DNA from: a virus | Taxonomy: Duplodnaviria > Heunggongvirae > Uroviricota > Caudoviricetes | DNA length: 40,159 bases | Direction: 5' to 3' (one strand) | Virus record (IMG/VR): IMGVR_UViG_3300029983_000009 | Coordinates: 128,001 to 168,159 of that record | Shown: positions 1 to 40,159 of the stretch, piece after piece | Numbering within the stretch: the first letter of the stretch is position 1 | Layout of the letters: every line of letters starts with the position of its first letter | Made by a program: the position numbers and the translations under genes | The notes under the pieces: generated by a model | Told to the model about the DNA's origin: nothing | The model's input: the letters and a program-made list of their open reading frames with translations, nothing else | The model's database searches: none

Positions 1-31
1 TAGCGAAAAATTAGAAGAATATGCAAATTAT

Positions 32-247
32 ATGAATAACTGTATAGAAAACAACTTTGAAAATTTTTCAGAATCAAAATATAATGAATATTTATATGAC
101 ATAAAATACATTATTTTGAATAAATCTGATTATTATAATAGTATAGTAGAATATGCTGAATATCTATTGAAAAACAATAAAATCAGTACCAATATAAGAA
201 AATACAAATTAACAAAAATAAATAATATTAATGAATCCAACAATTAA
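32..247 (+). CDS. hypothetical protein (71 aa)
   Basis: ORF in the six-frame track. An open frame of this length is non-random in ~20% GC DNA. Confidence 0.4.
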   Translation: MNNCIENNFENFSESKYNEYLYDIKYIILNKSDYYNSIVEYAEYLLKNNKISTNIRKYKLTKINNINESNN

Positions 248-1079
248 TATATTAGAATTAGATAATGACATGTTCACAATATCACCTGTTAATGAATTAA
301 GGTGTCAAATAAGTTATATGAGTTACAATTCAAATGCAACTCAACATATTATTCCAAGTTCCAATACATATCCATCACAATTATCTATTAATTTGAACAG
401 TAAAATTATAAGTCTTAAAAGAATTAGTTTTTCAATAAATAGAAATTATACAGAAGATCAAATAAATAGTTATGTGAAATCTATTGTAAAAACTGAGTTA
501 AGAAGTAAATTCATTCCTATAATTTTAGAATTAGGAAATAAAAATATATTTAATATAAACTCAGATACAAAAAAAATAGACAATTTTGATATTATTATAG
601 ATAAAATAGAAAAAAAACATAGTCAAGAAATAGGCAATAAAAAAAATGATAAAATAAGAAATGATATTTGTAGTAAAATTAATATTTCTAGTAGTTATAT
701 AGCAATTAACGGTAGAATTGGTCCAGCAAATTTTTATTTATCAAACAGTAAAACTCATAATTTTTTAAATAAATATCTATATGATGGTAATAAAGTTAAA
801 TATGAAATAGATAATTCAATTAAAGAAAGTTGTATCATTATAGGGAGAAAGAATACAATTGACAATAATGGAGTTCATTGTTTTATATATTCAGATAATA
901 AAAAAAATATAATATTTGATAAAACTGAAACTCCATATAGCACAGATTATTCTTTTTATTATTCTATTGAATCGATTGGAAGTTCTTCAGAAAATCAATA
1001 TTTATCACTTCACACAAAAAGTATATCTCAATATCGGCTTGAAAAGATTAAAAAAATAAATGAAAGTATATATGAATAA
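231..1079 (+). CDS. hypothetical protein (282 aa)
   Basis: Long ORF in AT-rich DNA. It is packed tightly against the next gene. No motif recognised. Confidence 0.6.
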   Translation: MNPTINILELDNDMFTISPVNELRCQISYMSYNSNATQHIIPSSNTYPSQLSINLNSKIISLKRISFSINRNYTEDQINSYVKSIVKTELRSKFIPIILELGNKNIFNINSDTKKIDNFDIIIDKIEKKHSQEIGNKKNDKIRNDICSKINISSSYIAINGRIGPANFYLSNSKTHNFLNKYLYDGNKVKYEIDNSIKESCIIIGRKNTIDNNGVHCFIYSDNKKNIIFDKTETPYSTDYSFYYSIESIGSSSENQYLSLHTKSISQYRLEKIKKINESIYE

Positions 1080-1476
1080 TTTTGAAATTCCAACCAACTT
1101 AGAAGAAACATATAAAGTTATTGATGATTTAGAAATTACTGGAAAATCTGAATGGCTAAGTAAAAATGAAGAAGATTCCATTTCAATTTCACATATGGGA
1201 TTAGGAATTTGGATACGAAATAATTTTAAATTATGGGAAGATAAAAATGAGTTGAAAAATTGGTTTATTGACAATTATTTTATTGATCATCCTGATGACA
1301 TATCATGTATTATATTATTATATTATCATCAAAAAAAGAATAATCATAAAATTGAATTACAAAAAACATTGAATATATTTCATAAGCATTGGGAAAGATG
1401 GGATCCAAAATATAACAAAAAAATAAGAAAATTTAAATTAAGAAAAATTAATAAATCATATGGAGAAAGATTATAA
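1060..1476 (+). CDS. hypothetical protein (138 aa)
   Basis: ORF whose start overlaps the end of the upstream gene, as in an operon. Confidence 0.5.
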   Translation: MKVYMNNFEIPTNLEETYKVIDDLEITGKSEWLSKNEEDSISISHMGLGIWIRNNFKLWEDKNELKNWFIDNYFIDHPDDISCIILLYYHQKKNNHKIELQKTLNIFHKHWERWDPKYNKKIRKFKLRKINKSYGERL

Positions 1477-1939
1477 AATTCATATTGTAGAAAATAATTT
1501 TTCCATTATAATAGAAAACAAAGAATATTATATTTATGAATCTTACATATTAAACGGTTCTGGATATACATTTAGAATATATAATAATTCTAAATGTAGA
1601 AAGGGTAGAGAAAATTGTTATGGTATAGATGCAAATAATAATAAAATTGTTATTGTTGGTAAAAAATATAATTATTTATTAATTAAGAAAAAAGATAGTT
1701 TTGAATATGATATCAATACTTACACAAAAGACATATTAAGACTTGAAATACTTTATTATAAAGGTACAATCAATCCATACACATTTAAATGTATATTTTT
1801 TAATGATGAGAAACTTGCTACTTATGCATCAGATATAAATAATCCAGATAAGTTGTTTTTAAATGAGATTGAATTACGTAAAAAAATTATTAGAAAGAAA
1901 AAAATAGATAACTTAAACTATGAATCTGATAGAATTTAA
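1460..1939 (+). CDS. hypothetical protein (159 aa)
   Basis: ORF that overlaps its neighbours by a few codons. Confidence 0.5.
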   Translation: MEKDYKIHIVENNFSIIIENKEYYIYESYILNGSGYTFRIYNNSKCRKGRENCYGIDANNNKIVIVGKKYNYLLIKKKDSFEYDINTYTKDILRLEILYYKGTINPYTFKCIFFNDEKLATYASDINNPDKLFLNEIELRKKIIRKKKIDNLNYESDRI

Positions 1940-2234
1940 AATAATTAAATGTTCAGGAAATGAATTATGGTGGTATCATAGTTTGGTAGGAAAATACATT
2001 ACAATTGATTTAGATACAAGTTCTTTTAATAATGAGGTATGGTATGAAAAAAATATTGCAAAAAAATATGATTGTTTATGCTTTGATATTATAGATGATT
2101 TTTATTTGAAAATATATCACAAACACAATAGAGTTAAATATCATAAAGATAATACTATGTCTATAATATTATTAGAAGATATAAATTATTATAAACAAAT
2201 TAGAAAGAAAAAATTAATTAGAATAAATGAATAA
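1920..2234 (+). CDS. hypothetical protein (104 aa)
   Basis: ORF whose stop overlaps the start of the glycosyltransferase gene. Confidence 0.5.
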   Translation: MNLIEFKIIKCSGNELWWYHSLVGKYITIDLDTSSFNNEVWYEKNIAKKYDCLCFDIIDDFYLKIYHKHNRVKYHKDNTMSIILLEDINYYKQIRKKKLIRINE

Positions 2235-3453
2235 TTATTTAATAAAAGCAAATACAAGTTTCATTGGACAAACTGGATATAATGCCCATTCAAGAGATTT
2301 CTTTACAGCACTAAGCAAAAAAAATCCTTTGACTATTAGAAATTTTACAGTAGGAAGTAGTTGGAGTGGATTAGGTTCAAAAATGTCAAATGGTAAATAT
2401 GGAGATCCTCACACAAAAGAAAAATATTTAAATAATTATCAAAGAAAATTAATATCTGAGCAATCATTACATTCAGAACCAAAAACAGAAGGATATTATA
2501 ATGGCTTGTGCGATTATGAAATAAATGATGGACTTGATTACTTAAATAAATATAAATCTAATGATATTATAAATATTGTACTTAATGGAAATGATCATCC
2601 ATATTTTCATTGTATTGATAAATATAAAGGATTTAAAATAGTATATAATGCTTGGGAATCAACAACATATGATGATGTTTTTTTTGAATTATTGAAGAAA
2701 TATGATCAATTTTGGTGTCCATCAGAATGGCAACGTAAATGTATAATAAATCAAGGATATCCAGAAGATAAAGTGTTTGTTGTACCTGAAGCTGTGGATG
2801 GTACAATATTCAATCCTGATTATTTCAATTCAAATTTAGATTTGTACAAAGACAATAGATTTAAATTTGTAATGTTTGGTAAATGGGAATATAGAAAATC
2901 TACAATTGAAATAATAGAAACATTTTTAAATACATTTAAAAAAGATGAACCAGTAGATTTAATATTATCGGTTGATGATAATAACAATTCAACTGATGGA
3001 CTCAAATCAACAGAAGATAGGTTATCATATTTTAATCTTAATGATGATAGATTGAAAGTTTTACATTTTGTAGATAGAAATGATTATATAAATTATTTGA
3101 AAAATGGTCATGTATTCTTATCTTGTGCAAGGTCAGAAGGTTGGAATCTTCCATTAATAGAATCTATGGCTTGTGGAACTCCATCAATATATTCTAATTG
3201 TAGTGGTCAATTAGAATTTGCAGAAGGAAAAGGACATCCTGTTAAGATTTTAGGTGAAAAAAAATCTCCTTATTGCTCTGGTAATTATTATGAACCAGAT
3301 TTTGATGATTTATCAAAAGTTATGAGAGATGTATATGTAAATTATTGGAAATATAAAGAAAAATCGATAAAAGAGTCAGAAATAATAAGAAATGAATTCA
3401 CATGGGAAAAATCTGCTGATAAAGCAATTAAAATACTAAATAATATAAAATGA
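2227..3453 (+). CDS. GT-B fold glycosyltransferase (GT1/GT4-like)
   Basis: C-terminal half contains EGWNLPLIESMACGTPSI, the classic 'glycosyl transferases group 1' E-x7-E region, plus a G-rich loop. 408 aa. Confidence 0.7.
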   Translation: MNNYLIKANTSFIGQTGYNAHSRDFFTALSKKNPLTIRNFTVGSSWSGLGSKMSNGKYGDPHTKEKYLNNYQRKLISEQSLHSEPKTEGYYNGLCDYEINDGLDYLNKYKSNDIINIVLNGNDHPYFHCIDKYKGFKIVYNAWESTTYDDVFFELLKKYDQFWCPSEWQRKCIINQGYPEDKVFVVPEAVDGTIFNPDYFNSNLDLYKDNRFKFVMFGKWEYRKSTIEIIETFLNTFKKDEPVDLILSVDDNNNSTDGLKSTEDRLSYFNLNDDRLKVLHFVDRNDYINYLKNGHVFLSCARSEGWNLPLIESMACGTPSIYSNCSGQLEFAEGKGHPVKILGEKKSPYCSGNYYEPDFDDLSKVMRDVYVNYWKYKEKSIKESEIIRNEFTWEKSADKAIKILNNIK

Positions 3454-3734
3454 CAATCTGGTTCAATAAAAAATTCAATGGTAAAAAAAGATTTTGTAGC
3501 AAATCAATATCAATAAATTATCATATAAGGCATTGGAAACTTTTTCAGTGTTATACAAATGGAGCAATTAAAGGTAGAAAAGAAGATACATGTTTTGATT
3601 CAACGATTAATTTCTTTGGTCTGTTTTTATCTTACACAAATTGGGATTATAATTGTGAATATAGATATAATGATAATACTATTCGTTTGAATAAATTAAA
3701 AAGAATAAATAAAATAAGAAAATGGAAAATATAG
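3450..3734 (+). CDS. hypothetical small basic protein (94 aa)
   Basis: ORF between the glycosyltransferase and methyltransferase genes. Weak support. Confidence 0.3.
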   Translation: MTIWFNKKFNGKKRFCSKSISINYHIRHWKLFQCYTNGAIKGRKEDTCFDSTINFFGLFLSYTNWDYNCEYRYNDNTIRLNKLKRINKIRKWKI

Positions 3735-4495
3735 AAATAAATAAAATTTACAATGAAGATAATTTGATTACTATGTCTAATATGTCTAATGATTTATTAA
3801 ACGGAATAATTTGCAGTCCGCCCTATAATATGGGTAAAAATCCTAATCATAGAAGAAAAGATCAAGATGATTTTAACTTATATGAAAATAATGTTGATAA
3901 TCTTACAACTGAAGAATATTTAGAATTGAGATTAAATGAATTTAAAGAATTTGATAGAATACTTAAACCTGATGGGGTAATTTGCTATAATATGTCATAC
4001 TCAGGTGATAATCCTATTTTACCAACTCTTCTTTTAAGTAAGATTAATGAAGAAACTAACTTAACCCTTACAGATATTGTAATATGGAAAAAGAACTCAG
4101 CCAGCCCATTTCAAACAAGCTCAAATAAAGTTACAAGATTGTGCGAATTGGTTTATATAATTGTACATAAAGATTATCTAAATACATTTAAAGCGAATAA
4201 AGAAGTAAGTTCTATAAATGAAAGAACTGGACAAAAATTTTATAAAAATTATACTAATCTTATAGAGGCTAAAAATAATGACGGTTTTAAATCTGTTCTT
4301 AAAGCATCATACTCAAGTGAATTTGTAGAGAAATTAATTAATATCTATTTTCCTGAAAATTCATTAATTTATGATCCATTCATGGGAATTGGTACGACTG
4401 CAAAAGGCTGTATTAATAAAAAATGTAATTTTATTGGAAGTGAAAGAGTTTCAAATTTTTATGAAGATTCTAAAATAAATATTAAATATGATTGA
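3722..4495 (+). CDS. DNA amino-methyltransferase (N6A/N4C), beta-class
   Basis: Motif IV IICSPPYNMG (S-PPY) lies N-terminal. Motif I FxGxG (DPFMGIGTTAKG) lies C-terminal. This order is the circular permutation typical of beta-group m6A/m4C methyltransferases. Confidence 0.75.
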   Translation: MENIEINKIYNEDNLITMSNMSNDLLNGIICSPPYNMGKNPNHRRKDQDDFNLYENNVDNLTTEEYLELRLNEFKEFDRILKPDGVICYNMSYSGDNPILPTLLLSKINEETNLTLTDIVIWKKNSASPFQTSSNKVTRLCELVYIIVHKDYLNTFKANKEVSSINERTGQKFYKNYTNLIEAKNNDGFKSVLKASYSSEFVEKLINIYFPENSLIYDPFMGIGTTAKGCINKKCNFIGSERVSNFYEDSKINIKYD

Positions 4496-4600
4496 ACTGA
4501 TTGATAAATGTATAAAATGATAAATTGTAGTATTTATCATAGAAAAGAAAATTAAAACATTATTTTAATAATTAGATATAAATAAAAAACAAATTATAAA

Positions 4601-4924
4601 ATGAATTTTAGATTAAAATATAAAAAAACAACAATAGTTGATATTGAAGTATATAAAAAAGATAATTATATAGAAATTGATTCAGTGGTTTGCATAGAAC
4701 CATATTCTGACTTACTACTAAGAACATATTCAGATGATAAAAATAAAGCAACAGAATTAATAGAAACTTTTGATGAATTACAAGAATTAAGAGGTTGGCT
4801 TTGGGAAGTATATTTCATGGACAATAAAAATACTATTGATAAATATGATGATGTTATTGATGACATTGAAAATAGGTTAAAAGATGTAGCAAGCAAATTT
4901 GAATTATTTTTAATTAAAAATTGA
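4601..4924 (+). CDS. hypothetical protein (107 aa)
   Basis: ORF, acidic. Confidence 0.5.
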   Translation: MNFRLKYKKTTIVDIEVYKKDNYIEIDSVVCIEPYSDLLLRTYSDDKNKATELIETFDELQELRGWLWEVYFMDNKNTIDKYDDVIDDIENRLKDVASKFELFLIKN

Positions 4925-4925
4925 T

Positions 4926-5243
4926 ATGTACGATGTCGGAGTCAGCTTACTTTTAATAAAAGATTTTGAATCATATAACAACTCATATAATAAGTATACA
5001 CTTAATAATAAATATAAAATTTTATTTATTAAAGATACATTGTATTACATTGAAAATGATGAGACTTCAAATACAAGAGATTTTTTAAACAAAAAATCAT
5101 ATCTTACTTATGAAGAAAATCAAAAAAAGATAATAAAAGAATGCTCTATTTGGTTCGAAAATGACATAAATGAATATTTTATAAATATTAAAGAACAGAG
5201 AAAAAATAAAATCAAAGAAATACTAAAATCTAATGGTGAATGA
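4926..5243 (+). CDS. hypothetical protein (105 aa)
   Basis: ORF that starts 2 nt after the upstream stop. Confidence 0.5.
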   Translation: MYDVGVSLLLIKDFESYNNSYNKYTLNNKYKILFIKDTLYYIENDETSNTRDFLNKKSYLTYEENQKKIIKECSIWFENDINEYFINIKEQRKNKIKEILKSNGE

Positions 5244-5496
5244 ATATTTTACTTTGCAAGGTGTTATCATATATTGTGATCAATATATGGAAGATAATAA
5301 AATGATAGTTTCTAATGACTCATCTTATATTATCACAACTGTTAAAATAGCAAAACTTATTAAAGAATCTTTTCTGAAAAAAGAAAGAAAACGTAAGTTG
5401 TTAAATATCAATGATTTTAATGATAAAAAATCATCAAAAACTAATAAGAGCGCATCATCAAAAACTAATAAGAGCACATCAATAAAAAATTTATAA
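5233..5496 (+). CDS. hypothetical protein with a tandem SSKTNKS repeat
   Basis: ORF. Its 3' end carries a 24-bp tandem repeat at 5443-5480 that encodes SSKTNKSAS/SKTNKSTS. Confidence 0.45.
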   Translation: MVNEYFTLQGVIIYCDQYMEDNKMIVSNDSSYIITTVKIAKLIKESFLKKERKRKLLNINDFNDKKSSKTNKSASSKTNKSTSIKNL

Positions 5497-5502
5497 ATTA
5501 AT

Positions 5503-5703
5503 ATGTTTGGAGAAATAAGAGAAAGAAATGTTTATTATTGTGAAGAATGCAATAAAATTCACAAAAGTTGTTATGAATTGGAGGATGAATATATGTGCTC
5601 AATTTGTTGGTCAGATGTAACCGTTATTGAAGAAATAAATATTAAAGCTTTCATAAGAAATAAAAGATTAAAAAGATTAAACGAAATATCCAATAATGAA
5701 TAG
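5503..5703 (+). CDS. small zinc-ribbon protein (CxxC...CxxC)
   Basis: YYCEECNKIH...CSICWSD gives two CxxC pairs. 66 aa, lying immediately upstream of the Dam-like methyltransferase. Confidence 0.5.
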   Translation: MFGEIRERNVYYCEECNKIHKSCYELEDEYMCSICWSDVTVIEEINIKAFIRNKRLKRLNEISNNE

Positions 5704-6544
5704 CTACATAAACACTCCTTTTTCTTATACTGGAAGTAAATATAAACTTCTTGAACAAATATTACCAGAAATGGATTATACTAAAGATTATTTTATTGAC
5801 TTATTTTGTGGAGGTGGATCTATTTATACAAATGTTGTTGATAAATATAAAAAAGTATTAGCAAATGATATAATATCAGATTTGGTAGGAATTCACAAAG
5901 GATTGCTTGAATCTGATGATATAATTGTAAAAACTAAAAAATTATGTCCAGATAAAGAAATTCAAAATGATTATCTAAATCTTAGAGAAAATTATAATAA
6001 TAACAAAACTCCTGAAGGACTATGGGCTTTGATGTTATGCTGTAATTCAAATCTTATGAGATTTAATAAGTCAGGAGATTTTAATCAAACTTGGGGAAAT
6101 CGATCCTGGAATAAGAGTACAGAAAAAAAAGTATTTGAGTTTACAAATTATATCAGGCAATATAAAAATAATATTAGTTTTAGTAATAAAAATTTCAATG
6201 ATATTAAAATATTAAAGCCTTCATTTGTTTATGCTGATCCACCATATGGATATTGTGAAGATACAGACGGAAACATCACAAAAAATCAAATATCAGAGGC
6301 TGGGTACAACGTTGTATATAAGCAAGAGATGGATATTCAATTACATGATTATCTTTTAAATTTGAGCAATAATGGATCAACTTTTATGATTAGTGGATTA
6401 TTAGAACATAACAATAAAAAATCATGGATATTAAATCAATTAATAAGAGATGGTTTCAGATATAAAGAATTAATGTTTGATTATAATAAAATATCTAAAA
6501 ATGGAGAAAAGAACTCAATTGAAATAATAGTAATGAACTATTAA
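5696..6544 (+). CDS. Dam-like N6-adenine DNA methyltransferase (D12 class, alpha group)
   Basis: N-terminal FSYTGSKYKLL and FCGGGS (AdoMet motif I) precede the catalytic VYADPPYGY (DPPY). This motif order is that of Dam/D12 methyltransferases. Confidence 0.8.
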   Translation: MNSYINTPFSYTGSKYKLLEQILPEMDYTKDYFIDLFCGGGSIYTNVVDKYKKVLANDIISDLVGIHKGLLESDDIIVKTKKLCPDKEIQNDYLNLRENYNNNKTPEGLWALMLCCNSNLMRFNKSGDFNQTWGNRSWNKSTEKKVFEFTNYIRQYKNNISFSNKNFNDIKILKPSFVYADPPYGYCEDTDGNITKNQISEAGYNVVYKQEMDIQLHDYLLNLSNNGSTFMISGLLEHNNKKSWILNQLIRDGFRYKELMFDYNKISKNGEKNSIEIIVMNY

Positions 6545-6545
6545 A

Positions 6546-6587
6546 AAAAACTCAGTAAAAAATTATTTTTTACTGAGTTTTTTTATT
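6546..6587. terminator. bidirectional intrinsic-terminator-like hairpin between convergent genes
   Basis: ACTCAGTAAAAAA / TTTTTTACTGAGT stem with an A-tract upstream and a T-tract downstream. Confidence 0.5.
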
Positions 6588-6778
6588 TTTTCTTTTCTTA
6601 ATATTGATTTTGATTCTGAGTAATAATTAACATATTTATCCCTATTTTTAAAAAAATTACAACTTGCTTCATATACAAATCTACGATTATTTTTATTTTC
6701 ATTCCAATATAATCTATATGCTAAATTGTCTAACTCGGATATTCCTGGAATTTTATAAATCTTATCATAATTCATCAA
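6563..6778 (-). CDS. hypothetical small protein (71 aa)
   Basis: ORF. It overlaps the bidirectional terminator hairpin at 6550-6578, so it may be spurious. Confidence 0.3.
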   Translation of the reverse strand: MMNYDKIYKIPGISELDNLAYRLYWNENKNNRRFVYEASCNFFKNRDKYVNYYSESKSILRKEKIKKLSKK

Positions 6779-7239
6779 ATTTCAATATTAATCAGTGACA
6801 TTTCAATTACATTTAATTTTGATATTAAATTATTATGAACTTCTGTTGCTTCTTCAATAGTATCAAAAATCTTAGAATTCATATATTTAATATCAATTTT
6901 ATTATTTTCTCCTGAATATGAAACATATTCAATAGAAATAGTAAATAAAAATTTATCACTATCCATATTAAAATTTGATTTAATAATATGATCAATATTA
7001 TTTGTTCCGTCTTCATTTTTTAAATAATTGACAACATTTCCTGTTGATTTGTTATTACTAATAACATAATTATAAACCATATTCATTTTAACTTTTTGAT
7101 TCATATCACCACTAAACCAATTATAATCATGATTACAATTAAAAAATTTTATAATATTATCAGTTGTTATTTTTTCAATTTTACTAATATTTTTAATTGA
7201 ACTAGTATGTAAAGGTTCCCCATTAATTTTTATCCACAT
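6775..7239 (-). CDS. hypothetical protein, paralog A of a tandem pair (MWIKIN...PLH family)
   Basis: N-terminus MWIKINGEPLHTSSIKNISKIEKIT and C-terminus ...IEMSLINIEI closely match the adjacent ORF. Confidence 0.55.
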   Translation of the reverse strand: MWIKINGEPLHTSSIKNISKIEKITTDNIIKFFNCNHDYNWFSGDMNQKVKMNMVYNYVISNNKSTGNVVNYLKNEDGTNNIDHIIKSNFNMDSDKFLFTISIEYVSYSGENNKIDIKYMNSKIFDTIEEATEVHNNLISKLNVIEMSLINIEI

Positions 7240-7251
7240 ATTGTTATATTG

Positions 7252-7707
7252 TTATATTTTAATATTACTTACTGACATTTCAATATAGTTCATTTTTGAT
7301 AATAAAAAGTCTTGTGATTTTTCAGAATCTTCAAAAGTATCATATATTTCTGATGATATTTTATATATTTCATCATCATTCATTTTTTTATAATTAACTT
7401 CAAATAAAAATTTGTCACTATCCATTTTTATATTTGAATTTTTCCTAATTATATTTTCAGTCAATTCTTCTTTTTCAATATGCCATAGATCACCTGTACT
7501 GTTTTGTTTGGCGTGTTTATATACACGTTCTAATCTTAAACCAAGTTCAGTATTATCAGCAGAATTTCTATAACGCATATCTGATAAATTAAATTTGTGA
7601 TACGCATCATAAAAATTATTAATATCATCACTAGTAATTTTTTCAATTTTACTAACGTTTAAGATTAAACTCATATGTAAAGGCACATCATTAATTTTTA
7701 TCCACAT
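7252..7707 (-). CDS. hypothetical protein, paralog B of a tandem pair (MWIKIN...PLH family)
   Basis: MWIKINDVPLHMSLILNVSKIEKIT ... YIEMSVSNIKI. Preceded by two TAnnTTTG boxes. Confidence 0.55.
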   Translation of the reverse strand: MWIKINDVPLHMSLILNVSKIEKITSDDINNFYDAYHKFNLSDMRYRNSADNTELGLRLERVYKHAKQNSTGDLWHIEKEELTENIIRKNSNIKMDSDKFLFEVNYKKMNDDEIYKISSEIYDTFEDSEKSQDFLLSKMNYIEMSVSNIKI

Positions 7708-7736
7708 AATATTTAAGTTTTAATTGATTAATAGTA

Positions 7737-7744
7737 CAAAAATA
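7737..7744 (-). promoter_or_regulatory. TAnnTTTG box (TATTTTTG) on the minus strand, upstream of gene 7252..7707
   Basis: A second box, TATATTTG, lies at 7765-7772 on the minus strand. Confidence 0.3.
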
Positions 7745-7832
7745 GTTAATTATAAATTATACACCAAATATATGTACTATTATTAATTGAAATTAATATT
7801 TTTTATATATAAGATAAATAATATATCATATC

Positions 7833-9116
7833 GTGCCAACAATAAAATTAGCTACAAATAGAATAACTATAAATACATCAGGTGTTACATCATCAAATGT
7901 GTCATCATCATTGAATGGTAATATTAATTTGATAAAATCACAAATAGCTCAAAAAACTAATGATTATATTAACATTAAAAACGCAGTTAATATATTAGAG
8001 ATATATTCAAATTGGAATGGCTACATAAAAATTTATACTGAAGTTCAAAGTAACTTTGTAATAGGTGATACTGCATACATTACATATACTTCAACATTAT
8101 CGGGAAATACAATATTTAACCTTGAAAATCCTTCTGTGCCTGATGAGGGTAGAAATAGATTTTATTTAGGATATAAAATATTATATATTAATCAATCAAA
8201 AAATGAAATTGTAATAAATAGACATTATAACGATATTCCTACTGGATATTCTTTGAAAAATCAACAAATAAGTAAAATATCATGCAGAGGAGGATATTTA
8301 TATAAATCTATATCTGATGGTGCCGTTTTTTATAATTGTAATATTCTTAACATTGGATTTTCAACAATAAGTGGAATTGTCAGTGTTGGAGGAGTTCCAA
8401 TTTCAGGAGTAATGATTACACTATCAGGGACAAAAAAAATTCACATAACAGATTCAAATGGATATTATATTTTAAATGCTATAAAAGGTGAAAATATAAT
8501 AAAAAGTTATATGAATGGATATATTATAAATACTACAAGTGTACTTATAAACTCAGAAGATAAAATAACTCAAAATATACCAATAAATCAAGGAGAAAAT
8601 AAAATAACTATATATTCTGATATATTACCTAATTTATTTGATGGTAAAGTTTCAGTTTGTTTAAATTATTACATCAATTTCACATCAACAACAATAGGAT
8701 ATTCAACTAATACCACCTATCAATGGTATATTATTAGAAATGAAAATGAAATTTTAGTAGGAACTAATAATATAAAATTATCTTATAATAACTTTAACAT
8801 GAATGATATTGTATATTGCATTGTTACAGATAAGGATTTTAATATTAATAGCAGAAGTAACAATTTTACTATAGATGTTTTATTACCATCAGTTTATATT
8901 TATGCTGATAAAACTACTATTACAGAAGATGATATTGTTACTTTTACTGCAGTTAATCAATGTTATAAAAATCCATCCTTCCAATGGACTATAAATGCAG
9001 AATCAGTAGGAACAAATAACAATGAATACAAAACAAAAATTTCAAAGGATTCAACTGTATTATGTTTAATGGGTAATATTACTAGTAATCCAATAAAAAT
9101 AACTATAATTCAATAA
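7833..9116 (+). CDS. putative structural protein with a carboxypeptidase-regulatory-like beta-sandwich domain
   Basis: GTG start. The segment GIVSVGGVPISGVMITLSGTKKIHITDSNGYYILNA resembles CarbopepD_reg-like domains. N/T/S-rich with repeated internal segments. Confidence 0.45.
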   Translation: MPTIKLATNRITINTSGVTSSNVSSSLNGNINLIKSQIAQKTNDYINIKNAVNILEIYSNWNGYIKIYTEVQSNFVIGDTAYITYTSTLSGNTIFNLENPSVPDEGRNRFYLGYKILYINQSKNEIVINRHYNDIPTGYSLKNQQISKISCRGGYLYKSISDGAVFYNCNILNIGFSTISGIVSVGGVPISGVMITLSGTKKIHITDSNGYYILNAIKGENIIKSYMNGYIINTTSVLINSEDKITQNIPINQGENKITIYSDILPNLFDGKVSVCLNYYINFTSTTIGYSTNTTYQWYIIRNENEILVGTNNIKLSYNNFNMNDIVYCIVTDKDFNINSRSNNFTIDVLLPSVYIYADKTTITEDDIVTFTAVNQCYKNPSFQWTINAESVGTNNNEYKTKISKDSTVLCLMGNITSNPIKITIIQ

Positions 9117-9128
9117 CTATAATTCAAT

Positions 9129-9164
9129 AAAAAACTCTTTACAAATTGTAAAGAGTTTTTATAT
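9129..9164. terminator. bidirectional hairpin terminator
   Basis: AAAACTCTTTACAA-at-TTGTAAAGAGTTTTT. Confidence 0.5.
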
Positions 9165-9447
9165 TTATTAATTTTAATTTTCTAATATATTTTAAACAAT
9201 CTAATTTGTTATTCACTAAATTTGATATTTTAGTTGAAGTTAATGAATCAGGAATTTTATATAATCTTTCATATTTAGCTATATCAAACTTATTTACAAA
9301 TCCAACCCGTCTAATTAAAAGTAAATATTGTTCTCCTGTTGTAGAAAGTCCATATTCATATAATTCTTTTCTGGTGAATTTTTCATGTGAATTAACAAAT
9401 TCTTTGATATTATACCATTCTGTCATTTCTAAATTGTACTTGTTCAA
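9139..9447 (-). CDS. hypothetical protein (102 aa)
   Basis: ORF with a TTG start in the track. A terminator hairpin lies at its 3' end. Confidence 0.4.
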   Translation of the reverse strand: MNKYNLEMTEWYNIKEFVNSHEKFTRKELYEYGLSTTGEQYLLLIRRVGFVNKFDIAKYERLYKIPDSLTSTKISNLVNNKLDCLKYIRKLKLINIKTLYNL

Positions 9448-9567
9448 TTTTTTCTAATTTAGTTTTTCTATCTTCTTTTCTTTTCTTATTCGCCATTTTT
9501 ATATAAAAATCTTCACAAGATTTTCTAAGCAATTCATTAGGATAAATCCTACCATTTTTATTAGGTA

Positions 9568-9834
9568 TCATATTGACTTCCATATTTCAAATAATTTATT
9601 TTTTCTATCTTCACGTTTTTTAACACAGATTAGGTTATTTAACCAATCATTATCAATATTTCTTAATATATCTATAGCTTTTTTTGTTTTTTTACAACCA
9701 AATACATCTAATGGTACAGAAATGATTTTTCTATTATTTGGCAAATCTTCAACTGTTATAGTTATAGTATGCTTATTATCTATTTGTAAATTTAATTCCA
9801 TATTACCATTGTAAAATACTATAATGAAGTCCAA
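9568..9834 (-). CDS. hypothetical protein (88 aa)
   Basis: ORF. Confidence 0.4.
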   Translation of the reverse strand: MDFIIVFYNGNMELNLQIDNKHTITITVEDLPNNRKIISVPLDVFGCKKTKKAIDILRNIDNDWLNNLICVKKREDRKNKLFEIWKSI

Positions 9835-10609
9835 AACCTATACTCCATCCAAATTGAGGATTTCCTAAATTTGGAGCAGTGTTCAATCCAAATCCACCAT
9901 AAGGTCCAATTCCCCATTTTTTTACTTTAATTGGTTTTTGAATTTGCTTATCAATAAAATATCCTCCTGTCAAATCATTTATTTTAACTTTATCTGATTT
10001 TGATACCGCAAATACTTGATATTTATTATCTAGTTCTTTAAATCCATAAGTTACACTAATACTAGTTAAATTTGTATCAAGAACAGTAACATCAGGTTTT
10101 AATGTCCATTTCTTTGTATCTTCATTTGGAATTGCATAAAATTTGCTTGTGCCAACAATTTTTTGTTGAAATCCACTATCTACATAATTAGTTGAAAACT
10201 TCAATCCGTAATGATTTGACGCACTATCTAAAACTGTCAAATCATTTGATCCTTGTATTCCTCCAAGATTTCCTTCAACATTTGTTTGAATTGCAGATAA
10301 TACTGCACCCTTAACATTCTTAAGTTGATCAGAAAATGATTTATTATATTGCTCTAATTCTGATAATTTATTTAAAACTAAATTGTCTTTTGTAAACTCA
10401 TACGCACTTAGTTTTGTATTGAATACTTTTGTTATACTATCAGTCATTGCTTTAACATTTTGAGTGTATAATTTTGATTGAAATTCACTATTTGCTTTTT
10501 CTTTACTAAGATTTGAACAAGTCTGAAAAAGAAATATTGATAACAAAATAATTACAGCAAAAAATAATAAAGGATAGTATTTTTTTATAAACACTAAAAT
10601 TTTTTCCAT
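9803..10609 (-). CDS. membrane-anchored or secreted protein with an outer-membrane-protein-like C-terminus
   Basis: Hydrophobic N-terminus LLFFAVIILLSIFLFQTC. Glycine-rich C-terminus GGFGLNTAPNLGNPQFGWSIGFGLHYSILQW, ending in an aromatic residue like the C-terminal signal of beta-barrel outer-membrane proteins. Confidence 0.45.
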   Translation of the reverse strand: MEKILVFIKKYYPLLFFAVIILLSIFLFQTCSNLSKEKANSEFQSKLYTQNVKAMTDSITKVFNTKLSAYEFTKDNLVLNKLSELEQYNKSFSDQLKNVKGAVLSAIQTNVEGNLGGIQGSNDLTVLDSASNHYGLKFSTNYVDSGFQQKIVGTSKFYAIPNEDTKKWTLKPDVTVLDTNLTSISVTYGFKELDNKYQVFAVSKSDKVKINDLTGGYFIDKQIQKPIKVKKWGIGPYGGFGLNTAPNLGNPQFGWSIGFGLHYSILQW

Positions 10610-10658
10610 ATTGTTTTATTTTATTTTAATCTATTATTTAAAAAATAATAAGTTTAAG

Positions 10659-11027
10659 TTAAATCAATTTTTCAATAAAAGTTTTATTATTTATTGTAGA
10701 TTTATTAATATCATAGCCATTCAATGAACCATAATTAAAAGTACCACCTCCAAAAAATCCCTCAAAAATTCCACCATAAAAATGTCCTCCTGTCCAATAT
10801 TCTGGATAATTAGACAATTCTAAATCGACTGAAAAATTTCCTATATTACTAAATAATACTGTACAGCCACTTTCAGTACTAATCAATGTTCTATTACTAT
10901 CTGATATTAAATACCATTTATATGTAGAGTATGAAGTAGAACCACTAGTTACAAAAAAATTAATTGTTTGTCCAGATATAATATCTCCTGATGGAAATCT
11001 ATCTATAATTACTGTTGATGTTGGCAT
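10659..11027 (-). CDS. hypothetical protein (122 aa) in the fibre module
   Basis: ORF lying directly downstream of the fibre-like gene on the same strand. Confidence 0.5.
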   Translation of the reverse strand: MPTSTVIIDRFPSGDIISGQTINFFVTSGSTSYSTYKWYLISDSNRTLISTESGCTVLFSNIGNFSVDLELSNYPEYWTGGHFYGGIFEGFFGGGTFNYGSLNGYDINKSTINNKTFIEKLI

Positions 11028-11045
11028 TATTTATTTATTTTTTTT

Positions 11046-13037
11046 TTAACAATTTCCAGCTACTAAAATTTTTCCATTAGCATCTAATTGACACCAAACT
11101 TTAGAACTATCTTTTGATAACCCTAAAAATTTACCTGCATATCCAGAGCATGGCATTGTCAAATTATAATCATTATATACTATGTTATCTTTTATAACTC
11201 CACTTGAATTAGTATAATAAGGTCTAATTTTTGCATCTAATGAACATGAACTTAAACTTGATGTTTGAGTTGGATTTCCAGGACCACTATAAGTAACGTG
11301 TTGAATTGGACTAGTTGTAGTTGTAGTAGTTGTAGTAGCAGGTGCAGAATTATCATATTCATAAATATTTGAATAAACGAATGTTCCTGGAATATCAGCT
11401 TCTAATTTAAATTTCAATATACCTTTTGGTTGTGTTGAAATATAAAATTGTATAGGTGAAGAATTATATGCCATTTCAGGTGTTGAAAATATAACTGGTA
11501 GTCCAGAGTTATATATAAATACATCACCTGAAGAACACCAAATTATTATTTGGTTTGTTCCTATTGGAACTCCACTGAATGATACATCAACATATCCAGG
11601 TTCTGTTATTCTATTAACAACACTATTAATTGTGAATGGAGCGATTGTAGTTGTAGTTGTAGTACTAGATGATGTTGTTGTAGTACTAGATGAAGTTGTT
11701 GTAGTAGTAATAGATGATGCTGTTGTAGTAGTTGTAGTAGTAGGAATTAATGCTGAATTTACAATTATTGATAATGAATTAGATACACCAGAATTTACTA
11801 CAGTAGTAATAAATGAGCCATCATTCCAATATCCATCATTCCAACCGCAATCAAGCATATTTCCATCTGTATACACTCCATATTCAAAAAGACTATCTTT
11901 TGAATCACAATTAGTAAAATTACCATTTTTAATATTTGTATCTTTAAAAAAACTATTTCTAAATGTACCATTATGAATAGTTAATCCAAAAGATAAATGA
12001 TTTGAATTTTTTTCAAATAATGCAGTACTACCATTTTCCATTATTAACATGTTATAATTTTCACTCAACATACCAAATATTGATGATGTTATATTAGAAT
12101 AAAAACCATTGTATATATCACCACCATAAAAATTTATATTTTTATATTTACCATTATAGAAATTACCTCCTACAACATTCAAATTTGAAAAATTACCATT
12201 ATATACATTTGCATTATTAATTGAATATATAATCGAATCATTTTCAATATGTCCCCCATTAATATCAACATCTCCGTCAATATTACAATCAAAAATTATT
12301 CCACCATTTATAACAGATTTTACTGATGTACCAGAAATATTTGAATTTTTCATTGTTCCTCCATTAAAATATCCTCCATTAAATGAACTATCTGTAAATG
12401 TACCATTATTAAAAACACCATCTTCAAACACGCAACCATCAATAAAATCAGCAGAACGAACTAATCCATCAGAAAATATTATACCTATAAAAGTACCACC
12501 ATTTACTGTACCGCCTGACCAAAAACTATTTTCAAATGTTCCTCCATTAAATGTTCCGCCATACCATCCATACGGATTATTAAATGTTCCACTATTCCAT
12601 ACTCCACTTGTCCATGGCTTTGTCCATTCAAAATCAGAATTCTCATTATCCCAAAATCCATTATTAAAAACATTTGTATTATCTATAGAACAGTCAATAA
12701 ATTTTCCGTCATCAATAATATAATTATAAAATGTACAACCACTAAAATATCCATTTTTAATATAATTTGAGCCATCTACATTTCCAGTTATAAAGCAATT
12801 AATAAATCTACCAGTTTCAATATTACAATTATTTAAAGAGCAATCTTCAACAATATTATAATATGTATTATCATCTGATAGAACAGTAGAGGTTTGAGAT
12901 GTATTAGTGTTGGCTTTATCTAAAAATTTAGAAGTATATCCTTCACTAGTGATAATAGATTTTATTCCTGAATATTTATCTATAAATGTCATTCCATAGA
13001 TACTAGTATTTTTAAAAACTCCTTGAGTTACGTTCAT
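11046..13037 (-). CDS. fibre or receptor-binding-like protein with beta-helix-type NGxF/GG repeats and Thr-rich linkers
   Basis: 663 aa. Dozens of NG(G/T)F.NG repeats. Two poly-Thr/Ser linkers, TTTTTTTASSITTTTTSSSTTTT and ATTTTTTTTS. C-terminal Cys-containing module. Confidence 0.55.
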   Translation of the reverse strand: MNVTQGVFKNTSIYGMTFIDKYSGIKSIITSEGYTSKFLDKANTNTSQTSTVLSDDNTYYNIVEDCSLNNCNIETGRFINCFITGNVDGSNYIKNGYFSGCTFYNYIIDDGKFIDCSIDNTNVFNNGFWDNENSDFEWTKPWTSGVWNSGTFNNPYGWYGGTFNGGTFENSFWSGGTVNGGTFIGIIFSDGLVRSADFIDGCVFEDGVFNNGTFTDSSFNGGYFNGGTMKNSNISGTSVKSVINGGIIFDCNIDGDVDINGGHIENDSIIYSINNANVYNGNFSNLNVVGGNFYNGKYKNINFYGGDIYNGFYSNITSSIFGMLSENYNMLIMENGSTALFEKNSNHLSFGLTIHNGTFRNSFFKDTNIKNGNFTNCDSKDSLFEYGVYTDGNMLDCGWNDGYWNDGSFITTVVNSGVSNSLSIIVNSALIPTTTTTTTASSITTTTTSSSTTTTSSSTTTTTTIAPFTINSVVNRITEPGYVDVSFSGVPIGTNQIIIWCSSGDVFIYNSGLPVIFSTPEMAYNSSPIQFYISTQPKGILKFKLEADIPGTFVYSNIYEYDNSAPATTTTTTTTSPIQHVTYSGPGNPTQTSSLSSCSLDAKIRPYYTNSSGVIKDNIVYNDYNLTMPCSGYAGKFLGLSKDSSKVWCQLDANGKILVAGNC

Positions 13038-13112
13038 TTATTTATGTTACTTTTTTCATTATTATATATAAAAATTAATAACTTACAAAAAAAAATAATT
13101 ATATATAAAAGT

Positions 13113-13469
13113 ATGAGAATATATGAAAGAAAAAAGGTAATAAAAGAAGCTTTAGTTAATTCTTTTGTTGAAGAACATGATGCATATAAAAACACTATAA
13201 GTTTTATCAATAAGGAATTATGTGATAATGAAATAATATATCAATACACTTATGATGAGTTTTGCGTTGATTTCTTAGATCAAACACTAAAAGAAATTGA
13301 AAATGTTGATATCTTTGATTTTGATGAATCTGAATCATTTTATTCAAACTTTTGGGTATTTAATCTATACAATCTAAAAAATATGTTATCAATTAAACTT
13401 GATACTCTTGGTTATAAATATGATGATGTTTATAATAACGATGTTAATAGGGACATTTTTTTAATTTAA
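13113..13469 (+). CDS. hypothetical acidic protein
   Basis: The track ORF runs 13023..13469, but its first 30 codons overlap the divergent fibre gene start. The internal ATG at 13113 (MRIYERKK...) is the likelier start. Confidence 0.4.
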   Translation: MRIYERKKVIKEALVNSFVEEHDAYKNTISFINKELCDNEIIYQYTYDEFCVDFLDQTLKEIENVDIFDFDESESFYSNFWVFNLYNLKNMLSIKLDTLGYKYDDVYNNDVNRDIFLI

Positions 13470-13478
13470 TAAAAAATT

Positions 13479-13823
13479 ATGAATTTTGATCCAAAAATCA
13501 AACTATTTACAAAATTTCTAATACATATAATAGGAAACAATGTTATTGGAATTACACTTTGTCCATTTGGTATTTATGTTAAAAACATTAAAGATGAAAA
13601 TACAATTTATCATGAAAAAATTCATTGGAAGCAACAATTAGAAATGTTAATTATTATATTCTATTTGTTATATTTAATTGAATGGTTCATAAAAATATTT
13701 TTTTATAAAGATGCATACAGAAATATATCATTTGAAAGAGAAGCTTATTCAAATAGTAAAAATTCAAATTATTTAATAAATAGAAAACATTTTTCTTGGA
13801 TTAAATATATTTTTAAAAATTAA
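13479..13823 (+). CDS. hypothetical membrane protein (114 aa)
   Basis: ORF with hydrophobic segments LIHIIGNNVIGITLCPFGIYV and LEMLIIIFYLLYLIEWFI. Confidence 0.45.
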   Translation: MNFDPKIKLFTKFLIHIIGNNVIGITLCPFGIYVKNIKDENTIYHEKIHWKQQLEMLIIIFYLLYLIEWFIKIFFYKDAYRNISFEREAYSNSKNSNYLINRKHFSWIKYIFKN

Positions 13824-13876
13824 ATCAAACTTTTTATATATTATCATATATAAATTATAAATGTTTCAAACTTTAA

Positions 13877-13884
13877 TAGGTTTG
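13877..13884 (+). promoter_or_regulatory. TAnnTTTG box (TAGGTTTG) upstream of the ssDNA-binding-protein gene
   Basis: Matches the Bacteroidetes sigmaA -7 consensus. Lies 41 nt upstream of the ATG. Confidence 0.3.
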
Positions 13885-13925
13885 GAATATTTAAAGCTAA
13901 AAGGCTATAAAAAAAAATTAAAGGC

Positions 13926-14897
13926 ATGAAAGAATTTGAAAATGTCGATTTATTCGACGCAATTGACGCACAAAGCGAAACTCTAGATTTTCTAGAAAAA
14001 AAAGGCGGTAGTTTAGATGGTATTTATCGTCCAAAAATTACTGACAAAAAGAAAGGTTATGTTGCTACTATTAGGTTTTTACCTAATTTAACAAAAGATG
14101 GTAAAGTATCTTTATCTGCAATTGAAAAACATCAGCATTATGTTGATTTTAAAAATCATCCAGAACTTCAAGGTTACTATGATTGTATGAAAAATTTCAC
14201 AGATAAATGTGATATTTGTACTATGTATTGGAAGTTGAAAAACTCAAAAAACGCATCTGAAGTTGAAAAAGCTGAATTGATTAGTAGAAGTACTAAGTAT
14301 TATTCATATATTTTAGTAATTGAAGATGAACAAAATCGTGATTCAGAAGGTAAGATTTTAATCTATCCTTATGGTTACAAAATCAAAGAAAAAATCAAAG
14401 ATCAAAAAGATGGTATCTCAGGTGATCCTTGCAATGTATTTGATTTGGCGAATGGTAAAGACTTCAAATTAGTTATGAAACAACTTGGTGAATATCCTAA
14501 TTATGATTCTAGTACTTTCTTGGAAGTATCTCCTATCAAAATTATGACTCCAAAAGGATTAGCTAAGGTTCCAGTTGAAGTTGATGAAAAAACAGGAAAA
14601 AATAGAATTACTAATCCTAAAGTTAAAGAAAAAGTAATGTCATTTTTGAAAGAACGTACTGTTGATCTTGAAGATCATCAACCAAAAGAATGGCAAGCTG
14701 AAGATAAATATAAAGTATCTCAAATACTTGATATAATTTCTGGCAATGAAACATCATTTGCAAAGAAAGAAGCTGAAAACTCATCACATGATAATGTTTC
14801 TACAAAAGAATCAAAAAATGTTAAAAGCAATGAAGATACTTTTGGTGGAGATGATGATGATGCAAATAATTTCTTTGACATTGACAGTGAAGAATAA
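13926..14897 (+). CDS. T4 gp32-type single-stranded DNA-binding protein
   Basis: VATIRFLP matches the AVIRFLP motif of gp32. H-x17-C-x7-C-x2-C (HQHYVDFKNHPELQGYYDCMKNFTDKCDIC) matches the gp32 zinc site. The region YYSYILVIEDE..EGKILIYPYGYKIKEKI matches SYWANILVVKDP..EGKVFKYRFGKKIWDKI. Acidic tail DDDDANNFFDIDSEE. Confidence 0.85.
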   Translation: MKEFENVDLFDAIDAQSETLDFLEKKGGSLDGIYRPKITDKKKGYVATIRFLPNLTKDGKVSLSAIEKHQHYVDFKNHPELQGYYDCMKNFTDKCDICTMYWKLKNSKNASEVEKAELISRSTKYYSYILVIEDEQNRDSEGKILIYPYGYKIKEKIKDQKDGISGDPCNVFDLANGKDFKLVMKQLGEYPNYDSSTFLEVSPIKIMTPKGLAKVPVEVDEKTGKNRITNPKVKEKVMSFLKERTVDLEDHQPKEWQAEDKYKVSQILDIISGNETSFAKKEAENSSHDNVSTKESKNVKSNEDTFGGDDDDANNFFDIDSEE

Positions 14898-14914
14898 AAT
14901 GTATAACATATAAA

Positions 14915-14950
14915 TAAAAAAAGTCACTATTAATAGTGACTTTTTTTTAT
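14915..14950 (+). terminator. hairpin plus T9 terminator downstream of the ssDNA-binding-protein gene
   Basis: AAAAAAGTCACTATTAATAGTGACTTTTTTTTT, a perfect palindrome. Confidence 0.55.
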
Positions 14951-15000
14951 TAAAAATATTAAATTTATAATAAATAATGTTAAATTTATAATAAACAAAA

Positions 15001-15053
15001 AAAGACAATATAATCCAATGTTAATTTAACATTAGAATATATTGTCTTTTTTG
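15001..15053. terminator. long imperfect hairpin with flanking A- and T-tracts
   Basis: GACAATATA...TATATTGTC outer stem with an AATGTTAA/TTAACATT inner stem. T-tract on the plus strand, A-tract serving the minus gene. Confidence 0.45.
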
Positions 15054-15063
15054 TTTATATCAA

Positions 15064-15420
15064 TTATGCAACTGCAGTTGTTGTAGTAGTTGTAATTGGC
15101 GCTAAAGTTGTTGTAGTTGTAGCTGGTGCTAAAGTTGTTGTATTAGTAGTAGTTGGATATGCATAAATACTAACTGTTCCTGTTACTACTGTATTACCAG
15201 ATAAATAACTATAATCAACATAAACATCATTATCAACTGGTAATGTAGTTCCTGTAATCATTTGATCATCTATAGTTCTCATTCCAGTAATTTGAAATCC
15301 TGGATAATTTAAAATTTCTGATTGGTTTTCATGAAATTTATATCCTTCACCCCAAGGTGTGGTACTTCCAGTTGGTTGATAGCTAAAAAATGCTCCATCT
15401 ATAATTTTAGTTCTTTTCAT
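15064..15420 (-). CDS. small protein with a Thr-rich tail (TTTNTTTLAPATTTTTLAPITTTTTT)
   Basis: ORF. Its low-complexity tail resembles the fibre linkers. Confidence 0.5.
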   Translation of the reverse strand: MKRTKIIDGAFFSYQPTGSTTPWGEGYKFHENQSEILNYPGFQITGMRTIDDQMITGTTLPVDNDVYVDYSYLSGNTVVTGTVSIYAYPTTTNTTTLAPATTTTTLAPITTTTTTAVA

Positions 15421-15543
15421 ATTTTTAATTTATTTTTTTAATTCTATTTCTCTTATATATTAAATTAAAAAACTCATTTTTAATTTAATTTTAAATTTCA
15501 CTTTAAAAATTAATATATATATTAAATTAAAAACAATAATTTT

Positions 15544-16398
15544 ATGATAACCATTTTTAAAATATTTGAAAAAACATCTCTTATTAATATAGGAGTACCA
15601 AATTCTGTAATGAAAAGTATGCAAAAAAACTATGAGATTTCAAGTGATGCAGAATGGAAATTATTAAAAGCAAAAAGAGATATTATAAAATATTTAACAG
15701 AGCCAACTAACAATTTAATAATATCTATTTGTAAAGATAGTATATTTGTATCATTCTCTTATGAATCAGAGTATTATATAGAAACATTTGAATTAATTGA
15801 AAAAGATGATTTTGGAAACGAAGATTGGAAAAAATTAGACAGAGTAAAAACAACAATAACTGATATTTTAAGTAAAATTAAAAGAGGATGCAAATCTTAT
15901 GTTATCATATCAGGAGGTTGGTTACCTGAATATTCATCAGAAAGAAAAATAAAAAAATCTGAAATAGAATTTGACTCATTAACAAATCAATTCAAAATAG
16001 ATTTTGCTGAGAACTTCACAAGAATTGTTAAAAATATGTATGGAAAAAAAGCAGATATTGTTTCAGACATTATTGTTAATCATTTAAAAAATGTACAATC
16101 TAATATAAGTGATGAAGAAATTCGTGAAATTTTATTTATAAATGTAGAACGAGCAAAAAATGTAGATGAATTTAAGAAAAAATCAAAAGATAAAGATCCA
16201 TATAAAATTTATTCTAAGATTATAATGGACAATTCACTCACCATATTTGATGAGTATTTAATAAATTTTGAAGACGAAATGTCAGATAAGTACAAAGAAT
16301 ATCTAAATATACCTATTATGATAGAAAATTATAGCAGAGATAAGATATTTACCGCTTTTATGTATTATCTTTACACCAAAAAATTGATGAATCTATAA
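15544..16398 (+). CDS. hypothetical protein, first gene of the KFN(I/L) array (284 aa)
   Basis: N-terminus MITIFKIFEK and C-terminus KKLMNL loosely resemble the family termini. Its stop is fused to the next ATG (TAAATG). Confidence 0.55.
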   Translation: MITIFKIFEKTSLINIGVPNSVMKSMQKNYEISSDAEWKLLKAKRDIIKYLTEPTNNLIISICKDSIFVSFSYESEYYIETFELIEKDDFGNEDWKKLDRVKTTITDILSKIKRGCKSYVIISGGWLPEYSSERKIKKSEIEFDSLTNQFKIDFAENFTRIVKNMYGKKADIVSDIIVNHLKNVQSNISDEEIREILFINVERAKNVDEFKKKSKDKDPYKIYSKIIMDNSLTIFDEYLINFEDEMSDKYKEYLNIPIMIENYSRDKIFTAFMYYLYTKKLMNL

Positions 16399-16719
16399 AT
16401 GAAATATATTAAATCATTTGAAAAAAAATTAACTTTAGAAGAAAAAGACAGAATAGGACATTATGTTATAATAAATCCTATACATGCTACTCCTAATGAA
16501 AGAAAATTTTTTAATAATAATATTGGTAAAATAGTAGGAATAAATATAAATCCAATTGGAAAAGAGAACTTAATAAAAGTAGAATACGATAAAGATATAA
16601 TTCCTTTTAATGTAATATTAGGTAAAGATAATACATATTTAGTTAAAAATTACGAAATAACAAATGAAAATCAAGATGAATTGAAATCTATATTATCATC
16701 AAAAAAATTCAATTTATAA
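16399..16719 (+). CDS. MKxIKTYE...KFN(I/L) family protein
   Basis: MKYIKSFEKK ... KKFNL. Carries the G(D/H)YV small-domain subfamily motif. Confidence 0.6.
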   Translation: MKYIKSFEKKLTLEEKDRIGHYVIINPIHATPNERKFFNNNIGKIVGININPIGKENLIKVEYDKDIIPFNVILGKDNTYLVKNYEITNENQDELKSILSSKKFNL

Positions 16720-17001
16720 ATGAAACACCTTAAAACATATGAAATGGTTCATACATATCCAAAAGAAGGAGATTATGTAATAATTAAATCTGAACAATAT
16801 ATAACCAAAAACCCAGAATTTTACGAAGAATCAAAGAATAAAATTTTTAAAATTGATTCTATCGAAGATGATTATCATTTTTTTATATATTGTAAGTCAA
16901 TAGGATATACTGCAGAATTTCCAATGTCAGAATTGAAATATTGGTCTGATAACGAAGATGAATTAAAAGTTTATCTTGATACAAATAAATTCAATCTATA
17001 A
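16720..17001 (+). CDS. MKxIKTYE...KFN(I/L) family protein
   Basis: MKHLKTYEMV ... NKFNL. GDYVII motif. Confidence 0.6.
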   Translation: MKHLKTYEMVHTYPKEGDYVIIKSEQYITKNPEFYEESKNKIFKIDSIEDDYHFFIYCKSIGYTAEFPMSELKYWSDNEDELKVYLDTNKFNL

Positions 17002-17002
17002 T

Positions 17003-17464
17003 ATGAAATATATTAAAACATATGAAAAAAAGACAATGAAGATTAGTGATTTAAAAAAATCTAATAACACATTATATACCATAGCTAATAGATTTAAAAA
17101 CCTTTTATCAGAAATTAAAAAATTAGAAATAACAGAGGAAAATAAAACTACTCTTAATATGAGAATTGATTCATATGAAAAGATTATTATAGATTATAAT
17201 TATTACTCAGATTGCTTATTTGAAATTGTATTATATTTAGATTTTGATTATAACTATAGATTAGATACTGTTATTCAAGTAAAATCGGTATATAATCAAA
17301 TTCTATATGATTTAATAAATTCAATTTTTAATATTTATATGATATACAATAGTAATAATAATTTTGGTACTTATATAATACCGTCAGATAAAATTATTGA
17401 CGGATTGACTAATTTAGAAAAAAGTTTTTATGCAACAATAAATTCTGAAAAATTCAATTTATAA
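17003..17464 (+). CDS. MKxIKTYE...KFN(I/L) family protein
   Basis: MKYIKTYEKK ... EKFNL. The ATG at 17003 lies 2 nt after the upstream stop. The track ORF starts earlier, at 16976. Confidence 0.55.
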   Translation: MKYIKTYEKKTMKISDLKKSNNTLYTIANRFKNLLSEIKKLEITEENKTTLNMRIDSYEKIIIDYNYYSDCLFEIVLYLDFDYNYRLDTVIQVKSVYNQILYDLINSIFNIYMIYNSNNNFGTYIIPSDKIIDGLTNLEKSFYATINSEKFNL

Positions 17465-17465
17465 A

Positions 17466-17813
17466 ATGAAACATATCAAAACATATGAAAATATTAGTAA
17501 TTATGAAATAAAAATAGGAGATTATGTATTAGCATATATTCAAGGATATAGTGGGATGGATGCTAAAGAATTTATGCATTTTATAAATAATAATATTGGA
17601 ATAATTATAGAAATAGAAAATCCTGATAAAAAGTTTGATAATGTATCAATAGAATATAAAAATGTACCTGAAGATATACGTCATCCATGGTTTAGATATG
17701 ATGAAATAAATGATAAAATATTCAAAAAAGTTAGATATGGAAGAATAGTAGCAAACTCTATAAATAAAGAAGATGTCGAAGGAATATTAATGACAAAAAA
17801 ATTCAATATATGA
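17466..17813 (+). CDS. MKxIKTYE...KFN(I/L) family protein
   Basis: MKHIKTYENI ... KKFNI. GDYVLAYI motif. Paralogous to the minus-strand member at 25401..25736. Confidence 0.6.
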   Translation: MKHIKTYENISNYEIKIGDYVLAYIQGYSGMDAKEFMHFINNNIGIIIEIENPDKKFDNVSIEYKNVPEDIRHPWFRYDEINDKIFKKVRYGRIVANSINKEDVEGILMTKKFNI

Positions 17814-18220
17814 TATATATTAAAGAGGATGAAAATACTGATGATAATATGGTTGGATATCCAAATTTGATACCAGGACAAATGTATATGGAAGATGGTA
17901 CAATTTGCTGTTACATAGGTAACAATAATATGTCAAAATATAATTTGGTATTTTTATTATTTCATTATGACAAAACAATAGATAATTATTTTTTCATTGA
18001 ATGGGTAAATTGGTTAAAATTTACTCCTCTTAATATTGATATTAAAGACTATATTATTAAAAATAACGTAGTACTTAAAACAATTGAATCTATAAAAAAG
18101 CATGAATTTTCTGGTAAAGAAAATGGAAATAGTTTAAATTTGATAAAAAATATTTATAATTCATTATTAGATGATATAGACATATCTATGTTTATAAATA
18201 TAAATAAATTTAATATATAA
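17810..18220 (+). CDS. KFN(I/L) family protein with a variant N-terminus
   Basis: MIYIKEDENT ... NKFNI. ATGA overlap with the upstream stop. Confidence 0.5.
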   Translation: MIYIKEDENTDDNMVGYPNLIPGQMYMEDGTICCYIGNNNMSKYNLVFLLFHYDKTIDNYFFIEWVNWLKFTPLNIDIKDYIIKNNVVLKTIESIKKHEFSGKENGNSLNLIKNIYNSLLDDIDISMFININKFNI

Positions 18221-18240
18221 AATAAATAAATAAATATAAA

Positions 18241-18501
18241 ATGTTAAAAAAATTCGAAAATTTCAATAAAATAACAGAAGATTTCAGACCTGGCATATCA
18301 GCACAAGCATTTTGGGAAAGCAAAGATGAATTGAGAAAAATAATAATTAACAATTTACTGCAAGACAAAACATTAACATTAGATAATTATATAAAATCAA
18401 ATCAATCATATATCAACAGACTTAGTATAGATGATAGAAAAGAGTTTGATGAAGTAATTGACAACTTAAATTTACCAGTTTGGCAAAAACAAAGAAGATA
18501 A
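18241..18501 (+). CDS. hypothetical small protein inside the array
   Basis: MLKKFENFNK... It lacks the KFNI end. Confidence 0.45.
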   Translation: MLKKFENFNKITEDFRPGISAQAFWESKDELRKIIINNLLQDKTLTLDNYIKSNQSYINRLSIDDRKEFDEVIDNLNLPVWQKQRR

Positions 18502-18506
18502 AAAAT

Positions 18507-18971
18507 ATGAAACACGTTAAAGTATATGAGTCTAAAGATGAAGAACAAATGAAAAAAGATCAAGAAAAAGTTGATTTACTAGGAGATTTGTTGAATGAAA
18601 ATCCAAATAATGAAACACATGATTTTTATGTATTTCTTGCATCAGATGTTTTCAAAGAAACAAAAAGTGGGTTATTTAAAAAGGAGTTAAACATTGAAAA
18701 TATGGTTAGAATAACACCTGACTATAACAGCGTAATGTCAATGGCTGGAATAGAAATGAGAGAAAGATTTCAACCAGACACAAAAATGTATCATATATGG
18801 TTACCAAAAGAAGAAAGAGAAGATATTGAAGGCAAAAGTTCAAGTACAATGGAACCTTGGTTAATCAAAATGATAGATAAGAATAAAAAAAGAGGAGGAG
18901 ATGAGCATGGTAAAAAAGTTTATAATGATGCAATTCAAAGAAGAAAAGATTTATCAAAATTTAATATATGA
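18507..18971 (+). CDS. MKxIKTYE...KFN(I/L) family protein
   Basis: MKHVKVYESK ... SKFNI. Start placed at the internal ATG at 18507, where the track ORF begins at 18480. Confidence 0.55.
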   Translation: MKHVKVYESKDEEQMKKDQEKVDLLGDLLNENPNNETHDFYVFLASDVFKETKSGLFKKELNIENMVRITPDYNSVMSMAGIEMRERFQPDTKMYHIWLPKEEREDIEGKSSSTMEPWLIKMIDKNKKRGGDEHGKKVYNDAIQRRKDLSKFNI

Positions 18972-19231
18972 AAATTAAAAAATTTAATGGGGTAAAAGAT
19001 AAATATTTATATGTATCTCCATTTACTGAAGAAGGTATTTATTATATTTGTAATGAATGCTATAGTAATAAATTAAGAATGATAAAAAAAGGAGGATTTC
19101 AAACTCCAAGTTACGAGTGTGATAATTGTGGTTCGACTGTTTATGCCCCAATGAATCTAACTCCTAATAGATACAAAGAATATCTAATAGATAAAATAAT
19201 TAGGAATAAAACAAAAAAATTCAACATATAA
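18968..19231 (+). CDS. KFN(I/L) family protein with a zinc-ribbon
   Basis: MKIKKFNG... with CNEC...CDNC and the end KKFNI. ATGA overlap. Confidence 0.55.
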   Translation: MKIKKFNGVKDKYLYVSPFTEEGIYYICNECYSNKLRMIKKGGFQTPSYECDNCGSTVYAPMNLTPNRYKEYLIDKIIRNKTKKFNI

Positions 19232-19233
19232 TA

Positions 19234-19614
19234 ATGGAAAAATACACTAAAATATATGAAGATATTAAAAAGGAAAAATGGGATAATTATTGTATAATTA
19301 TAAGTTATTCTAATGTAGATGATGGTGAAGATCCAGATGTTTATCTTTGTGATAATGAAAATCAAGGATTTATATATCTTAAAAATTTAATTTATAATTC
19401 ATATCATAATCAAATTGATATAGATTTTTACAAATCAATGCTAATTGAATATAGTAGTGCAGAAAATCTTAATGACTTATATGAAATTTATATGTCTAGA
19501 AATAGAGATATAAAAGTTATGCTAATTTATTGTGAATTAAATGAAAACATTGAACTTGAAAAATGGATAATAGATTTTGAAATAGTAAACACATCTAGTA
19601 AATTTAATTTATAA
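19234..19614 (+). CDS. KFN(I/L) family protein
   Basis: MEKYTKIYED ... SSKFNL. Confidence 0.55.
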   Translation: MEKYTKIYEDIKKEKWDNYCIIISYSNVDDGEDPDVYLCDNENQGFIYLKNLIYNSYHNQIDIDFYKSMLIEYSSAENLNDLYEIYMSRNRDIKVMLIYCELNENIELEKWIIDFEIVNTSSKFNL

Positions 19615-19615
19615 T

Positions 19616-20281
19616 ATGAAACACATAAAATATTTTGAGAATATATATGATATAAATAAAGATGAAAATAGACTTTTAACTTTAAGCTATCATGAAAATG
19701 AATTAACTTTACCTATATTTAAAAAATTTCTTGATGAACATAAAAACATTAATATTAATGTTCAAAATGCTGATCGTGGTTGGACTCCTTTATTAATTGC
19801 GGTTAATAATAATGGATTTGAATTTGCTAAAATGCTTCTTGATAGAGGAGCAGATCCAAATATTTTTTCTAATACACCAGAACTTGGAAAATTTCCATTT
19901 GATAATGACTCAGTAATGAAAAAAATGATAGATACTGCACATGAATTAGATCATCAATCTAATGATTTTATAAATGAGTATTGGAATTTTTTAGATACAT
20001 TAATTCCATTTACAGATTTAGATAAACAGACAGAAATTTTCAAAAGAACTCCATTAATTATAGTTGCAGAAAATATAGGAATTAGAATAAATACTGAAGT
20101 TGGTTTAAAATTAATGAAAAATTTTCTGAAAGAAAAACCAAATTTGAGTATAAAAGATAATAAAGATTATGACTTTATAGATCATTTGATTAGAAAATCA
20201 AATTATGATATTATTGAAGAATTAAGTAATGAATTTAATAGTGTTGATTTATTATATAAATCTAAAAAATTTAATATATAA
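19616..20281 (+). CDS. MKxIKTYE...KFN(I/L) family protein carrying ankyrin repeats
   Basis: MKHIKYFENI. Ankyrin signature GWTPLLIAVNNNGFEFAKMLLDRGADPN. The end is KSKKFNI. Confidence 0.65.
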   Translation: MKHIKYFENIYDINKDENRLLTLSYHENELTLPIFKKFLDEHKNININVQNADRGWTPLLIAVNNNGFEFAKMLLDRGADPNIFSNTPELGKFPFDNDSVMKKMIDTAHELDHQSNDFINEYWNFLDTLIPFTDLDKQTEIFKRTPLIIVAENIGIRINTEVGLKLMKNFLKEKPNLSIKDNKDYDFIDHLIRKSNYDIIEELSNEFNSVDLLYKSKKFNI

Positions 20282-20299
20282 AAAATATTTAATAATACA

Positions 20300-20338
20300 A
20301 AAAAAGCATAAAGATAATTTACTTTATGCTTTTTTTAT
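20300..20338 (+). terminator. hairpin plus T-tract terminating the family array
   Basis: AAAAAGCATAAAG-ataattta-CTTTATGCTTTTTTT. Confidence 0.55.
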
Positions 20339-20359
20339 TTTTAATCAATAATAAATTAT

Positions 20360-20367
20360 TATCTTTG
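20360..20367 (+). promoter_or_regulatory. TAnnTTTG box (TATCTTTG)
   Basis: Lies 19 nt upstream of the ATG at 20387. The same octamer recurs at 24034 and 28082. Confidence 0.35.
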
Positions 20368-20386
20368 TATTCAAATCACTGAATTT

Positions 20387-20710
20387 ATGGAAAATATAAA
20401 TATATCAGATAAAGAACAATACACATTTGAAAAATATCCAAAATTATCATCCAGTAAATTTACATATGAAAATAGTTGTAGAAACATAGGATGTCAATTT
20501 CCAGATTTTTATAAAATTGAAAGCGGAAATGATAGAAATTGGACTATACTTGGTTATACATTAAATCCACCTTTTGATAGTAATGTAAAAGAGCCTCTTG
20601 CTATAATGTATGAAAATACTAAAACATTTGATATTGTTTGGTATCATCACGATTTAGATATGTTTAAAGAAGTGAAAGTTAGTATATTAAAAAATAACAT
20701 TAATAGATAA
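20387..20710 (+). CDS. hypothetical protein (107 aa)
   Basis: ORF preceded by a TATCTTTG box at 20360-20367. Confidence 0.5.
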   Translation: MENINISDKEQYTFEKYPKLSSSKFTYENSCRNIGCQFPDFYKIESGNDRNWTILGYTLNPPFDSNVKEPLAIMYENTKTFDIVWYHHDLDMFKEVKVSILKNNINR

Positions 20711-20711
20711 T

Positions 20712-20939
20712 ATGGAAAATGGATTTTATTTTTGTGTTCTAAAACAATATCCTGATGAACAATTTAAAGTTAAAGTAGAATGGAGAGGAGTTAATAGGAC
20801 TAGAATAACTTTTCCAAACGGCACTCCAACTATAGATGAATGTGGATATTCTAAAATATACTTTACTGATGAATTTCTTAATGTATATGAATTATTAGAT
20901 TATATTCGGCCAATTAATCATGAAGATTTATTAGATTAA
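20712..20939 (+). CDS. hypothetical protein (75 aa)
   Basis: ORF 1 nt after the upstream stop. Followed by a terminator hairpin. Confidence 0.45.
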   Translation: MENGFYFCVLKQYPDEQFKVKVEWRGVNRTRITFPNGTPTIDECGYSKIYFTDEFLNVYELLDYIRPINHEDLLD

Positions 20940-20944
20940 AAAAT

Positions 20945-20985
20945 AAAGATTAGTAATAAATTACTAATCTTTATAAATTTTTAAT
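20945..20985. terminator. bidirectional hairpin between convergent genes
   Basis: AGATTAGTAA-taaa-TTACTAATCT followed by a T-rich tract. Confidence 0.45.
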
Positions 20986-22194
20986 CAATTCTTTAAAATG
21001 TTTATCAAATATAACTTTAACTTTATCATAATTAGACTTAGAGCATACTATTGAATCATGAACAGTAAATAATACAATATTAGGATACGTTTCATATATT
21101 TCTTTTAATACCACATTAAATATGAAATTACTTTCCATTTTTTGTAGTTCATGAGATAATTCTTTATAATTTTTTTTATTTTCTTTGAATTCTAAAATAT
21201 ATTCATAAACAGATGGATATAATTTCTGAAATATCTTATTCAATTTTTTGTTTGTTTTTAAATTATTACCAAACAATACTTTATACATAAGTTCTTTAGC
21301 TTCATATCTTTCAGTTAACTTAGAATTCTTAATAATATCTTCATATATTAATCCTTCTTTTACTAACTCAAAATATCTTTTCGTGTCACCATTTATTTCA
21401 GATAAATCTTTTTTTAATAGAACTGCAAAGAATAATGGCTGAGAGTTTTTAATGTCAATTTCAGAAATCATCTCATTCTCAATACTCAAATATTGTGTTC
21501 TAATTTCTTTTTTAAGAATTGTAAAATTTGTATGAAATCTACCATAATCATCAAAATTAAAATAAATACTTTTGGAATTTATATTTTCAATTGATATTAA
21601 ATTTTTCTGATATTTAGGCTCACACATTTCTCCGCTTTTTCTTCTATCATTAAGAAGCTTCAATGCACCATCATAATCAATATCAACCTTAGTTAATGAT
21701 TCTATTATTTTTACTCTTATATCTACTTGGATAGAGCTAAAACTCATCTCTGTGATAGATGTTTCATACCTATTATTGATTTTTTTCAATAACATATTAT
21801 CATAGTTTTTCCATCTTAATACATCATATGTATACTCAATATTTAATTTATATGTCTTAGTTTTCTTACCTACACAATAATTAGATACCATGCTCATAAA
21901 TCCTTGCTCACATAAATAATTTATATAATAATTATAATGTTCTCCATATCTTTTTTTTAATATGATTGATGATAATTTAAACTTAGAATCAGTATTATTA
22001 CTAAAATAATATTTGATAATAAGCTCATGTACAATATTAATAAGATATGAGCATTTTAAATTTATACCTTTATATTCTAATTTTTTTTGCTGAGTTAAAT
22101 ACTGAAAGTCCTTTGAAACAAATTGCCAAATATAATCACTAGATTTTGAAACCACTGAATGTAATTTTTTCTTTAATATAGAAGATTTGAGCAT
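20971..22194 (-). CDS. family A (Pol I-like) DNA polymerase, catalytic domain only, with no exonuclease domain
   Basis: 407 aa. Motif A ISEIDIKNSQPLFFAVLLKKD matches Klenow VSADYSQIELRIMAHLSRD. NGDTKRYFE matches EGKDIHRATA. Motif B TERYEAKELMYKVLFG matches SEQRRSAKAINFGLIYG. Motif C LFTVHDSIV matches MQVHDELV. The motifs fall in the order A, B, C with Pol I-like spacing. Confidence 0.6.
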   Translation of the reverse strand: MLKSSILKKKLHSVVSKSSDYIWQFVSKDFQYLTQQKKLEYKGINLKCSYLINIVHELIIKYYFSNNTDSKFKLSSIILKKRYGEHYNYYINYLCEQGFMSMVSNYCVGKKTKTYKLNIEYTYDVLRWKNYDNMLLKKINNRYETSITEMSFSSIQVDIRVKIIESLTKVDIDYDGALKLLNDRRKSGEMCEPKYQKNLISIENINSKSIYFNFDDYGRFHTNFTILKKEIRTQYLSIENEMISEIDIKNSQPLFFAVLLKKDLSEINGDTKRYFELVKEGLIYEDIIKNSKLTERYEAKELMYKVLFGNNLKTNKKLNKIFQKLYPSVYEYILEFKENKKNYKELSHELQKMESNFIFNVVLKEIYETYPNIVLFTVHDSIVCSKSNYDKVKVIFDKHFKELIKNL

Positions 22195-22293
22195 TTTTGT
22201 TTTATTAAATATTTATTTATTTCAATGTATATTTTTAAATAAATTATAAACTTTTAATAATAACTAAAATATAAACAACAAACAATTAAAGAC

Positions 22294-22479
22294 ATGAACA
22301 CACTTATATTTATATTAAATATTCTTTTTCTGATAGTAATGATGACTTTAGTATCATTAAACATAAAATATGGAGATAAATCACCAATATTTAAAATATT
22401 TGGAATAATAATAATATCAGTATTAATTTTAACCGCACTATCATATGCATTATTTAATACACCAATAATGGCATTATAA
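22294..22479 (+). CDS. small two-helix membrane protein (61 aa)
   Basis: Two hydrophobic stretches LIFILNILFLIVMMTLVSL and IFGIIIISVLILTALSYALF. Confidence 0.4.
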   Translation: MNTLIFILNILFLIVMMTLVSLNIKYGDKSPIFKIFGIIIISVLILTALSYALFNTPIMAL

Positions 22480-22521
22480 ATAATAAATATAATTTTATTT
22501 TGATTATCTAAATAATTGTAT

Positions 22522-22529
22522 TATCTTTA
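22522..22529 (+). promoter_or_regulatory. TAnnTTTA variant box (TATCTTTA)
   Basis: Lies 24 nt upstream of the ATG at 22554. Confidence 0.25.
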
Positions 22530-22553
22530 CAGTCAATTTTAAAATATATTGTA

Positions 22554-23000
22554 ATGAAAAGATTTATAACCATCTCTCAAAATGAAAAAGATTTTTTTAA
22601 AATGATTAATCAAACTGAAAGCGGATTTGATTTAATTGCTACAACAGATCATGCAATGGAATCATTATTAAAGAATATAAATTTTAATAATCAAGATGAT
22701 GAAATTTATATTGCATGGCAGCAAAAATTCAGAACTGAGAACTATTCATTATATAGAAAATGTATTTTTTCAAAACCAGAAAATAATTTTTTTAAATCAC
22801 CAGGATTATACTCAATCAACAAAAAATGTGGAATGAAAATGCATGTTAGTTGTTCTGGTATATCTTATTTTACATCTAATAAAACATTTATAAATAAAAA
22901 TGTTAGATATTCTACTCACACATATAAAGATTCAAAATTATTAACTAGAATGCTAAAAATTGGAGAGTTAAACTCAACTGAATATGAAAATAACTATTAA
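22554..23000 (+). CDS. hypothetical protein (148 aa)
   Basis: ORF preceded by a TATCTTTA box. Confidence 0.5.
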   Translation: MKRFITISQNEKDFFKMINQTESGFDLIATTDHAMESLLKNINFNNQDDEIYIAWQQKFRTENYSLYRKCIFSKPENNFFKSPGLYSINKKCGMKMHVSCSGISYFTSNKTFINKNVRYSTHTYKDSKLLTRMLKIGELNSTEYENNY

Positions 23001-23325
23001 AAAAGGAATTATACCTAATAATATAATCAGACAAATAAAACTTGAGAATATTAATGGTACGAATATAAATAAAGATCCAATAATATACAATTATGGAACT
23101 CAGCCTGAAAATTCAGATGAAGATATTAGGGATCTTCATTTATTTTGCATATCAATTACAATGAGTTTAGTTGGAGGTAGCATACTAATAAATGAAACTG
23201 ATAGAATAGAATATAAGAAATCACAAGATTCTATTAATATAAATACAGAATTAATAAAAATAAGTAATTATATTTCTAATGATAAAAGATGTAATCCTGA
23301 TAAATATAAAAAGAGTAATAATTAA
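22984..23325 (+). CDS. hypothetical protein (113 aa)
   Basis: ORF with a terminator hairpin at its 3' end. Confidence 0.45.
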   Translation: MKITIKKGIIPNNIIRQIKLENINGTNINKDPIIYNYGTQPENSDEDIRDLHLFCISITMSLVGGSILINETDRIEYKKSQDSININTELIKISNYISNDKRCNPDKYKKSNN

Positions 23326-23342
23326 TTATTACTCTTTTTTAT
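23308..23342 (+). terminator. hairpin plus T6
   Basis: AAGAGTAATAA-ttaa-TTATTACTCTTTTTT. Confidence 0.5.
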
Positions 23343-23392
23343 TTAACAACTTTTGATTTTTATAATAATACAATATTATAAAAAATTATATT

Positions 23393-23989
23393 ATGGCATT
23401 AGGGAAAAAAGTTGTGGATAAAAATAAAACCTCAAAAAAAGATGACGCACCAATAGTATTAGTCAAAGGTGAAGATTTCTCAAAAAAATTAAATAATTTT
23501 ATCACACTCAAAGATGAAATTAAAACAAAAACATCAGAACAAAAATTAATAGATAATTATATTAAAGAAATTGGGCTTAAAGAATATATAAATCTATATA
23601 ATTCAATGAAATGTAATCCAGAAACTATCAAGTTACAAAGTGACGATGGTAAAAAAATTATGTTTTTAGCTATGAAAAAATATTCAGGCACAATTGATGA
23701 AGAAAGAGCGGAAGAACTTCGTGAAAAATATGGTGATGATTTTATAGTAGAAAAATCTGAAGTTATCATGAACAATGAAATATTAGATAAACATAATGAT
23801 AAACTTGAAGAACTTATCATGAGTGCTGATTTTATGACAGATGACGAAAAAGATGATTTATTTATAAATAAGATTACATACAGTATTAAAAATGAAGCTC
23901 TTGATGACGCATTTATTATAGCTAAAGGAAATGTAAATGAATTTATTAGTGACATAAGTCCTGTTCTGATGTTAAAAGATACTAAATGA
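23393..23989 (+). CDS. hypothetical acidic protein (198 aa)
   Basis: ORF. Confidence 0.5.
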   Translation: MALGKKVVDKNKTSKKDDAPIVLVKGEDFSKKLNNFITLKDEIKTKTSEQKLIDNYIKEIGLKEYINLYNSMKCNPETIKLQSDDGKKIMFLAMKKYSGTIDEERAEELREKYGDDFIVEKSEVIMNNEILDKHNDKLEELIMSADFMTDDEKDDLFINKITYSIKNEALDDAFIIAKGNVNEFISDISPVLMLKDTK

Positions 23990-24033
23990 TTTATATATTT
24001 ATCTCTTAATTTTCATATATCACAAAAAACATG

Positions 24034-24041
24034 TATCTTTG
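24034..24041 (+). promoter_or_regulatory. TAnnTTTG box (TATCTTTG) driving the micro-ORF and repeat locus
   Basis: Identical octamer to 20360. No long ORF lies downstream. Confidence 0.35.
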
Positions 24042-24087
24042 CATTGTAATTAAAACTCAATATATAAACTCTAAAAAATTATTTAAT

Positions 24088-24123
24088 ATGATAAAAAGTT
24101 GTAATTCACCGCCAAGGCAATAA
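24088..24123 (+). other. micro-ORF 1, encoding MIKSCNSPPRQ
   Basis: ATG...TAA. GC-rich core TCACCGCCAAGG inside an AT-rich spacer. A TATCTTTG box lies about 50 nt upstream. Confidence 0.3.
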
Positions 24124-24304
24124 ACTATAAATTATAATAAACTAATAGATAAAGCCAAAAAAGCAAAATTATAGATAAATAATAGATAATATAGAAAATA
24201 TAGAAAATATAGAAAATATGAAAACTAGTTGCAACTCACCGCCAAGGTAATAGATATAAAATATAAAATATAAAATATAATAGATAAAGCCAAAAAAGCA
24301 AAAA
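24097..24304 (+). repeat. ~130-bp direct repeat in two copies, with embedded 9-nt and 8-nt tandem triplets
   Basis: AGTTGYAAYTCACCGCCAAGG...TAATAGATAAAGCCAAAAAAGCAAAA occurs at 24097-24168 and again at 24227-24304. Between the copies lie (AAAATATAG)x3 and (AATATAAA)x3. Confidence 0.6.
24218..24250 (+). other. micro-ORF 2, encoding MKTSCNSPPR
   Basis: Second copy of a ~130-bp direct repeat. Within the CNSPPR codons it differs from copy 1 only at two synonymous third positions (tgt/tgc and aat/aac). Confidence 0.3.
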
Positions 24305-24305
24305 T

Positions 24306-24344
24306 GAAAAAAAAGTCATTCTTAAATATAAGAATGACTTTTTC
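24306..24344. terminator. bidirectional hairpin serving the micro-ORF locus on the plus strand and gene 24362..24838 on the minus strand
   Basis: AAAAAAAAGTCATTCTTA-aatat-TAAGAATGACTTTTT. Confidence 0.5.
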
Positions 24345-24361
24345 CATATAATTTAATTGTA

Positions 24362-24838
24362 TTATACTTCTTCTGCTGCTTCTTGAGCATTTTCTAATTT
24401 CTTAGCAAGATTAATACCTTCTTCACCTAATTCTCCATTATTCAATTTATCAATAATATCGTTGTAATGTTTTAACTCAATGTTAACTTCATCAACAACT
24501 TCTTCATCAACATCTTTTCTTTTAAATAATGATGCACTTTTTTGTCCTAATCTTGTTATTAAATCTGCAAATTCCTTACCACGCTCACCTAATTTATAAT
24601 TTCTAAGTAATTCTATTGCTCCACTAGTTGCTACAGAAGCAATGTTTCTTCCAATTAAGCCTACCGCTAATGCATCAATTGAAATCCCTAGCCAATAATA
24701 AACTTGCTCTAATGAACTTAATGATGACGCATGAGTAAATAATTCAGCCCATACATTTTCATTTATTTTATCTTTGTTTTCTTTGTTTTCTTTGTTTTCT
24801 TCTGATACAAATGAATCAAAATATTTAATTTTTTTCAT
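24362..24838 (-). CDS. hypothetical protein with an ENKENKENK repeat
   Basis: N-terminus MKKIKYFDSF resembles the family N-terminus. The tandem tttctttgtt repeat in the DNA encodes ENKENK. Confidence 0.5.
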   Translation of the reverse strand: MKKIKYFDSFVSEENKENKENKDKINENVWAELFTHASSLSSLEQVYYWLGISIDALAVGLIGRNIASVATSGAIELLRNYKLGERGKEFADLITRLGQKSASLFKRKDVDEEVVDEVNIELKHYNDIIDKLNNGELGEEGINLAKKLENAQEAAEEV

Positions 24839-24879
24839 AATTCTTATTTTATTTTTATTTTATAACCTATATATAAATT

Positions 24880-25404
24880 TTATATATTGAATTTATCAGC
24901 ATTTAATATATATGATAATTCTTTTTTTACATTAGAACTAAAATTGTCTGAATATTTTTTATAATATTCTTTAAATTTTGATAAATCTGTGAAATTAGAT
25001 ACTACTTCAATTATTTTATTATCCAATTTATCAATCAAATCAGGTTTATAATATTTATAAATTTTATCCTCTATCTTAAATATTGAATTTCTATTAACTT
25101 GTGTAGAAGAATTAATATTTTTTTCTTTAATAAATTTATCTATATTATTGTAAAAACTATTTTTATCAGAATATGAATTATTTATTCCAATAAGATTATT
25201 GAAAATTGTTCTATATTCAAATCTATCGTATTCTAGTTCAGATAAAGTTAAGATATCAATTTTATCTAAAATGTTCAATTTTTTTATATAATCAGTCATA
25301 AAATCAGTGAGTAAATTATCTTCTTCTGTAGTTAAATATTTATATTCTGAGCGTTTATTGTAATCAGATGACTCTCTTCCTTCAAATGTTTTTAAATATT
25401 TCAT
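24880..25404 (-). CDS. MKxIKTYE...KFN(I/L) family protein
   Basis: MKYLKTFEGR ... ADKFNI. Confidence 0.55.
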   Translation of the reverse strand: MKYLKTFEGRESSDYNKRSEYKYLTTEEDNLLTDFMTDYIKKLNILDKIDILTLSELEYDRFEYRTIFNNLIGINNSYSDKNSFYNNIDKFIKEKNINSSTQVNRNSIFKIEDKIYKYYKPDLIDKLDNKIIEVVSNFTDLSKFKEYYKKYSDNFSSNVKKELSYILNADKFNI

Positions 25405-25736
25405 ATATTAAATTTTTTTGTTTCTAACTTCATTTTTAATTCCTCAATTGTTTTACTATGTTCAACTATTCTACGAATATCAAAATTTCTTGTACATAAA
25501 TCATTTTTAATATTAAAATAACTTTTTATACTTTCAGGTACGTCATCATATAATACATAAATATCAGTATTTTTATGCCTATTATCAATACTGTATATTT
25601 TTCCAATCGTACTATTTATAAAATTTTCTATATCTGTCAGTTTTTGAGTATACTTAGATATATTAATTTTAACTAATACATAATCTCCAACTGTTAATTC
25701 ATCTTCTATATTTTCATAAAATTTAAAAATTTTCAT
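25401..25736 (-). CDS. MKxIKTYE...KFN(I/L) family protein
   Basis: MKIFKFYENI...GDYVLV... ending TKKFNI. ATGA overlap with the downstream member. Confidence 0.55.
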   Translation of the reverse strand: MKIFKFYENIEDELTVGDYVLVKINISKYTQKLTDIENFINSTIGKIYSIDNRHKNTDIYVLYDDVPESIKSYFNIKNDLCTRNFDIRRIVEHSKTIEELKMKLETKKFNI

Positions 25737-25787
25737 AACATATATATAATTTTTGTAGTATTGTTTTTTTATTCCAAAATATTGTTG

Positions 25788-25795
25788 TATATTTG
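25788..25795 (+). promoter_or_regulatory. TAnnTTTG box (TATATTTG)
   Basis: Lies 38 nt upstream of the ATG at 25834. Confidence 0.3.
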
Positions 25796-25833
25796 TTTAA
25801 AATATAGTACTTAAATCACTAAATAATAATATC

Positions 25834-26061
25834 ATGAAAAAGAAGGCAATAATTTTAATCTCGGTTATGATTGGATATCCTATCATTGGTTGTTTAATTG
25901 GCGCATTAATGTATTCATTTACAGGTGCATTATTAGGATTTTTATTAGGTGTAGTATTAGATTTTATTTTTATGGAAATGTTAAAATGCATAACTCATGG
26001 AGAAAAACTATATGAAGAATATGAAAACATTGGTAGTACATCCAATCGACAGAACGACTGA
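25834..26061 (+). CDS. small two-helix membrane protein (75 aa), holin-like topology
   Basis: Hydrophobic stretches IILISVMIGYPIIGCLIGALMY and LLGFLLGVVLDFIFM. A TATATTTG box lies at 25788-25795. Confidence 0.4.
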   Translation: MKKKAIILISVMIGYPIIGCLIGALMYSFTGALLGFLLGVVLDFIFMEMLKCITHGEKLYEEYENIGSTSNRQND

Positions 26062-26551
26062 TTCTTTATCTGAAATTTACAAAGGAAAAGATTGGAAAAT
26101 CATTAGATCAATACCGTCAAAATCTGAACTCAAGAGATTAATAAAATCTCATGATAGAATTATTATGATGGGACATGGTTGTCCTAATGGATTATTGTCT
26201 GCTGATAAAAAAAGACTTATTATTGATTCAAGCATGGTTCAATTTCTTAGAGATAAACAGTGTATTGGAATATGGTGTTATGCTGACCAATTTTTCAGAA
26301 AATATAAAATTCCATACGCATGTACAGGAATGATAATTTCTGAATATGATGAAGCTATAGATAATTGTATAAGTTGTTGTTTGAAAGATATTGATGATTC
26401 AAATGAAAAATTTGCTAAAACAATAGCAGAAAATATAGATAATGATTTATTTATTGATTTAGTTATTGAAAATTATAAAATTGAATTGAATCCGATCGTA
26501 GAATTCAATTCAAAAAACATATTTAAATGGAATAATGGCTATTATTATTGA
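25997..26551 (+). CDS. hypothetical protein (184 aa)
   Basis: ORF that overlaps the preceding small membrane-protein gene in another frame. Confidence 0.45.
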   Translation: MEKNYMKNMKTLVVHPIDRTTDSLSEIYKGKDWKIIRSIPSKSELKRLIKSHDRIIMMGHGCPNGLLSADKKRLIIDSSMVQFLRDKQCIGIWCYADQFFRKYKIPYACTGMIISEYDEAIDNCISCCLKDIDDSNEKFAKTIAENIDNDLFIDLVIENYKIELNPIVEFNSKNIFKWNNGYYY

Positions 26552-26560
26552 AAATTAAAA

Positions 26561-27337
26561 ATGAAATTACAAGAAATTACTAATAAAATAATAAAAAGAA
26601 TATCAGAATATATAGATTTTGACGTAAATGAAATATTTGATCAGTCAGATTGTATCACCATATATGGAGGAGCAGTTAGAGATAGTATAGCAGAACTTGA
26701 AATACATGATATAGACATACTTTGTATGCCAAAATCATCAGAGAAATTGAGAAATTTTTTAATTGATTATAAAAATTATAAAATTCTAGATTTCTATGAT
26801 ATTGATACATTAAACATGTACAAAGGAATTTCAATAATTCAAAATCCATGGACATTAATAAATAAAAATAATAAAATAATTCAAATAATTAGACCAAAAT
26901 TTGGGGACGCACGATTTCAGAATGCTGATGAACTTTATAAAACTGCGTATTATTCTCTAATTAAAAATGTTGATTTATCTTGTTGTGGAGTTTTTATTGA
27001 AAAAAAAAATAATATAATATCACTCAAAGAATCATGCAAAAATTCTATTGTTCAATGTATATCAAAAACATTTGAAATTAATAAATGGGCAACTTTATAT
27101 AATAGTGATAGAACAAATTTCAGAGAAGATAAGTTAATCAGAAGAGGATGGATTAATTTAAATCCTGATATATATTATTCAGCATCAAATAAAATTAAAA
27201 GAAATAAAATAAAATTAAAATATCAAAGAATGATGAAAATAATTTTATTAGAATTAGAATTTGAATACGATTATAAAATATGGACAGATGAGGAATATAT
27301 TAAATATTTAATGTTTTCTCTTCCTACTCCATTTTAA
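26561..27337 (+). CDS. Pol-beta-type nucleotidyltransferase with the GGAVRD head motif, like a CCA-adding enzyme or poly(A) polymerase
   Basis: IYGGAVRDSIAELEIHDIDIL gives GGAVRD followed nine residues later by DID. This is the signature of the class II tRNA nucleotidyltransferase head. 258 aa, shorter than full CCA enzymes. Confidence 0.5.
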   Translation: MKLQEITNKIIKRISEYIDFDVNEIFDQSDCITIYGGAVRDSIAELEIHDIDILCMPKSSEKLRNFLIDYKNYKILDFYDIDTLNMYKGISIIQNPWTLINKNNKIIQIIRPKFGDARFQNADELYKTAYYSLIKNVDLSCCGVFIEKKNNIISLKESCKNSIVQCISKTFEINKWATLYNSDRTNFREDKLIRRGWINLNPDIYYSASNKIKRNKIKLKYQRMMKIILLELEFEYDYKIWTDEEYIKYLMFSLPTPF

Positions 27338-27362
27338 AATAAATAAATAAATAAAATAAAAT

Positions 27363-27677
27363 ATGAAAACAAAATCAGAAATAATTAAAGAAGAAATTGA
27401 ATTAAAGAAAAAAGAACTTGAACAATTAGAAAAAGAGGAAAAATTAGAATTACGACACTCAGTTATTAAAGATTTATCTGAATATACAACACAAGAAAAA
27501 TGTGATTATTTTGATAAAATATACAATCGTGCAGAACTAGTGTTAAAGTTAGCTGAAGAAGAATCAGATGAAGAAGACACTGATCGTGATTCATGGGAGA
27601 AAATGATGGAAACATTAGCAAGAGATACTGAGTCATTTTGGACTTATTATAATAATATATTTGAAGGAGACGAATAA
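27363..27677 (+). CDS. coiled-coil acidic protein, paralog 1
   Basis: MKTKSEIIKEEIELKKKELEQLEKEEKLEL...SFWTYYNNIF. Paralogous to the next ORF. Confidence 0.5.
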   Translation: MKTKSEIIKEEIELKKKELEQLEKEEKLELRHSVIKDLSEYTTQEKCDYFDKIYNRAELVLKLAEEESDEEDTDRDSWEKMMETLARDTESFWTYYNNIFEGDE

Positions 27678-27680
27678 AAA

Positions 27681-27989
27681 ATGAAAACAGAAATAGAAAG
27701 TCTTAGAGCAGAAATTGAAAGAAAGAAAGAAGAACTTGAACAATTAGAATTACAAGAAAAATTAGGAGTTAAAGGATTATCAATTAAAGATTTATCTGAA
27801 TTTACAGATTTTGAAAAATGTAATTTTTTTGATTATTTATATAAATCATCATTAGACAGATTAAATAATACAATAGAAAATGAATATGAAGACGATGATG
27901 ATGAACATTATGCATGGGAGGAATGTATGTTAATACTAGCTCGTGATAAAGATTCTTTTTGGACTTATTATAATAAATTAATAAAATAA
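27681..27989 (+). CDS. coiled-coil acidic protein, paralog 2
   Basis: MKTEIESLRAEIERKKEELEQLELQEKLGV...SFWTYYNKLIK. Confidence 0.5.
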   Translation: MKTEIESLRAEIERKKEELEQLELQEKLGVKGLSIKDLSEFTDFEKCNFFDYLYKSSLDRLNNTIENEYEDDDDEHYAWEECMLILARDKDSFWTYYNKLIK

Positions 27990-28029
27990 AAATAAATTAT
28001 AATTATTTTTATATAATCATTAAAAAAGT

Positions 28030-28065
28030 ATAAAAGTCAATCATTTTTGATTGACTTTTTTTTTA
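28030..28065 (+). terminator. hairpin plus T9
   Basis: AAAAGTCAATCA-tttt-TGATTGACTTTTTTTTT. Confidence 0.55.
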
Positions 28066-28093
28066 TACCAATAATTATGTATATCTTTGCAAT

Positions 28094-28363
28094 ATGAAAA
28101 AAAAAGATAAAATACAGCAAGTAATTGATTTATCAGAACAAAAAACAACATTATTAAAAGAGTTGAAAGAGTCTGTTATATATGAACAGAAAAAATACGA
28201 CTTAGTAAGGTTTGATATGGGATTTAATAAATCTCACATTTTATTTAATATATCTAAAAAAACAGAAGTCACATCAGGAAGGCTTGATAGTATTAAATCA
28301 TATATAAATTTAAGGAATATTGATATTACCACTATCTATAACAATATCATGTTATTATCATGA
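28094..28363 (+). CDS. hypothetical protein (89 aa)
   Basis: ORF. Confidence 0.45.
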   Translation: MKKKDKIQQVIDLSEQKTTLLKELKESVIYEQKKYDLVRFDMGFNKSHILFNISKKTEVTSGRLDSIKSYINLRNIDITTIYNNIMLLS

Positions 28364-28632
28364 AAATAGATTTTAAATTTGATTTGTGTATTGACAGTGC
28401 GATATTAATAGATTATGTTTCACAAAATTCTGGATGTGAGTGGGATGATGTTTGCTGCATGGAAAGAGAATACAGGCATTCTGGTGAATTTGAAACCTCA
28501 GATGCTTATCCATTAATTGAATTAGGAGAAAAAGATATAACAACTTTTCAATATTGGGTTGAAAAATTTATAGAAGATTATAAAGAAGAAATAGGAAATA
28601 AAACAGTTTATTCATTATTCATAAATTATTAA
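28360..28632 (+). CDS. hypothetical protein (90 aa)
   Basis: ORF with an ATGA overlap. Confidence 0.45.
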   Translation: MKIDFKFDLCIDSAILIDYVSQNSGCEWDDVCCMEREYRHSGEFETSDAYPLIELGEKDITTFQYWVEKFIEDYKEEIGNKTVYSLFINY

Positions 28633-28636
28633 AGTC

Positions 28637-29014
28637 ATGAAAGTAAGTTTCGAAAAAGTGAGTGCTATTGCACTTGATGAAGTATCAAAAAGTAAATATC
28701 TTTACTTTAATCAAATGACAGGTGTCATAGGCACAATATTGGATAGGGCAGGAGTAGAAAAAATTAATCCTATTCCAGAAGATTATTTTATTGCAATTAA
28801 AAATGCAATTTCAGATGAATTTCACGGTGGAATGGAGCCTGAATTTGAAACAAAAGAGCAATTTGAAAAATGGGAAAATATTAACTCTGATCACTATTTA
28901 TTTATAACAGTCGAAGAAACAAAAACTGATCCAAGGTTCAGACACATAAATTCTCCATTTAAAGACAAAAAAATTCCTTTTTTAGCTTCTATAAATAATG
29001 TATGGCAAGCATAA
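28637..29014 (+). CDS. hypothetical protein (125 aa)
   Basis: ORF. Confidence 0.5.
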   Translation: MKVSFEKVSAIALDEVSKSKYLYFNQMTGVIGTILDRAGVEKINPIPEDYFIAIKNAISDEFHGGMEPEFETKEQFEKWENINSDHYLFITVEETKTDPRFRHINSPFKDKKIPFLASINNVWQA

Positions 29015-29604
29015 TATTAACAAATAAACAACTACTTTTAATTCAAAAATCTTTGGATTTATATTCAAGAATTGGAATGCTACAACTGGATGAAATATTA
29101 GAACATCCAACCATTGACAATAGTATAACTAATCAATTCACAGATAAAAAACCTCTTGATGTTGGTGATGAAACCATGAGAGGTAAAATAGTACAAATTG
29201 GTAAGAATTTTATAAAAACCGAAGGAAGCTGGGGTAAAGAGAAAGAAGTAAAAACCTGGAAAGATATTGAAAAGGTAAAATTGGCTCCAGATTGGTCTAA
29301 ATTACATCAAAGAAAAGATGAAATTAAGATTAAATTAAATGAAATTAAATATTTAATAACTGGTGATATTACTTTTTATAGTGCGAGTTTTGGAATTCAT
29401 AATAAAGAAACTGATGAAACATGCAGAGAAGCATATGACATTATACAAGTTATAAGGCATGAATTTTGGAAAAATCAAAAAAATAAAAGCAATATGACAG
29501 TAGACTCATCTATTTCAAAATCATCAACAGAAGATTCTGTTGTAGTAAAATTAGATGATATTCAAGATATAAGAAAAAGAAAAATCACTAAAATAAATAA
29601 ATAA
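29002..29604 (+). CDS. hypothetical protein (200 aa)
   Basis: ORF. Confidence 0.5.
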   Translation: MASIILTNKQLLLIQKSLDLYSRIGMLQLDEILEHPTIDNSITNQFTDKKPLDVGDETMRGKIVQIGKNFIKTEGSWGKEKEVKTWKDIEKVKLAPDWSKLHQRKDEIKIKLNEIKYLITGDITFYSASFGIHNKETDETCREAYDIIQVIRHEFWKNQKNKSNMTVDSSISKSSTEDSVVVKLDDIQDIRKRKITKINK

Positions 29605-29609
29605 ATAAT

Positions 29610-29777
29610 ATGAATTACTACCTATTTTTATGTGGAGATACCTTAGTTTGGTGTGCGTCTGAAAAAAATTTCAATGATATGTACAATGACGACAAATACA
29701 AGTACATGGGATCAATATTAGAACGTGGAATTAGCACAGGACCAAACATTGAACCTTTTAATGGAAAAAATTTATGA
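29610..29777 (+). CDS. hypothetical small protein (55 aa), not in the track
   Basis: ATG at 29610 and TGA at 29775. MNYYLFLCGDTLVWCASEK... Found by eye. Confidence 0.25.
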   Translation: MNYYLFLCGDTLVWCASEKNFNDMYNDDKYKYMGSILERGISTGPNIEPFNGKNL

Positions 29778-30205
29778 TTAATTTAATATTTTTATTGTCA
29801 ATTGGTACATTTCTTGCATTTGAATTCCATAAATTGATAAAATTCAGTTTGTTTTATAGAATGAGTGTAATATCATCATTTTATGGAAAAAATATAATGA
29901 AAAGATTAAATCCTGAAATCATTAGACTATTTGCTAAAATTGCATTAGTAGATATTATTTATAGCATTTTATTAATCATTGGAATGTTTACTATAAATGT
30001 CAATTTATTTTCATCATTAATAATAATATCATTTTTAAAGGTAAGCTCTTTTAAGCACTATAAAAATGTATATTTTAGAAAATCTCTTTTGATTTTTGAC
30101 TCATTTTTAACAATTTTAATATTAACTATAATAATAGTAAATTTGTTATTTTATAATATATCTGATTTTCTATTATTAACAAATATTTATAATAGTATGT
30201 TCTGA
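29774..30205 (+). CDS. polytopic membrane protein (143 aa)
   Basis: At least three or four hydrophobic helices. Confidence 0.5.
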   Translation: MINLIFLLSIGTFLAFEFHKLIKFSLFYRMSVISSFYGKNIMKRLNPEIIRLFAKIALVDIIYSILLIIGMFTINVNLFSSLIIISFLKVSSFKHYKNVYFRKSLLIFDSFLTILILTIIIVNLLFYNISDFLLLTNIYNSMF

Positions 30206-30211
30206 TAAATT

Positions 30212-30421
30212 ATGGACATTGAGACTGAAAAAATATTCAATGAAGTAAAAAAAATTATTCCTACATTAAATATCATCATTACTTATGATACTGGAATAAT
30301 ATTAATTGAAAATAATCTCATATATTCAACACAAGGTCCTATGACTGAAAAATTTATACAATGTTATCTATATGGATTATATGAAGGAATAATAGGAGGA
30401 CTTAAACACACAAAATATTAA
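30212..30421 (+). CDS. small protein, paralog 1 (MDIETEKI...IYSTQG family)
   Basis: Tandem pair with the next ORF. Shared motif NIIITYDTGIILIENNLIYSTQG. Confidence 0.5.
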   Translation: MDIETEKIFNEVKKIIPTLNIIITYDTGIILIENNLIYSTQGPMTEKFIQCYLYGLYEGIIGGLKHTKY

Positions 30422-30424
30422 AAA

Positions 30425-30646
30425 ATGAACGTAGAAACTGAAAAAATAATAACTGATATAAAAGAGGTAATATCATCATTAAATGTTATTATTACTGGTA
30501 ACACTGGAATAATATTGATAGACAACAAACTTATATATTCAACCCAAGGTGATGTGACAGATCAACTTATTCAAAGTTATTTATCTGGATTACATAGAGG
30601 AATATTAAGTGGAATGAAATATCAAAATAACCAAAAAATTAAATAA
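30425..30646 (+). CDS. small protein, paralog 2 (MNVETEKI...IYSTQG family)
   Basis: NVIITGNTGIILIDNKLIYSTQG. Confidence 0.5.
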   Translation: MNVETEKIITDIKEVISSLNVIITGNTGIILIDNKLIYSTQGDVTDQLIQSYLSGLHRGILSGMKYQNNQKIK

Positions 30647-31387
30647 ATGGATCACGAAATCACTATAAAATCTCCATTAAAAATTATTTGTGTAAATCCA
30701 AAGGCATCTACAAAATTACTAAAAGGAGGTGTGTATTATGCAACTGAATTGTATAATACTGGCGCTGGTACAAATAGTGAAAAAAGAGTTCTTATAAAAG
30801 GATTAACATATTATTCAGCTATTAATTTTAAATTAGAAAATGGAGAATGTTTAGATAATCAAGAAACTTTCATTGTATCATCAAAATCATTAGATGCTGA
30901 GAATATTGACTATACTGGACAATATGTTAGATGTAATCATAGTGACTCAAGTCACACAAAAGAAGGATCAATTTATTATGTACAATCTCAATTCAATAAA
31001 CGCCGAACTGGATATTCATTTGATTATTACTATCTAAAATTAAGTGGAATAAATAAAAATGTATATGCATATCAATTTGATGAGATTTCTATAAGTGAGC
31101 AAAGAAAATTAAAATTAAATAATATTAATGGAATTCAAATTGAAACTGGAAACATCAGAAAATTTACACAATATTCAGAAAAAGAAAAAATTGTCATTTT
31201 CTTACAAGGTTTAATAAAATCATTATCAGATATTAACAAAACTGAAAACTCAAATGAAATAAATATAGACATTTATAAGTCAATAGTTAATAAAAGCAAA
31301 AAATATGATGCAATAGAAAAAGATTTTGAAGAATTTCTTAAACTTGACATAAAAACTATACTCGAAATGTATAATATAAAAATATAA
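30647..31387 (+). CDS. hypothetical protein (246 aa)
   Basis: ORF that starts immediately at the upstream stop. Confidence 0.5.
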   Translation: MDHEITIKSPLKIICVNPKASTKLLKGGVYYATELYNTGAGTNSEKRVLIKGLTYYSAINFKLENGECLDNQETFIVSSKSLDAENIDYTGQYVRCNHSDSSHTKEGSIYYVQSQFNKRRTGYSFDYYYLKLSGINKNVYAYQFDEISISEQRKLKLNNINGIQIETGNIRKFTQYSEKEKIVIFLQGLIKSLSDINKTENSNEINIDIYKSIVNKSKKYDAIEKDFEEFLKLDIKTILEMYNIKI

Positions 31388-31495
31388 CGTTGTCATAAAT
31401 GATTATTGGTAATAAGTGGTAAGTTAGTATATCTGGGAAGATAGAAACACTAATAATAGCACTTATTTTTTTTATATATAAAAGAAAAATGAAGC

Positions 31496-31768
31496 ATGAA
31501 GCATATCAAGATTTATGAATATTTTAAAGATAATATAGAAATAGATAACTATGATTTGGCACTTGAATTAGAATTCAAATTTAGAACATCTAATCAAGAA
31601 GATAAGAAAAATAAAAGCATCTTTGATGTTTTAAATGAATTAGGTATTCAGAAAGGAGATTTAACTGGAGTAGATTTAGGAAAAATTCTACAACTTCAAA
31701 TGAAATTCAAAAAACAATCTGATGAAGAATTCTTAAAAATGTACAATGAACACATAAAAAAACTCTGA
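31496..31768 (+). CDS. small protein with the family-type N-terminus MKHIKIYE
   Basis: The N-terminus matches the family but the C-terminus (HIKKL) does not. Followed by a terminator hairpin. Confidence 0.45.
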   Translation: MKHIKIYEYFKDNIEIDNYDLALELEFKFRTSNQEDKKNKSIFDVLNELGIQKGDLTGVDLGKILQLQMKFKKQSDEEFLKMYNEHIKKL

Positions 31769-31793
31769 AATTTAAATTTCAGAGTTTTTTTAT
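31756..31793 (+). terminator. hairpin plus T7, immediately upstream of the tRNA cluster
   Basis: AAAAAACTCTGAAATTTAAATTTCAGAGTTTTTTT. Confidence 0.5.
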
Positions 31794-31794
31794 G

Positions 31795-31866
31795 TTCTCA
31801 CACCAGGAATCGGACCTGGATTATTTGTTCCAAAAACAAATGTAATAGCCTTTATACCATATGAGA
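31795..31866 (-). tRNA. tRNA-like gene, anticodon UUG (Gln) read by eye, with an atypical T-loop (C55)
   Basis: Minus strand reads TCTCATA/TGTGAGA acceptor, 3-bp D stem, anticodon stem TTTGT/ACAAA with loop TTTTGGA, and T arm CCAGG-TCCGATT-CCTGG. 72 nt cloverleaf. Confidence 0.45.
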
Positions 31867-31874
31867 ATGTATTG

Positions 31875-31945
31875 TTGTTCATGAAAGGATCAAACTTTCT
31901 CTCCAAAATCCAAATTTTTGTGTGCTATCTTTACACCAATGAACA
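31875..31945 (-). tRNA. tRNA-like gene, anticodon UUG (Gln) read by eye, with a non-canonical T-loop
   Basis: Perfect 7-bp acceptor TGTTCAT/ATGAACA. Anticodon stem CAAAA/TTTTG with loop ATTTGGA. T arm GAAAG-TTTGATC-CTTTC. Confidence 0.4.
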
Positions 31946-31955
31946 ATATAATTTG

Positions 31956-32040
31956 TCGCCTTAGTGGGGTTCGAACCCACAAGCTCATATGAGCATCAGT
32001 TTCAAAGACTGACATGTTTAGCCAATTCCATCACAAGGCA
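31956..32040 (-). tRNA. tRNA-like gene with a long variable arm (type II) and apparent anticodon UUG
   Basis: Canonical T arm GTGGG-TTCGAAC-CCCAC. Anticodon stem TCAGT/ACTGA with loop CTTTGAA. Variable-arm hairpin GCTCA-TAT-TGAGC. Acceptor has G-U pairs at both ends. 85 nt. Confidence 0.45.
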
Positions 32041-32054
32041 GTGACATTCTATTG

Positions 32055-32126
32055 TTGCTCTATTAGGATTCAAACCTAAACTGCAGGATCCAGATTCCTG
32101 ATTGCTATCATTACAAACATAGAGCA
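32055..32126 (-). tRNA. tRNA, anticodon CUG (Gln)
   Basis: Perfect acceptor TGCTCTA/TAGAGCA. Anticodon stem CAGGA/TCCTG with loop ATCTGGA. T arm TTAGG-TTTGAAT-CCTAA, which is canonical. 72 nt. Confidence 0.55.
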
Positions 32127-32319
32127 TTATATAAACAAAAAATCCAACTTAAAAAGTTGGGCATAAAAAAACCCAAACCATTTCAGGATTGGGTAAAAAG
32201 TAAACATGATTCTAACCCAATCAAACGTAAGTTTGTTGTTGTTGCTGAATCATATTTAAAATATTGTTGTTCATAAGAATTTTAATTTTTATTGTAATGT
32301 ATATAGTAATATAAAAATA

Positions 32320-32523
32320 TTAAGTTTTTTCTATTTTTAATGCTTCTAAATCTTTTTTTGTTGCTATTTCAAGCAACTGTATATATTCATGTAATTCTAA
32401 ATCACACAGTCTGTTTTTTTCGAATAATCTGAACATTGTTTCCCATCTATCAGATTCATTCCAATCTAGTAAATAATAATATCCTCTACCTGGAACTAAT
32501 GTATCATCTATTAACTCTTTCAT
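32320..32523 (-). CDS. hypothetical protein (67 aa)
   Basis: ORF. Its GC content is locally higher. Confidence 0.4.
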   Translation of the reverse strand: MKELIDDTLVPGRGYYYLLDWNESDRWETMFRLFEKNRLCDLELHEYIQLLEIATKKDLEALKIEKT

Positions 32524-32739
32524 TATTATTAAATAAAATTATTTATTATTATATTATAACTTTTTAATTTTTAAAACTCTCACTGAATTTTCATCAGTGA
32601 GAGGTTTTCAAAAATTATGAAATTAGAAATTAAACGTCAGTTGTTTCACAACAAGTAGTAGACATTATAAAAGCACAACAAAGATAATACAAATATTTTT
32701 ATTGCGCAAGTTTTTTTATATATAAATATAAAATATTTT

Positions 32740-33171
32740 ATGAATCATATCAAATCATATAAAATATATGAATCAGAAGGATGGAATAAAGATGTTGACT
32801 GGAAATATGTCATAGAACATCCTGATGATAAAAGTGATGAAGCAAGTTTAATTAGAGATTTACAGGAAAAACTAGATGATGTGATATCTATGTTAGATAA
32901 TTATAACATATTCGAAATTGTTAATATTAAAGGAAATGATTTAGATTATGGTTCTTATGCGATAGTTAGTATATTTGATAAAAACTATAAAATAAGTGAA
33001 GTATATTCAATAGATAAATTATGCATTGAAGATTTTCCAATAAATAATCCTAATGAAGATGAAACAACTGGATATATAGGAGATACAAATGAAATAGCAG
33101 AATTATTAAATATGATTTATAAATCTGGCGGAATGGAAATATACCAATCAATAAAAAAATATAATATATAA
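32740..33171 (+). CDS. family-related protein, tandem paralog 1 (MNHIKSYKIYE...KKYNI)
   Basis: Paralog of the next ORF. Shares EASLI..L.E.LD and FPINN with it. The end is KKYNI. Confidence 0.55.
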   Translation: MNHIKSYKIYESEGWNKDVDWKYVIEHPDDKSDEASLIRDLQEKLDDVISMLDNYNIFEIVNIKGNDLDYGSYAIVSIFDKNYKISEVYSIDKLCIEDFPINNPNEDETTGYIGDTNEIAELLNMIYKSGGMEIYQSIKKYNI

Positions 33172-33175
33172 AAAT

Positions 33176-33622
33176 ATGAAGCACTTAAAACAGTATAAAA
33201 TATATGAGGCAGGAGAATGGAGCAGAGGGATTAATTGGGAATATGTCAAAGAAAATCCAGATGATGACAGTGAAGAAGCAAGTTTAATTAAATATTTAGA
33301 AGAAAGATTAGATTATATAATTTCAAATTTAGATGACGATAACATATTAAAAATTGATGATATCAGGGGACATGATTTATATCAAGGTGCTTATGCATTA
33401 GTTAAAATATTTGGGGTAAGATATACTATATGGAACACTGGCGCTCAATCAGGAGGATCAGAAGATACATTATATATTGAAGGATTTCCGATAAATAATC
33501 TTGATGAAGATTCAAATCCTGGATTTATTGGTGTTCCTAATGATATATATGATTTATTGAATTGTATTTATCAAGTTGGAGGAATAGAAATATATAAAAC
33601 AACAAAAAAATATAATATCTAA
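33176..33622 (+). CDS. family-related protein, tandem paralog 2 (MKHLKQYKIYE...KKYNI)
   Basis: See the previous ORF. Confidence 0.55.
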   Translation: MKHLKQYKIYEAGEWSRGINWEYVKENPDDDSEEASLIKYLEERLDYIISNLDDDNILKIDDIRGHDLYQGAYALVKIFGVRYTIWNTGAQSGGSEDTLYIEGFPINNLDEDSNPGFIGVPNDIYDLLNCIYQVGGIEIYKTTKKYNI

Positions 33623-33623
33623 C

Positions 33624-34769
33624 ATGAAATATATATATTCATTCAAAGAAATAAATGAATCAAATTTAGAACAAACTAAAAATTATCTTACTATATTATT
33701 TGAAAATGAAAATTGGAAAATTGAAAAAGCTAATTCATTTGAAGCATTAACTGAGTGGTCAGAAGATGGTAATATTAATATGAGTTCATATAAAGGAAAT
33801 TTTGAGAATCTTTTTTTAAATACAAACAAAAAAACTGATGATAAAATAGTATTTGATTTTGATAGAGGTGATTTTTATACATTAGATGACGATAATATTG
33901 ATTTGAAAGAAACAATTGAAGATAATACTGAACTACTAAATTTCTATGGAGAAAATCTTAACTGCAAAAATATTGTTAAAGATGATGATGAATATTGGTT
34001 AGTTATTGATGATTATAAATTCTTTGTTGACTATTTTAAGGTAGATAGCAACACATCAAATGATTTAATATCAACAGTTTTATCTGGTGATTCTTATGAT
34101 ATATTTGATTATCATAATACAGAGTTTAGTATCACTGAAAGCATGAAATTATCTAAAGATAATTTAGATTTAATTAAAATAATACTAGCACTTGAACTAA
34201 TTAATAATGGTTATGATTATGATATTGATGATATTGATGATTATTCTGATGCTGTTGATATAATAGAAGAGAATGAAATGGAAGAATTTAAAGATATTTT
34301 ATTAAATTGTATTCGTTCAGGACATGAATCTGCAGATGCTGATGAGGCTTGGAATGATATAATAAAAGAAGCATATTCATTCTTTAATATATTAAAAGAT
34401 TCTAATAAATGGGAATATCATAATAATAGTAAAGAAAAAATGCTATGGATAAAATTTGAAAATTCAACTGACGCATACAAAGCAAAATTTATAATTAATA
34501 AATATGATGATAGTTATCAAGATGATGTGATTAATTATTCACAACCTTACTATGGTTATACTGGAGACATTAAAAATATAATTGAAACTTTCAATGAAGT
34601 CTTACCAGATAAAATATATGAATATGGTAGTGATACAGTAGATAGAGACGATATTAGTGATTCTTATGATATATTCACAGAACAAAAAGAGAAAAATCCT
34701 GATATAAAAGTATCTGACATAATTGAAAATTTAAAAATGTATTTAGATACTAAAAAATTTAACATATAA
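33624..34769 (+). CDS. KFN(I/L) family protein, large and acidic (381 aa)
   Basis: MKYIYSFKEINE ... TKKFNI. D/E-rich. Confidence 0.55.
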   Translation: MKYIYSFKEINESNLEQTKNYLTILFENENWKIEKANSFEALTEWSEDGNINMSSYKGNFENLFLNTNKKTDDKIVFDFDRGDFYTLDDDNIDLKETIEDNTELLNFYGENLNCKNIVKDDDEYWLVIDDYKFFVDYFKVDSNTSNDLISTVLSGDSYDIFDYHNTEFSITESMKLSKDNLDLIKIILALELINNGYDYDIDDIDDYSDAVDIIEENEMEEFKDILLNCIRSGHESADADEAWNDIIKEAYSFFNILKDSNKWEYHNNSKEKMLWIKFENSTDAYKAKFIINKYDDSYQDDVINYSQPYYGYTGDIKNIIETFNEVLPDKIYEYGSDTVDRDDISDSYDIFTEQKEKNPDIKVSDIIENLKMYLDTKKFNI

Positions 34770-34770
34770 T

Positions 34771-35259
34771 ATGATAACAAAATTTAATAAATTTACTCTA
34801 AATGAAACTATGATATCACATGATACAAATGAATTACATAGTGGCAGTTATTTATCATTAGAAAGATTAGAAAATGGTAATTTAAAAATATCATTAACTG
34901 AAGAAGGCAAAGAAAAAATAGCTGAAGATGATATAAGTGATTCAGAATTTTGGGATTATTTTGAAGATATAACAGGAAATTCTGGATTGGTATATTTTAA
35001 TGATATATCAGAACTTGGTATTATGATGGAAGCTCCTGGAATCACAATTGGATATTATTATAACGATGATGGAGAATATACAGATGAAGGAAATGAAGAT
35101 TGGTCTGAAGTTTTTTATTATGGAGATTCTGCTATTAGGGATTTCACAGAAGAATTAAAAAATAATGGAGAAGTAATATTTCAAACATCTGGTGTATTAA
35201 CTCCTGAAGAATTTGACGAATTTAAATTGAATAAAACTGCAAACAAATTTAATTTATGA
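34771..35259 (+). CDS. KFN(I/L) family protein
   Basis: MITKFNKFTLNE ... ANKFNL. ATGA overlap with the next gene. Confidence 0.55.
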   Translation: MITKFNKFTLNETMISHDTNELHSGSYLSLERLENGNLKISLTEEGKEKIAEDDISDSEFWDYFEDITGNSGLVYFNDISELGIMMEAPGITIGYYYNDDGEYTDEGNEDWSEVFYYGDSAIRDFTEELKNNGEVIFQTSGVLTPEEFDEFKLNKTANKFNL

Positions 35260-35588
35260 TAACAAATTTTAAAATATTTGAAACTAATGATATTCCATAT
35301 TTTTCAGTAGGTGATGAAGTTACTTGTATTGATGATGTACCTTGGATAGATGGAGATAGTGGTTATCCAGTAATAGGAGAGAAATATTTAGTTATTAGAA
35401 TTTACATAGAAAATGAAGATAATAATTACAATATTTATGAAATTGATCAAGAATTCGTAAAAGAATTAAATATAAACACTACTTATGTTGATGTTAAAAA
35501 TATTAAAACTGATATGATATTAAAAAACTGGTGTGCTAGTAGGTTCAATTCAGAAATAAGAACATCATCAAACAAATTTAATATATAA
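35256..35588 (+). CDS. KFN(I/L) family protein (GDEV small-domain subfamily)
   Basis: MITNFKIFETND ... SNKFNI. Confidence 0.55.
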   Translation: MITNFKIFETNDIPYFSVGDEVTCIDDVPWIDGDSGYPVIGEKYLVIRIYIENEDNNYNIYEIDQEFVKELNINTTYVDVKNIKTDMILKNWCASRFNSEIRTSSNKFNI

Positions 35589-35589
35589 A

Positions 35590-35632
35590 AATGCACCATT
35601 ATCAATCGTATTGATAATGGTGCAATTTATTA
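35590..35632. terminator. 15-bp perfect hairpin between convergent genes
   Basis: TGCACCATTATCAAT-cgt-ATTGATAATGGTGCA. Confidence 0.5.
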
Positions 35633-35652
35633 TGATAATACTCAATTAAATA

Positions 35653-36987
35653 TTAGAATTTACCTTTCTTTAAGTCAAATGGCTTACCACCTTTCAACAT
35701 ATCTTTTGAATTTTCTTTCTTCTTTTCCCCACCTGATGGAATTTCTGCTCCTAATTTTTTAACATCAGGATAAATATTATTTTCTGCATCAGTATTAAAA
35801 TTAACATTGAAATAATCTTTGAAATTTAGTAAGTCATTATTTCTCAATAAATACTCACGATTAACTTTTAATATATTATCTAAATAAATTGACATTTTAT
35901 CTACATCACGGTTAAACATTTCTAATGTTTTATCATTAAAAATTCCGATTGGTTTCTTTAATTTCTTATTAAATGAACTCAAAATAAGCTTAAATATATA
36001 TTCAATTTTATCATCAGATTTTATATACTCAATAGTTTTATCATTTTTCAATAAAAACGTATTAATTTTAAATTTATCTTCTGAGAAAAATGTAGGAATT
36101 GATAAATTCCAATCCTTTATCTCTTTAGTAATATTCTCTACATAATCATTAAATATAGCTGAAATTAATTCAATATACAATTCTTCTTTTGTTATTTCTT
36201 TAAGCTTAACTTTTTCAAAACTAATAAGTTGTATAAACTCTAAAAAATTTAATAATATTAATGAATAATTCTCTAAGTAATCTGTTTTACTATCAAGATT
36301 CATTTTTTCATATGATGGATTTAATATTTCAAATGAAAATTCATCATTATTATTAATTCTAACTATAATTTTTTCTAAATTGTCATTGAATCCATCCATT
36401 AAAAAAGAATTATTCAATTGTGGATTTAATATCTTATAGAAAAAAAATGCAAAGTTAGATTCTCCATACACATACTCTAAATCTTCTTCTGATGTGTGTA
36501 GGAACAAGTTAATCACTTCTAACTGCTTCTCGTTCAATTTACCTTTAAATATGACAGGTAATGAATCAACATTGAATAATTTAGCATATTCTAATATCTC
36601 ATTATAATCATATTTATATTTTGTACCTTTAACTATACAAGTTAAAATTAAATTGTTCTTTGGAATTTTTTTATATTCTATATTACCTGGTTGATTATCT
36701 GGAAAGTACTCAAAACAAAACCACCAATTTTTTGATAGTAAGTTAGTTACAAAATCGGGCAAAGTATATATATATTGAAAAACATTATTATAATATTTTT
36801 GAATAGCCAAATCTACAAAATTTAGATCTGTATTACTTATTGATTTTGGTCTAATTAAGAATTTATTTCCATCCCATTTTACAAAAATTTGAGATCCTTG
36901 AATATCTTCATATATTAGCAATTCTTTATCTTTTAATTGACTTATTAAGTCATCAGGCTGATTGTTTAGTTTAATTATTTGAGTCAT
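35653..36987 (-). CDS. putative RNA ligase 1 (T4 RnlA)-like nucleotidyltransferase
   Basis: 444 aa. N-terminal LIYEDIQGSQIFVKWDGNKFLIRPKS resembles the T4 Rnl1 segment [25 protein letters not shown], which carries a KxDG-type motif I. Basic G/K-rich C-terminal tail. Downstream motifs were not confidently identified. Confidence 0.35.
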   Translation of the reverse strand: MTQIIKLNNQPDDLISQLKDKELLIYEDIQGSQIFVKWDGNKFLIRPKSISNTDLNFVDLAIQKYYNNVFQYIYTLPDFVTNLLSKNWWFCFEYFPDNQPGNIEYKKIPKNNLILTCIVKGTKYKYDYNEILEYAKLFNVDSLPVIFKGKLNEKQLEVINLFLHTSEEDLEYVYGESNFAFFFYKILNPQLNNSFLMDGFNDNLEKIIVRINNNDEFSFEILNPSYEKMNLDSKTDYLENYSLILLNFLEFIQLISFEKVKLKEITKEELYIELISAIFNDYVENITKEIKDWNLSIPTFFSEDKFKINTFLLKNDKTIEYIKSDDKIEYIFKLILSSFNKKLKKPIGIFNDKTLEMFNRDVDKMSIYLDNILKVNREYLLRNNDLLNFKDYFNVNFNTDAENNIYPDVKKLGAEIPSGGEKKKENSKDMLKGGKPFDLKKGKF

Positions 36988-37043
36988 AATAATTCTTTTG
37001 TTTTTTGAATTTTTATTTATATAGTTATTTATAAAGGTTCATT

Positions 37044-37793
37044 TTAGAATGTATCAGGAGTCCAGTTGAACAATTCAGGTTTAAATACAAGTTTTTTTGT
37101 ACCTAATTCATTTTCAAAGAAATCTATTTCAATTAAATTTCCATTAACAGACATAACTTCACCTCTACCAAATTTTTTATGATTAAGAACATCACCAACT
37201 TGAACAAATGATTGTTCATCTGATTTTGTATCATCAAGTTTTGATATTGGTCTGCCATATGAATCAGTTGAATCATCTACTGGTATATTTTTCATTTCTA
37301 TATCACTCGCACTTGGTCTTCCTCTTCTTCTACCTGGATTCATTTCTTTTGCCTTTCGTTTAGCTTCTCTTCTTTTAAGAACTTCTTCCCTTTGATTTTC
37401 TGCTTGTGATACATTCTTAAATATTTGAGCTTCAGTTGTATTATCTATAATATTCTCTACAACTTCTCTCAATTCTGGCTCAGAAAAACTATCGTATTCA
37501 TTTGTAACTTTCACATGTAATTTTGAAAATCTAGATAATCCTTCTGGTTCTTCATTATGTTTTAATCCTAACGCATATCTTATGTTCAATGCTTCCATTT
37601 TTAATGATGGTTCATTTGAACCAATATATTCATTTACGAATTTTTCAATTTTATCATCTTCAATACCAAGTTTACTAAATCCAAATTTCTCATAATATAA
37701 TGCTATAATAACATCATTTTCTGTCCATCTAGTTTTTAATTTTTCACCTGTGGCATATTCAAACATTTTTTGAAAACTTATCAAGTTTCTCAT
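37044..37793 (-). CDS. hypothetical protein (249 aa)
   Basis: ORF with a basic central stretch, REAKRKAKEMNPGRRRGRPS. Confidence 0.5.
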   Translation of the reverse strand: MRNLISFQKMFEYATGEKLKTRWTENDVIIALYYEKFGFSKLGIEDDKIEKFVNEYIGSNEPSLKMEALNIRYALGLKHNEEPEGLSRFSKLHVKVTNEYDSFSEPELREVVENIIDNTTEAQIFKNVSQAENQREEVLKRREAKRKAKEMNPGRRRGRPSASDIEMKNIPVDDSTDSYGRPISKLDDTKSDEQSFVQVGDVLNHKKFGRGEVMSVNGNLIEIDFFENELGTKKLVFKPELFNWTPDTF

Positions 37794-37857
37794 ATTTAAC
37801 TATTATTTTTTAGTATATATATTTTTTTTGAAAACATAATTAATATTTTTTACTAAT

Positions 37858-38154
37858 ATGAAAATGATATACGATGAAAGAGAAACTAGCACAGCTAAAT
37901 ACATGAAAAATAGGACTGCATTGGGTGAATTATATAAACAATGTATTTCTTATGGATTAGATAATTGTGGTCCATTATGGATGGATTGGATGGATGCAGG
38001 TGATCAATTTACAAAAATCTCATATGATTATGATCACGGAGTTAAATTTAATCAAGAAACATTAACCAATTTATATAATATGAAATTACCAGAAAATCTA
38101 TTATTAGTTAAAAGAATAATAAAATTAACAAGACTTGGAGTTGAGAGCAATTAA
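37858..38154 (+). CDS. hypothetical protein (98 aa)
   Basis: ORF. Confidence 0.45.
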   Translation: MKMIYDERETSTAKYMKNRTALGELYKQCISYGLDNCGPLWMDWMDAGDQFTKISYDYDHGVKFNQETLTNLYNMKLPENLLLVKRIIKLTRLGVESN

Positions 38155-38896
38155 AAACAAATATTTAGAATTTACTCCTGAGTGGAGTGGATTTAGCATA
38201 AGATATCATATTGCAGGATATTTTGATCCAAAACCAATTCTTCAAATATATTTTATTTGGGGTAAATTATTTATATATTTTCCATGGAGACATTATAAAA
38301 AAGTAGAAATAGAGAAAAACATTAAAGACATTAGAAAAAATAAACTATCCGCATTATCTGGTAAAAAAACAAAAATAGAAATAAAATACATTAAGAAACT
38401 ATATGATCAATGTAGTGCTCCAACATATGGTATATATTTTTTTGATAAGCAATGTTGGATATGTCATGGAAACGAAAACAAATGTTTTGAATTACCTTGG
38501 TATTATACTTGGATAAGAACTAGTTGTTTAGCTAAAGATAAAACTTGGTACAGTGAAACAAGAAAAAAAAGAAATATGGAATTTTGGAATGAACCAAAAT
38601 GGAAAGATATTATTTTTTCTGAAACATATCCTTATAAATATACCACAGAATACGGAGACGAACAATATTGTAATGCAACAATTAGAGTAGAAGAAAGAGA
38701 ATGGAGATGGAAATGGCTCACCTGGTTGAAGTATTATAGTTTAATAAGGAAAGACATTGCAATAAGATTTAGTGATGATATAGGCAATAAAAAAGGTACC
38801 TGGAAAGGTGGCACAACAGGATGTAGTTATACAATGAAAAAAGGTGAAACTCCATATGACACATTAAAACGAATGGAGCTTGAAAGAAAATTTTAA
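38135..38896 (+). CDS. hypothetical Trp/Tyr-rich protein with a Cys cluster (CWICHGNENKC)
   Basis: ORF, 253 aa. Confidence 0.5.
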   Translation: MELRAIKNKYLEFTPEWSGFSIRYHIAGYFDPKPILQIYFIWGKLFIYFPWRHYKKVEIEKNIKDIRKNKLSALSGKKTKIEIKYIKKLYDQCSAPTYGIYFFDKQCWICHGNENKCFELPWYYTWIRTSCLAKDKTWYSETRKKRNMEFWNEPKWKDIIFSETYPYKYTTEYGDEQYCNATIRVEEREWRWKWLTWLKYYSLIRKDIAIRFSDDIGNKKGTWKGGTTGCSYTMKKGETPYDTLKRMELERKF

Positions 38897-38918
38897 ATAA
38901 TTTTTTTATATATAATTT

Positions 38919-40091
38919 ATGATAATTAAATTCAAAATATACGAGAAAAAGGCAACGCCAGAATATTATAGTTTTTATGAAGATTTCAAATCTATACTTG
39001 ATGTAAATCACTATATAAATATTCTAAAAACAAAGAATATAACAGAATATGAAGAAGATAGATTATTATATTTTGCTTGTAGAGAGCTTCCAGAATTATC
39101 AGTTAAATTAGTTGATTATATTCCTACAAAAACATTTTCAAAAAATAACTCAGCAGTTGCTGAACTTCCTTATAATTATTTTAAATCTATATTAAAAAAT
39201 GATAATATTTATAACGCATTAATAAATAATTCAGAATTTTTTAGTAATCTTGTATATCACAATTCAGATGTAAAAAATTTTAAATTATTAAAAGATTTAG
39301 GAGCAACATTCAATCAAGATTTATTAATGACAGCTTGTTTTAAAGGTAGTTTAGATATCGTTAAGTTTTTAATTAGCACAGGATTAGATCCGAACAAAAA
39401 GAAAGATGCTACATTTTCAAGAGCACCAGAAAATTGTATGGATTATGCAACAAAATATAATGATAATTATAATGTAATAAAATATCTTGTTGATTTAGGT
39501 GTTCCAGTAACATATAGACACATTTATAATGTAATACAAAAAGGAAATTTAGATGCAGTACCTTATTTAGTAAATTCTAAAAATTTAGTAGAAGATTATT
39601 CATTTTCTTCATATGCTACACATTCAGAAGATAAATATCAATATACATTAAGTAGTTTAGTTTCATTAATGTTAAGTAAGAATTTAAATAAATATGTAAA
39701 AATAATACTTGATAAACAAAAAGATGAAGGTTATAATATATTACAAGGATTACCTTTTGAGTATTATAATAAAGATAAAATTTTAAATACAAAATATTTA
39801 GAATTAGCATATCGTATTATAAGTAATTATGATGGTAAATATGAAAATTCATTCACTACTGAATTCATAACTAATTACAATGAAAAGTTTTGGCTCAATA
39901 AAATGAAAAAAAATCCATCTATAATATCAAAATTAAGATGTCTTGATTTTAGTATATTAAAATCATATGATTATCAGAAAATAATATTAGAATATGATAT
40001 AGATAATTTAAAACACATCAAAAATATTTTAAATCCTAAAATAGAGAAAGAATTTGATTATTTAATAAACACAAGTAAATTTAACATATAA
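38919..40091 (+). CDS. KFN(I/L) family protein carrying ankyrin-like repeats
   Basis: MIIKFKIYEKK. Ankyrin-like LMTACFKGSLDIVKFLISTGLDPN. The end is TSKFNI. Confidence 0.55.
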   Translation: MIIKFKIYEKKATPEYYSFYEDFKSILDVNHYINILKTKNITEYEEDRLLYFACRELPELSVKLVDYIPTKTFSKNNSAVAELPYNYFKSILKNDNIYNALINNSEFFSNLVYHNSDVKNFKLLKDLGATFNQDLLMTACFKGSLDIVKFLISTGLDPNKKKDATFSRAPENCMDYATKYNDNYNVIKYLVDLGVPVTYRHIYNVIQKGNLDAVPYLVNSKNLVEDYSFSSYATHSEDKYQYTLSSLVSLMLSKNLNKYVKIILDKQKDEGYNILQGLPFEYYNKDKILNTKYLELAYRIISNYDGKYENSFTTEFITNYNEKFWLNKMKKNPSIISKLRCLDFSILKSYDYQKIILEYDIDNLKHIKNILNPKIEKEFDYLINTSKFNI

Positions 40092-40093
40092 AA

Positions 40094-40159
40094 ATGAATG
40101 ACAACTGCTTAAACTGTATGTATTCAAGATACTCAGATACCTCATTACTTCTTGATGAA
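40094..40159 (+). CDS. hypothetical protein, 5' fragment truncated by the window end
   Basis: The ATG at 40094 follows the family stop TAA. MNDNCLNCMYSRYSDTSLLLDE... Confidence 0.3.
   Translation, partial: MNDNCLNCMYSRYSDTSLLLDE

What the first reader, a model, noticed from the sequence alone, without database searches (positions are those of the whole stretch)
13860..28100. Regulatory grammar points to a Bacteroidetes-type host: recurring TAnnTTTG boxes and hairpin plus T-tract terminators
The octamer TATCTTTG recurs verbatim upstream of genes or units at 20360, 24034 and 28082. Variants occur at 13877, 22522, 25788 and, on the minus strand, at 7737 and 7765. This matches the Bacteroides/Flavobacteria sigmaA -7 element, and no -35/-10 pattern is evident. 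Nearly every convergent gene boundary carries an A-tract, hairpin and T-tract module. Ankyrin-repeat cargo further hints at a host-associated lifestyle, such as a symbiont. Alternatively this is a eukaryotic giant virus. The TAAATG junctions superficially resemble the poxvirus late promoter.
Basis: partly seen in the sequence, partly recalled or inferred. Interest (0 to 1): 0.5.

Follow-up and report, generated by a model that had tools for sequence, protein, structure and literature searches.

The report
Bacteroidetes-type promoters in a huge phage

Summary
The window (about 23% GC) belongs to the "Mahaphage" clade of 0.6-0.7 Mb phages, whose hosts were predicted to be Bacteroidetes (PMC7162821). 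The degenerate TAnnTTTG is not enriched window-wide (78 vs 84 expected). The real signal is narrower: six intergenic sites (20360, 22522, 24034, 25788, 28082, 32679 minus), mostly TATCTTTG, share a T-rich -33 region. They are conserved at orthologous positions in diverged relatives and are separated cleanly by a PWM trained on other genomes. A seventh is a canonical TTTG-N20-TATTTTTG at 7737 (minus). The 13877 variant is not supported. In a complete 735-kb relative, TAHHTTTG is enriched 3.8-fold upstream of genes, G is excluded from the inner positions, and a spike at 4 nt before ATG implies leaderless mRNAs. A Bacteroides phage shows the same enrichment; a Clostridium phage does not. Shine-Dalgarno sequences are absent. 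Hairpin plus T-tract terminators mark all seven convergent junctions. The dominant upstream motif is a different one, TTTTTTATATATAA-like, in about 60% of upstream regions. It is probably a phage-specific (T4-late-like) promoter. The giant-virus and poxvirus readings are rejected. Verdict: an ordinary promoter type in a new place; the host inference is supported.

The parts
20360..20367 (+). Class A promoter box TATCTTTG. It lies 20 nt before the ATG at 20387, directly after terminator 20299-20336. It drives a two-gene cassette (20387-20939) that is absent from relatives L003 and L005.
   Evidence: PWM score 19.7 bits; this site has no orthologue in the training set, so the score is independent.
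22499..22529 (+). Class A composite promoter TTTG-N19-TATCTTTA, 25 nt before the ATG at 22554.
   Evidence: L003 has TTTG-N19-TATCTTTG, L005 has TTTG-N19-TATCTTTA and L013 has TATCTTTG at the orthologous site. PWM score 18.9 bits.
24011..24041 (+). Class A promoter TTTC-N19-TATCTTTG at the head of a gene-free unit (24046-24343) that holds two micro-ORFs.
   Evidence: It is identical in architecture in three lineages. PWM score 22.1 bits. The same box plus leader heads a normal gene in the unrelated contig L037.
24088..24123 (+). Micro-ORF 1, MIKSCNSPPRQ*.
   Evidence: The SCNSPP core is kept in all copies, and nucleotide changes fall only at third codon positions.
24218..24250 (+). Micro-ORF 2, MKTSCNSPPR*.
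25788..25795 (+). Class A promoter box TATATTTG (TATCTTTG in relative L036) with TTTTTTTATTC-N12 upstream. It lies 38 nt before a conserved small membrane-protein ORF at 25834-26061.
   Evidence: PWM score 22.4 bits.
28082..28089 (+). Class A promoter box TATCTTTG, 4 nt before the ATG at 28094. The predicted transcription start is the A of the ATG, giving a leaderless mRNA. It follows terminator 28032-28064.
   Evidence: the box and the 4-nt spacing are identical in L005 and L036. PWM score 22.6 bits. A 4-nt spike is seen genome-wide in LR756501.1.
32679..32686 (-). It heads a minus-strand unit: a 5' leader with hairpin 32577-32603, a 67-aa ORF (32320-32523) and the tRNA cluster.
   Evidence: PWM score 23.6 bits. 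Conserved in L036.
7737..7768 (-). Canonical composite TTTG-N20-TATTTTTG, 30 nt before the ATG at 7707.
   Evidence: L003 keeps TTTG-N20-TATCTTTA. It is not scored by the T-run-type PWM, so support is weaker.
13877..13884 (+). TAGGTTTG. This is NOT a promoter box; it lies inside the long conserved gp32 leader.
   Evidence: Not conserved as TAnnTTTG in 28 relatives. It has G at both inner positions, which violates TAHHTTTG (PMC6847099). TAGGTTTG has 0 of 16 copies in upstream regions of LR756501.1.
7799..7812 (+). Class B box TTTTTTATATATAA, 21 nt before the GTG start of the fibre-like gene 7833-9116.
   Evidence: exact 14-mer. Conserved in L003.
13062..13075 (-). Class B box ATTTTTATATATAA, about 25 nt before the ATG (13037) of the 663-aa fibre-like gene.
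   Evidence: The same element is at the orthologous position in L005, L013, L014 and L023.
13830..13843 (+). Class B-like box CTTTTTATATATTA at the head of the gp32 leader.
   Evidence: The AAACTT-T-run-TATATA arrangement is conserved across relatives.
15514..15521 (+). Class B core TATATATA, 22 nt before the ATG at 15544.
31468..31481 (+). Class B box TTTTTTATATATAA, 14 nt before the ATG at 31496, directly after hairpin 31412-31473.
   Evidence: conserved in L036.
32712..32725 (+). Class B box TTTTTTATATATAA, 14 nt before the ATG at 32740. It is back-to-back with the class A box at 32679(-).
   Evidence: conserved in L036.
38902..38915 (+). Class B box TTTTTTATATATAA, 3 nt before the ATG at 38919 (ankyrin ORF).
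37814..37821 (.). Class B core TATATATA in the divergent region between 37793(-) and 37858(+).
6544..6584 (.). Bidirectional terminator (A-tract, hairpin, T-tract) at a convergent junction.
9130..9160 (.). Bidirectional terminator at a convergent junction.
14916..15052 (.). Two terminator hairpins (14916-14947 and 14998-15052) between gp32 and 15064-15420(-).
20299..20336 (+). Terminator preceding the 20360 promoter.
20945..20972 (.). Low-GC hairpin at the convergent junction 20939/20971.
   Evidence: It falls below the scan's G-C threshold.
24308..24343 (.). Bidirectional terminator ending the micro-ORF unit. Conserved in relatives.
28032..28064 (.). Terminator preceding the 28082 promoter.
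31412..31473 (+). Long hairpin plus T8, immediately before the class B box at 31468.
31756..31791 (.). Bidirectional terminator between 31496-31768(+) and the minus-strand tRNA cluster.
35592..35624 (.). Hairpin terminator at the convergent junction 35588/35653.
31795..32040 (-). Three tRNA genes (31795-31866, 31875-31945, 31956-32040).
13926..14897 (+). T4-type gp32 ssDNA-binding protein; the anchor used to find relatives.

Best explanation
WHAT IT IS. The window is a segment of a huge (about 0.7 Mb) phage of the Mahaphage clade that replicates in a Bacteroidota host.

LAYOUT. Its transcription units are laid out as modules: an intrinsic terminator (A-tract, hairpin, T-tract), then a promoter, then a short A-rich leader without Shine-Dalgarno, then the ATG. 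Two promoter types are used.

CLASS A (six strong sites plus one canonical composite in the window). This is the Bacteroidetes housekeeping-sigma (sigmaA/sigmaABfr) promoter. It has a -7 box TAHHTTTG, here almost always TATCTTTG, at -12 to -5. Upstream it has a T-rich or TTTG -33 element 19-20 nt away and an A-rich -24 to -17 segment. It fires 5 nt after the G. At 28082 this makes a leaderless mRNA starting at the A of the ATG. These sites precede small ORFan cassettes, a micro-ORF RNA and the tRNA operon. They are most likely host-RNAP-dependent early units (inferred).

CLASS B. This is a T-run + TATATATAA box centred about 20-28 nt before the ATG. It is the majority signal and precedes fibre-like genes, gp32 and arrays of a paralogous protein family. 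It most likely is a phage-specific middle/late promoter read by a phage-encoded factor, in the manner of the T4 late 'TATA box' and gp55. This step is inferred; my sub-confidence is about 0.45.

SHOWN VERSUS INFERRED. Shown: sequence, conservation, enrichment, orientation, spacing, controls. Inferred: which polymerase or sigma reads each class, and the timing.
For: IDENTITY. gp32 is 42-47% identical to LR756501-4 and LR745206. The 444-aa ORF 35653-36987(-) hits only those genomes, at 48-61%. A 75%-identical homologue of a window protein lies on a 711-kb contig. Hosts of that group were predicted to be Bacteroidetes (PMC7162821).

CLASS A.
- Footprints at orthologous sites in L003, L005, L013 and L036.
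- Extended consensus.
- PWM separation, 18.9-23.6 vs 13.6 bits.
- Pooled family: TATCTTTG 12 sense-upstream vs 1.05 expected.
- Composite TTTG-N18-21-TAHHTTTG: 11 of its 17 copies lie in upstream DNA, which is 3% of the sequence.
- Whole 735-kb genome: TAHHTTTG 76 vs 20.1 (p 2e-22); G-containing inner variants 2 of 268; distance peak 10-30 nt; discrete spike at 4 nt.
- Controls: Bacteroides phage B40-8 10 sense, 0 antisense, 1.3 expected; Clostridium phage c-st 1 vs 2.8.
- These match the published consensus T-12 A-11 H H T-8 T-7 T-6 G-5, the weak -33, and the AT-rich motifs centred at -18 and -28 (PMC6847099; PMC9723704).

TRANSLATION. SD-like tetramers occur in 1 of 74 genes vs 8% of random 15-mers; A is about 60% at -20 to -9. 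SD-core usage is 3% here, 8% in B40-8 and 56% in c-st.

TERMINATORS..

CLASS B.
- Exact 14-mer four times, all sense and upstream.
- Top enriched 8-mer.
- EM motif in 60-65% of 134 upstream regions, median 20 nt to the ATG.
- Strand asymmetry 16 vs 3.
- Conserved upstream of the fibre-like gene in four lineages.
- 102 of 115 genomic TATATATA sites are upstream in LR756501.1.
- Not enriched in c-st.
- Candidate gp55-like 124-aa protein in the 735-kb relative: HMM E 0.004, top PHROG 'late sigma transcription factor', hhalign E 9e-5.
Against: - No transcript data: no start site is mapped.
- The window alone is under-powered. TAnnTTTG is 78 vs 84 window-wide, and TAHHTTTG in sense upstream regions is 4 vs 1.6, p 0.07.
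- Many family loci are orthologous, so pooled p-values overstate independence.
- The -33 element is TTTG in only 2 of 7 window sites.
- The boxes are far more uniform (TATCTTTG) than host promoters, which would also fit a phage-encoded sigma.
- No direct host link was found. The only hit in species-representative genomes is a contig binned into a Promethearchaeota MAG.
- At 23% GC the window is lower than most Bacteroidota.
- For class B the gp55-like candidate is weak (probability 59%), was not recovered in the window's own lineage, and no gp45 or gp33 was detected.
- The class B core is TATATATA, not T4's TATAAATA, which is only 3.5-fold enriched.
Confidence: 0.75

Rival explanations
1. The TATCTTTG boxes are real promoters, but they are read by a phage-encoded sigma factor or another phage factor rather than by the host housekeeping sigma. 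Their resemblance to the host consensus then says less about the host.
For: The boxes are almost invariant (TATCTTTG) with an extended conserved context, unlike the degenerate host consensus. Huge phages are reported to encode their own sigma-70-type factors (PMC7162821). TAATTTTG and TATCTTTG dominate in LR756501.1.
Against: The motif obeys the host-specific rules (TA..TTTG, no G inside, G at -5 as judged from the leaderless spike). A cultured Bacteroides phage without obvious sigma genes shows the same enrichment. A phage sigmaA-like factor would in any case have to work with a Bacteroidota core enzyme, so the host inference largely survives. No sigma gene lies in the window.
Confidence: 0.15
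2. Class B is not a promoter. It is AT-rich filler: (TA)n low-complexity sequence and terminator T-tails that accumulate in the intergenic DNA of a very AT-rich genome.
For: The motif is AT-only and partly palindromic. The T-run often is the tail of the preceding terminator. No upstream element was found.
Against: It is equally concentrated in the 32%-GC relative, where 102 of 115 sites are upstream, and absent as a signal in a 26%-GC Clostridium phage. It has a preferred distance of 10-25 nt to the ATG, strand asymmetry, exact 14-mer recurrence and conservation at orthologous sites while the flanks diverge.
Confidence: 0.12
3. The element is an archaeal virus, or uses archaeal/eukaryal-type transcription. 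Class B would be a TATA box about 25 nt upstream of leaderless genes, which would explain the lack of Shine-Dalgarno.
For: The TATA-like consensus TTTATATA is centred about 20-28 nt before ATGs. The only hit among species-representative genomes is in a Promethearchaeota MAG. TFIIB is listed among huge-phage-encoded factors in a figure legend of PMC7162821.
Against: Bacterial-type hairpin plus T-tract terminators are strongly enriched. The Bacteroidetes -7 boxes show the correct fine rules. gp32 is T4-type, and the clamp-loader and DNA polymerase homologues are T4-like. The clade's hosts were predicted to be Bacteroidetes, and Lak phages infect Prevotella (PMC7162821). A single metagenomic bin is weak evidence and is most likely mis-binning of low-GC DNA.
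Confidence: 0.03
4. It is a eukaryotic giant virus with poxvirus-like TAAATG late promoters.
For: Very low GC, ankyrin-repeat ORFs and some TAAATG at gene starts.
Against: TAAATG is under-represented (71 vs 89.9 +/- 8.7). Only 6 gene starts carry it, and there it is a TAA stop abutting an ATG in tandem gene arrays. All detectable relatives are phages. Genes are densely packed and overlapping, and terminators are bacterial.
Confidence: 0.01
5. The boxes are chance matches in AT-rich DNA.
For: Window-wide counts do not exceed shuffles.
Against: Intergenic concentration, orthologous conservation, PWM separation, genome-wide statistics and controls.
Confidence: 0.02

Closest known systems
Bacteroidetes housekeeping-sigma (sigmaA / sigmaABfr) promoters, -33 TTTG / -7 TAnnTTTG (refined to TAHHTTTG)
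   Same: The -7 octamer matches. G is excluded at the two inner positions. The -33 is weak or T-rich, 19-20 nt upstream, and the spacer is AT-rich. The box lies 10-30 nt before ATGs. A minor leaderless subclass has the ATG at the predicted +1. All of this occurs together with leaders that lack Shine-Dalgarno and are A-rich (PMC6847099, PMC9723704).
   Different: It is found in a phage, not a cell. The box is nearly invariant (TATCTTTG), with an extended conserved context (T-run, ATT(T)C, N12, box, Y-A). The -33 is usually TTTT or TTTC rather than TTTG. It serves only about 15-30% of transcription units.
Phage T4 late promoters (8-bp TATA box TATAAATA at -10, read by gp55 with gp33 and the gp45 clamp)
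   Same: Class B is a short AT-only 'TATA box' with no -35-like element and AT-rich sequence downstream. It lies upstream of structural-type genes on either strand, in a phage that has T4-type gp32, clamp loader and DNA polymerase (PMC2988020). A weak gp55-like candidate exists in a complete relative.
   Different: The core is TATATATA(A) preceded by a T-run, not TATAAATA. The gp55 homology is marginal and was not shown in the window's own lineage. No gp33 or gp45 was detected. The host RNAP would be the divergent Bacteroidota enzyme.
Mahaphage clade of huge phages, including Lak megaphages (Al-Shayeb et al. 2020)
   Same: The closest and, for one protein, the only homologues are in the 462-735 kb genomes. 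Near relatives lie on contigs of 330-711 kb. The inferred host phylum is the same.
   Different: GC is lower (21-25% vs 26-32%). Protein identity to the published complete genomes is only 42-61%, so this is a distinct lineage. Terminase and capsid phylogeny was not examined because those genes are outside the window.
Bacterial intrinsic (Rho-independent) terminators, bidirectional type
   Same: Each has a G+C-containing hairpin flanked by an A-tract and a T-tract, placed at convergent gene ends and before promoters.
   Different: Nothing notable. They are generic to bacteria and so carry no phylum-level information, contrary to what the finding's title implies.

Membership tests
Bacteroidetes sigmaA -33/-7 promoter | -7 octamer TAnnTTTG | tested here: met
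   Six sites carry TATCTTTG, TATCTTTA or TATATTTG, plus TATTTTTG at 7737(-). One of them (22522) ends in A instead of G, and its orthologues alternate G and A.
Bacteroidetes sigmaA -33/-7 promoter | No G at the two inner positions (TAHHTTTG; PMC6847099) | tested here: met
   All seven accepted window sites comply. In LR756501.1, G-containing variants account for 2 sense-upstream hits out of 268 copies, against 76 of 840 for H-only variants. 13877 (TAGGTTTG) fails and is rejected.
Bacteroidetes sigmaA -33/-7 promoter | -33 element TTTG/TTG about 19-21 nt upstream of the -7 box | tested here: inconclusive
   TTTG is at N19 (22522) and N20 (7737), TTG at N20 (32679) and TTTC at N19 (24034). The other sites have a T-run at that place. 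The literature itself calls the -33 weak. The composite is 11-20-fold enriched upstream in the family and in LR756501.1.
Bacteroidetes sigmaA -33/-7 promoter | Enriched upstream of genes, in sense orientation, over the AT-rich background | tested here: met
   Family: TATCTTTG 12 vs 1.05. LR756501.1: TAHHTTTG 76 vs 20.1. The positive control is enriched and the negative control is not. The window alone is under-powered.
Bacteroidetes sigmaA -33/-7 promoter | Transcription starts about 5 nt downstream of the final G | not testable with these tools
   There are no RNA data. Indirect support comes from a discrete spike of gene starts exactly 4 nt after the box and the conserved 4-nt spacing at 28082 in three lineages.
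Bacteroidetes sigmaA -33/-7 promoter | Recognition by the sigmaABfr-type holoenzyme of a Bacteroidota host | not testable with these tools
   The host is inferred from relatives (PMC7162821) and from the translation and transcription signals. No direct host link was obtained.
T4-type late promoter / gp55 system | 8-bp TATA box with consensus TATAAATA about one helical turn before the start | tested here: not met
   The core is TATATATA(A) with a 5' T-run. TATAAATA itself is only 3.5-fold enriched, against 18.5-fold for TATATATA. The position relative to the start site is unknown.
T4-type late promoter / gp55 system | No conserved -35-like element | tested here: met
   There is no information content upstream of the T-run.
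T4-type late promoter / gp55 system | Phage-encoded gp55-like sigma | tested here: inconclusive
   Candidate at LR756501.1 69450-69824: HMM E 0.004; top PHROG phrog_234 at E 0.19; hhalign E 9e-5, probability 59%. It was not recovered in the window's lineage.
T4-type late promoter / gp55 system | gp45 sliding clamp and gp33 co-activator | tested here: inconclusive
   phmmer with T4 gp45 found nothing in LR756501.1, although gp44 and gp43 homologues are present. gp33 was not searched. Single-sequence searches are weak for these proteins.
Sigma-70 -35/-10 promoter (TTGACA-N17-TATAAT) | Excess of two-hexamer matches over shuffles | tested here: not met
   206 vs 211.8 and 199 vs 199.9.
Poxvirus late promoter (TAAATG at the start codon) | TAAATG enriched and placed at gene starts | tested here: not met
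   71 vs 89.9 +/- 8.7. Six gene starts carry it, all as stop/start abutments.
Intrinsic terminators | Stable hairpin followed by a T-tract, at the ends of units | tested here: met
   16 vs 2.0 expected in 20-40 kb. Present at all 7 convergent junctions.
Mahaphage clade | Clustering by large terminase / major capsid phylogeny | not tested
   Those genes are not in the window. Membership is inferred from gp32 and a clade-restricted 444-aa protein.

The most novel reading that the evidence does not exclude
Huge Bacteroidota phages of this clade may run a two-tier programme. Only a minority of units use the host sigmaA promoter. The majority would use a TATA-like T-run + TATATATAA box read by a minimal (124-aa) gp55-like sigma. 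That would extend the T4 late-transcription paradigm to the divergent Bacteroidota RNA polymerase. The late-class units would include large tandem arrays of a protein family defined only by conserved termini (N-terminal MK.IK.FE, C-terminal KFN[IL]), possibly a targeting signal.
Probability: 0.35. Interest if true: 0.55.

Novelty: new member of a known kind. Interest (0 to 1): 0.35.

Why it matters
For the finding as posed, little is new. Bacteroidetes-type promoters in a phage whose clade was already predicted to infect Bacteroidetes is a confirmation.

It is still useful. It shows that promoter fine structure (TAHHTTTG with G exclusion, and the 4-nt leaderless spike), together with the absence of Shine-Dalgarno, can serve as a sequence-only host-phylum indicator for uncultured huge phages, with working positive and negative controls.

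It also gives the first explicit promoter map I am aware of for this clade. I found none in the papers searched, though that is not proof that none exists. The map includes a dominant TATA-like class and a candidate gp55-like factor, both of which can be tested directly with metatranscriptomes.

Tried and rejected
- Megablast of the region against phage records: no match.
- PHROG and Pfam annotation of genes downstream of class A boxes and of the terminal-motif family: nothing found.
- Sigma-70 scan: no excess.
- De novo EM after masking class B returned only the A-rich leader, not class A, which has too few sites.
- Host evidence from species-representative genomes: a single hit in a Promethearchaeota MAG, judged to be mis-binning.
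- tblastn of the PHROG-7203 protein: only distant Vibrio and Caulobacter phage hits, uninformative for the host.
- T4 gp55 and gp45 single-sequence searches of LR756501.1: nothing.
- Supplement search of PMC7162821 for TFIIB, gp55 or sigma in this clade: not decisive.
- Scan for the gp55-like candidate in the window's own lineage: not recovered.
- RNA structure in the micro-ORF unit: no covariation beyond the terminator. Rfam: only tRNAs.
- Fold search with a confident model of one terminal-motif protein: no PDB match (best E 0.11).
- An upstream 'AACTT' element for class B: rejected, because it is the 3' arm and tail of the preceding terminators.
- The idea that KFNI-stop is a DNA-level class B motif: rejected, because the codons vary synonymously.

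Full report
WHAT THE WINDOW IS.
The window is 20-27% GC throughout and densely packed with about 74 ORFs. Recognisable genes are a T4-type gp32 (13926-14897), two DNA methyltransferases, a GT4 glycosyltransferase and two ankyrin-repeat ORFs. There are three tRNAs on the minus strand.

The best tblastn hits of gp32 are the 634-735 kb 'uncultured phage' genomes LR756501-4 and LR745206 (42-47% identity), with Prevotella phage Lak-C1 further away. The 444-aa ORF 35653-36987(-) has homologues only in those genomes and in LR756500.1 (32-61% identity overall; 48-61% in the 634-735 kb genomes). Closer relatives (gp32 72-97% identical) lie on IMG/VR contigs of up to 501 kb, and one homologue lies on a 711-kb contig. 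Al-Shayeb et al. 2020 state that all genomes over 634 kb, like the Lak phages, are predicted to replicate in Bacteroidetes and fall in the Mahaphage clade (PMC7162821). The window is therefore a piece of a huge phage of that clade. The eukaryotic giant-virus alternative has no support.

CHECKING THE OBSERVATION.
As a statistical statement about the window, however, the claim fails for the degenerate motif:
- TAnnTTTG occurs 78 times against 84.1 +/- 9.3 in shuffles.
- TATCTTTG occurs 7 times against 4.2.

The signal is in the placement.

PHYLOGENETIC FOOTPRINTS.
Relatives L003/L036 and L005 are syntenic with the window at 50-97% protein identity. Findings by site:
- Upstream of g22554: the window, L003 and L005 all have TTTG-N19-TATCTTT(G/A), and L013 has TATCTTTG.
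- Upstream of g28094: the window, L005 and L036 all have a terminator hairpin, a T-run, TATCTTTG and exactly 4 nt before the ATG.
- At 24034: three lineages share TTTC-N19-TATCTTTG plus a conserved leader.
- At 25788: the window's TATATTTG corresponds to TATCTTTG in L036, in the same TTTTTTTATTC-N12 context. It precedes a conserved small membrane-protein ORF at 25834-26061.
- At 32679(-): conserved in L036.
L003 keeps TTTG-N20-TATCTTTA.
- At 13877: TAGGTTTG is not kept as a box in any of the diverged relatives.

A MODEL OF CLASS A.
Eighteen sites give this consensus: T-rich at -36 to -30, A at -29, C at -26/-25, A-rich at -24 to -17, then TATCTTTG at -12 to -5, followed by Y-A. A 36-column PWM trained only on sites from relatives scores six window sites at 18.9-23.6 bits. 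The next-best hit scores 13.6, and the 95th percentile of the maxima of 30 shuffled windows is 18.3. One of the six (20360) has no orthologue in the training set, so its score is an independent validation.

Pooled over 17 loci (about 300 kb):
- TATCTTTG occurs 12 times in sense upstream regions against 1.05 expected. The other TAnnTTTG variants are barely enriched.
- The composite TTTG-N18-21-TAHHTTTG has 11 of its 17 copies in upstream DNA, which is 3% of the sequence.

Caveat: the loci are related, so these p-values overstate independence.

GENOME-WIDE TEST AND CONTROLS.
I assembled the complete 735,411-bp relative LR756501.1 (32% GC, 996 ORFs, 411 upstream regions).
- TAHHTTTG occurs 76 times in sense upstream regions against 20.1 expected (p 2e-22).
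- The seven variants with G at an inner position contribute 2 hits out of 268 copies. This reproduces the TAHHTTTG rule derived from Flavobacterium johnsoniae start sites (PMC6847099).
- Distances from the box to the ATG peak at 10-30 nt, in line with median 5' UTRs of 24-32 nt in Flavobacterium and Bacteroides (PMC9723704).
- There is a discrete spike at exactly 4 nt (five gene starts). With G at -5, that puts the A of the ATG at +1. This is the geometry at 28082, so these are predicted leaderless mRNAs.

Controls:

| Genome | TAHHTTTG sense / antisense (expected) | SD-core usage |
|---|---|---|
| Bacteroides phage B40-8 | 10 / 0 (1.3) | 8% |
| Clostridium phage c-st (26% GC) | 1 / 3 (2.8) | 56% |
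| Window | 4 / 2 (1.6) | 3% |

In the window, 1 of 74 genes has an SD-like tetramer at -18 to -4, against 8% of random 15-mers, and A is about 60% at -20 to -9. That is the Bacteroidetes initiation signature (PMC6847099).

THE SECOND, DOMINANT SIGNAL.
Only about a quarter of the window's upstream regions carry a class A box. The evidence for a second class is as follows.
- The exact 14-mer TTTTTTATATATAA occurs four times (7799, 31468, 32712, 38902). All are on the + strand and all lie 3-21 nt before a + strand start.
- TATATATA is the most enriched upstream 8-mer in the window and in the family.
- An EM search of 134 upstream regions returns ttttTTtaTATATAtAa in 60-65% of them, a median of 20 nt from the ATG.
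- The motif is strand-asymmetric (TTTATATATA 16 sense vs 3 antisense in tandem spacers).
- It is conserved upstream of the 663-aa fibre-like gene in four lineages.
- In LR756501.1, 102 of the 115 TATATATA sites lie in upstream regions.
- It is not enriched in the AT-rich Clostridium phage.

Class B precedes fibre-like genes, gp32 and arrays of a paralogous family. Class A precedes small ORFans, a micro-ORF RNA and the tRNA operon.

The nearest known analogue is the T4 late promoter: an 8-bp TATA box at -10 without a -35 (PMC2988020). The core sequence differs, though. A profile built from gp55 homologues finds one candidate in LR756501.1 (124 aa). Its support is HMM E 0.004, a top PHROG match to 'late sigma transcription factor' at E 0.19, and hhalign E 9e-5 with probability 59%. 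That is suggestive, not proof. It was not recovered from the window's own lineage.

TERMINATORS AND TAAATG.
Hairpin plus T-tract sites number 16 against 2.0 +/- 1.9 expected in 20-40 kb. An A-tract/hairpin/T-tract module sits at each of the seven convergent junctions, and also immediately upstream of the promoters at 20360, 28082 and 31468. These are generic bacterial terminators and say nothing about the phylum.

TAAATG is under-represented (71 vs 89.9). At gene starts it is a TAA stop abutting an ATG in tandem arrays.

VERDICT.
- The host-phylum call is well supported (about 0.8), but it was already the published prediction for the clade.
- The promoter type is known. What is new is its mapping in this phage group, the recognition that it is the minority class, and a candidate late system.

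Nothing here was shown experimentally. Which polymerase or sigma reads each class, and when, is inference.

Noticed in passing
window 16399-20281, 24880-25736(-), 32740-35588, 38919-40091: Seventeen of the 74 ORFs end in K[FY]N[IL]-stop. Seventeen of the 19 occurrences of that tetrapeptide in the 12.4-kaa proteome are at the very C-terminus, and 11 ORFs also start with M[KN].[ILV]K.[FY]. The middles are unrelated, range from 87 to 390 aa and include the ankyrin ORFs. Codons vary synonymously, so the selection is on the peptide. The family is also present in relatives (13 of 38 ORFs in L014) but absent from L001. There are no Pfam or PHROG hits. A confident AF2 model of one member (pLDDT 87.5) puts the motifs at the ends of long terminal helices and has no PDB fold match. 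This may be a targeting or packaging signal; the N-terminus recalls the T4 capsid-targeting sequence, but that is from memory and untested.
   Followed up: partly
window 24046-24343: The class A promoter at 24034 drives a gene-free unit of about 300 nt with two tandem micro-ORFs (MIKSCNSPPRQ*, MKTSCNSPPR*). The SCNSPP core is invariant in six copies from three lineages, and changes fall only at third codon positions. The AT-rich spacers vary by indels. A short AAGCCAAAAAAGC element and the terminator are conserved. There is no RNA covariation and no Rfam hit. The function is unknown.
   Followed up: partly
window 13845-13925 and orthologous sites in L002-L030, L047: The gp32 leader (about 75-85 nt from a class B-like box) carries two or three repeats of AAGGCT(T/A)AA and an invariant AAAGGCAATG at the start codon. 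This is the only SD-like start in the window and is conserved across all relatives. It may be a translational operator analogous to T4 gene 32 autoregulation. Not tested.
   Followed up: no
L047 (JAFGOA010000025.1, 37.7 kb): A contig of this phage family (gp32 66% identical, with the same TATCTTTG boxes) is deposited as part of a 'Promethearchaeota archaeon' MAG. It is most likely a mis-binned phage contig.
   Followed up: partly
window 20971-22194 (-): A conserved 407-aa ORF (63-91% identical in relatives) has no family hit. By eye it carries Pol I-like motifs: GRFHT, D-x-x-SQP, AK...Y...FG and TVHDS. It may be a highly diverged family A polymerase-like protein.
   Followed up: no
window 20282-20970: The cassette of terminator, TATCTTTG promoter, two small ORFs (20387-20939) and terminator is absent from the syntenic relatives L003 and L005. 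It is a moron-like insertion that carries its own host-type promoter.
   Followed up: partly
window 32041-32319 (-): Between the 67-aa ORF and the three called tRNAs lies highly conserved non-coding sequence with small hairpins. One tRNA-like stretch (about 32050-32125) is called by neither ARAGORN nor Rfam.
   Followed up: no
window 9803-10609 (-): The 268-aa ORF has an N-terminal membrane segment and a C-terminus (…GFGLHYSILQW) that looks like an outer-membrane beta-barrel signature. If so, it hints at a Gram-negative host. There is no Pfam hit.
   Followed up: no
L051:19450-19824 (LR756501.1 69450-69824) and L065-L086: A 124-aa protein is conserved at 61-100% identity in 22 viral contigs. 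It is a weak but consistent match to the N-terminal, sigma-region-2-like part of T4 gp55.
   Followed up: partly
window 13023-13469 and 25797-25991: Mechanical ORF lists mislead in two places. The gene after the fibre-like ORF starts at 13113 according to the JGI calls, which opens a promoter-bearing spacer at 13038-13112. The minus-strand ORF 25797-25991 is spurious; the real gene is 25834-26061 on the + strand.
   Followed up: yes

Follow-up and report, generated by a model that had tools for sequence, protein, structure and literature searches.

The internal proteins of phage T4 are diverse anti-defence proteins with the capsid targeting sequence (CTS) as their sole common part (PMC3012670), and the CTS depends on its residues 4 and 7 (PMC9026906). 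What the unrelated IPI, IPII, IPIII and Alt share is only a short N-terminal MK peptide, whose key hydrophobic residues are the fourth and the seventh, with a Glu nearby (PMC9026906, PMC3012670). In the variable regions of T4-type phages, small accessory ORFs (PeSL cassettes, for promoter-early stem-loop) are gained, lost and swapped via short flanking repeats (PMC2839356, PMC4122927). The giant phages phiKZ and SPN3US package many ejection or inner-body proteins, some of them in paralog families, with processing by a Glu-specific prohead protease (PMC5694885, PMC7411985). Extracellular contractile injection systems (eCIS/PVC) are reviewed in PMC8213781. The ankyrin/PRANC (F-box-like) proteins of poxviruses and other multigene families of large viruses, which are expanded and tandem, combine variable binding repeats with a constant terminal element for a common machine. 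In the eCIS/PVC, a disordered, poorly conserved N-terminal leader of ~50 residues suffices for the loading of diverse payloads into a particle of phage origin.

Each of these systems resembles in part an undescribed family of small proteins with shared ends, which stems from an uncultivated, huge, T4-related phage. We analysed a 40,159-nt stretch of its DNA (the window), in which the family genes make up about one quarter. The proteins have a common plan, namely a free N-terminal octapeptide, predicted to be disordered, with the consensus M-K-[Y/H]-[I/L]-K-x-[F/Y]-E (N-motif), a short polar linker, a variable binding domain (payload), and at the C-terminus an amphipathic helix that closes with K-[F/Y]-N-[L/I]-COOH (C-motif). 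ORF calls reproduced the coordinates of an earlier note on this DNA, including a block of 11 head-to-tail ORFs at 15544-20281. The features were as follows.

15544..16398, + strand: opens the array; 284 aa, N-motif chimeric (MITIFKIFE), end degenerate (KKLMNL) (ORF call)
16399..16719, + strand: member, 106 aa, SH3-like (GDYV) payload, MKYIKSFE...KKFNL (ORF call, clustering)
16720..17001, + strand: member, 93 aa, SH3-like payload, MKHLKTYE...NKFNL (ORF call)
17003..17464, + strand: member, 153 aa, unique payload, MKYIKTYE...EKFNL (ORF call, clustering)
17466..17813, + strand: member, 115 aa, SH3-like payload; protein used for the structure model
17810..18220, + strand: member, 136 aa, N-variant MIYIKEDE...NKFNI; start overlaps the previous stop as ATGA
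18241..18501, + strand: inserted non-member gene, 86 aa, MLKKFENF... to QKQRR; without counterpart in the syntenic relative L019; no Pfam match
18507..18971, + strand: member, 154 aa, MKHVKVYE...SKFNI (ORF call)
18968..19231, + strand: member, 87 aa, zinc-ribbon-like payload (CxxC...CxxC); cassette missing in L019
19234..19614, + strand: member, 126 aa, acidic, MEKYTKIYE...SKFNL (ORF call)
19616..20281, + strand: member, 221 aa, ankyrin payload (Pfam Ank_2, 2e-10); last gene of the array
20299..20336, + strand: intrinsic-terminator-like hairpin with T-run, closing the array
24308-24345, - strand: terminator-like hairpin after the gene at 24362..24838
24362..24838, - strand: 158 aa, N-motif-like MKKIKYFD, without C-motif; last gene of the minus-strand array
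24880..25404, - strand: member, 174 aa, MKYLKTFE...DKFNI (ORF call)
25401..25736, - strand: member, 111 aa, SH3-like payload, MKIFKFYE...KKFNI (ORF call, clustering)
31496..31768, + strand: 90 aa, taken for a full member in the earlier note; N-motif only (MKHIKIYE), end IKKL; T-tract and TATATAA box upstream
32740..33171, + strand: member, 143 aa, N-motif doubled (MNHIKSYKIYE), end KKYNI; opens its array, with a T-tract and TATATAA box upstream
33176..33622, + strand: member, 148 aa, paralog of the 32740 gene, MKHLKQYKIYE...KKYNI
33624..34769, + strand: member, 381 aa, very acidic, MKYIYSFKE...KKFNI
34771..35259, + strand: member, 162 aa, MITKFNKF...NKFNL (ORF call)
35256..35588, + strand: member, 110 aa, MITNFKIFE...NKFNI; last gene of its array
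38919..40091, + strand: solitary member, 390 aa, ankyrin payload (Pfam Ank_2, 1e-8), MIIKFKIYE...SKFNI; a T-tract and TATATAA box ends 3 nt upstream of its ATG

The 11 ORFs of the block had all been assigned to the family. Nine of them do end KFN[I/L] (those starting at 16399, 16720, 17003, 17466, 17810, 18507, 18968, 19234 and 19616), while 18241-18501 is a non-member and the end of 15544 is degenerate. Among the window's 77 ORFs of at least 60 aa, to which the chance test applied, 15 end KFN[I/L], as against ~0.0075 expected from the window's own amino-acid frequencies, and two more end KYNI. KFN[IL] was found 16 times in these ORFs, in 15 cases as the last four residues. The strict N-motif MK[HY][ILV]Kx[YF]E had eight matches in the window, all at residue 1 (~1e-4 expected). 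Most window members begin with MK[H/Y][I/L]Kx[F/Y]E or a variant of it, the variants among the other members including MITxFK[IL]FE, MKIKKFN and MKHIKxYKI[FY]E. The two motifs also tend to occur together (both in 94 cases, the N-motif alone in 15, the C-motif alone in 63 and neither in 221; odds ratio ~22). The shared termini are thus real and far beyond chance, as the earlier note had anticipated, although the octapeptide in its strict form is confined to eight members. The conserved C-terminus extends beyond four residues and proved to be a module of ~18 residues, [ED]E[LF]E[LI]xLx[TAS][NK]K[FY]N[LI].

Database searches found the family solely in metagenomic phage contigs, where its SH3-like subfamily by itself has 2,263 representatives at 50% identity; P0018, a near-identical homolog of the 16720..17001 protein, matched the subfamily profile at 1.9e-19. 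Neither Pfam nor PHROG contains a family matching these proteins, GenBank phages and cellular genomes gave no match, and we found no paper on the family in the literature. Its density is ~36 members in 50 kb.

The middles of the proteins had been described as unrelated. Not all of them are: when members of the window and of related loci were clustered by sequence, 108 distinct proteins gave 54 clusters, the SH3-like one having 23 proteins and the ankyrin one 11. Besides these two types, the payloads comprise LRR, zinc ribbon and many orphan folds. The Pfam matches confirmed the ankyrin payloads predicted at 19616 and 38919, and the 33624 product is acidic as stated (pI 4.15); the zinc ribbon proposed at 18968 has the cysteine pattern but gave only weak Pfam zinc-finger matches. 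No catalytic domain was matched in the payloads, which are binding modules, and members are mostly acidic (median pI 5.4). In the AF2 model of the 17466..17813 protein (149-sequence alignment, one subfamily modelled; mean pLDDT 87.8), residues 1-10 had a pLDDT below 50, although conservation exceeds 90% at M1, K5 and E8, and the octapeptide was unstructured in both AF2 runs. The 18-residue C-terminal helix, ending K[F/Y]N[L/I], was confident, with the last five residues looser. Ankyrin orthologs of 19616 retain both termini down to 46% identity, while a generic ankyrin protein has neither. These genes are best explained as encoding a superfamily of modular proteins, small and soluble, that is specific to phages.

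The conservation of both ends reflects selection on the protein. Synonymous codons within the motifs are at least as diverse as in the background, C-ending codons being more frequent there (TTC 28% vs 16%, AAC 27% vs 12%, TAC 34% vs 11%), and the dN/dS of family orthologs was 0.16-0.55. The first and last genes of arrays, and isolated genes, retain both motifs; the 19616..20281 product, for instance, keeps KKFNI despite the absence of a family gene downstream. The aromatic residue of the C-motif differs between lineages but is nearly uniform within a contig (16 F and no Y; 19 Y and no F; 15 F and 2 Y in the window), albeit in few independent lineages. For 8 of 19 KYN members, the nearest payload relative is a KFN member. 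This uniformity points to one shared reader, and the heterogeneity of synonymous sites argues against gene conversion as its cause.

The shared ends are most likely address tags, and we give a probability of roughly 0.55 to a model in which they are read in trans while the cassettes recombine. The protein tag contemplated in the earlier note gains indirect support from protein-level selection, the predicted disorder of the N-motif, the co-occurrence of the motifs and the aromatic that is uniform within a contig but not between lineages. Both ends would be read by one shared partner, which would co-evolve with the phage lineage in question and bring a variety of binders to a common destination. 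This would most likely be the assembling prohead, with the N-tag perhaps working like the T4 CTS; proteins made late might then be packaged and reach the next host together with the DNA, forming a ready-made arsenal of binders and inhibitors. The main alternative destination would be another hub, e.g. a protease or unfoldase.

A capsid-targeting role like that of the T4 internal proteins is our best specific guess because related phages have a T4-type head module, but by analogy and tentatively, at somewhat less than even odds. The genes of relatives include those for a portal of T4 type (Pfam 1e-60), a head-closure protein, a late sigma factor like gp55, a prohead protease fused with a scaffold protein (faint S77/S80 matches, GEFDHPD...SRVSH motif) and a Gp23 capsid protein that keeps the T4-like L-N-E site. 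A promoter-like box, [A/T]ATATATAA, lies upstream of the genes for portal and protease (two or three lineages) and upstream of the family arrays at 31496, 32740 and 38919 and of a NUDIX-headed 13-gene array. The box also precedes a 5'-3' exonuclease gene and so need not be late-specific. The head genes, the shared box and the conserved hydrophobics at positions 4 (I/L) and 7 (F/Y) make T4-like targeting more plausible, and the processing of T4 Alt at both ends is a further likeness. The solitary member at 38919 also has a full-length homolog of the anti-CBASS protein Acb3 as its neighbour, in keeping with such a role. Other features argue against it, among them the co-orientation of one family array behind a NUDIX gene. 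T4 internal proteins are basic, a handful per genome and without sequence homology to the family (no PHROG or Pfam match), whereas the members are mostly acidic and number dozens to hundreds. The CTS has 10 residues and the family motif 8, and most N-motifs have T or K rather than L/I at P3, only the MITxFK[IL][FY]E variants fitting the (L/I)-x-E site. Nothing in the CTS corresponds to the C-terminal module, whose function the analogy leaves unexplained. The ejection proteins of phiKZ and SPN3US are not defined by a shared octapeptide and C-terminal tetrapeptide, and homology to them was not detected; the leaders of eCIS/PVC serve a different apparatus and are far longer and less conserved than the octapeptide.

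The exposed ends might instead attach the binders to a hub, such as a protease or unfoldase of host or phage, either to set the timing of the binders' turnover or to deliver bound host targets for destruction, as poxvirus ankyrin/F-box adaptors do. This would suit binding payloads devoid of a matched catalytic domain, the lineage-specific change of the C-end, and the AAA+ ATPases and peptidases encoded at related loci. The ends, with an N-terminal peptide and with basic residues followed by hydrophobic-x-hydrophobic-COOH, presumably resemble ClpX or PDZ recognition motifs. We nevertheless consider this unlikely, since no specific partner was identified, there was no sequence match to known degrons, and the late-looking expression suits packaging better. 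PRANC is a folded domain of ~60 residues from eukaryotic viruses, in contrast to the constant parts of the family, a disordered peptide of 8 residues and a helix of 18, which accompany many payload folds without relation to one another; no PRANC or F-box Pfam match was found in the family.

Somewhat less likely still, the ends may be parts of the fold rather than tags, the N-terminal strand pairing with the C-terminal helix or tail either within one protein, as a clasp, or in trans, giving head-to-tail chains or a shared oligomer. In the SH3-like model the packing of the helix is confident, both motifs have alternating hydrophobics, and they co-occur; the octapeptide, however, was unstructured, and no covariation was found between the aromatics at N7 and C-3 (p = 0.12-0.49). 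In an ankyrin solenoid the N- and C-ends lie at opposite ends of the molecule, which would separate the two motifs in the members of 221-390 aa.

We regard it as very improbable that the junction DNA (...AAATTYAAYWTATAA-ATGAAAYAYMTHAAA...) is kept as a recombination box for cassette exchange, with the peptides as a by-product. Recombination at the motifs does take place. Of 10 indels (150 bp or longer) that distinguish related arrays, six add or remove whole cassettes; both breakpoints lie within ~30 nt of family gene ends, with repeats of 15-38 bp in four of the six. The 18968..19231 indel relative to L019 is bounded by two KFNI-coding repeats. The first ~27 nt of 15544..16398 match the neighbouring cassette of L019 (7702-8082), missing in the window, and the breakpoint of this deletion lies within the N-motif coding sequence. 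The 18241..18501 gene is missing from the closest relative. Chimeric or doubled N-motifs (MITIFKIFE in the 284-aa protein, MKHIKxYKIFE) and a fused two-unit ORF (P0008) also occur. Motif-coding repeats at gene boundaries are thus a recombination substrate, by which cassettes are deleted, inserted and fused in frame, but as a side effect. The claimed DNA conservation across junctions did not exceed what the protein motif imposes, and the stop-to-ATG spacing varies from -4 to +4 nt (-4 in 47 cases, +1 in 22, +2 in 19, -1 in 6, 0 in 4). A junction-spanning element is not the reason for the conservation because array-terminal and solitary genes keep both motifs; besides, amino acids are fixed while synonymous positions vary, and contigs uniform for F or Y mix TTT with TTC and AAT with AAC. 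PeSL resemble the family in that indels between close relatives end in repeats, but theirs are intergenic and regulatory, whereas the family repeats are coding gene ends with essentially no intergenic DNA and give in-frame chimeras.

Equally improbable is that the ends optimise SD-independent initiation, an early-elongation ramp or termination-reinitiation coupling in a Bacteroidetes-type host. In favour, SD-like sequences precede just 3 of 77 ORFs, AAA is frequent as codon 2, stop and start codons touch or overlap, and a strong preference for NTA as last codon (ATA 41, ATT 4) creates the ATGA overlap. Against it, C-ending codons are enriched in the motifs rather than depleted, and the aromatic residue 7, E8 and the 18-residue C-terminal helix are traits of the amino-acid sequence. 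The N-motif also persists in first genes and the C-motif in last genes, and non-family genes of the same operons lack both. The arrays are operon-like and closed by terminator-like hairpins, and their overlapping or abutting stops and starts are consistent with translational coupling.

Of the 77 window ORFs that encode 60 aa or more, 15 were found to end with the C-terminal motif KFN[IL], as compared with 0.0075 expected from the window's own amino-acid composition, and KYNI ended two more. All but one of the 16 occurrences of KFN[IL] were C-terminal. The strict N-terminal octapeptide started 8 ORFs (about 1e-4 expected), and most of the remaining members began with variants of it (MITxFK[IL]FE, MKIKKFN, MKHIKxYKI[FY]E). 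The shared termini described in the earlier note were thus confirmed, and the excess of C-terminal motifs ruled out chance or codon bias as their source. The block at 15544-20281, previously read as eleven head-to-tail members, does hold 11 ORFs, only 9 of which are full members: the ORF at 15544 (284 aa) begins with a chimeric motif and its end is degenerate, and 18241-18501 is an unrelated inserted gene. Sixteen further members lie in the ~10 kb upstream, on a matching contig (L034 1-9500), and most of them form one array:

L034 1-9500, minus strand: co-oriented 13-gene array, part of the 16 members, behind a NUDIX hydrolase gene and overlapping that gene

The window and this upstream stretch together contain ~36 family genes in ~50 kb. 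The majority of huge-phage genes have no explanation; in this 50 kb, about one-quarter to one-third of the genes belong to one family.

A junction-pattern search of IMG/VR gave 18 KFN-type and 9 KYN-type stretches (named after the aromatic residue of the C-motif), with 2-19 members each and a G+C content of 20-28%. The window and the first 18 stretches provided a set of 108 distinct proteins of 62-456 aa (median 120). The family members are soluble and mostly acidic (median pI 5.4). The N-motif has the consensus M-K-[Y/H]-[I/L]-K-x-[F/Y]-E and is followed by a polar linker. M1, K5 and E8 are each more than 90% conserved (149 SH3-like members), position 4 is I or L in 66-88% of the members, and position 7 is F or Y in 69-87%. 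At the other end is a conserved module of ~18 residues, [ED]E[LF]E[LI]xLx[TAS][NK]-K-[FY]-N-[LI]. The middles had been described as unrelated between members. This was partly correct, as the 108 proteins fall into 54 sequence clusters, so that some middles are shared; the octapeptide is conserved over the 54 unrelated payload clusters.

The payload domains recognised in the 71 members scanned were ankyrin repeats (7 members), LRR (2), DMP19-like (1) and ExoX_C (1), and no catalytic domain was matched among them. The ankyrin payloads noticed previously were verified by Ank_2 matches in 19616-20281 (2.2e-10) and 38919-40091 (1e-8), which concern the payload only and not the termini. Poxvirus-type Ank/PRANC adaptors carry a C-terminal F-box-like PRANC domain, whereas the constant C-module is here just ~18 residues long, and the ankyrin members had no PRANC or F-box match. 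Ankyrin orthologs kept both ends down to 46% identity, while an ordinary ankyrin protein has neither. AlphaFold2 modelling of the SH3-like (GDYV) member 17466-17813 gave a mean pLDDT of 83 with 12 sequences and of 87.8 with 149 sequences. Residues 1-10 had a pLDDT below 50, though they are the most conserved columns; the model also contained a confident helix (101-113) with looser final residues. Direct pairing of the two ends was not supported, because the aromatic residues of the N-motif (position 7) and of the C-motif (position C-3) did not covary.

At E <= 1e-3, the profile of the SH3-like subfamily alone matched 2,263 cluster representatives (clusters at 50% identity), of which 790 remained at E <= 1e-10; among the matches listed, the top ones were ~100-125 aa long and aligned over their full length. 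The SH3-like homologues ended with K[FY]N[ILVM] in 148 of 154 cases and started with the octapeptide in 124 of 154. One metagenomic homologue (P0008, 243 aa) contains two SH3-like units in one ORF, the first without the KYNL stop junction, and is a read-through fusion of neighbouring cassettes. The family amounts to thousands of diverged members across metagenomes. Its possible occurrence in host genomes, a point raised in the earlier note, was answered by scanning 185,579 genomes of bacterial and archaeal species for the junction pattern, which returned 3 isolated chance matches and no array, and a host origin was therefore rejected. KFN-type genes were also absent from the 40-kb gp32 neighbourhoods of the huge phages LR756504 and LR756501. 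Apart from payload domains, the small members had no family match in Pfam. No match was found in PHROG (10 members), by tblastn against 50,697 GenBank phage genomes, by megablast of the array or in a BFVD structure search at E <= 0.001, and the motif strings were found in no paper. Source annotations read 'hypothetical protein' at best, and the 390-aa ankyrin protein of the window had no record when looked up. The family is thus very large and restricted to phages, and in its proteins two ends, conserved at the protein level, enclose diverse binder domains. It matches no described family or system, the closest concepts being the T4 internal proteins with their capsid targeting sequence and the stem-loop-mediated gene shuffling of T4-type phages (both discussed below); its putative bipartite tag and its scale are unprecedented.

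The two motifs tended to occur together: 94 proteins had both, 15 the N-motif only, 63 the C-motif only and 221 neither (odds ratio ~22, also with the strict N pattern). The aromatic residue of the C-motif was uniform or nearly so within a contig (16 F and 0 Y in the related locus L009; 19 Y and 0 F in L033; 15 F and 2 Y in the window). For 8 of 19 KYN members the nearest payload relative was a KFN member, and the ankyrin ortholog P0160 ends with KKYNL. Homogenisation by gene conversion is unlikely, because third-codon positions remain mixed. The simplest reading, behind which stand few independent lineages, would be that many tags co-evolve with one lineage-specific partner. We propose, with a probability of about 0.6, that the ends serve as tags and that a shared partner reads them in trans. 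Alternatively, they may serve to dock the proteins to a protease, an unfoldase or another hub, which we regard as unlikely, and a structural or oligomerisation role of the ends appears slightly less probable still.

The conservation acts on the protein and not on the DNA. Synonymous codons were compared between motifs and gene bodies, with frequencies of 28% vs 16% for TTC, 27% vs 12% for AAC, 34% vs 11% for TAC and 33% vs 17% for CAC; synonymous diversity in the motifs was at least that of the gene bodies. The stop-to-start spacing ranged from -4 to +4 nt, the values -4 (47 cases), +1 (22), +2 (19), -1 (6) and 0 (4) being represented. Genes that open an array retain the N-motif, those that close one retain the C-motif, and both motifs are present in the solitary gene 38919. 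The proposal that DNA conservation spans each gene junction was not supported, as the motif halves are not in fixed register and synonymous sites are diverse. The single visible constraint on DNA is that the last codon is nearly always NTA (ATA 41, ATT 4), and this is the reason for the ATGA overlap. Explanations of the shared ends at the level of DNA or of translation are disfavoured by this evidence (codons, spacing and end genes), and we consider both very improbable. Orthologs in a syntenic relative (L019-L021, 61-87% identity) had dN/dS values of 0.16-0.55 (0.035 for gp32), and the members are therefore real, fast-evolving genes. The termini were not better conserved than the middles in these orthologs (identities of 75%, 71% and 66%), and the motif tolerated substitutions inside its residue classes.

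When related arrays were compared, ten separate indels of 150 bp or more with clean ends were revealed. Both breakpoints lay within ~30 nt of family gene ends in six of them, and in four of these six the flanking alignments overlapped by 15-38 bp, indicating a direct repeat at the joint. The window lacks one cassette present in L019 and L021, with the joint inside the N-motif coding sequence, so that the 284-aa protein (15544) now starts with the MITIFKIFE of its neighbour. Two KFNI-coding repeats exactly bracket the zinc-ribbon cassette 18968-19231. In the related contig L027, two cassettes missing from L032 follow a small gene of the late operon and precede the gene for the head-closure protein. 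Whole-cassette gain and loss, as suggested previously, was thus observed, and the family turns over by in-frame cassette recombination at coding repeats. The doubled motifs (MKHIKxYKIFE) and the fused ORF of P0008 are expected by-products of such recombination. The process resembles promoter-early stem-loop (PeSL) shuffling in T4-type phages (PMC2839356, PMC4122927) in that indels end in short ORF-flanking repeats, but PeSL repeats are an intergenic promoter plus stem-loop whereas those of the family are coding. Membership of the PeSL system fails on this point, its repeats being intergenic and regulatory. The cassette indels represent a distinct route of phage gene turnover, in which recombination between coding-end repeats, in frame, makes chimeric proteins and leaves operons intact. 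As compared with L019, the window carries an insertion directly after the array terminator, at 20295-20955, with two genes that do not belong to the family (20387-20710 and 20712-20939).

The arrays are operon-like and tightly packed, each stop codon overlapping or adjoining the next start codon. Terminator-like hairpins directly follow the plus-strand array (20299-20336) and the minus-strand array (24345-24308), and are confined to array ends. A T-tract plus [A/T]ATATATAA box was found 3-25 nt upstream of operon-head genes:

13062-13074, minus strand: box upstream of the pentapeptide-repeat gene 11046-13037
31469-31481, 32713-32725 and 38903-38915: boxes upstream of the array heads 31496, 32740 and 38919
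L027 10455-10498; L036 9955-10000 and 12290-12341; L037 9955-10000 and 12330-12384: boxes in related contigs

The box had 18 matches in the window vs 5 expected, and in 16 sources it preceded 26 of 147 operon heads vs 4 of 226 internal genes. It also precedes the NUDIX gene heading the 13-member array, portal genes in three lineages and protease genes in two. It is a candidate phage-specific promoter, possibly of the gp55-type late class; the label 'late' is tentative because the box also precedes a 5'-3' exonuclease gene. A sigma-70 promoter scan was uninformative in this AT-rich DNA (117 found vs 123 expected).

Genes for a T4-type head, none of which lie inside the window, were found in related phages carrying the family or its N-motif. 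The order in L027 is a gp55-like late sigma factor (PHROG 6e-5), an 88-aa gene, two family cassettes, a head-closure protein (5.8e-40), a 254-aa gene and a T4-type portal (Portal_T4, Pfam 1e-60). On longer contigs the portal homologue is followed by a 138-170-aa gene, a 792-aa protein and the Gp23 capsid protein. Two proteins of the related contigs are notable:

L036 12342-14720 and L037 12385-14763: 792-aa protein, encoded after the portal gene and before the Gp23 gene, with faint Peptidase_S77/S80 matches
L036 5817-7103, L037 6494-7780, L027 6233-7516 and L032 6087-7370: conserved 428-aa protein starting with MKNLKYDLF

The former has a protease-like N-domain (GEFDHPD...SRVSH) and a long C-terminal region; judging from these features, it is apparently a fusion in which a prohead protease domain of the T4/phiKZ type is joined to a region that may be a scaffold. 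The capsid proteins of the relatives keep S-L-N-E near residue 43, resembling the (L/I)-x-E maturation site of the T4 prohead protease (PMC9026906, and well established). Small proteins with the N-motif only cluster near the head module (L037 3814, 5682 and 5933; L027 5989). The 428-aa protein, which has an N-motif-like start and no family match, is encoded just upstream of the late-sigma/head-gene cluster in four lineages and could be a structural protein using the same N-terminal signal.

The internal proteins of T4 are diverse anti-defence proteins with only the capsid targeting sequence (CTS) in common (PMC3012670, PMC9026906), a short N-terminal propeptide on otherwise unrelated proteins, which the family octapeptide resembles. 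The likeness, no more than a resemblance, comprises the MK start, hydrophobic or aromatic residues at positions 4 and 7 (the targeting determinants of the T4 CTS; PMC9026906) and a conserved Glu. The T4 propeptide ends in (L/I)-x-E; the family keeps E8, but position 6 (P3) is T or K in ~50-60% of the members, while no more than ~10% have L or I there, only the MITxFK[IL][FY]E and ...YK[IL][FY]E variants fitting the site. No homology to IPI, IPII, IPIII or Alt was found (PHROG on 10 members; Pfam, payload domains only), and membership of the T4 internal proteins fails on homology and on the cleavage site. By analogy, the destination of the tagged proteins may nevertheless be a T4-type prohead, and the N-tag would then play the part of the CTS, a possibility that we hold tentatively and at somewhat less than even odds. 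In its favour, an anti-CBASS gene adjoins the ankyrin member 38919-40091, directly upstream of it and with a TTG start:

38135-38896, plus strand: full-length Acb3 homologue (PF25187 'CBASS inhibitor Acb3', E 1.5e-41, profile positions 20-244 of 245)

Against a location in the virion are the acidity of the members, their very high number, the lack of an (L/I)-x-E site in most of them, the unaccounted-for C-module, and a promoter box that is not confined to structural genes.

In the complete scheme, huge T4-related phages would have their own system for addressing proteins, in which a bipartite code consisting of the disordered octapeptide and a C-terminal helix ending with K[F/Y]N[L/I]-COOH would be read by a lineage-specific prohead-core receptor. 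This receptor would load hundreds of different small binders per genome into the capsid, to be co-injected as a pre-made, rapidly reshuffled arsenal for anti-defence and host takeover, and the coding repeats would double as recombination joints for payload capture and exchange. That code, receptor, loading and co-injected arsenal all hold together is doubtful. If the ends are address tags, they would provide a sequence rule predicting which proteins of these uncultivated phages share a destination, such as the virion, and a minimal peptide candidate for cargo loading. The family would then also supply a collection of small natural binders of the SH3-like, ankyrin and LRR types, which probably target host proteins or defences.

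The window has a G+C content of 23.4% and encodes a T4-type gp32 (Pfam 4e-20), whose nearest relatives are in uncultured huge phages of 634-735 kb (LR756501-4 and LR745206; 42-47% identity). These fall in the 'Mahaphage' clade, with Bacteroidetes as predicted hosts (PMC7162821). An SD-like sequence was present in just 3 of the 77 window ORFs. Boxes of the form TAnnTTTG, which is the -7 element type in promoters of Bacteroidetes, were found upstream of gp32 and several non-family genes (7252-7707 on the minus strand, 13926, 20387, 25834 and 28094). Both observations are consistent with a Bacteroidetes-type host. The window also encodes two DNA methyltransferases and a GT4 glycosyltransferase in one co-oriented block, which may be a DNA-modification or anti-restriction module:

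2227-3453, plus strand: GT4 glycosyltransferase
3722-4495, plus strand: N6/N4 DNA methyltransferase
5696-6544, plus strand: D12 (Dam-type) methyltransferase

Outside the tagged family there are three tandem paralog pairs, with no Pfam match where tested:

6775-7239 and 7252-7707, minus strand: pair starting with MWIKIN
27363-27677 and 27681-27989, plus strand: pair starting with MKT(K/E)..EI
30212-30421 and 30425-30646, plus strand: pair starting with M(D/N)(I/V)ETEKI

A 118-aa protein encoded at 15064-15420 on the minus strand has a threonine-rich tail at its end (TTTNTTTLAPATTTTTLAPITTTTTTAVA) and shares 80% identity with its L019 counterpart. The N-motif-only gene 31496 is separated from the array starting at 32740 by two tRNA-Gln(UUG) genes (31794-31866 and 31955-32040, minus strand).

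Follow-up and report, generated by a model that had tools for sequence, protein, structure and literature searches.

The locus raises two questions: what kind of polymerase is encoded by a lone minus-strand gene lying between plus-strand blocks of a phage genome, and what such an enzyme contributes to the phage. The gene was studied within a 40,159-nucleotide stretch of a Caudoviricetes genome (the window), which has normal coding density. Its reading frame opens with ATG, closes with TAA, a stop under code 11, and has no paralog within the window. A preliminary description, drawn up from the letters of the DNA, had read the product as a bare family A DNA polymerase catalytic domain and had considered a specialised or primer-making polymerase, a translesion polymerase, a reverse-transcription-like enzyme and a degenerate remnant. 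All of the segments quoted there are present, namely EIDIKNSQPLFFAVLLKKD (residues 245–263), GDTKR (269–273), RYEAKELMYKVLFG (296–309) and VHDS (378–381), and motifs A, B and C occur in that order, confirming three polymerase motifs; GDTKR, however, does not belong to the canonical Pol A motifs. The agreement in length with the ∼400-residue Klenow domain proved coincidental, as the protein is composed of a winged-helix domain of ∼110 residues and a polymerase core of ∼275 residues (Table 1). As detailed below, the protein is an intact member of the DNA Pol I/T7 RNA polymerase superfamily with a fused winged-helix domain, and adds a member to a known kind of enzyme rather than a kind of its own.

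Table 1. Features of the polymerase gene and its 3' end, in window coordinates
Feature	Residues	Position	Strand	Details
CDS	407 aa	20971..22194	(-)	winged-helix domain and minimal family-A-like (TV-Pol-type) polymerase
Winged-helix-like alpha/beta domain	~20-131	21802..22137	(-)	candidate 'TV-PolN'; putative DNA or origin binding
Helical thumb	133-206	21577..21798	(-)	helices 133-148, 157-167, 174-186, 192-206; assigned from position
Beta-hairpin FNFDDYGRFHT	212-222	21529..21561	(-)	strands 212-214, 220-222; invariant R219, H221
Motif A	241-256	21427..21474	(-)	strand 241-246; catalytic D247; N250-S251-Q252-P253; helix from 251
Motif B / O-helix	296-309	21268..21309	(-)	R296-x3-K300-x3-Y304-x3-F308-G309
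Motif C hairpin T377-V-H379-D380-S381	375-385	21040..21072	(-)	strands 375-378, 381-385
Intrinsic-terminator-like hairpin		20937..20974	(-)	overlaps stop codon; perfectly paired 14-bp stem, 4-nt loop, followed by U6

The predicted structure of the complete protein is compact and of high confidence, and the palm-and-fingers fold, for which structure prediction had been proposed as a check, was clearly recovered. The core consists of a thumb, an arginine-bearing β-hairpin, a palm with two catalytic aspartates, and helical fingers with an RxxxK motif; ∼250–265 residues of the model align to the polymerase domains of Pol I and T7 enzymes, and its best structural matches are DNA polymerases. The helical segment ahead of the palm hairpin is assigned as the probable thumb on the basis of that position. 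Among 87 diverse homologs compared, R219, H221, D247, K300, E354, H379, and D380 are invariant. The hairpin bearing the first two of these resembles Pol A 'TGRLSS' and T7 'TGRATH', and the 'GRLHTNF' of G20c Pol I aligns at the same place. In motif A, the catalytic aspartate (codon GAC at 21456–21454) is followed by N250 (81/87), S251 (82/87), Q252 (83/87), and P253 (82/87), and in the model D247 and D380 each lie within or terminate a β-strand. Motif B varies at some positions, with Arg in 61 and Lys in 23 of the 87 homologs at position 296, Tyr (48) or Phe (32) at position 304, and Phe (77) or Tyr (8) at position 308, and aligns with Klenow residues 752–809, T7 DNAP residues 513–533, and motif B of N4 RNAPII. 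Position 381 in motif C, next to the invariant His-Asp pair, is Ser in 82 homologs, Cys in four, and Ala in one. The fingers hold no aspartate that is invariant among the 87 homologs; the invariant residue there is Y284, which occupies the position of the histidine in the Pol A 'DIH' motif. A 'YP.V.EY' stretch following the O-helix also aligns with classical family A enzymes.

Sequence searches with the single protein returned nothing from Pfam, PHROGs, NCBIfam, PADLOC, or the PDB (phmmer). Lack of a significant Pol A profile match had been named beforehand as grounds for refuting the family A assignment; PF00476 matched none of the 87 members even at an E-value of 0.1, and no PDB sequence match was significant. 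The family profile, when run against PDB sequences, gave matches that were nonsignificant though correctly placed, the best being to N4 RNAPII (6dt7). The T7-like RNA polymerase family PF00940 (RNA_pol) appeared below threshold in three family members, on motif C, at 12.5, 14.6, and 21.1 bits (the last with E 1.6e-4) against a cut-off of 22, and the window protein itself had no match. Alignment of the family by hhalign with single Pol I and T7 DNAP sequences recovered motif B only (E 0.02–0.18), and that with T7 RNAP nothing relevant. Collinear motif alignments were obtained with Klenow, T7 DNAP, G20c Pol I, and N4 RNAPII. The initial family A assignment is retained in part: a stand-alone right-hand polymerase with its catalytic residues present is upheld, but a truncated Pol I is not, the protein belonging to a separate large family that carries a winged helix.

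The Arg hairpin, the motif A aspartate, the motif B pattern RxxxKxxx[FY]xxx[YF]G, and the motif C His-Asp pair follow one another in the same order and at the same distances as in Escherichia coli Pol I Klenow, Taq, and T7 gp5. In contrast to these classical family A enzymes, whose cores span ∼410 residues, the core is reduced by its ∼275-residue length, and neither an active nor a vestigial 3'-5' exonuclease domain is present, the N-terminal domain being the winged helix instead. Motif A reads D-I-x-N-S-Q-P rather than D-Y-S-Q-I-E, such that the steric-gate glutamate is missing and the residue at D+5 is predominantly Gln; aligning the S-Q pair instead places a variable hydrophobic residue at the steric-gate position. 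Motif C is HDS, as opposed to HDE. A reduced right-hand polymerase, TVHD[S/C], and a similar motif B are shared with N4 RNAPII (gp15/gp16) and T7-like RNA polymerases, although N4 RNAPII is built from two subunits. T7-type RNA polymerases comprise at least 800 residues, with a promoter-binding N-terminal domain and a specificity loop, and a 407-residue protein leaves no room for an N-terminal domain of that type.

Transposon-virus polymerases (TV-Pols), defined by Iyer, Abhiman, and Aravind (2008, Biol Direct 3:39; PMC2579912), are nuclease-free proteins of 400–600 residues with a minimal Pol A/T7 RNAP-like core (a thumb, an Arg hairpin ahead of the palm, two metal-binding aspartates in an RRM-like palm, and RxxxK plus a conserved Asp in fingers with an HTH core), an N-terminal domain in a subset, and resolvase, integrase, or transposase genes in their neighborhoods. 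The subset with this domain (TV-PolN, predicted to be all-helical) is linked to recombinases, and TV-Pols were predicted to be primase-polymerases that stay near the minimal form ancestral to both Pol I-type DNA polymerases and T7-type RNA polymerases (PMC2579912). The protein described here resembles TV-Pols in its length, its minimal thumb/palm/fingers core, the absolutely conserved arginine of its pre-palm hairpin, its two palm aspartates, and its fingers RxxxK. It likewise lacks nucleases: consistent with the earlier statement that no exonuclease is fused or obviously adjacent, no nuclease domain was found in the protein, among the Pfam families reported for the 87 members, or in the seven flanking ORFs scanned (∼3 kb around the gene). 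In contrast to TV-Pols, no invariant aspartate was found in the fingers, where Y284 is the invariant residue, and the extra N-terminal domain is modeled as an α/β winged helix rather than as all-α. A distribution across Bacteroidetes, Planctomycetes, Verrucomicrobia, and phages is also shared, as are bacterial homologs beside lambda-type integrase or resolvase genes, although neither was found among the ORFs scanned in the window itself. Comparison of the family with ORF30 of Microcystis phage Ma-LMM01, which lies beside transposases and is assumed to be the published TV-Pol, yielded E-values of 0.054–0.06 over a short LQxxE stretch only, nonsignificant both with the single sequence and with a seven-sequence profile (hhalign). 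The protein fits the TV-Pol subset with an N-terminal domain, although a profile link to a published member was not obtained, and should be annotated as a 'TV-Pol-like family A polymerase (putative primase-polymerase)' rather than as 'DNA polymerase I'.

The N-terminal domain is predicted to fold separately from the polymerase core. In structure comparison, its closest winged-helix matches include those of ORC1, ORC2, and MCM8 and a plasmid replication initiator, initiator-type matches that serve as a supporting hint of a possible role in replication initiation. Family members are widespread, with 5,843 cluster representatives at 50% identity, thousands of them of the same length. They were found at 173 viral loci in IMG/VR, the longest contig among these measuring 676 kb, in six published huge phages of 595–735 kb, and at 80 bacterial loci of Bacteroidota, Planctomycetota, Verrucomicrobiota, and Ignavibacteria, cultured isolates included. 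A tyrosine integrase is encoded nearby at 28 of the 80 bacterial loci and a serine recombinase at 11, and an HTH_17 excisionase-like gene is found upstream, often directly, at about 14. Phage lineages have no single partner gene in common. One group of phages has neighbors of ∼445 (c1) and ∼180 (c2) residues and another has a neighbor of ∼950 residues; for the viral neighbor families c1, c2, and c7, neither Pfam nor the PDB sequences gave a match. In the window, a c1 homolog is located 13.5 kb from the polymerase gene, indicating that there is no fixed operon. The gene has no same-strand neighbors, and its flanking ORFs are without Pfam matches.

Taken with this context, the enzyme is proposed to be an active, proofreading-free, minimal TV-Pol-type polymerase guided by its winged helix and acting as a primase-polymerase or in replication initiation, a reading to which we assign a probability of roughly 0.6. 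Among the options raised in the preliminary description, a specialised or primer-making polymerase comes nearest to the evidence, and a reverse-transcription-like enzyme found no support. The winged-helix domain would direct the enzyme to a particular DNA site or structure, where the core could initiate a strand de novo and elongate it over a short stretch with no editing. This product might then be passed on to the replicative polymerase of the phage. Primase activity is suggested by context and by analogy with CcPol-MP of SCCmec, a DNA primase-polymerase (Bebel et al. 2020, PMC7581432) that is the only TV-Pol-placed enzyme with biochemistry and serves as precedent for a Pol A fold that primes de novo (PMC7581432; Rice 2023, PMC10061031). 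Both are stand-alone A-family polymerase domains without exonucleases, that of CcPol being encoded by a mobile element. However, CcPol is recognized as 'PolA' by domain databases, in contrast to the failure of PF00476 here, and retains E710 and F762 of Pol I (its E174 and F225), whereas the present family has Gln at D+5 and HDS in motif C. CcPol also requires a partner, the OB-fold protein MP, and lies in one operon with this and a D5/Cch2-type helicase, Cch2, and a Pfam scan of the flanking ORFs revealed no such genes adjoining the polymerase gene. Besides the missing profile link to a published TV-Pol and the α/β form of the N-terminal domain, further observations weigh against the primase-polymerase proposal: motif C has the HD[S/C] form of T7-like RNA polymerases, with the subthreshold RNA_pol matches as the sole Pfam signals; beside the gene in the window, neither a helicase nor an OB-fold partner, integrase, or resolvase was found, nor a partner common to phage lineages; and a phage with a gp32-type ssDNA-binding protein, the gene for which was confirmed at 13926–14897, probably has a conventional primase as well.

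A more far-reaching form of this proposal, which we put forward tentatively as a possibility rather than an expectation, is that this enzyme would act as an initiator-polymerase, site-specific and self-sufficient: its winged helix, resembling those of replication initiators, would recognize a DNA site, and its core would start strands de novo with no partner, possibly from either NTPs or dNTPs. Huge phages would then retain it as a core gene for a dedicated step beyond the reach of their T4-like replisome, for example origin priming or restart. To our knowledge, its ∼275-residue core is the smallest known for a right-hand polymerase.

Less probable is a minimal single-subunit RNA polymerase, in which the winged helix would read a promoter and the core transcribe some phage genes, as do N4 RNAPII and T7 RNAP, or else make RNA primers only. 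Motif C favors such an enzyme, being HD[S/C] in 86 of the 87 homologs, as compared to HDS in T7 RNAP, HDC in N4 RNAPII, and HDE in Pol A, as do the occurrence of subthreshold PF00940 matches in three members and of PF00476 matches in none, the rank of N4 RNAPII as the best, though nonsignificant, PDB sequence match of the family profile, and the loss of the canonical motif A steric-gate glutamate. However, the position of the ribose-sensing Y639 of T7 RNAP is occupied by Phe in 77 of 87 homologs (Tyr in eight). In T7 RNAP, the Y639F mutant has lost discrimination between NTPs and dNTPs. Also against transcription, the best-scoring structures are those of DNA polymerases, the GRxHTNF hairpin resembles that of DNA Pol A, and neither a T7-type specificity loop nor the corresponding N-terminal domain is present. 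Even the smallest single-subunit RNA polymerases known to us are twice as large as this protein. Bacterial homologs, moreover, reside in tiny integrative elements, in the slot usually held by a primase or Rep protein, and no repeated promoter-like element of ∼20 bp was detected in the window. A repeated junction motif considered as a promoter candidate was rejected, as it encodes conserved protein termini.

An exonuclease-free repair or translesion polymerase similar to Pol θ or Pol ν, which would depend on a primer, fill gaps, and bypass lesions or modified bases with no priming of its own, is also judged unlikely. The lack of a proofreading domain would suit it, CcPol without its partner is a primer-dependent polymerase only (PMC7581432), and the phage DNA may be modified, since two DNA methyltransferases and a glycosyltransferase are encoded in the window. 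Structural scores for Pol θ and Pol ν were nonetheless no better than those for replicative Pol I, no repair genes adjoin the polymerase gene among the flanking ORFs, and the fused winged helix together with the integrase/excisionase context of bacterial homologs suggests replication of an element.

We consider it very unlikely that the gene is a selfish TV-Pol mobile element, or the leftover of one, replicating itself in the phage genome with no benefit to the phage. Its isolated orientation would be in keeping with insertion, bacterial relatives are located in mobile elements, a TV-Pol element is integrated in phage Ma-LMM01 (Iyer et al., PMC2579912), and phage LR756501 shares nothing but this gene within ±12 kb. 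However, no integrase, resolvase, or transposase was identified among the window ORFs scanned, and the gene is single copy. No convincing terminal repeats were found, the repeats around the gene resembling AT-rich chance matches, and a 24-nt inverted repeat (20280–20303/22194–22217) delimits no unit conserved in the relative L001. The dS of the polymerase gene (0.53) equals that of its neighbors, gene order is conserved in relatives of about 90% identity, and the dN/dS of 0.085 is the lowest of 12 neighboring genes, making the polymerase gene the most constrained of its neighborhood. In contrast to TV-Pols, the gene in these huge phages is solitary, stable, and strongly constrained, with no recognizable mobile element; in this lineage it is vertically inherited under strong purifying selection, and is neither a recent insertion nor a relic. 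An inactive, degenerate remnant of a Pol I gene, to which the lack of any Pfam, PHROG, or NCBIfam match and of a significant PDB sequence match might have pointed, is effectively excluded by this dN/dS value and the invariance of the catalytic residues across the 87 members, and is further opposed by the compact, high-confidence model and the thousands of family members of the same length.

TV-Pols have been little studied, with one atypical member, CcPol-MP, tested. The family described here is a large branch of thousands of clusters that goes unrecognized by Pfam, NCBIfam, and PHROGs; among its members is a single-copy gene of large and huge phages that is under strong constraint. The winged-helix domain of this branch suggests in concrete terms how a Pol A fold may be brought to a start site, and the small core with its high-confidence model is suited to study of the minimum for templated synthesis, de novo initiation, and sugar selection. 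A compact enzyme for biotechnology is a possible further use.

The 3' end of the gene is marked by a terminator-like hairpin, for which the RNA folding energy was −13 kcal/mol as compared to −3.5 ± 2.1 for shuffled sequences (z = −4.6), with none of 200 shuffles equaling it. A consensus terminator scan missed this hairpin because its stem has fewer than three G-C pairs. The hairpin is situated between convergent genes and is probably bidirectional.

The polymerase ORF lies in a very AT-rich window (G+C 20–29%), and its stop codon overlaps a hairpin with a perfect 14-bp stem and a U6 tract behind it (z = -4.6 vs shuffles). All segments quoted in the preliminary description were found in the ORF, and they do not reflect chance: among 87 homologs aligned at 25–48% identity to the window protein, R219, H221, D247, Y284, K300, E354, H379, and D380 are invariant, and N250, S251, Q252, P253, T377, and S381 are conserved in >90%. 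No significant match to the protein was returned by Pfam, PHROGs, NCBIfam, PADLOC, or PDB sequence search, and PF00476 (DNA_pol_A) matched 0/87 family members, such that the Pol A assignment formally fails at the level of sequence profiles. Family profiles compared with PDB sequences gave non-significant matches only, the top two being N4 RNA polymerase II (collinear over motifs B and C) and phage G20c Pol I (collinear over 'GRLHTNF', motif B, and 'VHDE'). The O-helix motif is exactly what hhalign and hmmsearch align to E. coli Pol I and T7 DNA polymerase (Klenow 748–811; T7 gp5 495–544). The expected palm and fingers were borne out by structure comparison, since the best 21 matches were family A DNA polymerases or T7-like RNA polymerases and no others, including Taq-type Pol I (score 15.1; 260 residues, 3.7 Å), Aquifex Pol I (15.0), apicoplast Pol (14.6), T7 DNAP (14.4), Klenow (13.7), yeast mitochondrial RNAP (13.6), Pol theta (13.3), and T7 RNAP (12.8).

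A family A-type catalytic domain lacking exonucleases was correctly recognized at the outset, while the bare Klenow polymerase domain then envisaged gives way to a proofreading-free enzyme of the transposon-virus polymerase (TV-Pol) type with a complete, invariant catalytic set, in which a separate winged-helix domain is fused to a core of only ~275 aa. By motif alignment rather than superposition, R219, D247, Y284, R296/K300, Y304, F308, and E354 would correspond to Klenow R668, D705, H734, R754/K758, F762, Y766, and Q849, and H379-D380-S381 to H881-D882-E883. Two departures from Pol I, in motif C and at the steric gate, would bear on substrate choice. Motif C (HD[S/C]) is that of T7 RNAP and N4 RNAPII, and, unlike Pol I, the protein has no steric-gate Glu; position D+5 after the motif A Asp is a nearly invariant Gln, or, with the S-Q pair aligned instead, the steric-gate position holds a variable hydrophobic residue. 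These signals would suit a minimal RNA polymerase, but 77/87 members have Phe where T7 RNAP has Y639, and we consider that reading unlikely. As to dNTPs versus NTPs, the HDS and Gln signals oppose that of Phe308, so either may be the substrate.

TV-Pols were described as 400–600 aa proteins of bacteroidetes, planctomycetes, verrucomicrobia, other bacteria, and viruses, with a minimal Pol A/T7 RNAP core, made up of a coiled-coil thumb, a hairpin bearing an Arg, a pair of Asp residues, and fingers with RxxxK, and nuclease linkage never found; a subset with an additional N-terminal domain has genes that adjoin resolvases, lambda-type integrases, or transposases, phage Ma-LMM01 contains one element, and combined primase and polymerase activity was predicted (Iyer, Abhiman and Aravind 2008, PMC2579912). 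Tested singly, the structural and contextual features that define TV-Pols were largely found in the studied family, the recombinase neighborhoods in its bacterial members; the fingers carry RxxxK but no invariant Asp, Y284 being the invariant residue there, and the N-terminal domain is modelled as an alpha/beta winged helix, whereas that of the published subset was predicted to be all-helical. We put its membership at roughly three chances in four, short of certainty because profile comparison tied the family directly to none of the published members; the only candidate compared, Ma-LMM01 ORF30, which adjoins IS-type transposases, gave E ~0.06 over a short LQxxE match. The window protein is a further example of a kind of enzyme known but barely studied, the biochemistry being that of the SCCmec polymerase CcPol only, which by itself is a primer-dependent DNA polymerase and, bound to the OB-fold protein MP, becomes a dNTP-using primase (PMC7581432, PMC10061031). 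In the proposed mechanism, the enzyme would find a DNA site through the winged-helix domain; its core would initiate a strand and extend it briefly, and the product would prime the replicative polymerase. A primer-dependent repair polymerase, reminiscent of CcPol alone, is about as improbable as an RNA polymerase, the gene neighborhoods of bacterial relatives pointing instead to replication of mobile elements.

Those relatives comprise 80 loci retrieved from chromosomes of Bacteroidota, Planctomycetota, Verrucomicrobiota, and Ignavibacteria, including isolates of Draconibacterium orientale (two copies), Rufibacter latericius, Segetibacter aerophilus, Flavobacterium cheonanense, and Empedobacter sedimenti. 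Once neighbor proteins had been clustered and annotated, 28/80 loci showed a tyrosine integrase near the polymerase and 11/80 a serine recombinase; ~14/80 have an HTH_17 excisionase-like gene upstream, in many cases immediately so, and six have an AAA_24 ATPase with DUF3871 downstream. In this integrase, excisionase, polymerase layout, the polymerase occupies the usual primase/Rep slot of small integrative elements. The identical protein is present on 13 public contigs; a first search returned 737 homologs, several on contigs of 346–711 kb, and an exhaustive profile search 5,843 cluster representatives at E ≤ 1e-3 (3,787 at E ≤ 1e-10). IMG/VR holds 173 family loci (contigs up to 676 kb), and only six GenBank phages, uncultured and huge (595–735 kb), carry a member (30–49% identity). 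In BFVD, the top match, at 37% identity and TM 0.73, comes from an uncultured marine phage and is annotated as 'Putative DNA polymerase I' (403 aa). The enzyme would be no great surprise to TV-Pol specialists; it exposes a very large unannotated branch and its conservation in huge phages, and offers a compact, well-modelled target for testing priming by a Pol A fold.

In the window, the polymerase is a single minus-strand gene flanked by plus-strand blocks, with the gp32 gene 6 kb away and no recombinase, helicase, nuclease, or recognizable partner adjoining. The neighborhood is collinear in the related locus L001 (polymerase 92% identical), against which the polymerase has the lowest dN/dS among 12 genes (0.085) and a dS (0.53) similar to neighboring genes; the gene is therefore co-inherited and under strong purifying constraint. 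A selfish element, for which the bacterial settings might speak, is accordingly quite improbable. The same observations rule out a relic or recent insertion, and a remnant is scarcely credible. Compared with the 735-kb phage LR756501, the polymerase is the sole gene in common within ±12 kb, and other phage lineages hold it in different, partly conserved settings. With c1, c2, and c5 denoting neighbor protein clusters, ~40 viral loci have the order c1 - (c5) - polymerase - c2, and in a second lineage (~16 loci) a ~950-aa protein follows; the proteins of both settings lack Pfam or PDB sequence matches. The window c1 homolog lies 13.5 kb from the polymerase gene, whereas elsewhere c1 is directly upstream; across these settings, no partner common to all lineages is apparent. 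In the ~40 contigs with c1 upstream (among loci L121–L167), gene order is conserved, running from c1 through a small ORF and TV-Pol to c2 (~180 aa). The large same-strand protein of the second lineage (530–960 aa; 1,304 aa in L006) occurs in L108–L118, L122, L126, L128, L153, L156–L157, and L006 and is a candidate functional partner.

Segments of the polymerase (residues) and features of the window (nucleotides)
Feature	Position	Strand	Remarks
Winged-helix domain	~20-131		alpha/beta
Thumb	133-206		helical
Beta-hairpin	212-222		R219
Motif A strand	ends at D247
Fingers	251-369		helical; R296-x3-K300-x3-Y304-x3-F308-G309
Motif C hairpin	375-385		H379-D380-S381
C-terminal helix			within core
Polymerase ORF	20971-22194	minus	1,224 nt, 407 aa; ATG, TAA
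c1 homolog	35653-36987	minus	444 aa; 50% identical to c1 cluster protein; no Pfam match
KFN-tail ORFs	16399-20281, 33624-35588, 38919-40091	plus
KFN-tail ORFs	24880-25736	minus
Three-tRNA cluster	31795-32040	minus
tRNA-Gln(TTG), two genes	31794-31866, 31955-32040		ARAGORN
Third tRNA, between the pair	31875-31945		Rfam; missed by ARAGORN
Acb3 homolog (CBASS inhibitor), clear	38135-38896	plus	PF25187, E 1.5e-41
Group-1 glycosyltransferase, two DNA methyltransferases	2227-3453, 3722-4495, 5696-6544	plus	close together
49-nt element, two copies	24074-24122, 24204-24252		G+C-rich core
Tandem duplications	32739-33622, 27355-27976, 30206-30631, 6779-7722		71-83% identity
Duplicate ORFs	32740-33171 / 33176-33622
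Duplicate ORFs	27363-27677 / 27681-27989
Tandem pair	30206-30631		213-nt
Pentapeptide-repeat protein	11046-13037	minus	PF13599, 663 aa; GTTGTAGT-type repeats in gene
118-aa ORF	15064-15420	minus	same repeats

Elsewhere in the window, 15 otherwise unrelated ORFs (87–390 aa, two encoding ankyrin-repeat proteins) share the C-terminal peptide K-F-N-[I/L], and 9/15 carry M-K-[H/Y/I]-[I/L/V/F]-K-x-[Y/F]-E at or near the N terminus, which we take to resemble the T4 capsid-targeting sequence MKTYQEFIAE. At the DNA level, 17 copies of the motif AAATTTAATWTATAA are present where 1.8 would be expected, and its variants are synonymous (TTT/TTC, AAT/AAC, TAA/TGA), so that the peptide is what selection acts on. 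This pattern, kept in L001 (12 ORFs) and not present in LR756501, could serve to mark proteins for sorting, packaging, or degradation; one ankyrin-repeat protein with a KFNI tail (38919-40091) directly follows the Acb3 homolog. Clustering of the glycosyltransferase with methyltransferases of the N6_N4_Mtase and D12-class N6-adenine types suggests that the phage DNA is modified. Both copies of the 49-nt element (core TTGYAAYTCACCGCCAAGGYAATA), which matched no Rfam family, sit in a gene-poor, otherwise AT-rich stretch (23990-24361). The tandem duplications of genes and segments indicate local paralog expansion.

Follow-up and report, generated by a model that had tools for sequence, protein, structure and literature searches.

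Tandem micro-ORFs with a conserved Pro-Pro core and an invariant downstream box in related large, AT-rich phages

Motifs of the RxPP type, with alanine or glycine and partly aspartate or serine at the variable position, arrest ribosomes and are located near the C-termini of small ORFs, and in the RAPP-like core the replacement of arginine by alanine abolishes the arrest (PMC12992588). In EF-P-dependent XPPX pauses, an aspartate preceding the two prolines strengthens stalling, with D or A before and W, D, N or G after the proline pair constituting the strengthening contexts (PMC4176338), and the choice of the proline codon pair tunes the strength of the pause (PMC12856214). Very short proline-containing ORFs in which the progress of the ribosome serves as a sensor are also present in the mgtL and mgtP leaders of Salmonella (PMC3641672, PMC12856214). 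Furthermore, rare codons close to the start codon behave like tRNA-sequestering minigenes, and the translation of minigenes of the lambda bar type causes peptidyl-tRNA drop-off and the sequestration of specific tRNAs (PMC2490762).

The phage locus described here lies in a stretch of DNA of 40,159 nt (the window, with a GC content of about 23%), which encodes a gp32-like SSB, a glycosyltransferase, ankyrin and pentapeptide proteins and tRNAs. The module is held within a 372-nt gap flanked by a gene at 23393-23989 on the + strand and a convergent gene at 24362-24838 on the - strand (Table 1). The initial annotation of this gap had proposed a promoter-like box, two micro-ORFs inside a direct repeat and a terminator, all of which are present where it had placed them. 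Micro-ORF 1 reads ATG ATA AAA AGT TGT AAT TCA CCG CCA AGG CAA TAA and micro-ORF 2 reads ATG AAA ACT AGT TGC AAC TCA CCG CCA AGG TAA, so that the codons of the shared C-N-S-P-P-R stretch indeed differ at TGT/TGC and AAT/AAC alone, as had been pointed out, and both differences are synonymous. A 30-codon ORF opening at ATG 24031 is an extension, whose N-terminal part is not conserved in relatives.

Table 1. Features of the micro-ORF locus, numbered from the first position of the window
Feature	Position	Strand	Remark
Conserved promoter-like block TAATTTTCATATATCA	24007-24022	+	putative promoter element
TAnnTTTG-type box TATCTTTG	24034-24041	+	promoter-like; putative promoter role
A-rich leader, 3' end ...ACTCTAAAAAATTATTTAAT just before the ATG	24042..24087	+	without Shine-Dalgarno sequence; conserved in the window clade
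Micro-ORF 1, MIKSCNSPPRQ, 11 codons and TAA	24088-24123	+	
B box copy 1, AATAGATAAAGCCAAAAAAGCAAAA, core 24154-24164	24144-24168	+	exact 25-nt duplicate
Degenerate 9-nt tandem array AAAATATAG, 6.4 copies	24166..24224	+	TRF; within ATAGAWA-rich spacer
Micro-ORF 2, MKTSCNSPPR, 10 codons and TAA	24218-24250	+	
7-nt tandem array ATATAAA, about 5 copies	24254..24288	+	TRF; spacer
B box copy 2, core GCCAAAAAAGC at 24289-24299	24279-24303	+	directly 5' of the terminator
Bidirectional intrinsic terminator: A-tract, hairpin 24310-24343, T-tract	24310..24345	both	

The proposed 130-bp repeat holds as a duplication and fails as a continuous unit, since what is duplicated are two short blocks, namely block A of about 30 nt, which contains the micro-ORF and recurs at a spacing of 130 nt, and block B of 25 nt, which recurs at a spacing of 135 nt, while the AT-rich spacers between them cannot be aligned. 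Block B, which had not been singled out before, is the most conserved part of the locus. The second tandem array has a period of 7 (five copies of ATATAAA) and not of 8, and the first a period of 9. Within the 40 kb, the GC-rich 12-mer TCACCGCCAAGG occurs twice, with no other occurrence even when two mismatches are allowed (expected 0.12), and the 25-mer that makes up block B has two exact copies, with none in any of the shuffled sequences; a chance origin of the duplicated blocks is unlikely. The motif ATAGAWA is likewise accumulated, with eight occurrences in 300 nt of the locus against 0.29 expected. The terminator hairpin is composed of 15-bp perfect arms and a 4-nt loop and is the only terminator-like site in a scan of positions 23000-25500; it is predicted to end transcription of the micro-ORFs as well as that of the convergent gene on the - strand.

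No homologous DNA was found in GenBank phages, and the neighbouring 198-aa protein has about 80 metagenome homologues on contigs of up to 531 kb, and hence the phage of the window belongs to a clade of AT-rich phages that are very large and uncultured. This protein gave no Pfam, NCBIfam or informative PHROG match, and its AlphaFold model (pLDDT 81) no informative fold match. Nine contigs carry a flanking 198-aa protein identical to that of the window, and these reveal population variants of the locus. The gap is identical in six of them and L138 is identical up to its contig end, while L135 contains a single hybrid unit that corresponds to a 135-nt deletion between the two B boxes and L134 lacks one 9-nt unit. 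L139 and L168, which represent the closest other species, possess two micro-ORFs each with no B box after the first. Since B box copy 1 is absent in L139 and L168 and lost in L135, the tandem duplication of the B box in the window is recent, and its copy number varies within the population.

Using the 198-aa flanking protein as an anchor together with the B-box pattern in IMG/VR, the module was recovered in 15 loci on related AT-rich phage contigs of 45 to 531 kb, with one to three micro-ORFs of 8-15 codons per locus, giving 27 copies that are phylogenetically non-independent. All 27 are intact and run from an ATG over 7-14 sense codons to a stop, which is TAA in 24 of them, and neither a frameshift nor an internal stop was found. 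Their consensus is M-x-[KN]-(x)-C-[NH]-[SGD]-P-P-x(0-6)-stop, in which the small residue (S, D or G) and the first proline are kept in all 27, the asparagine or histidine in 24, and the cysteine and the second proline in 23 each. The residue three before the second proline is N in 17 copies, H in 7, R in 2 and K in 1, and in the two arginine-bearing copies P-S or P-T replaces P-P. The position preceding the first proline is occupied by S (13), D (8, with P-P in five of these) or G (6), and the proline pair is followed, over 23 units, by R (6), K (6), S (4), I (2) and once each by D, N, T, Y or the stop. For the 23 units tabulated, the first proline falls within codons 6-8, and in all copies the stop is reached 0-6 codons 3' of the second proline position.

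At the nucleotide level, the first proline codon starts with CC in 27/27 (third base G in 14, C in 6, T in 5 and A in 2), and the middle base of the codon at the second proline position is C in all 27. The serine codon switches family, from TCA within the window clade to AGT outside it, and arginine is encoded by AGG or AGA. What had been seen as a GC core is thus free at third positions (CCG/CCT/CCA/CCC; AGG/AGA; TCA vs AGT), and it is C-[NH]-[SGD]-P-P that is kept. In the closest relative, L139, the core of copy 2 (CCT CCG AGA) has three changes as compared to the window, all of them synonymous. The orthologues of micro-ORF 1 encode MKKSCNSPPRQ in L139, MKKHCNSPPIN in L140 and MEKSCNSPPIN in L168, and those of micro-ORF 2 encode MEDSCNSPPR in L139 and MKNSCNSPPR in L168, each up to its stop. 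A mirror frame on the minus strand, reading L-G-G with the same wobble sites, was rejected owing to inconsistent starts and stops.

Selection on the peptide frame had initially been proposed from the two copies of the window only, and it is borne out by the retention of ATG, frame and stop in 27 micro-ORFs of 15 loci. The cross-phage comparison revealed the opposite of disrupted ORFs around a preserved GC core, the pattern that would speak against a peptide. Since the ORFs are intact, the core changes freely at wobble positions and the serine codon switches family, the micro-ORFs of the + strand are very probably under selection at the level of translation. The pattern first noticed in the window is hence confirmed as real and non-random, with its reading as selection on the peptide supported.

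Proline codons constitute a further distinguishing feature of these micro-ORFs. The genes of the window (29 larger ORFs) use CCA for 56%, CCT for 40%, CCG for 3% and CCC for 1% of prolines, and contain two PP dipeptides in 7937 aa. At the micro-ORF proline positions CCG or CCC is found in 20/27 copies for the first and 19/27 for the second, amounting to about 72% of the proline codons at positions 6-9 against 4% in the window's genes, where rarity refers to codon usage in the phage genes alone. At least one G/C-ending codon across the two proline positions is present in 26/27 units. The GC content at third positions is 0.74 at each proline position (23 units) as compared to 0.13 at cysteine, 0.00 at S/G/D and 0.10 in genes. 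This bias towards G/C-ending codons is specific to the proline positions, and hence selection acts on proline decoding, beyond the peptide alone.

The most constant element of the module is the B box located 20-54 nt 3' of a micro-ORF stop, always in the same orientation. Its core GCCAAAAAAGC comprises 11 bases, which are identical in 18 of 20 copies, with the remaining two sharing one A-to-G change; conservation reaches 16 bases in most copies, and the extended consensus is ATAATAGAWAA-GCCAAAAAAGC-AAAW. The core follows the micro-ORFs in every related locus whose sequence reads that far, it is held across phages in which the neighbouring protein is 52-64% identical, and it lies close to either the terminator or, in relatives, a conserved structured RNA with compensatory changes. 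An interpretation of the B box as a coding sequence (A-K-K-A), a tmRNA-like resume site, a bypass landing site or a slippery site was rejected because some lineages have in-frame stops right before it, and also because it stands in no constant frame to the micro-ORF and the tails show no conservation; no tmRNA was found by ARAGORN. A role as a general promoter was rejected as well, since neither TATAATAG nor the B box was found 5' of other genes.

Between the window, L139, L140 and L168, the promoter-like block, the box and the leader are nearly identical, in contrast to the diverging spacer around them, and similar leaders (CACTCT..TTATTAATATG) are present in L175 and L302. Shine-Dalgarno sequences are absent from genes and micro-ORFs alike. 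A TAnnTTTG box combined with the lack of Shine-Dalgarno sequences is a pattern of the Bacteroidota type, and the host would presumably belong to this group. No stable fold was found on the + strand of the micro-ORF units (z from -0.47 to +0.90 versus shuffles, with minimum free energies of -2 to -6 kcal/mol per 100 nt), folding of their minus strand was also not significant, and the leader is without stable structure, leaving the terminator as the sole stable fold in the transcript. With the units unstructured, a riboswitch or attenuator fold is unsupported. A search of Rfam 15 at gathering and permissive thresholds, covering the window and four relatives, returned no family for the locus, which gave terminator-like sub-threshold noise, and the Rfam matches in the window are tRNAs that all lie outside the locus.

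A back-translated MKNC[NH]xPP pattern retrieved the known loci and one chance match, and a 15-mer around the GC core gave chance matches alone in IMG/VR, in GC-richer contigs. When 185,579 genomes of bacteria and archaea were scanned with the B-box pattern, at least 120 loci matched and no real unit was found among the matches listed, which suggests that the module is absent from cellular genomes. The micro-ORFs are missing from the called-gene tables for these contigs, and nothing relevant was found in the literature for the peptide strings or for the B core. The module of micro-ORFs and B box is undescribed in the databases and literature searched.

The explanation that we tentatively favour, and regard as plausible rather than probable, is that the locus produces a separately promoted and terminated, translated small RNA in which a ribosomal pause is selected and the B box acts as a single-stranded recognition element. 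The ribosome would load on the A-rich leader without a Shine-Dalgarno sequence, decode 5-7 codons and then slow down or arrest at the small residue followed by Pro-Pro, 0-6 codons from the stop and with a nascent chain of 7-9 residues. The selected property would be the pause and not a long-lived peptide, as in arrest peptides of the RAPP and di-prolyl types and in 'hungry-codon' minigenes. The paused or aborting ribosome might then either gate the fate of the B-bearing 3' RNA (its stability, processing or accessibility to a partner) or tie up prolyl-tRNA and ribosomes, and the B box would be recognized in a sequence-specific manner by a candidate protein or RNA partner. A ribosome-slowing model is preferred because the module combines a very short ORF, Pro-Pro close to the stop and the rarest proline codons, and we infer the pausing itself from the motif and the codons. 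The option of a small RNA with coding capacity, raised at the outset, fits as well. The suggestion of stalling or leader peptides is strengthened by the unexpected, position-specific use of rare proline codons, though still as an indication from sequence. The conserved cysteine (23/27) and the N/H residue are features that a pause alone leaves unexplained.

Comparison with the described arrest peptides reveals both shared and diverging features. RAPP-like arrest peptides (ApdA, ApdP and the RGPP/RAPP small ORFs; PMC12992588, PMC10951233) share with the micro-ORFs a four-residue core composed of a polar or basic residue, a small residue and two prolines, which is placed within a few codons of the small-ORF stop in both cases and has little need for a long N-terminus; the small position is S/G/D here and A/G (partly D/S) there. 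However, the essential arginine of those peptides is replaced by asparagine or histidine in 24/27 micro-ORFs. The RAPP-like ORFs are also tens to hundreds of codons long, as compared to the 8-15 codons of the micro-ORFs, which in addition lack an N-terminal localisation signal, lack a co-oriented regulated gene downstream in the window and in most relatives read downstream, and are followed by an invariant RNA box; furthermore, arrest at the micro-ORFs is a prediction from the sequence. With a convergent gene coming next, as it does in the window and in the majority of relatives read downstream, the output of a classic arrest peptide is missing.

Pro-Pro is also shared with the EF-P-dependent XPPX pauses (PMC4176338, PMC12856214), and aspartate precedes it in 5/23 of the PP units. 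Only a minority of units match the strongest XPPX contexts, since D precedes the first proline in 8/27 (with PP in five) and the residue after PP is mostly R, K or S; S or G before PP, as found in other units, is not among the strongest contexts (PMC4176338). As in the tuned pauses of the CadC type, the synonymous choice of proline codons departs strongly from genomic usage. However, XPPX pauses occur inside normal proteins, whereas here the motif makes up nearly the whole ORF. The acidic combinations of the mgtL and mgtP leaders can be compared with HDPP, KDPP and RDPS here, but these leaders (PMC3641672, PMC12856214) control alternative stem-loops and downstream genes, neither of which is present at this locus. 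Bar-type minigenes and hungry codons (PMC2490762) resemble the micro-ORFs in being tiny and in having early rare codons, to which the proline codons 6-9 correspond, but the bar minigenes contain 2-3 codons with no conservation of the peptide, whereas the present ORFs are longer and their peptide is conserved.

An extension of the favoured pause model is that the module serves the clade as a dedicated, stand-alone 'translation trap', in which host ribosomes would stall or abort on Pro-Pro encoded by codons that the phage itself avoids, thereby sequestering or reporting prolyl-tRNAs, EF-P or ribosomes, coupled to a B box that recruits a partner. We consider this extension unlikely as it stands; it assumes that the micro-ORFs are highly expressed.

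Among the alternatives, the one that survives best, although we hold it to be rather doubtful, is that the peptides themselves are the product, that is, very short cysteine-containing peptides of 9-15 aa derived from tandem precursor genes. They might undergo a radical-SAM-type modification, bind metal through Cys-His or Cys-Asn, or be released upon lysis as a signal, with the B box and the spacers acting as expression elements. Tandem, slightly divergent copies are typical of precursor-peptide loci, and such a role would agree with the constraint on nearly the whole peptide, including the cysteine and the N/H residue. The gene neighbourhood also lends some support, since two lineages (L155/L164; L121/L170) have a gene for a 226-aa radical SAM enzyme that separates the 198-aa gene from the locus, four (L155/L164, L170, L151, L302) encode a conserved 49-62-aa protein directly 5' of the locus, and ferritin-/rubrerythrin-like genes are often convergent to it. 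However, the best NCBIfam matches of the radical SAM protein, which include MoaA and cofactor maturases in addition to peptide maturases, are far below the family cut-offs, and a co-occurrence search with it yielded no contigs beyond those already known. Neither a radical SAM gene or other maturase nor a homologue of the small protein is present in the 40-kb window, and neither gene is adjacent to the locus in the window clade, L141, L146 or L150. Compared with RiPP precursors, the peptides are too short for a leader, and no leader or recognition sequence, signal peptide or export gene was found. A peptide product also leaves the position-specific rare proline codons and the invariance of the B box unexplained.

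A somewhat weaker alternative, which we judge to be quite improbable, is a small regulatory RNA in which the B box is a single-stranded seed or a protein site, similar to an sRNA derived from a 3' UTR, and the micro-ORFs are secondary, with a stabilising or dual function. In its favour, the B core is better conserved than the micro-ORFs, is always present on the transcribed strand near the terminator or the conserved structured RNA, and is surrounded by an enrichment of ATAGAWA, within a unit that has its own promoter and terminator. Dual-function sRNAs and tiny stand-alone peptide genes such as mccA combine, as the present locus does, a short, separately terminated transcript with a tiny peptide and conserved non-coding sequence, but the locus has no sequence or structural relation to them, no Rfam match and no adjacent maturation genes in the window. 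A seed pairing with phage targets was rejected, as about 100 kb of DNA from related phages contained no site complementary to the B box, even with G-U pairs allowed. The regulatory RNA also does not account for the codon-periodic conservation, the 27 intact ORFs or the rare-codon bias. It is compatible with the favoured explanation and does not exclude it.

Far less probable is a DNA element, either an origin of the iteron type or an array of protein-binding sites (ATAGAWA with an A-tract box), in which the ORFs would be incidental. The ATAGAWA excess, the tandem 9- and 7-nt arrays, the differing copy number between population variants and the AT-rich position at a convergent gene junction are all consistent with such an element, but it cannot explain third-position variation around an invariant CC, the serine codon switch or the spacing of ATG and stop; moreover, all motifs have one orientation relative to the promoter, no skew inflection was observed beyond the effect of gene orientation, and no initiator gene was identified. 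Equally remote is a classical leader-peptide attenuator, in which translation of the micro-ORF would control terminator read-through into a downstream gene or, in antisense, into the convergent one: an intrinsic terminator is indeed preceded by a short ORF with special codons and in L167 a co-oriented gene follows about 45 nt past it, but no alternative (antiterminator) hairpins overlap the leader ORF, the RNA from the ORF to the terminator is unstructured, the distance from stop to terminator is long and variable, and the next gene is convergent in the window, L140, L155/L164, L170, L300 and L302 and is read so in L141, L146 and L150, which leaves L167 as the sole case with a co-oriented neighbour.

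Gene callers do not see genes of 8-15 codons, and the comparison of related phages reveals one such family that is selected on translation. If the pause reading is true, the module would represent an element of the arrest or minigene type without a regulated downstream gene, in which the rarest proline codons are deliberately chosen; both features would broaden the range of uses known for pausing driven by the nascent chain and by codons, and an ORF of 33 nt with an 11-nt box would provide a compact, testable system. In case the locus serves to make peptides, these would belong to the shortest known ones that are conserved and directly encoded, alongside the 7-residue microcin C precursor (MccA). 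Should the micro-ORFs indeed trap translating ribosomes, this would constitute a new mode by which a phage manipulates or senses the translation of its host. Under either the pause or the peptide reading, the invariant GCCAAAAAAGC points to an RNA or DNA recognition event shared throughout the clade.

In many relatives, the B box, located 3' of the micro-ORFs and present in the window as two 25-nt copies, is followed by a conserved RNA of ~60 nt with the consensus AAGACUAAC..CCAAGAUUCAAAAGUCUAUCUUGGCUGUUAGAAUAGAUARG, for which no Rfam match was obtained and which is not present in the window. Two helices of this RNA carry compensatory changes between relatives, with the pairs CUAAC/GUUAG, CUGAC/GUCAG and CUGAU/AUCAG in one helix and CCAAGAA/UUCUUGG, CCAUAU/AUAUGG and CCAAAAU/AUUUUGG in the other. 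Since its loop AGUCU is complementary to its 5' AGACU, a pseudoknot may form within this RNA.

In some lineages, genes for a radical SAM protein of 226 aa, for a conserved protein of 49-62 aa (..FDWIKEFVFS..LFLVDCDGKIVEY..), or for both, directly precede the micro-ORF locus, and the gene convergent to the locus is often rubrerythrin-, EncFtn- or ferritin-like. None of these genes (radical SAM, 49-62-aa protein, rubrerythrin-, EncFtn- or ferritin-like) is present in the window. Two adjoining window genes seem to belong to a paralogous family, with the N-terminus MKY/IxKxFE.. and the C-terminus ..KFNI or ..YNI, and several repeats of this family are observed in relatives.

Within the species of the window, two contigs (L134 and L135) carry variants of the locus, which could reflect true copy-number variation or assembly collapse. 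On the T-rich minus strand of the window locus, hydrophobic ORFs of 27-40 codons, one of which starts within the terminator and ends with PWR and a stop codon in the GC-rich Pro-Pro-coding core, are compositional and show no conservation in relatives.

Table. Coordinates of features in the window and in related phage contigs (L-numbers)
Feature	Sequence	Position	Strand	Remark
tRNA-like genes, adjoining	window	31794-32040	-	Rfam, ARAGORN, by eye
First tRNA-like gene	window	32040-31956	-	85 nt
tRNA-like element without D arm	L141	623-681		Rfam tRNA, 30 bits
~60-nt RNA	L141	2090-2150
~60-nt RNA	L146	3915-3975
~60-nt RNA	L155	about 1600-1690	-
~60-nt RNA	L162	9620-9790		two copies
~60-nt RNA	L170	5985-6050
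~60-nt RNA	L175	about 650-740	-
~60-nt RNA	L302	10040-10100
Radical SAM and/or 49-62-aa protein genes	L164	4700-5377, 4443-4610	-
Same	L121	4647-5360
Same	L170	5612-5761
Same	L151	1159-1344
Same	L302	9366-9515
Locus variant	L135	699-935		single hybrid unit; 135-nt deletion between two B boxes
Locus variant	L134	1540-1902		one 9-nt repeat unit fewer
Family-like gene pair	window	24880-25404, 25401-25736	-
Repeats of this family	L164	2485-3691
Repeats of this family	L170	6523-7020
Hydrophobic ORFs	window	24225-24347, 24236-24319	-	compositional

Elsewhere in the window, Rfam recognized three tRNA-like genes and ARAGORN two, both assigned to Gln. By eye, UUG is found in the anticodon loops of all three, and their bodies are strongly unlike each other; the first combines a Gln anticodon with a Leu/Ser/Tyr-type body that has a long variable arm. 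Another tRNA-like element, situated 1.3 kb upstream of the micro-ORF locus of the relative L141, has an acceptor stem of 7 bp and a perfect T arm, GUGGGUUCGAUUCCCAC, and its central hairpin contains the exact 11-nt B core, GCCAAAAAAGC, the near-invariant centre of the B box. A chance match of this 11-mer is unlikely.

Follow-up and report, generated by a model that had tools for sequence, protein, structure and literature searches.

Why does a jumbo phage carry four consecutive tRNA genes for one and the same amino acid, and how is their expression controlled? The question arises from a 40,159-nt stretch of the IMG/VR virus record IMGVR_UViG_3300029983_000009 (positions 128,001 to 168,159; here called the window), which belongs to an AT-rich jumbo phage with a genome of 23% G+C. 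An earlier note, made from the letters of the window, had proposed four head-to-tail tRNA genes on the minus strand, three with the anticodon UUG and one with CUG, all decoding glutamine. The array was analyzed in a focused scan with the Rfam cloverleaf covariance model RF00005, which has a gathering score of 29 bits. All four tRNAs, extending on the minus strand from 32126 to 31795, exceeded this threshold with scores of 44.2 to 57.3 bits and E-values of 1e-11 to 4e-8. The anticodons are YUG throughout, in the order CUG, UUG, UUG, UUG, and all four cloverleafs are real. A whole-window Rfam run called three of the four. ARAGORN, which the note had recommended, called tB and tD and missed tA and tC. 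The array comprises the following elements.

32055..32126, minus strand: tA, tRNA-Gln(CUG), type I, RF00005 44.2 bits; anticodon loop AUCUGGA, D-loop AAUGAUA, T-loop UUUGAAU; U1-A72, G2-C71, A73
31956..32040, minus strand: tB, tRNA-Gln(UUG), class II with long variable arm, RF00005 47.3 bits, also ARAGORN; anticodon loop CUUUGAA; U1-G72 wobble, G2-C71, A73; 3-bp D-stem, G13/A22 mismatch
31875..31945, minus strand: tC, tRNA-Gln(UUG), type I, RF00005 48.4 bits; anticodon loop AUUUGGA, D-loop AAAGAUA, T-loop UUUGAUC; U1-A72, G2-C71, A73
31795..31866, minus strand: tD, tRNA-Gln(UUG), type I, RF00005 57.3 bits, also ARAGORN; anticodon loop UUUUGGA, T-loop UCCGAUU (C55); U1-A72, A73
31752..31795, both strands: bidirectional terminator from the terminator scan, a 20-bp palindrome between A and T runs, kept in relatives

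The presence of one class II tRNA among the four was confirmed, tB having a long variable arm, as were the non-canonical T-loops of tD and tC; the T-loop of tA is unusual as well. The bidirectional terminator ends both the tRNA operon and a convergent plus-strand ORF (31496-31768). Suppressor tRNAs that recode stop codons were considered and dropped: none of the four has an anticodon other than UUG or CUG, and with the standard code the ORFs are densely packed.

In the region 32130-32250, just upstream of the array, the hairpins CCAACTT/AAGTTGG and CCCAA/TTGGG had been noticed and left without assignment to a tRNA. Both are present; they do not belong to a tRNA and represent two terminators, each a hairpin with a T-run, within what appears to be a leader and attenuator. 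The elements upstream of the tRNA genes are given below.

32320..32523, minus strand: orf67, a 67-aa ORF from the ORF list, ending 46 nt upstream of the leader ATG
32300..32308, minus strand: TACTATATA motif, by inference a possible promoter element of the leader transcript
32221..32274, minus strand: leader ORF of 17 codons plus UGA, MNNNILNMIQQQQQTYV and stop, read from the sequence with verified coordinates
32233..32247, minus strand: segment 1, the putative regulatory codons CAG CAA CAA CAA CAA, five Gln in a row
32202..32257, minus strand: hairpin P1, arms AAAUAUGAUUC (32257-32247) and GAAUCAUGUUU (32212-32202), the predicted fold of the untranslated RNA
32235-32231 and 32226-32222, minus strand: hairpin H0 within P1, CAAAC paired with GUUUG
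32215..32222, minus strand: segment 2, GAUUGGGU, predicted 5' arm of the antiterminator, overlapping the UGA stop codon
32165..32194, minus strand: terminator T1, ACCCAAUCC / GGUUUGGGU (segments 3 and 4), then U7
32137..32162, minus strand: terminator T2 from the terminator scan, CCAACUU / AAGUUGG (segments 5 and 6), then U6

We consider it likely that this locus is a ribosome-mediated leader-peptide attenuator exerting feedback control on the supply of tRNA-Gln. All evidence for the attenuator is computational: the analysis shows the elements themselves, how they are conserved and covary, and how they are predicted to fold; that the leader is translated, that transcription and translation are coupled, and that read-through is regulated we infer from this. 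The leader ORF lies 95 nt upstream of the array, and apart from segment 1 neither strand of the 40 kb window has a (CAR)≥4 run. In all variants found, the ORF has 13-24 codons with 4-5 consecutive Gln codons; among close relatives, indels occur in multiples of three and changes are mostly synonymous. The ORF has no Shine-Dalgarno motif, which is normal here (one of 56 ORFs has one). The TACTATATA motif occurs once in the window; in most variants it is seen again, 3-25 nt before the leader ATG. Apparently, the locus has a short ORF, predicted to be translated, in which the sensed amino acid is specified several times in succession, and T1 (U7) and T2 (U6) are putative intrinsic terminators between this ORF and the tRNA genes.

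Hairpin P1 encloses the Gln codons, H0, and segment 2; folding of the leader yields it as the minimum-energy structure (z = -4.5 and -4.6). RNAalifold recovers P1 with compensatory pairs, both P1 and H0 show A-U to G-C exchanges among variants, and in the consensus structure UUG of segment 2 is the partner of the CAA codons. A ribosome stalled on the Gln codons would mask the 5' part; under such masking, segment 2 pairs with ACCCAAUC (32194-32187) instead. This 2:3 antiterminator is paired in 98.9% of cells among 11 distinct variants, and T1 in 96.6% of cells, with compensatory changes in four of its eight pairs, a number reached by none of 500 shuffles. The MAFFT leader alignment A1 misaligns the T1 3' arm; pair counts were therefore taken from arms extracted by sequence anchors. 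Most variants were retrieved by patterns built on the Gln run and TGATTGGG; therefore, the invariance of both is partly circular and a shuffle control of the antiterminator is uninformative.

Substitutions in segment 3 (C to U at three positions and A to G at one) all keep a wobble pair with segment 2, and co-changes in segment 4 restore a Watson-Crick pair with the substituted segment 3. Furthermore, GCCCAA (32162-32157) is complementary to UUGGGU of segment 4, and a 4:5 hairpin forms whenever T1 does not. The T2 stem shows compensatory changes in relatives, and one variant (L128) carries a concerted triple change across segments 3, 4, and 5. T2 is separated from tA by only about 10 nt, with tA starting after the T2 U-run, which leaves no room for an internal promoter upstream of tA.

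Folding of different portions of the leader gave three states. The whole leader without a ribosome (32274-32137) folds into P1, T1, and T2 with -36.1 kcal/mol (z = -4.6). With segment 2 free (32222-32137), the 2:3 and 4:5 hairpins form and no terminator is present (-20.4 kcal/mol), and with segment 2 covered (32210-32137), T1 and T2 form (-18.1 kcal/mol). In folds of nascent transcripts, a stalled ribosome led to the antiterminator in 10 of 10 variants; a ribosome at the stop codon left the terminator 5' arm without a partner, again in all 10, and P1 formed in eight of 10 when no ribosome was present. For two variants (L040 and L042), the antiterminator is predicted even without a ribosome, and for another with a longer leader and a shifted stop codon (L133) it is not predicted. 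In equilibrium folds without T2, the terminator stays the minimum-energy structure in six of 10 models of the stalled state, hence these six variants need a kinetic, that is cotranscriptional, argument; the switch is visible in the nascent-transcript folds and when T2 is included. Together, folds and covariation point to a terminator and an antiterminator that would be mutually exclusive, with the choice set by the position of the ribosome.

The proposed mechanism starts from one minus-strand transcription unit consisting of (orf67), leader ORF, attenuator, four tRNA-Gln genes, and terminator, with orf67 probably being the first gene shared with the leader and the tRNAs. The attenuator would read the decoding capacity for Gln and gate the share of transcripts that reach the tRNAs. 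When Gln-tRNA is plentiful, the ribosome would pass CAG CAA CAA CAA CAA to the UGA and cover segment 2; pairing of 3:4 would then form T1, pairing of 5:6 would form T2 as a back-up terminator, and transcription would halt before the tRNA genes. An untranslated leader RNA would also be OFF, because P1 and the CAA:UUG pairing sequester segment 2. When CAA and CAG are decoded slowly, the ribosome would stall on the Gln codons, leaving segment 2 free to pair with segment 3; the freed segment 4 would pair with segment 5, neither T1 nor T2 would form, and RNA polymerase could enter the four tRNA genes. Newly made tRNA-Gln would relieve the stall and thereby close a negative feedback loop. Three considerations count against the attenuator or weaken it: some jumbo-phage polymerases might ignore intrinsic terminators, more tRNA would not help if glutamine itself were limiting, and conservation of the CAA repeat could be partly structural and not decoding-related, since the repeat also pairs with segment 2.

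The module is not confined to the window. Related metagenomic phage contigs contain at least 14 distinct variants of the leader, and every variant whose contig reaches far enough is followed by tRNA-Gln genes. Retrieval that is independent of the leader, using the tB anticodon arm or protein homologues of orf67, also reaches the module, while a type I tRNA-Gln D-arm pattern found nothing in a scan of viral contigs. Homologues of orf67 with 70-97% identity lie directly upstream of the same leader and tRNA-Gln module. Distant homologues (40-55%) have no tRNA array in their contexts (L021-L024, L134, and P0008); thus, orf67 is not obligatorily linked to the module. The protein has no Pfam match, and Pfam scans of neighbouring ORFs were uninformative. 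No tRNA-Gln was found at 76 other pattern matches (21 viral, 35 metagenomic, and 20 cellular); the 20 cellular matches came from 185,579 species genomes, and none of them showed a Gln-run leader architecture or tRNA-Gln. A blastn search of GenBank phages with 30600-33700 gave no match. Additionally, no Rfam family reaches its gathering score over 32137-32274. In a permissive Rfam scan, no match that overlaps the leader has an E-value better than 0.13, all of them being far under threshold, and weak matches to His, Thr, and Phe leaders lie further on, at the downstream terminator and tD.

Attenuation by leader peptides is textbook knowledge for genes of amino acid biosynthesis. With the trp, his, leu, thr, ilv, and pheA attenuators the phage leader shares the short ORF in which the sensed amino acid is encoded several times in a row, the stop codon beside segment 2, 1:2, 2:3, and 3:4 hairpins that exclude one another, a hairpin and U-run terminator before the regulated genes, and the predicted OFF state of the untranslated leader. 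It differs from them in its cargo, which consists of tRNA genes and not of enzymes, so that the product itself would relieve the stall. It would also sense Gln, for which no leader was matched in Rfam, it is phage-encoded, and in the lineage of the window it forms a six-segment relay with two tandem terminators. Similarity to known leader families in Rfam, either in sequence or by covariance model, was not detected.

The pheST operon of E. coli, with its Phe-rich leader, and T-box leaders control genes of aminoacyl-tRNA synthetases. There, as proposed here, availability of charged tRNA sets the expression of a translation component via a terminator/antiterminator switch; however, these systems regulate synthetases and the phage module would regulate tRNAs. 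T-boxes furthermore bind uncharged tRNA directly and need no ribosome, whereas the phage leader is proposed to be ribosome-dependent. The tRNA clusters of T4, T5, and mycobacteriophages of cluster C1 resemble the array as tandem tRNAs in large lytic-type phages with loop-divergent isodecoders, but here all four genes decode one rarely used amino acid and lie behind a proposed sensor of cognate codons. The literature searched describes neither attenuator-controlled tRNA genes nor a phage tRNA operon under regulation. In E. coli K-12, the tRNA-Phe genes pheV and pheU are directly preceded by promoters, and a Phe-rich ORF is absent. Among the loci that were fetched, no convincing cognate-codon leader was found upstream of 60 non-Gln tRNAs; the single weak match, MCIIIGKQLV upstream of a tRNA-Ile, is probably due to chance, and we therefore do not claim that the principle is general.

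The long-arm tRNA tB has a variable region of 13 nt, GCUCAUAUGAGCU, with a stem of 4-5 bp. A variable stem-loop of more than 10 nt, a 3-bp D-stem, and unpaired G13/A22 make it a class II tRNA. In the alignment A2 of the long-arm family, compensatory changes occur in every helix, including four of the five pairs of the variable arm. The cloverleaf is paired in 96% of cells with compensatory changes in 16 of 25 pairs, which contradicts the idea of the earlier note that the array might consist of diverged tRNA-derived repeats. The family is phage-borne and occurs in at least three unrelated phage groups. In relatives of tB from other phages, the first pair is U1-A72 or A1-U72, the second G2-C71 or G2-U71, and the discriminator often G73. 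The 1:72 pair is weak in every member (U-G, U-A, A-U, or U-U, and never G1-C72, in the nine members examined), and G2 is kept. One relative carries long variable arms also on its Glu, Cys, Met, and Asn tRNAs; hence, the arm is not specific for Gln.

Identity elements were scored against the E. coli-type tRNA-Gln set (PMC9976931), from which the rules of the phage's own host may differ. U35 and G36 are present in all four anticodons (YUG), and all four tRNAs have the discriminator A73, which is G73 in several relatives and U73 in L124. The first pair is weak throughout, U1-A72 in tA, tC, and tD and U1-G72 wobble in tB; a weak U1-A72 pair is also used by GluRS2 and amidotransferases (PMC9976931). 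G2-C71 is found in tA, tB, and tC and G3-C70 in none of the four; position 10, part of the pair G10-C25 in the E. coli-type set, is G only in tC and tD. The long arm had been taken as an identity mismatch, a view that is not supported: tB agrees with the type I tRNAs beside it in the weak 1:72 pair, G2, and A73 and lies behind the proposed Gln-codon sensor. Most likely, tB genuinely decodes Gln, belongs to a class II tRNA-Gln family carried by phages, and is not a tRNA of mistaken identity.

Class II-shaped tRNAs with foreign anticodons are known from nematodes, where V-arm tRNAs with Gly and Ile anticodons are charged with Leu, and from bacterial allo-tRNAs. These tRNAs, like a converted tRNA-Ser, resemble tB in their long variable hairpin, 3-bp D-stem, and an anticodon of the class I family. 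The acceptor stem of tB, however, appears Gln-like and not Leu- or Ser-like, and tB is phage-borne and predicted to be co-regulated with ordinary tRNA-Gln genes. A class II tRNA-Gln of phages was not found described in the literature searched.

Two explanations do without any sensing of glutamine decoding. As a plain supplement to codon usage, the tRNA-Gln genes would serve heavy use of CAA in an AT-rich genome, and the G+C content of 23%, a CAA:CAG ratio of about 9 to 1, and the UUG-rich array would fit. The expectation of the earlier note that CAA is very frequent proved wrong, however: Gln accounts for only 2.0% of the 11,367 codons in the window ORFs (CAA 205, CAG 23), and CAA, with 1.8%, is not among the 15 most used codons. 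Because Gln is such a rare amino acid in this phage, simple codon supplementation is a poor explanation; moreover, the abundant codons AAA, AAT, GAA, GAT, TAT, and ATA have no tRNA in the window, and the conserved Gln-codon leader with switchable terminators would be left unexplained. We regard this explanation as unlikely. Still less credit is due to the assumption that nothing is regulated, with T1 and T2 being terminators of orf67, the leader a chance ORF, and the tRNAs having their own promoter or being decaying repeats. Short ORFs and A/T-rich hairpins are indeed common at 23% G+C, and ARAGORN misses two of the four tRNAs. Yet the Gln-run ORF, its frame, P1, the 2:3, 3:4, and 4:5 pairings, and the downstream tRNA-Gln are kept in at least 14 variants with compensatory changes, the short gap between T2 and tA speaks against a separate promoter, all four tRNAs exceed the Rfam threshold, and the long-arm family covaries. 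This assumption is largely refuted by conservation and appears extremely improbable.

Two further readings concern what the tRNAs are for. Charging of tB with an amino acid of the class II tRNAs (Leu, Tyr, or Ser), by which CAA would be mistranslated deliberately or accidentally, seems to us improbable, slightly more so than codon supplementation. It draws on A73, the long arm, the 3-bp D-stem with its G13/A22 mismatch, G18G19, and U35 of tB, and a CAA-decoding tRNA with whatever amino acid would relieve the stall. In E. coli, A73 is a crucial Leu determinant and LeuRS does not read the anticodon, while A73 and U35 are critical Tyr determinants (PMC9976931). However, G1-C72 is absent from the nine family members examined, the adjoining type I tRNA-Gln genes share A73, and members of other lineages have G73 or U73, which are unfit for Leu or Tyr. 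A class II body does not block GlnRS, and an amber tRNA-Ser became Gln-accepting after two changes of acceptor-stem pairs (PMC9976931). The second reading, which retains the attenuator and takes up the idea of the earlier note that the tRNAs may be decoys or nuclease-resistant replacements, we hold as a tentative possibility: a nuclease of the host or a competitor, acting on the anticodon or the acceptor stem, would destroy tRNA-Gln, and the resulting stall would induce replacement isodecoders that escape recognition. The class II arm, T-loops with C55 or U56, and varied anticodon-loop positions 32, 37, and 38 would be disguises. Gln makes up 2% of the phage proteome, yet one to four divergent tRNA-Gln genes are kept per phage, and the 60 non-Gln tRNAs have no such leader. 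Nucleases directed at tRNA-Gln have been described. An article on VapC-family endoribonuclease toxins of M. tuberculosis mentions tRNAGln 23 times (PMC6459853), and one on CdiA-CT EC869, by which specific tRNAs are cut in their 3'-acceptor region, mentions it 79 times (PMC9071432). Yeast tRNAGln(UUG) is cut in its anticodon loop by PaT, a toxin of Pichia acaciae (PMC3775755), and Cas13a, once activated by its target, cuts tRNAs at the anticodon (PMC11042736). It has been suggested that tRNAs of phages withstand the tRNases of the host and replace the host tRNAs removed (PMC10264068). Against this stand the long arms that one relative has on its tRNAs for Glu, Cys, Met, and Asn and the possibility that the unusual features reflect relaxed or AT-driven evolution.

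For the ribosome-mediated attenuator, which we prefer, the literature searched yielded no precedent in phages or cells for what is apparently leader-peptide logic placed on tRNA genes. Its product would directly relieve the inducing signal and would thus constitute a minimal feedback loop for tRNA supply, and the two-terminator relay of the window is a compact natural design for sharpening an RNA switch. The phage-borne class II glutamine tRNA family lends itself to work on the rules of tRNA identity and, possibly, to use as an orthogonal scaffold. The evidence points to tRNA-Gln as a specific vulnerability during infection; if the counter-defence reading is true, the module would be an inducible counter-defence, a phage sensor of tRNA-targeting immunity that reads translation itself. 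The locus offers a concrete, testable answer to the questions of why phages carry particular tRNAs and how those tRNAs are regulated.

Upstream of the tRNA-Gln genes of the window, a short reading frame carrying five glutamine codons is followed by two terminators. The earlier note had seen hairpins beyond the tRNAs that it could not assign to a tRNA; the hairpins are present and were resolved as the terminators T1 and T2 behind this leader ORF.

Features of the leader and the tRNA array (bit scores from a focused scan with the Rfam tRNA model)
32274-32221, minus strand: leader ORF of 17 codons, ATG AAC AAC AAT ATT TTA AAT ATG ATT CAG CAA CAA CAA CAA ACT TAC GTT TGA
Downstream of the leader ORF, minus strand: T1, ACCCAAUCC...GGUUUGGGU (segments 3 and 4), then U7
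Downstream of the leader ORF, minus strand: T2, GCCCAACUU...AAGUUGG (segments 5 and 6), then U6
32126-32055, minus strand: tA, anticodon CUG, 44.2 bits
32040-31956, minus strand: tB, anticodon UUG, 47.3 bits
31945-31875, minus strand: tC, anticodon UUG, 48.4 bits
31866-31795, minus strand: tD, anticodon UUG, 57.3 bits

Apart from the five glutamine codons, neither strand of the 40 kb window has a run of at least four CAR triplets. The UGA stop codon of the leader overlaps segment 2, GAUUGGGU, and about 10 nt separate the U-run of T2 from the start of tA. The motif TACTATATA(C/T)A, found once in the window (32300-32308, minus strand), precedes the leader ATG by 3-25 nt in most variants and may be a dedicated promoter; the leader mRNA of some variants would be nearly leaderless.

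Folding of the whole leader without a ribosome (32274-32137) gave T1, T2 and the leader hairpin P1, which surrounds the glutamine codons and segment 2 (-36.1 kcal/mol, z = -4.6). The stretch 32222-32137, which models a ribosome stalled on the glutamine codons, formed the antiterminator (2:3) and a relay hairpin (4:5) and neither terminator (-20.4 kcal/mol); 32210-32137, modelling a ribosome at the stop codon over segment 2, formed T1 and T2 (-18.1 kcal/mol). Ten variants were also folded as nascent transcripts with the 3' end in the T1 loop. The antiterminator appeared in all ten with the ribosome on the glutamine codons, segment 3 was unoccupied in all ten with the ribosome at the stop codon, and P1 formed in eight of ten without a ribosome. 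The 4:5 hairpin reached -7.7 to -9.9 kcal/mol in nascent folds of five of the six T2-bearing variants; in the sixth, L040, it is what the full stretch forms at minimum energy (-7.8 kcal/mol); in single-terminator variants the switch requires a kinetic argument. Stalling on the glutamine codons would thus promote the 2:3 and 4:5 pairings, leaving both T1 and T2 absent, and a ribosome that reaches the stop codon and covers segment 2 would permit both terminators. The trp and his attenuators follow the same switching logic, to which the window adds the relay to a second terminator. The predicted mechanism, derived by computation throughout, agrees with ribosome-mediated attenuation in those of its hallmarks that are accessible to sequence analysis.

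Covariation was analyzed for each helix. In T1, 96.6% of cells were paired and four of eight pairs showed compensatory changes, a result matched by none of 500 shuffles. The antiterminator had 98.9% of cells paired; its shuffle control is uninformative, because the invariance of segment 2 is partly imposed by the search patterns. All substitutions in segment 3 (C to U at three positions, A to G at one) keep a wobble pair with segment 2, and changes in segment 4 restore a Watson-Crick pair. Helices most commonly evolve through transitions of this kind, and these co-changes are therefore modest evidence for the antiterminator. The 4:5 pairing is supported by the variant L128, in which C to U in segment 3, G to A in segment 4 and C to U in segment 5 go together at a single position. 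P1 and the small inner hairpin H0, which runs from the last glutamine codon to the stop codon, showed A-U, G-U, and G-C exchanges; both were recovered independently by RNAalifold, including the CAA:UUG pairing of glutamine codons with segment 2.

The module was retrieved by several routes. A search with the tB anticodon arm, which holds no leader information, yielded nine viral contigs from two further lineages, both with the leader. A degenerate leader pattern matched 34 loci in viral contigs; 13 had a short Gln-run ORF with hairpins, and all 13 were followed by tRNA-Gln, which was found at none of the other 21. With a second pattern, 47 metagenomic loci were obtained, 12 with ORF and hairpins, each followed by tRNA-Gln (0/35 for the remainder); the 20 loci matched in 185,579 cellular genomes had neither the Gln-run ORF with hairpins nor tRNA-Gln. 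Homologues of orf67, a 67-aa ORF upstream of the leader, led independently of any leader pattern to five more variants (L125/L126, L128, L133, L135, L136), each with four to five consecutive glutamine codons and tRNA-Gln genes. The leader peptides comprise 13-24 residues (e.g., MKNLSNNIMIQQQQQITV, MMANLFNMVQQQQISV, MKNLLIAVQQQQTDSV, MNKNISNMTQQQQQTFV), their reading frames differ in length by multiples of three nucleotides and close relatives differ mostly synonymously; part of the conservation is circular, as the search patterns preset some of the conserved elements. Arrays contain one to four tRNA-Gln genes, and most of those seen to their end have both UUG and CUG (UUG only in L042, L069, L078). 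L133 (730-800) departs from the model: its leader is not in frame with the usual UGA and runs to 24 codons (MKMNYSNMAQQQQTSKFDWICCV*), segment 2 is GAUUGGAU, the terminator ACUCAAAUC/GAUUUGAGU, and the simple model predicts no antiterminator. In one lineage (L044:5430-5640, = L066), a small Cys-rich ORF, MNKGRRNELTRLKFKKRLEQLG..., lies between terminator and tRNA-Gln genes; a protein-coding gene would there come under the attenuator as well.

Four tandem tRNAs decoding glutamine, three with UUG and one with CUG, had been proposed, and all four genes exceeded the Rfam gathering score of 29 bits in the focused scan; the whole-window run detected three of them and ARAGORN called two minus-strand genes, both tRNA-Gln(UUG). 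The unusual T-loops flagged earlier are UCCGAUU in tD and UUUGAUC in tC; that of tA is UUUGAAU. U56 in tA and tC coincides with D-loop G-A in place of G-G, as in the tA copy of L001, a relative of 78% identity. This combination suggests an A19-U56 pair replacing G19-C56, which is probably why ARAGORN misses tA and tC. All four tRNAs carry U at position 1 (U1-A72 in tA, tC, and tD, a U1-G72 wobble in tB) and discriminator A73.

UCCGA T-loops, with C55 for the near-universal U55, occur in three tRNA-Gln genes of three lineages (window 31795-31866, L001:7226-7299, first tRNA of the L077 array). At positions 1 and 3 of the array, the window reads CUG...UUG (32055-32126, 31875-31945) and L001 has the two anticodons in the opposite order, UUG...CUG (7408-7479, 7226-7299). 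One C/T change accounts for position 1; at position 3 the acceptor and T stems are kept and the D and anticodon arms differ, which suggests recombination between isodecoders. The second and third tRNAs of L077 have shortened anticodon loops (CUUGAA, ACUUGAC; ARAGORN label '???'), and a fourth gene of L125 (around 3160-3235) has CAUUGAA with A33 replacing U33; decay of the copies, sequencing errors or genuine peculiarities could each account for these loops.

The long variable arm noted on one UUG tRNA was found in tB (13 nt, stem of 4-5 bp), together with a 3-bp D-stem and a G13/A22 mismatch, the class II layout. The genes closest to tB are long-arm tRNA-Gln genes from other lineages (68-71% identity, one with CUG), and the family alignment shows compensatory changes in all helices, variable arm included. 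Unrelated phages of higher G+C also encode class II tRNA-Gln (L028/L029, within a 26-27-tRNA cluster, and L124). The L124 gene (800-885, UUG, A1-U72, G2-C71, G3-C70, CCA encoded) lies on a 257-kb phage contig, in a tRNA cluster of the ordinary kind that lacks a Gln leader; its D-arm is nearly identical to that of tB. Charging of tB by LeuRS or TyrRS is conceivable, as tB carries A73 and U35. Yet the 1:72 pair is weak throughout the long-arm family, its discriminator (A, G or U) tracks that of type I tRNA-Gln genes, and a class II body is compatible with GlnRS, since amber tRNA-Ser became a glutamine acceptor after two acceptor-pair changes (PMC9976931); the parsimonious reading is therefore that tB has Gln identity. 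GluRS2 and the amidotransferases recognize U1-A72 (PMC9976931). In the related phage L066 (3017-5907), long arms also occur on Glu, Cys, Met, and Asn tRNAs, which makes the extra arm a phage habit and not Gln-specific; these phages seem commonly to carry class II-shaped tRNAs whose identity is not Leu, Ser or Tyr. L028, unrelated, has long-arm tRNAs with Asn, Glu, Thr, Pro, and Gln anticodons (2862-6115), and ARAGORN called a 95-nt tRNA-Ile in L066, with no Rfam confirmation.

The window comes from a jumbo phage that has not been cultured. Its relatives, contigs 181-501 kb long, are from IMG/VR and metagenomes, and blastn with 30600-33700 found no relative among GenBank phages. G+C is 21-27%, and the window encodes a gp32-type single-strand DNA-binding protein, a Dam-type methyltransferase, a glycosyltransferase, and ankyrin and pentapeptide-repeat proteins. 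A Shine-Dalgarno-like motif precedes only one of 56 ORFs, hinting at a host in which initiation does without it; together with A-rich regions upstream of start codons and a sub-threshold CarboxypepD_reg-like domain in a 427-aa ORF (7833-9116), this weakly suggests, by inference only, a host such as Bacteroidota. Two paralogous ORFs stand in tandem on the plus strand immediately upstream of the operon (32740-33171 and 33176-33622; 52% identical, E = 7e-49). The ORF that follows them, 33624-34769, has a similar KKFNI tail, and none of the three matched Pfam.

No Rfam leader family matches the window leader, and no report of attenuator-controlled tRNA genes was found in the literature searched. 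E. coli pheV/pheU was rejected as a precedent, as in the K-12 sequence promoters lie directly upstream and a Phe-rich ORF is absent. The kind of regulator is already known; new is this version of it, joined to a new version of tRNA-Gln.

Why glutamine is concerned can be approached from codon usage. A supplement for frequent CAA codons, as proposed in the earlier note, is contradicted by the window ORFs, in which Gln accounts for 2.0% of codons and CAA is outside the 15 most used. Among the retrieved loci, 60 tRNAs for other amino acids had no analogous leader upstream; tRNA-Gln thus seems to be a specific bottleneck. The leader may induce replacement of tRNA-Gln destroyed by a nuclease: tRNA-Gln-directed nucleases are documented, and for other phage tRNAs a replacement role has been put forward (PMC10264068). 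Homeostatic feedback on the supply of tRNA-Gln is the more economical reading.
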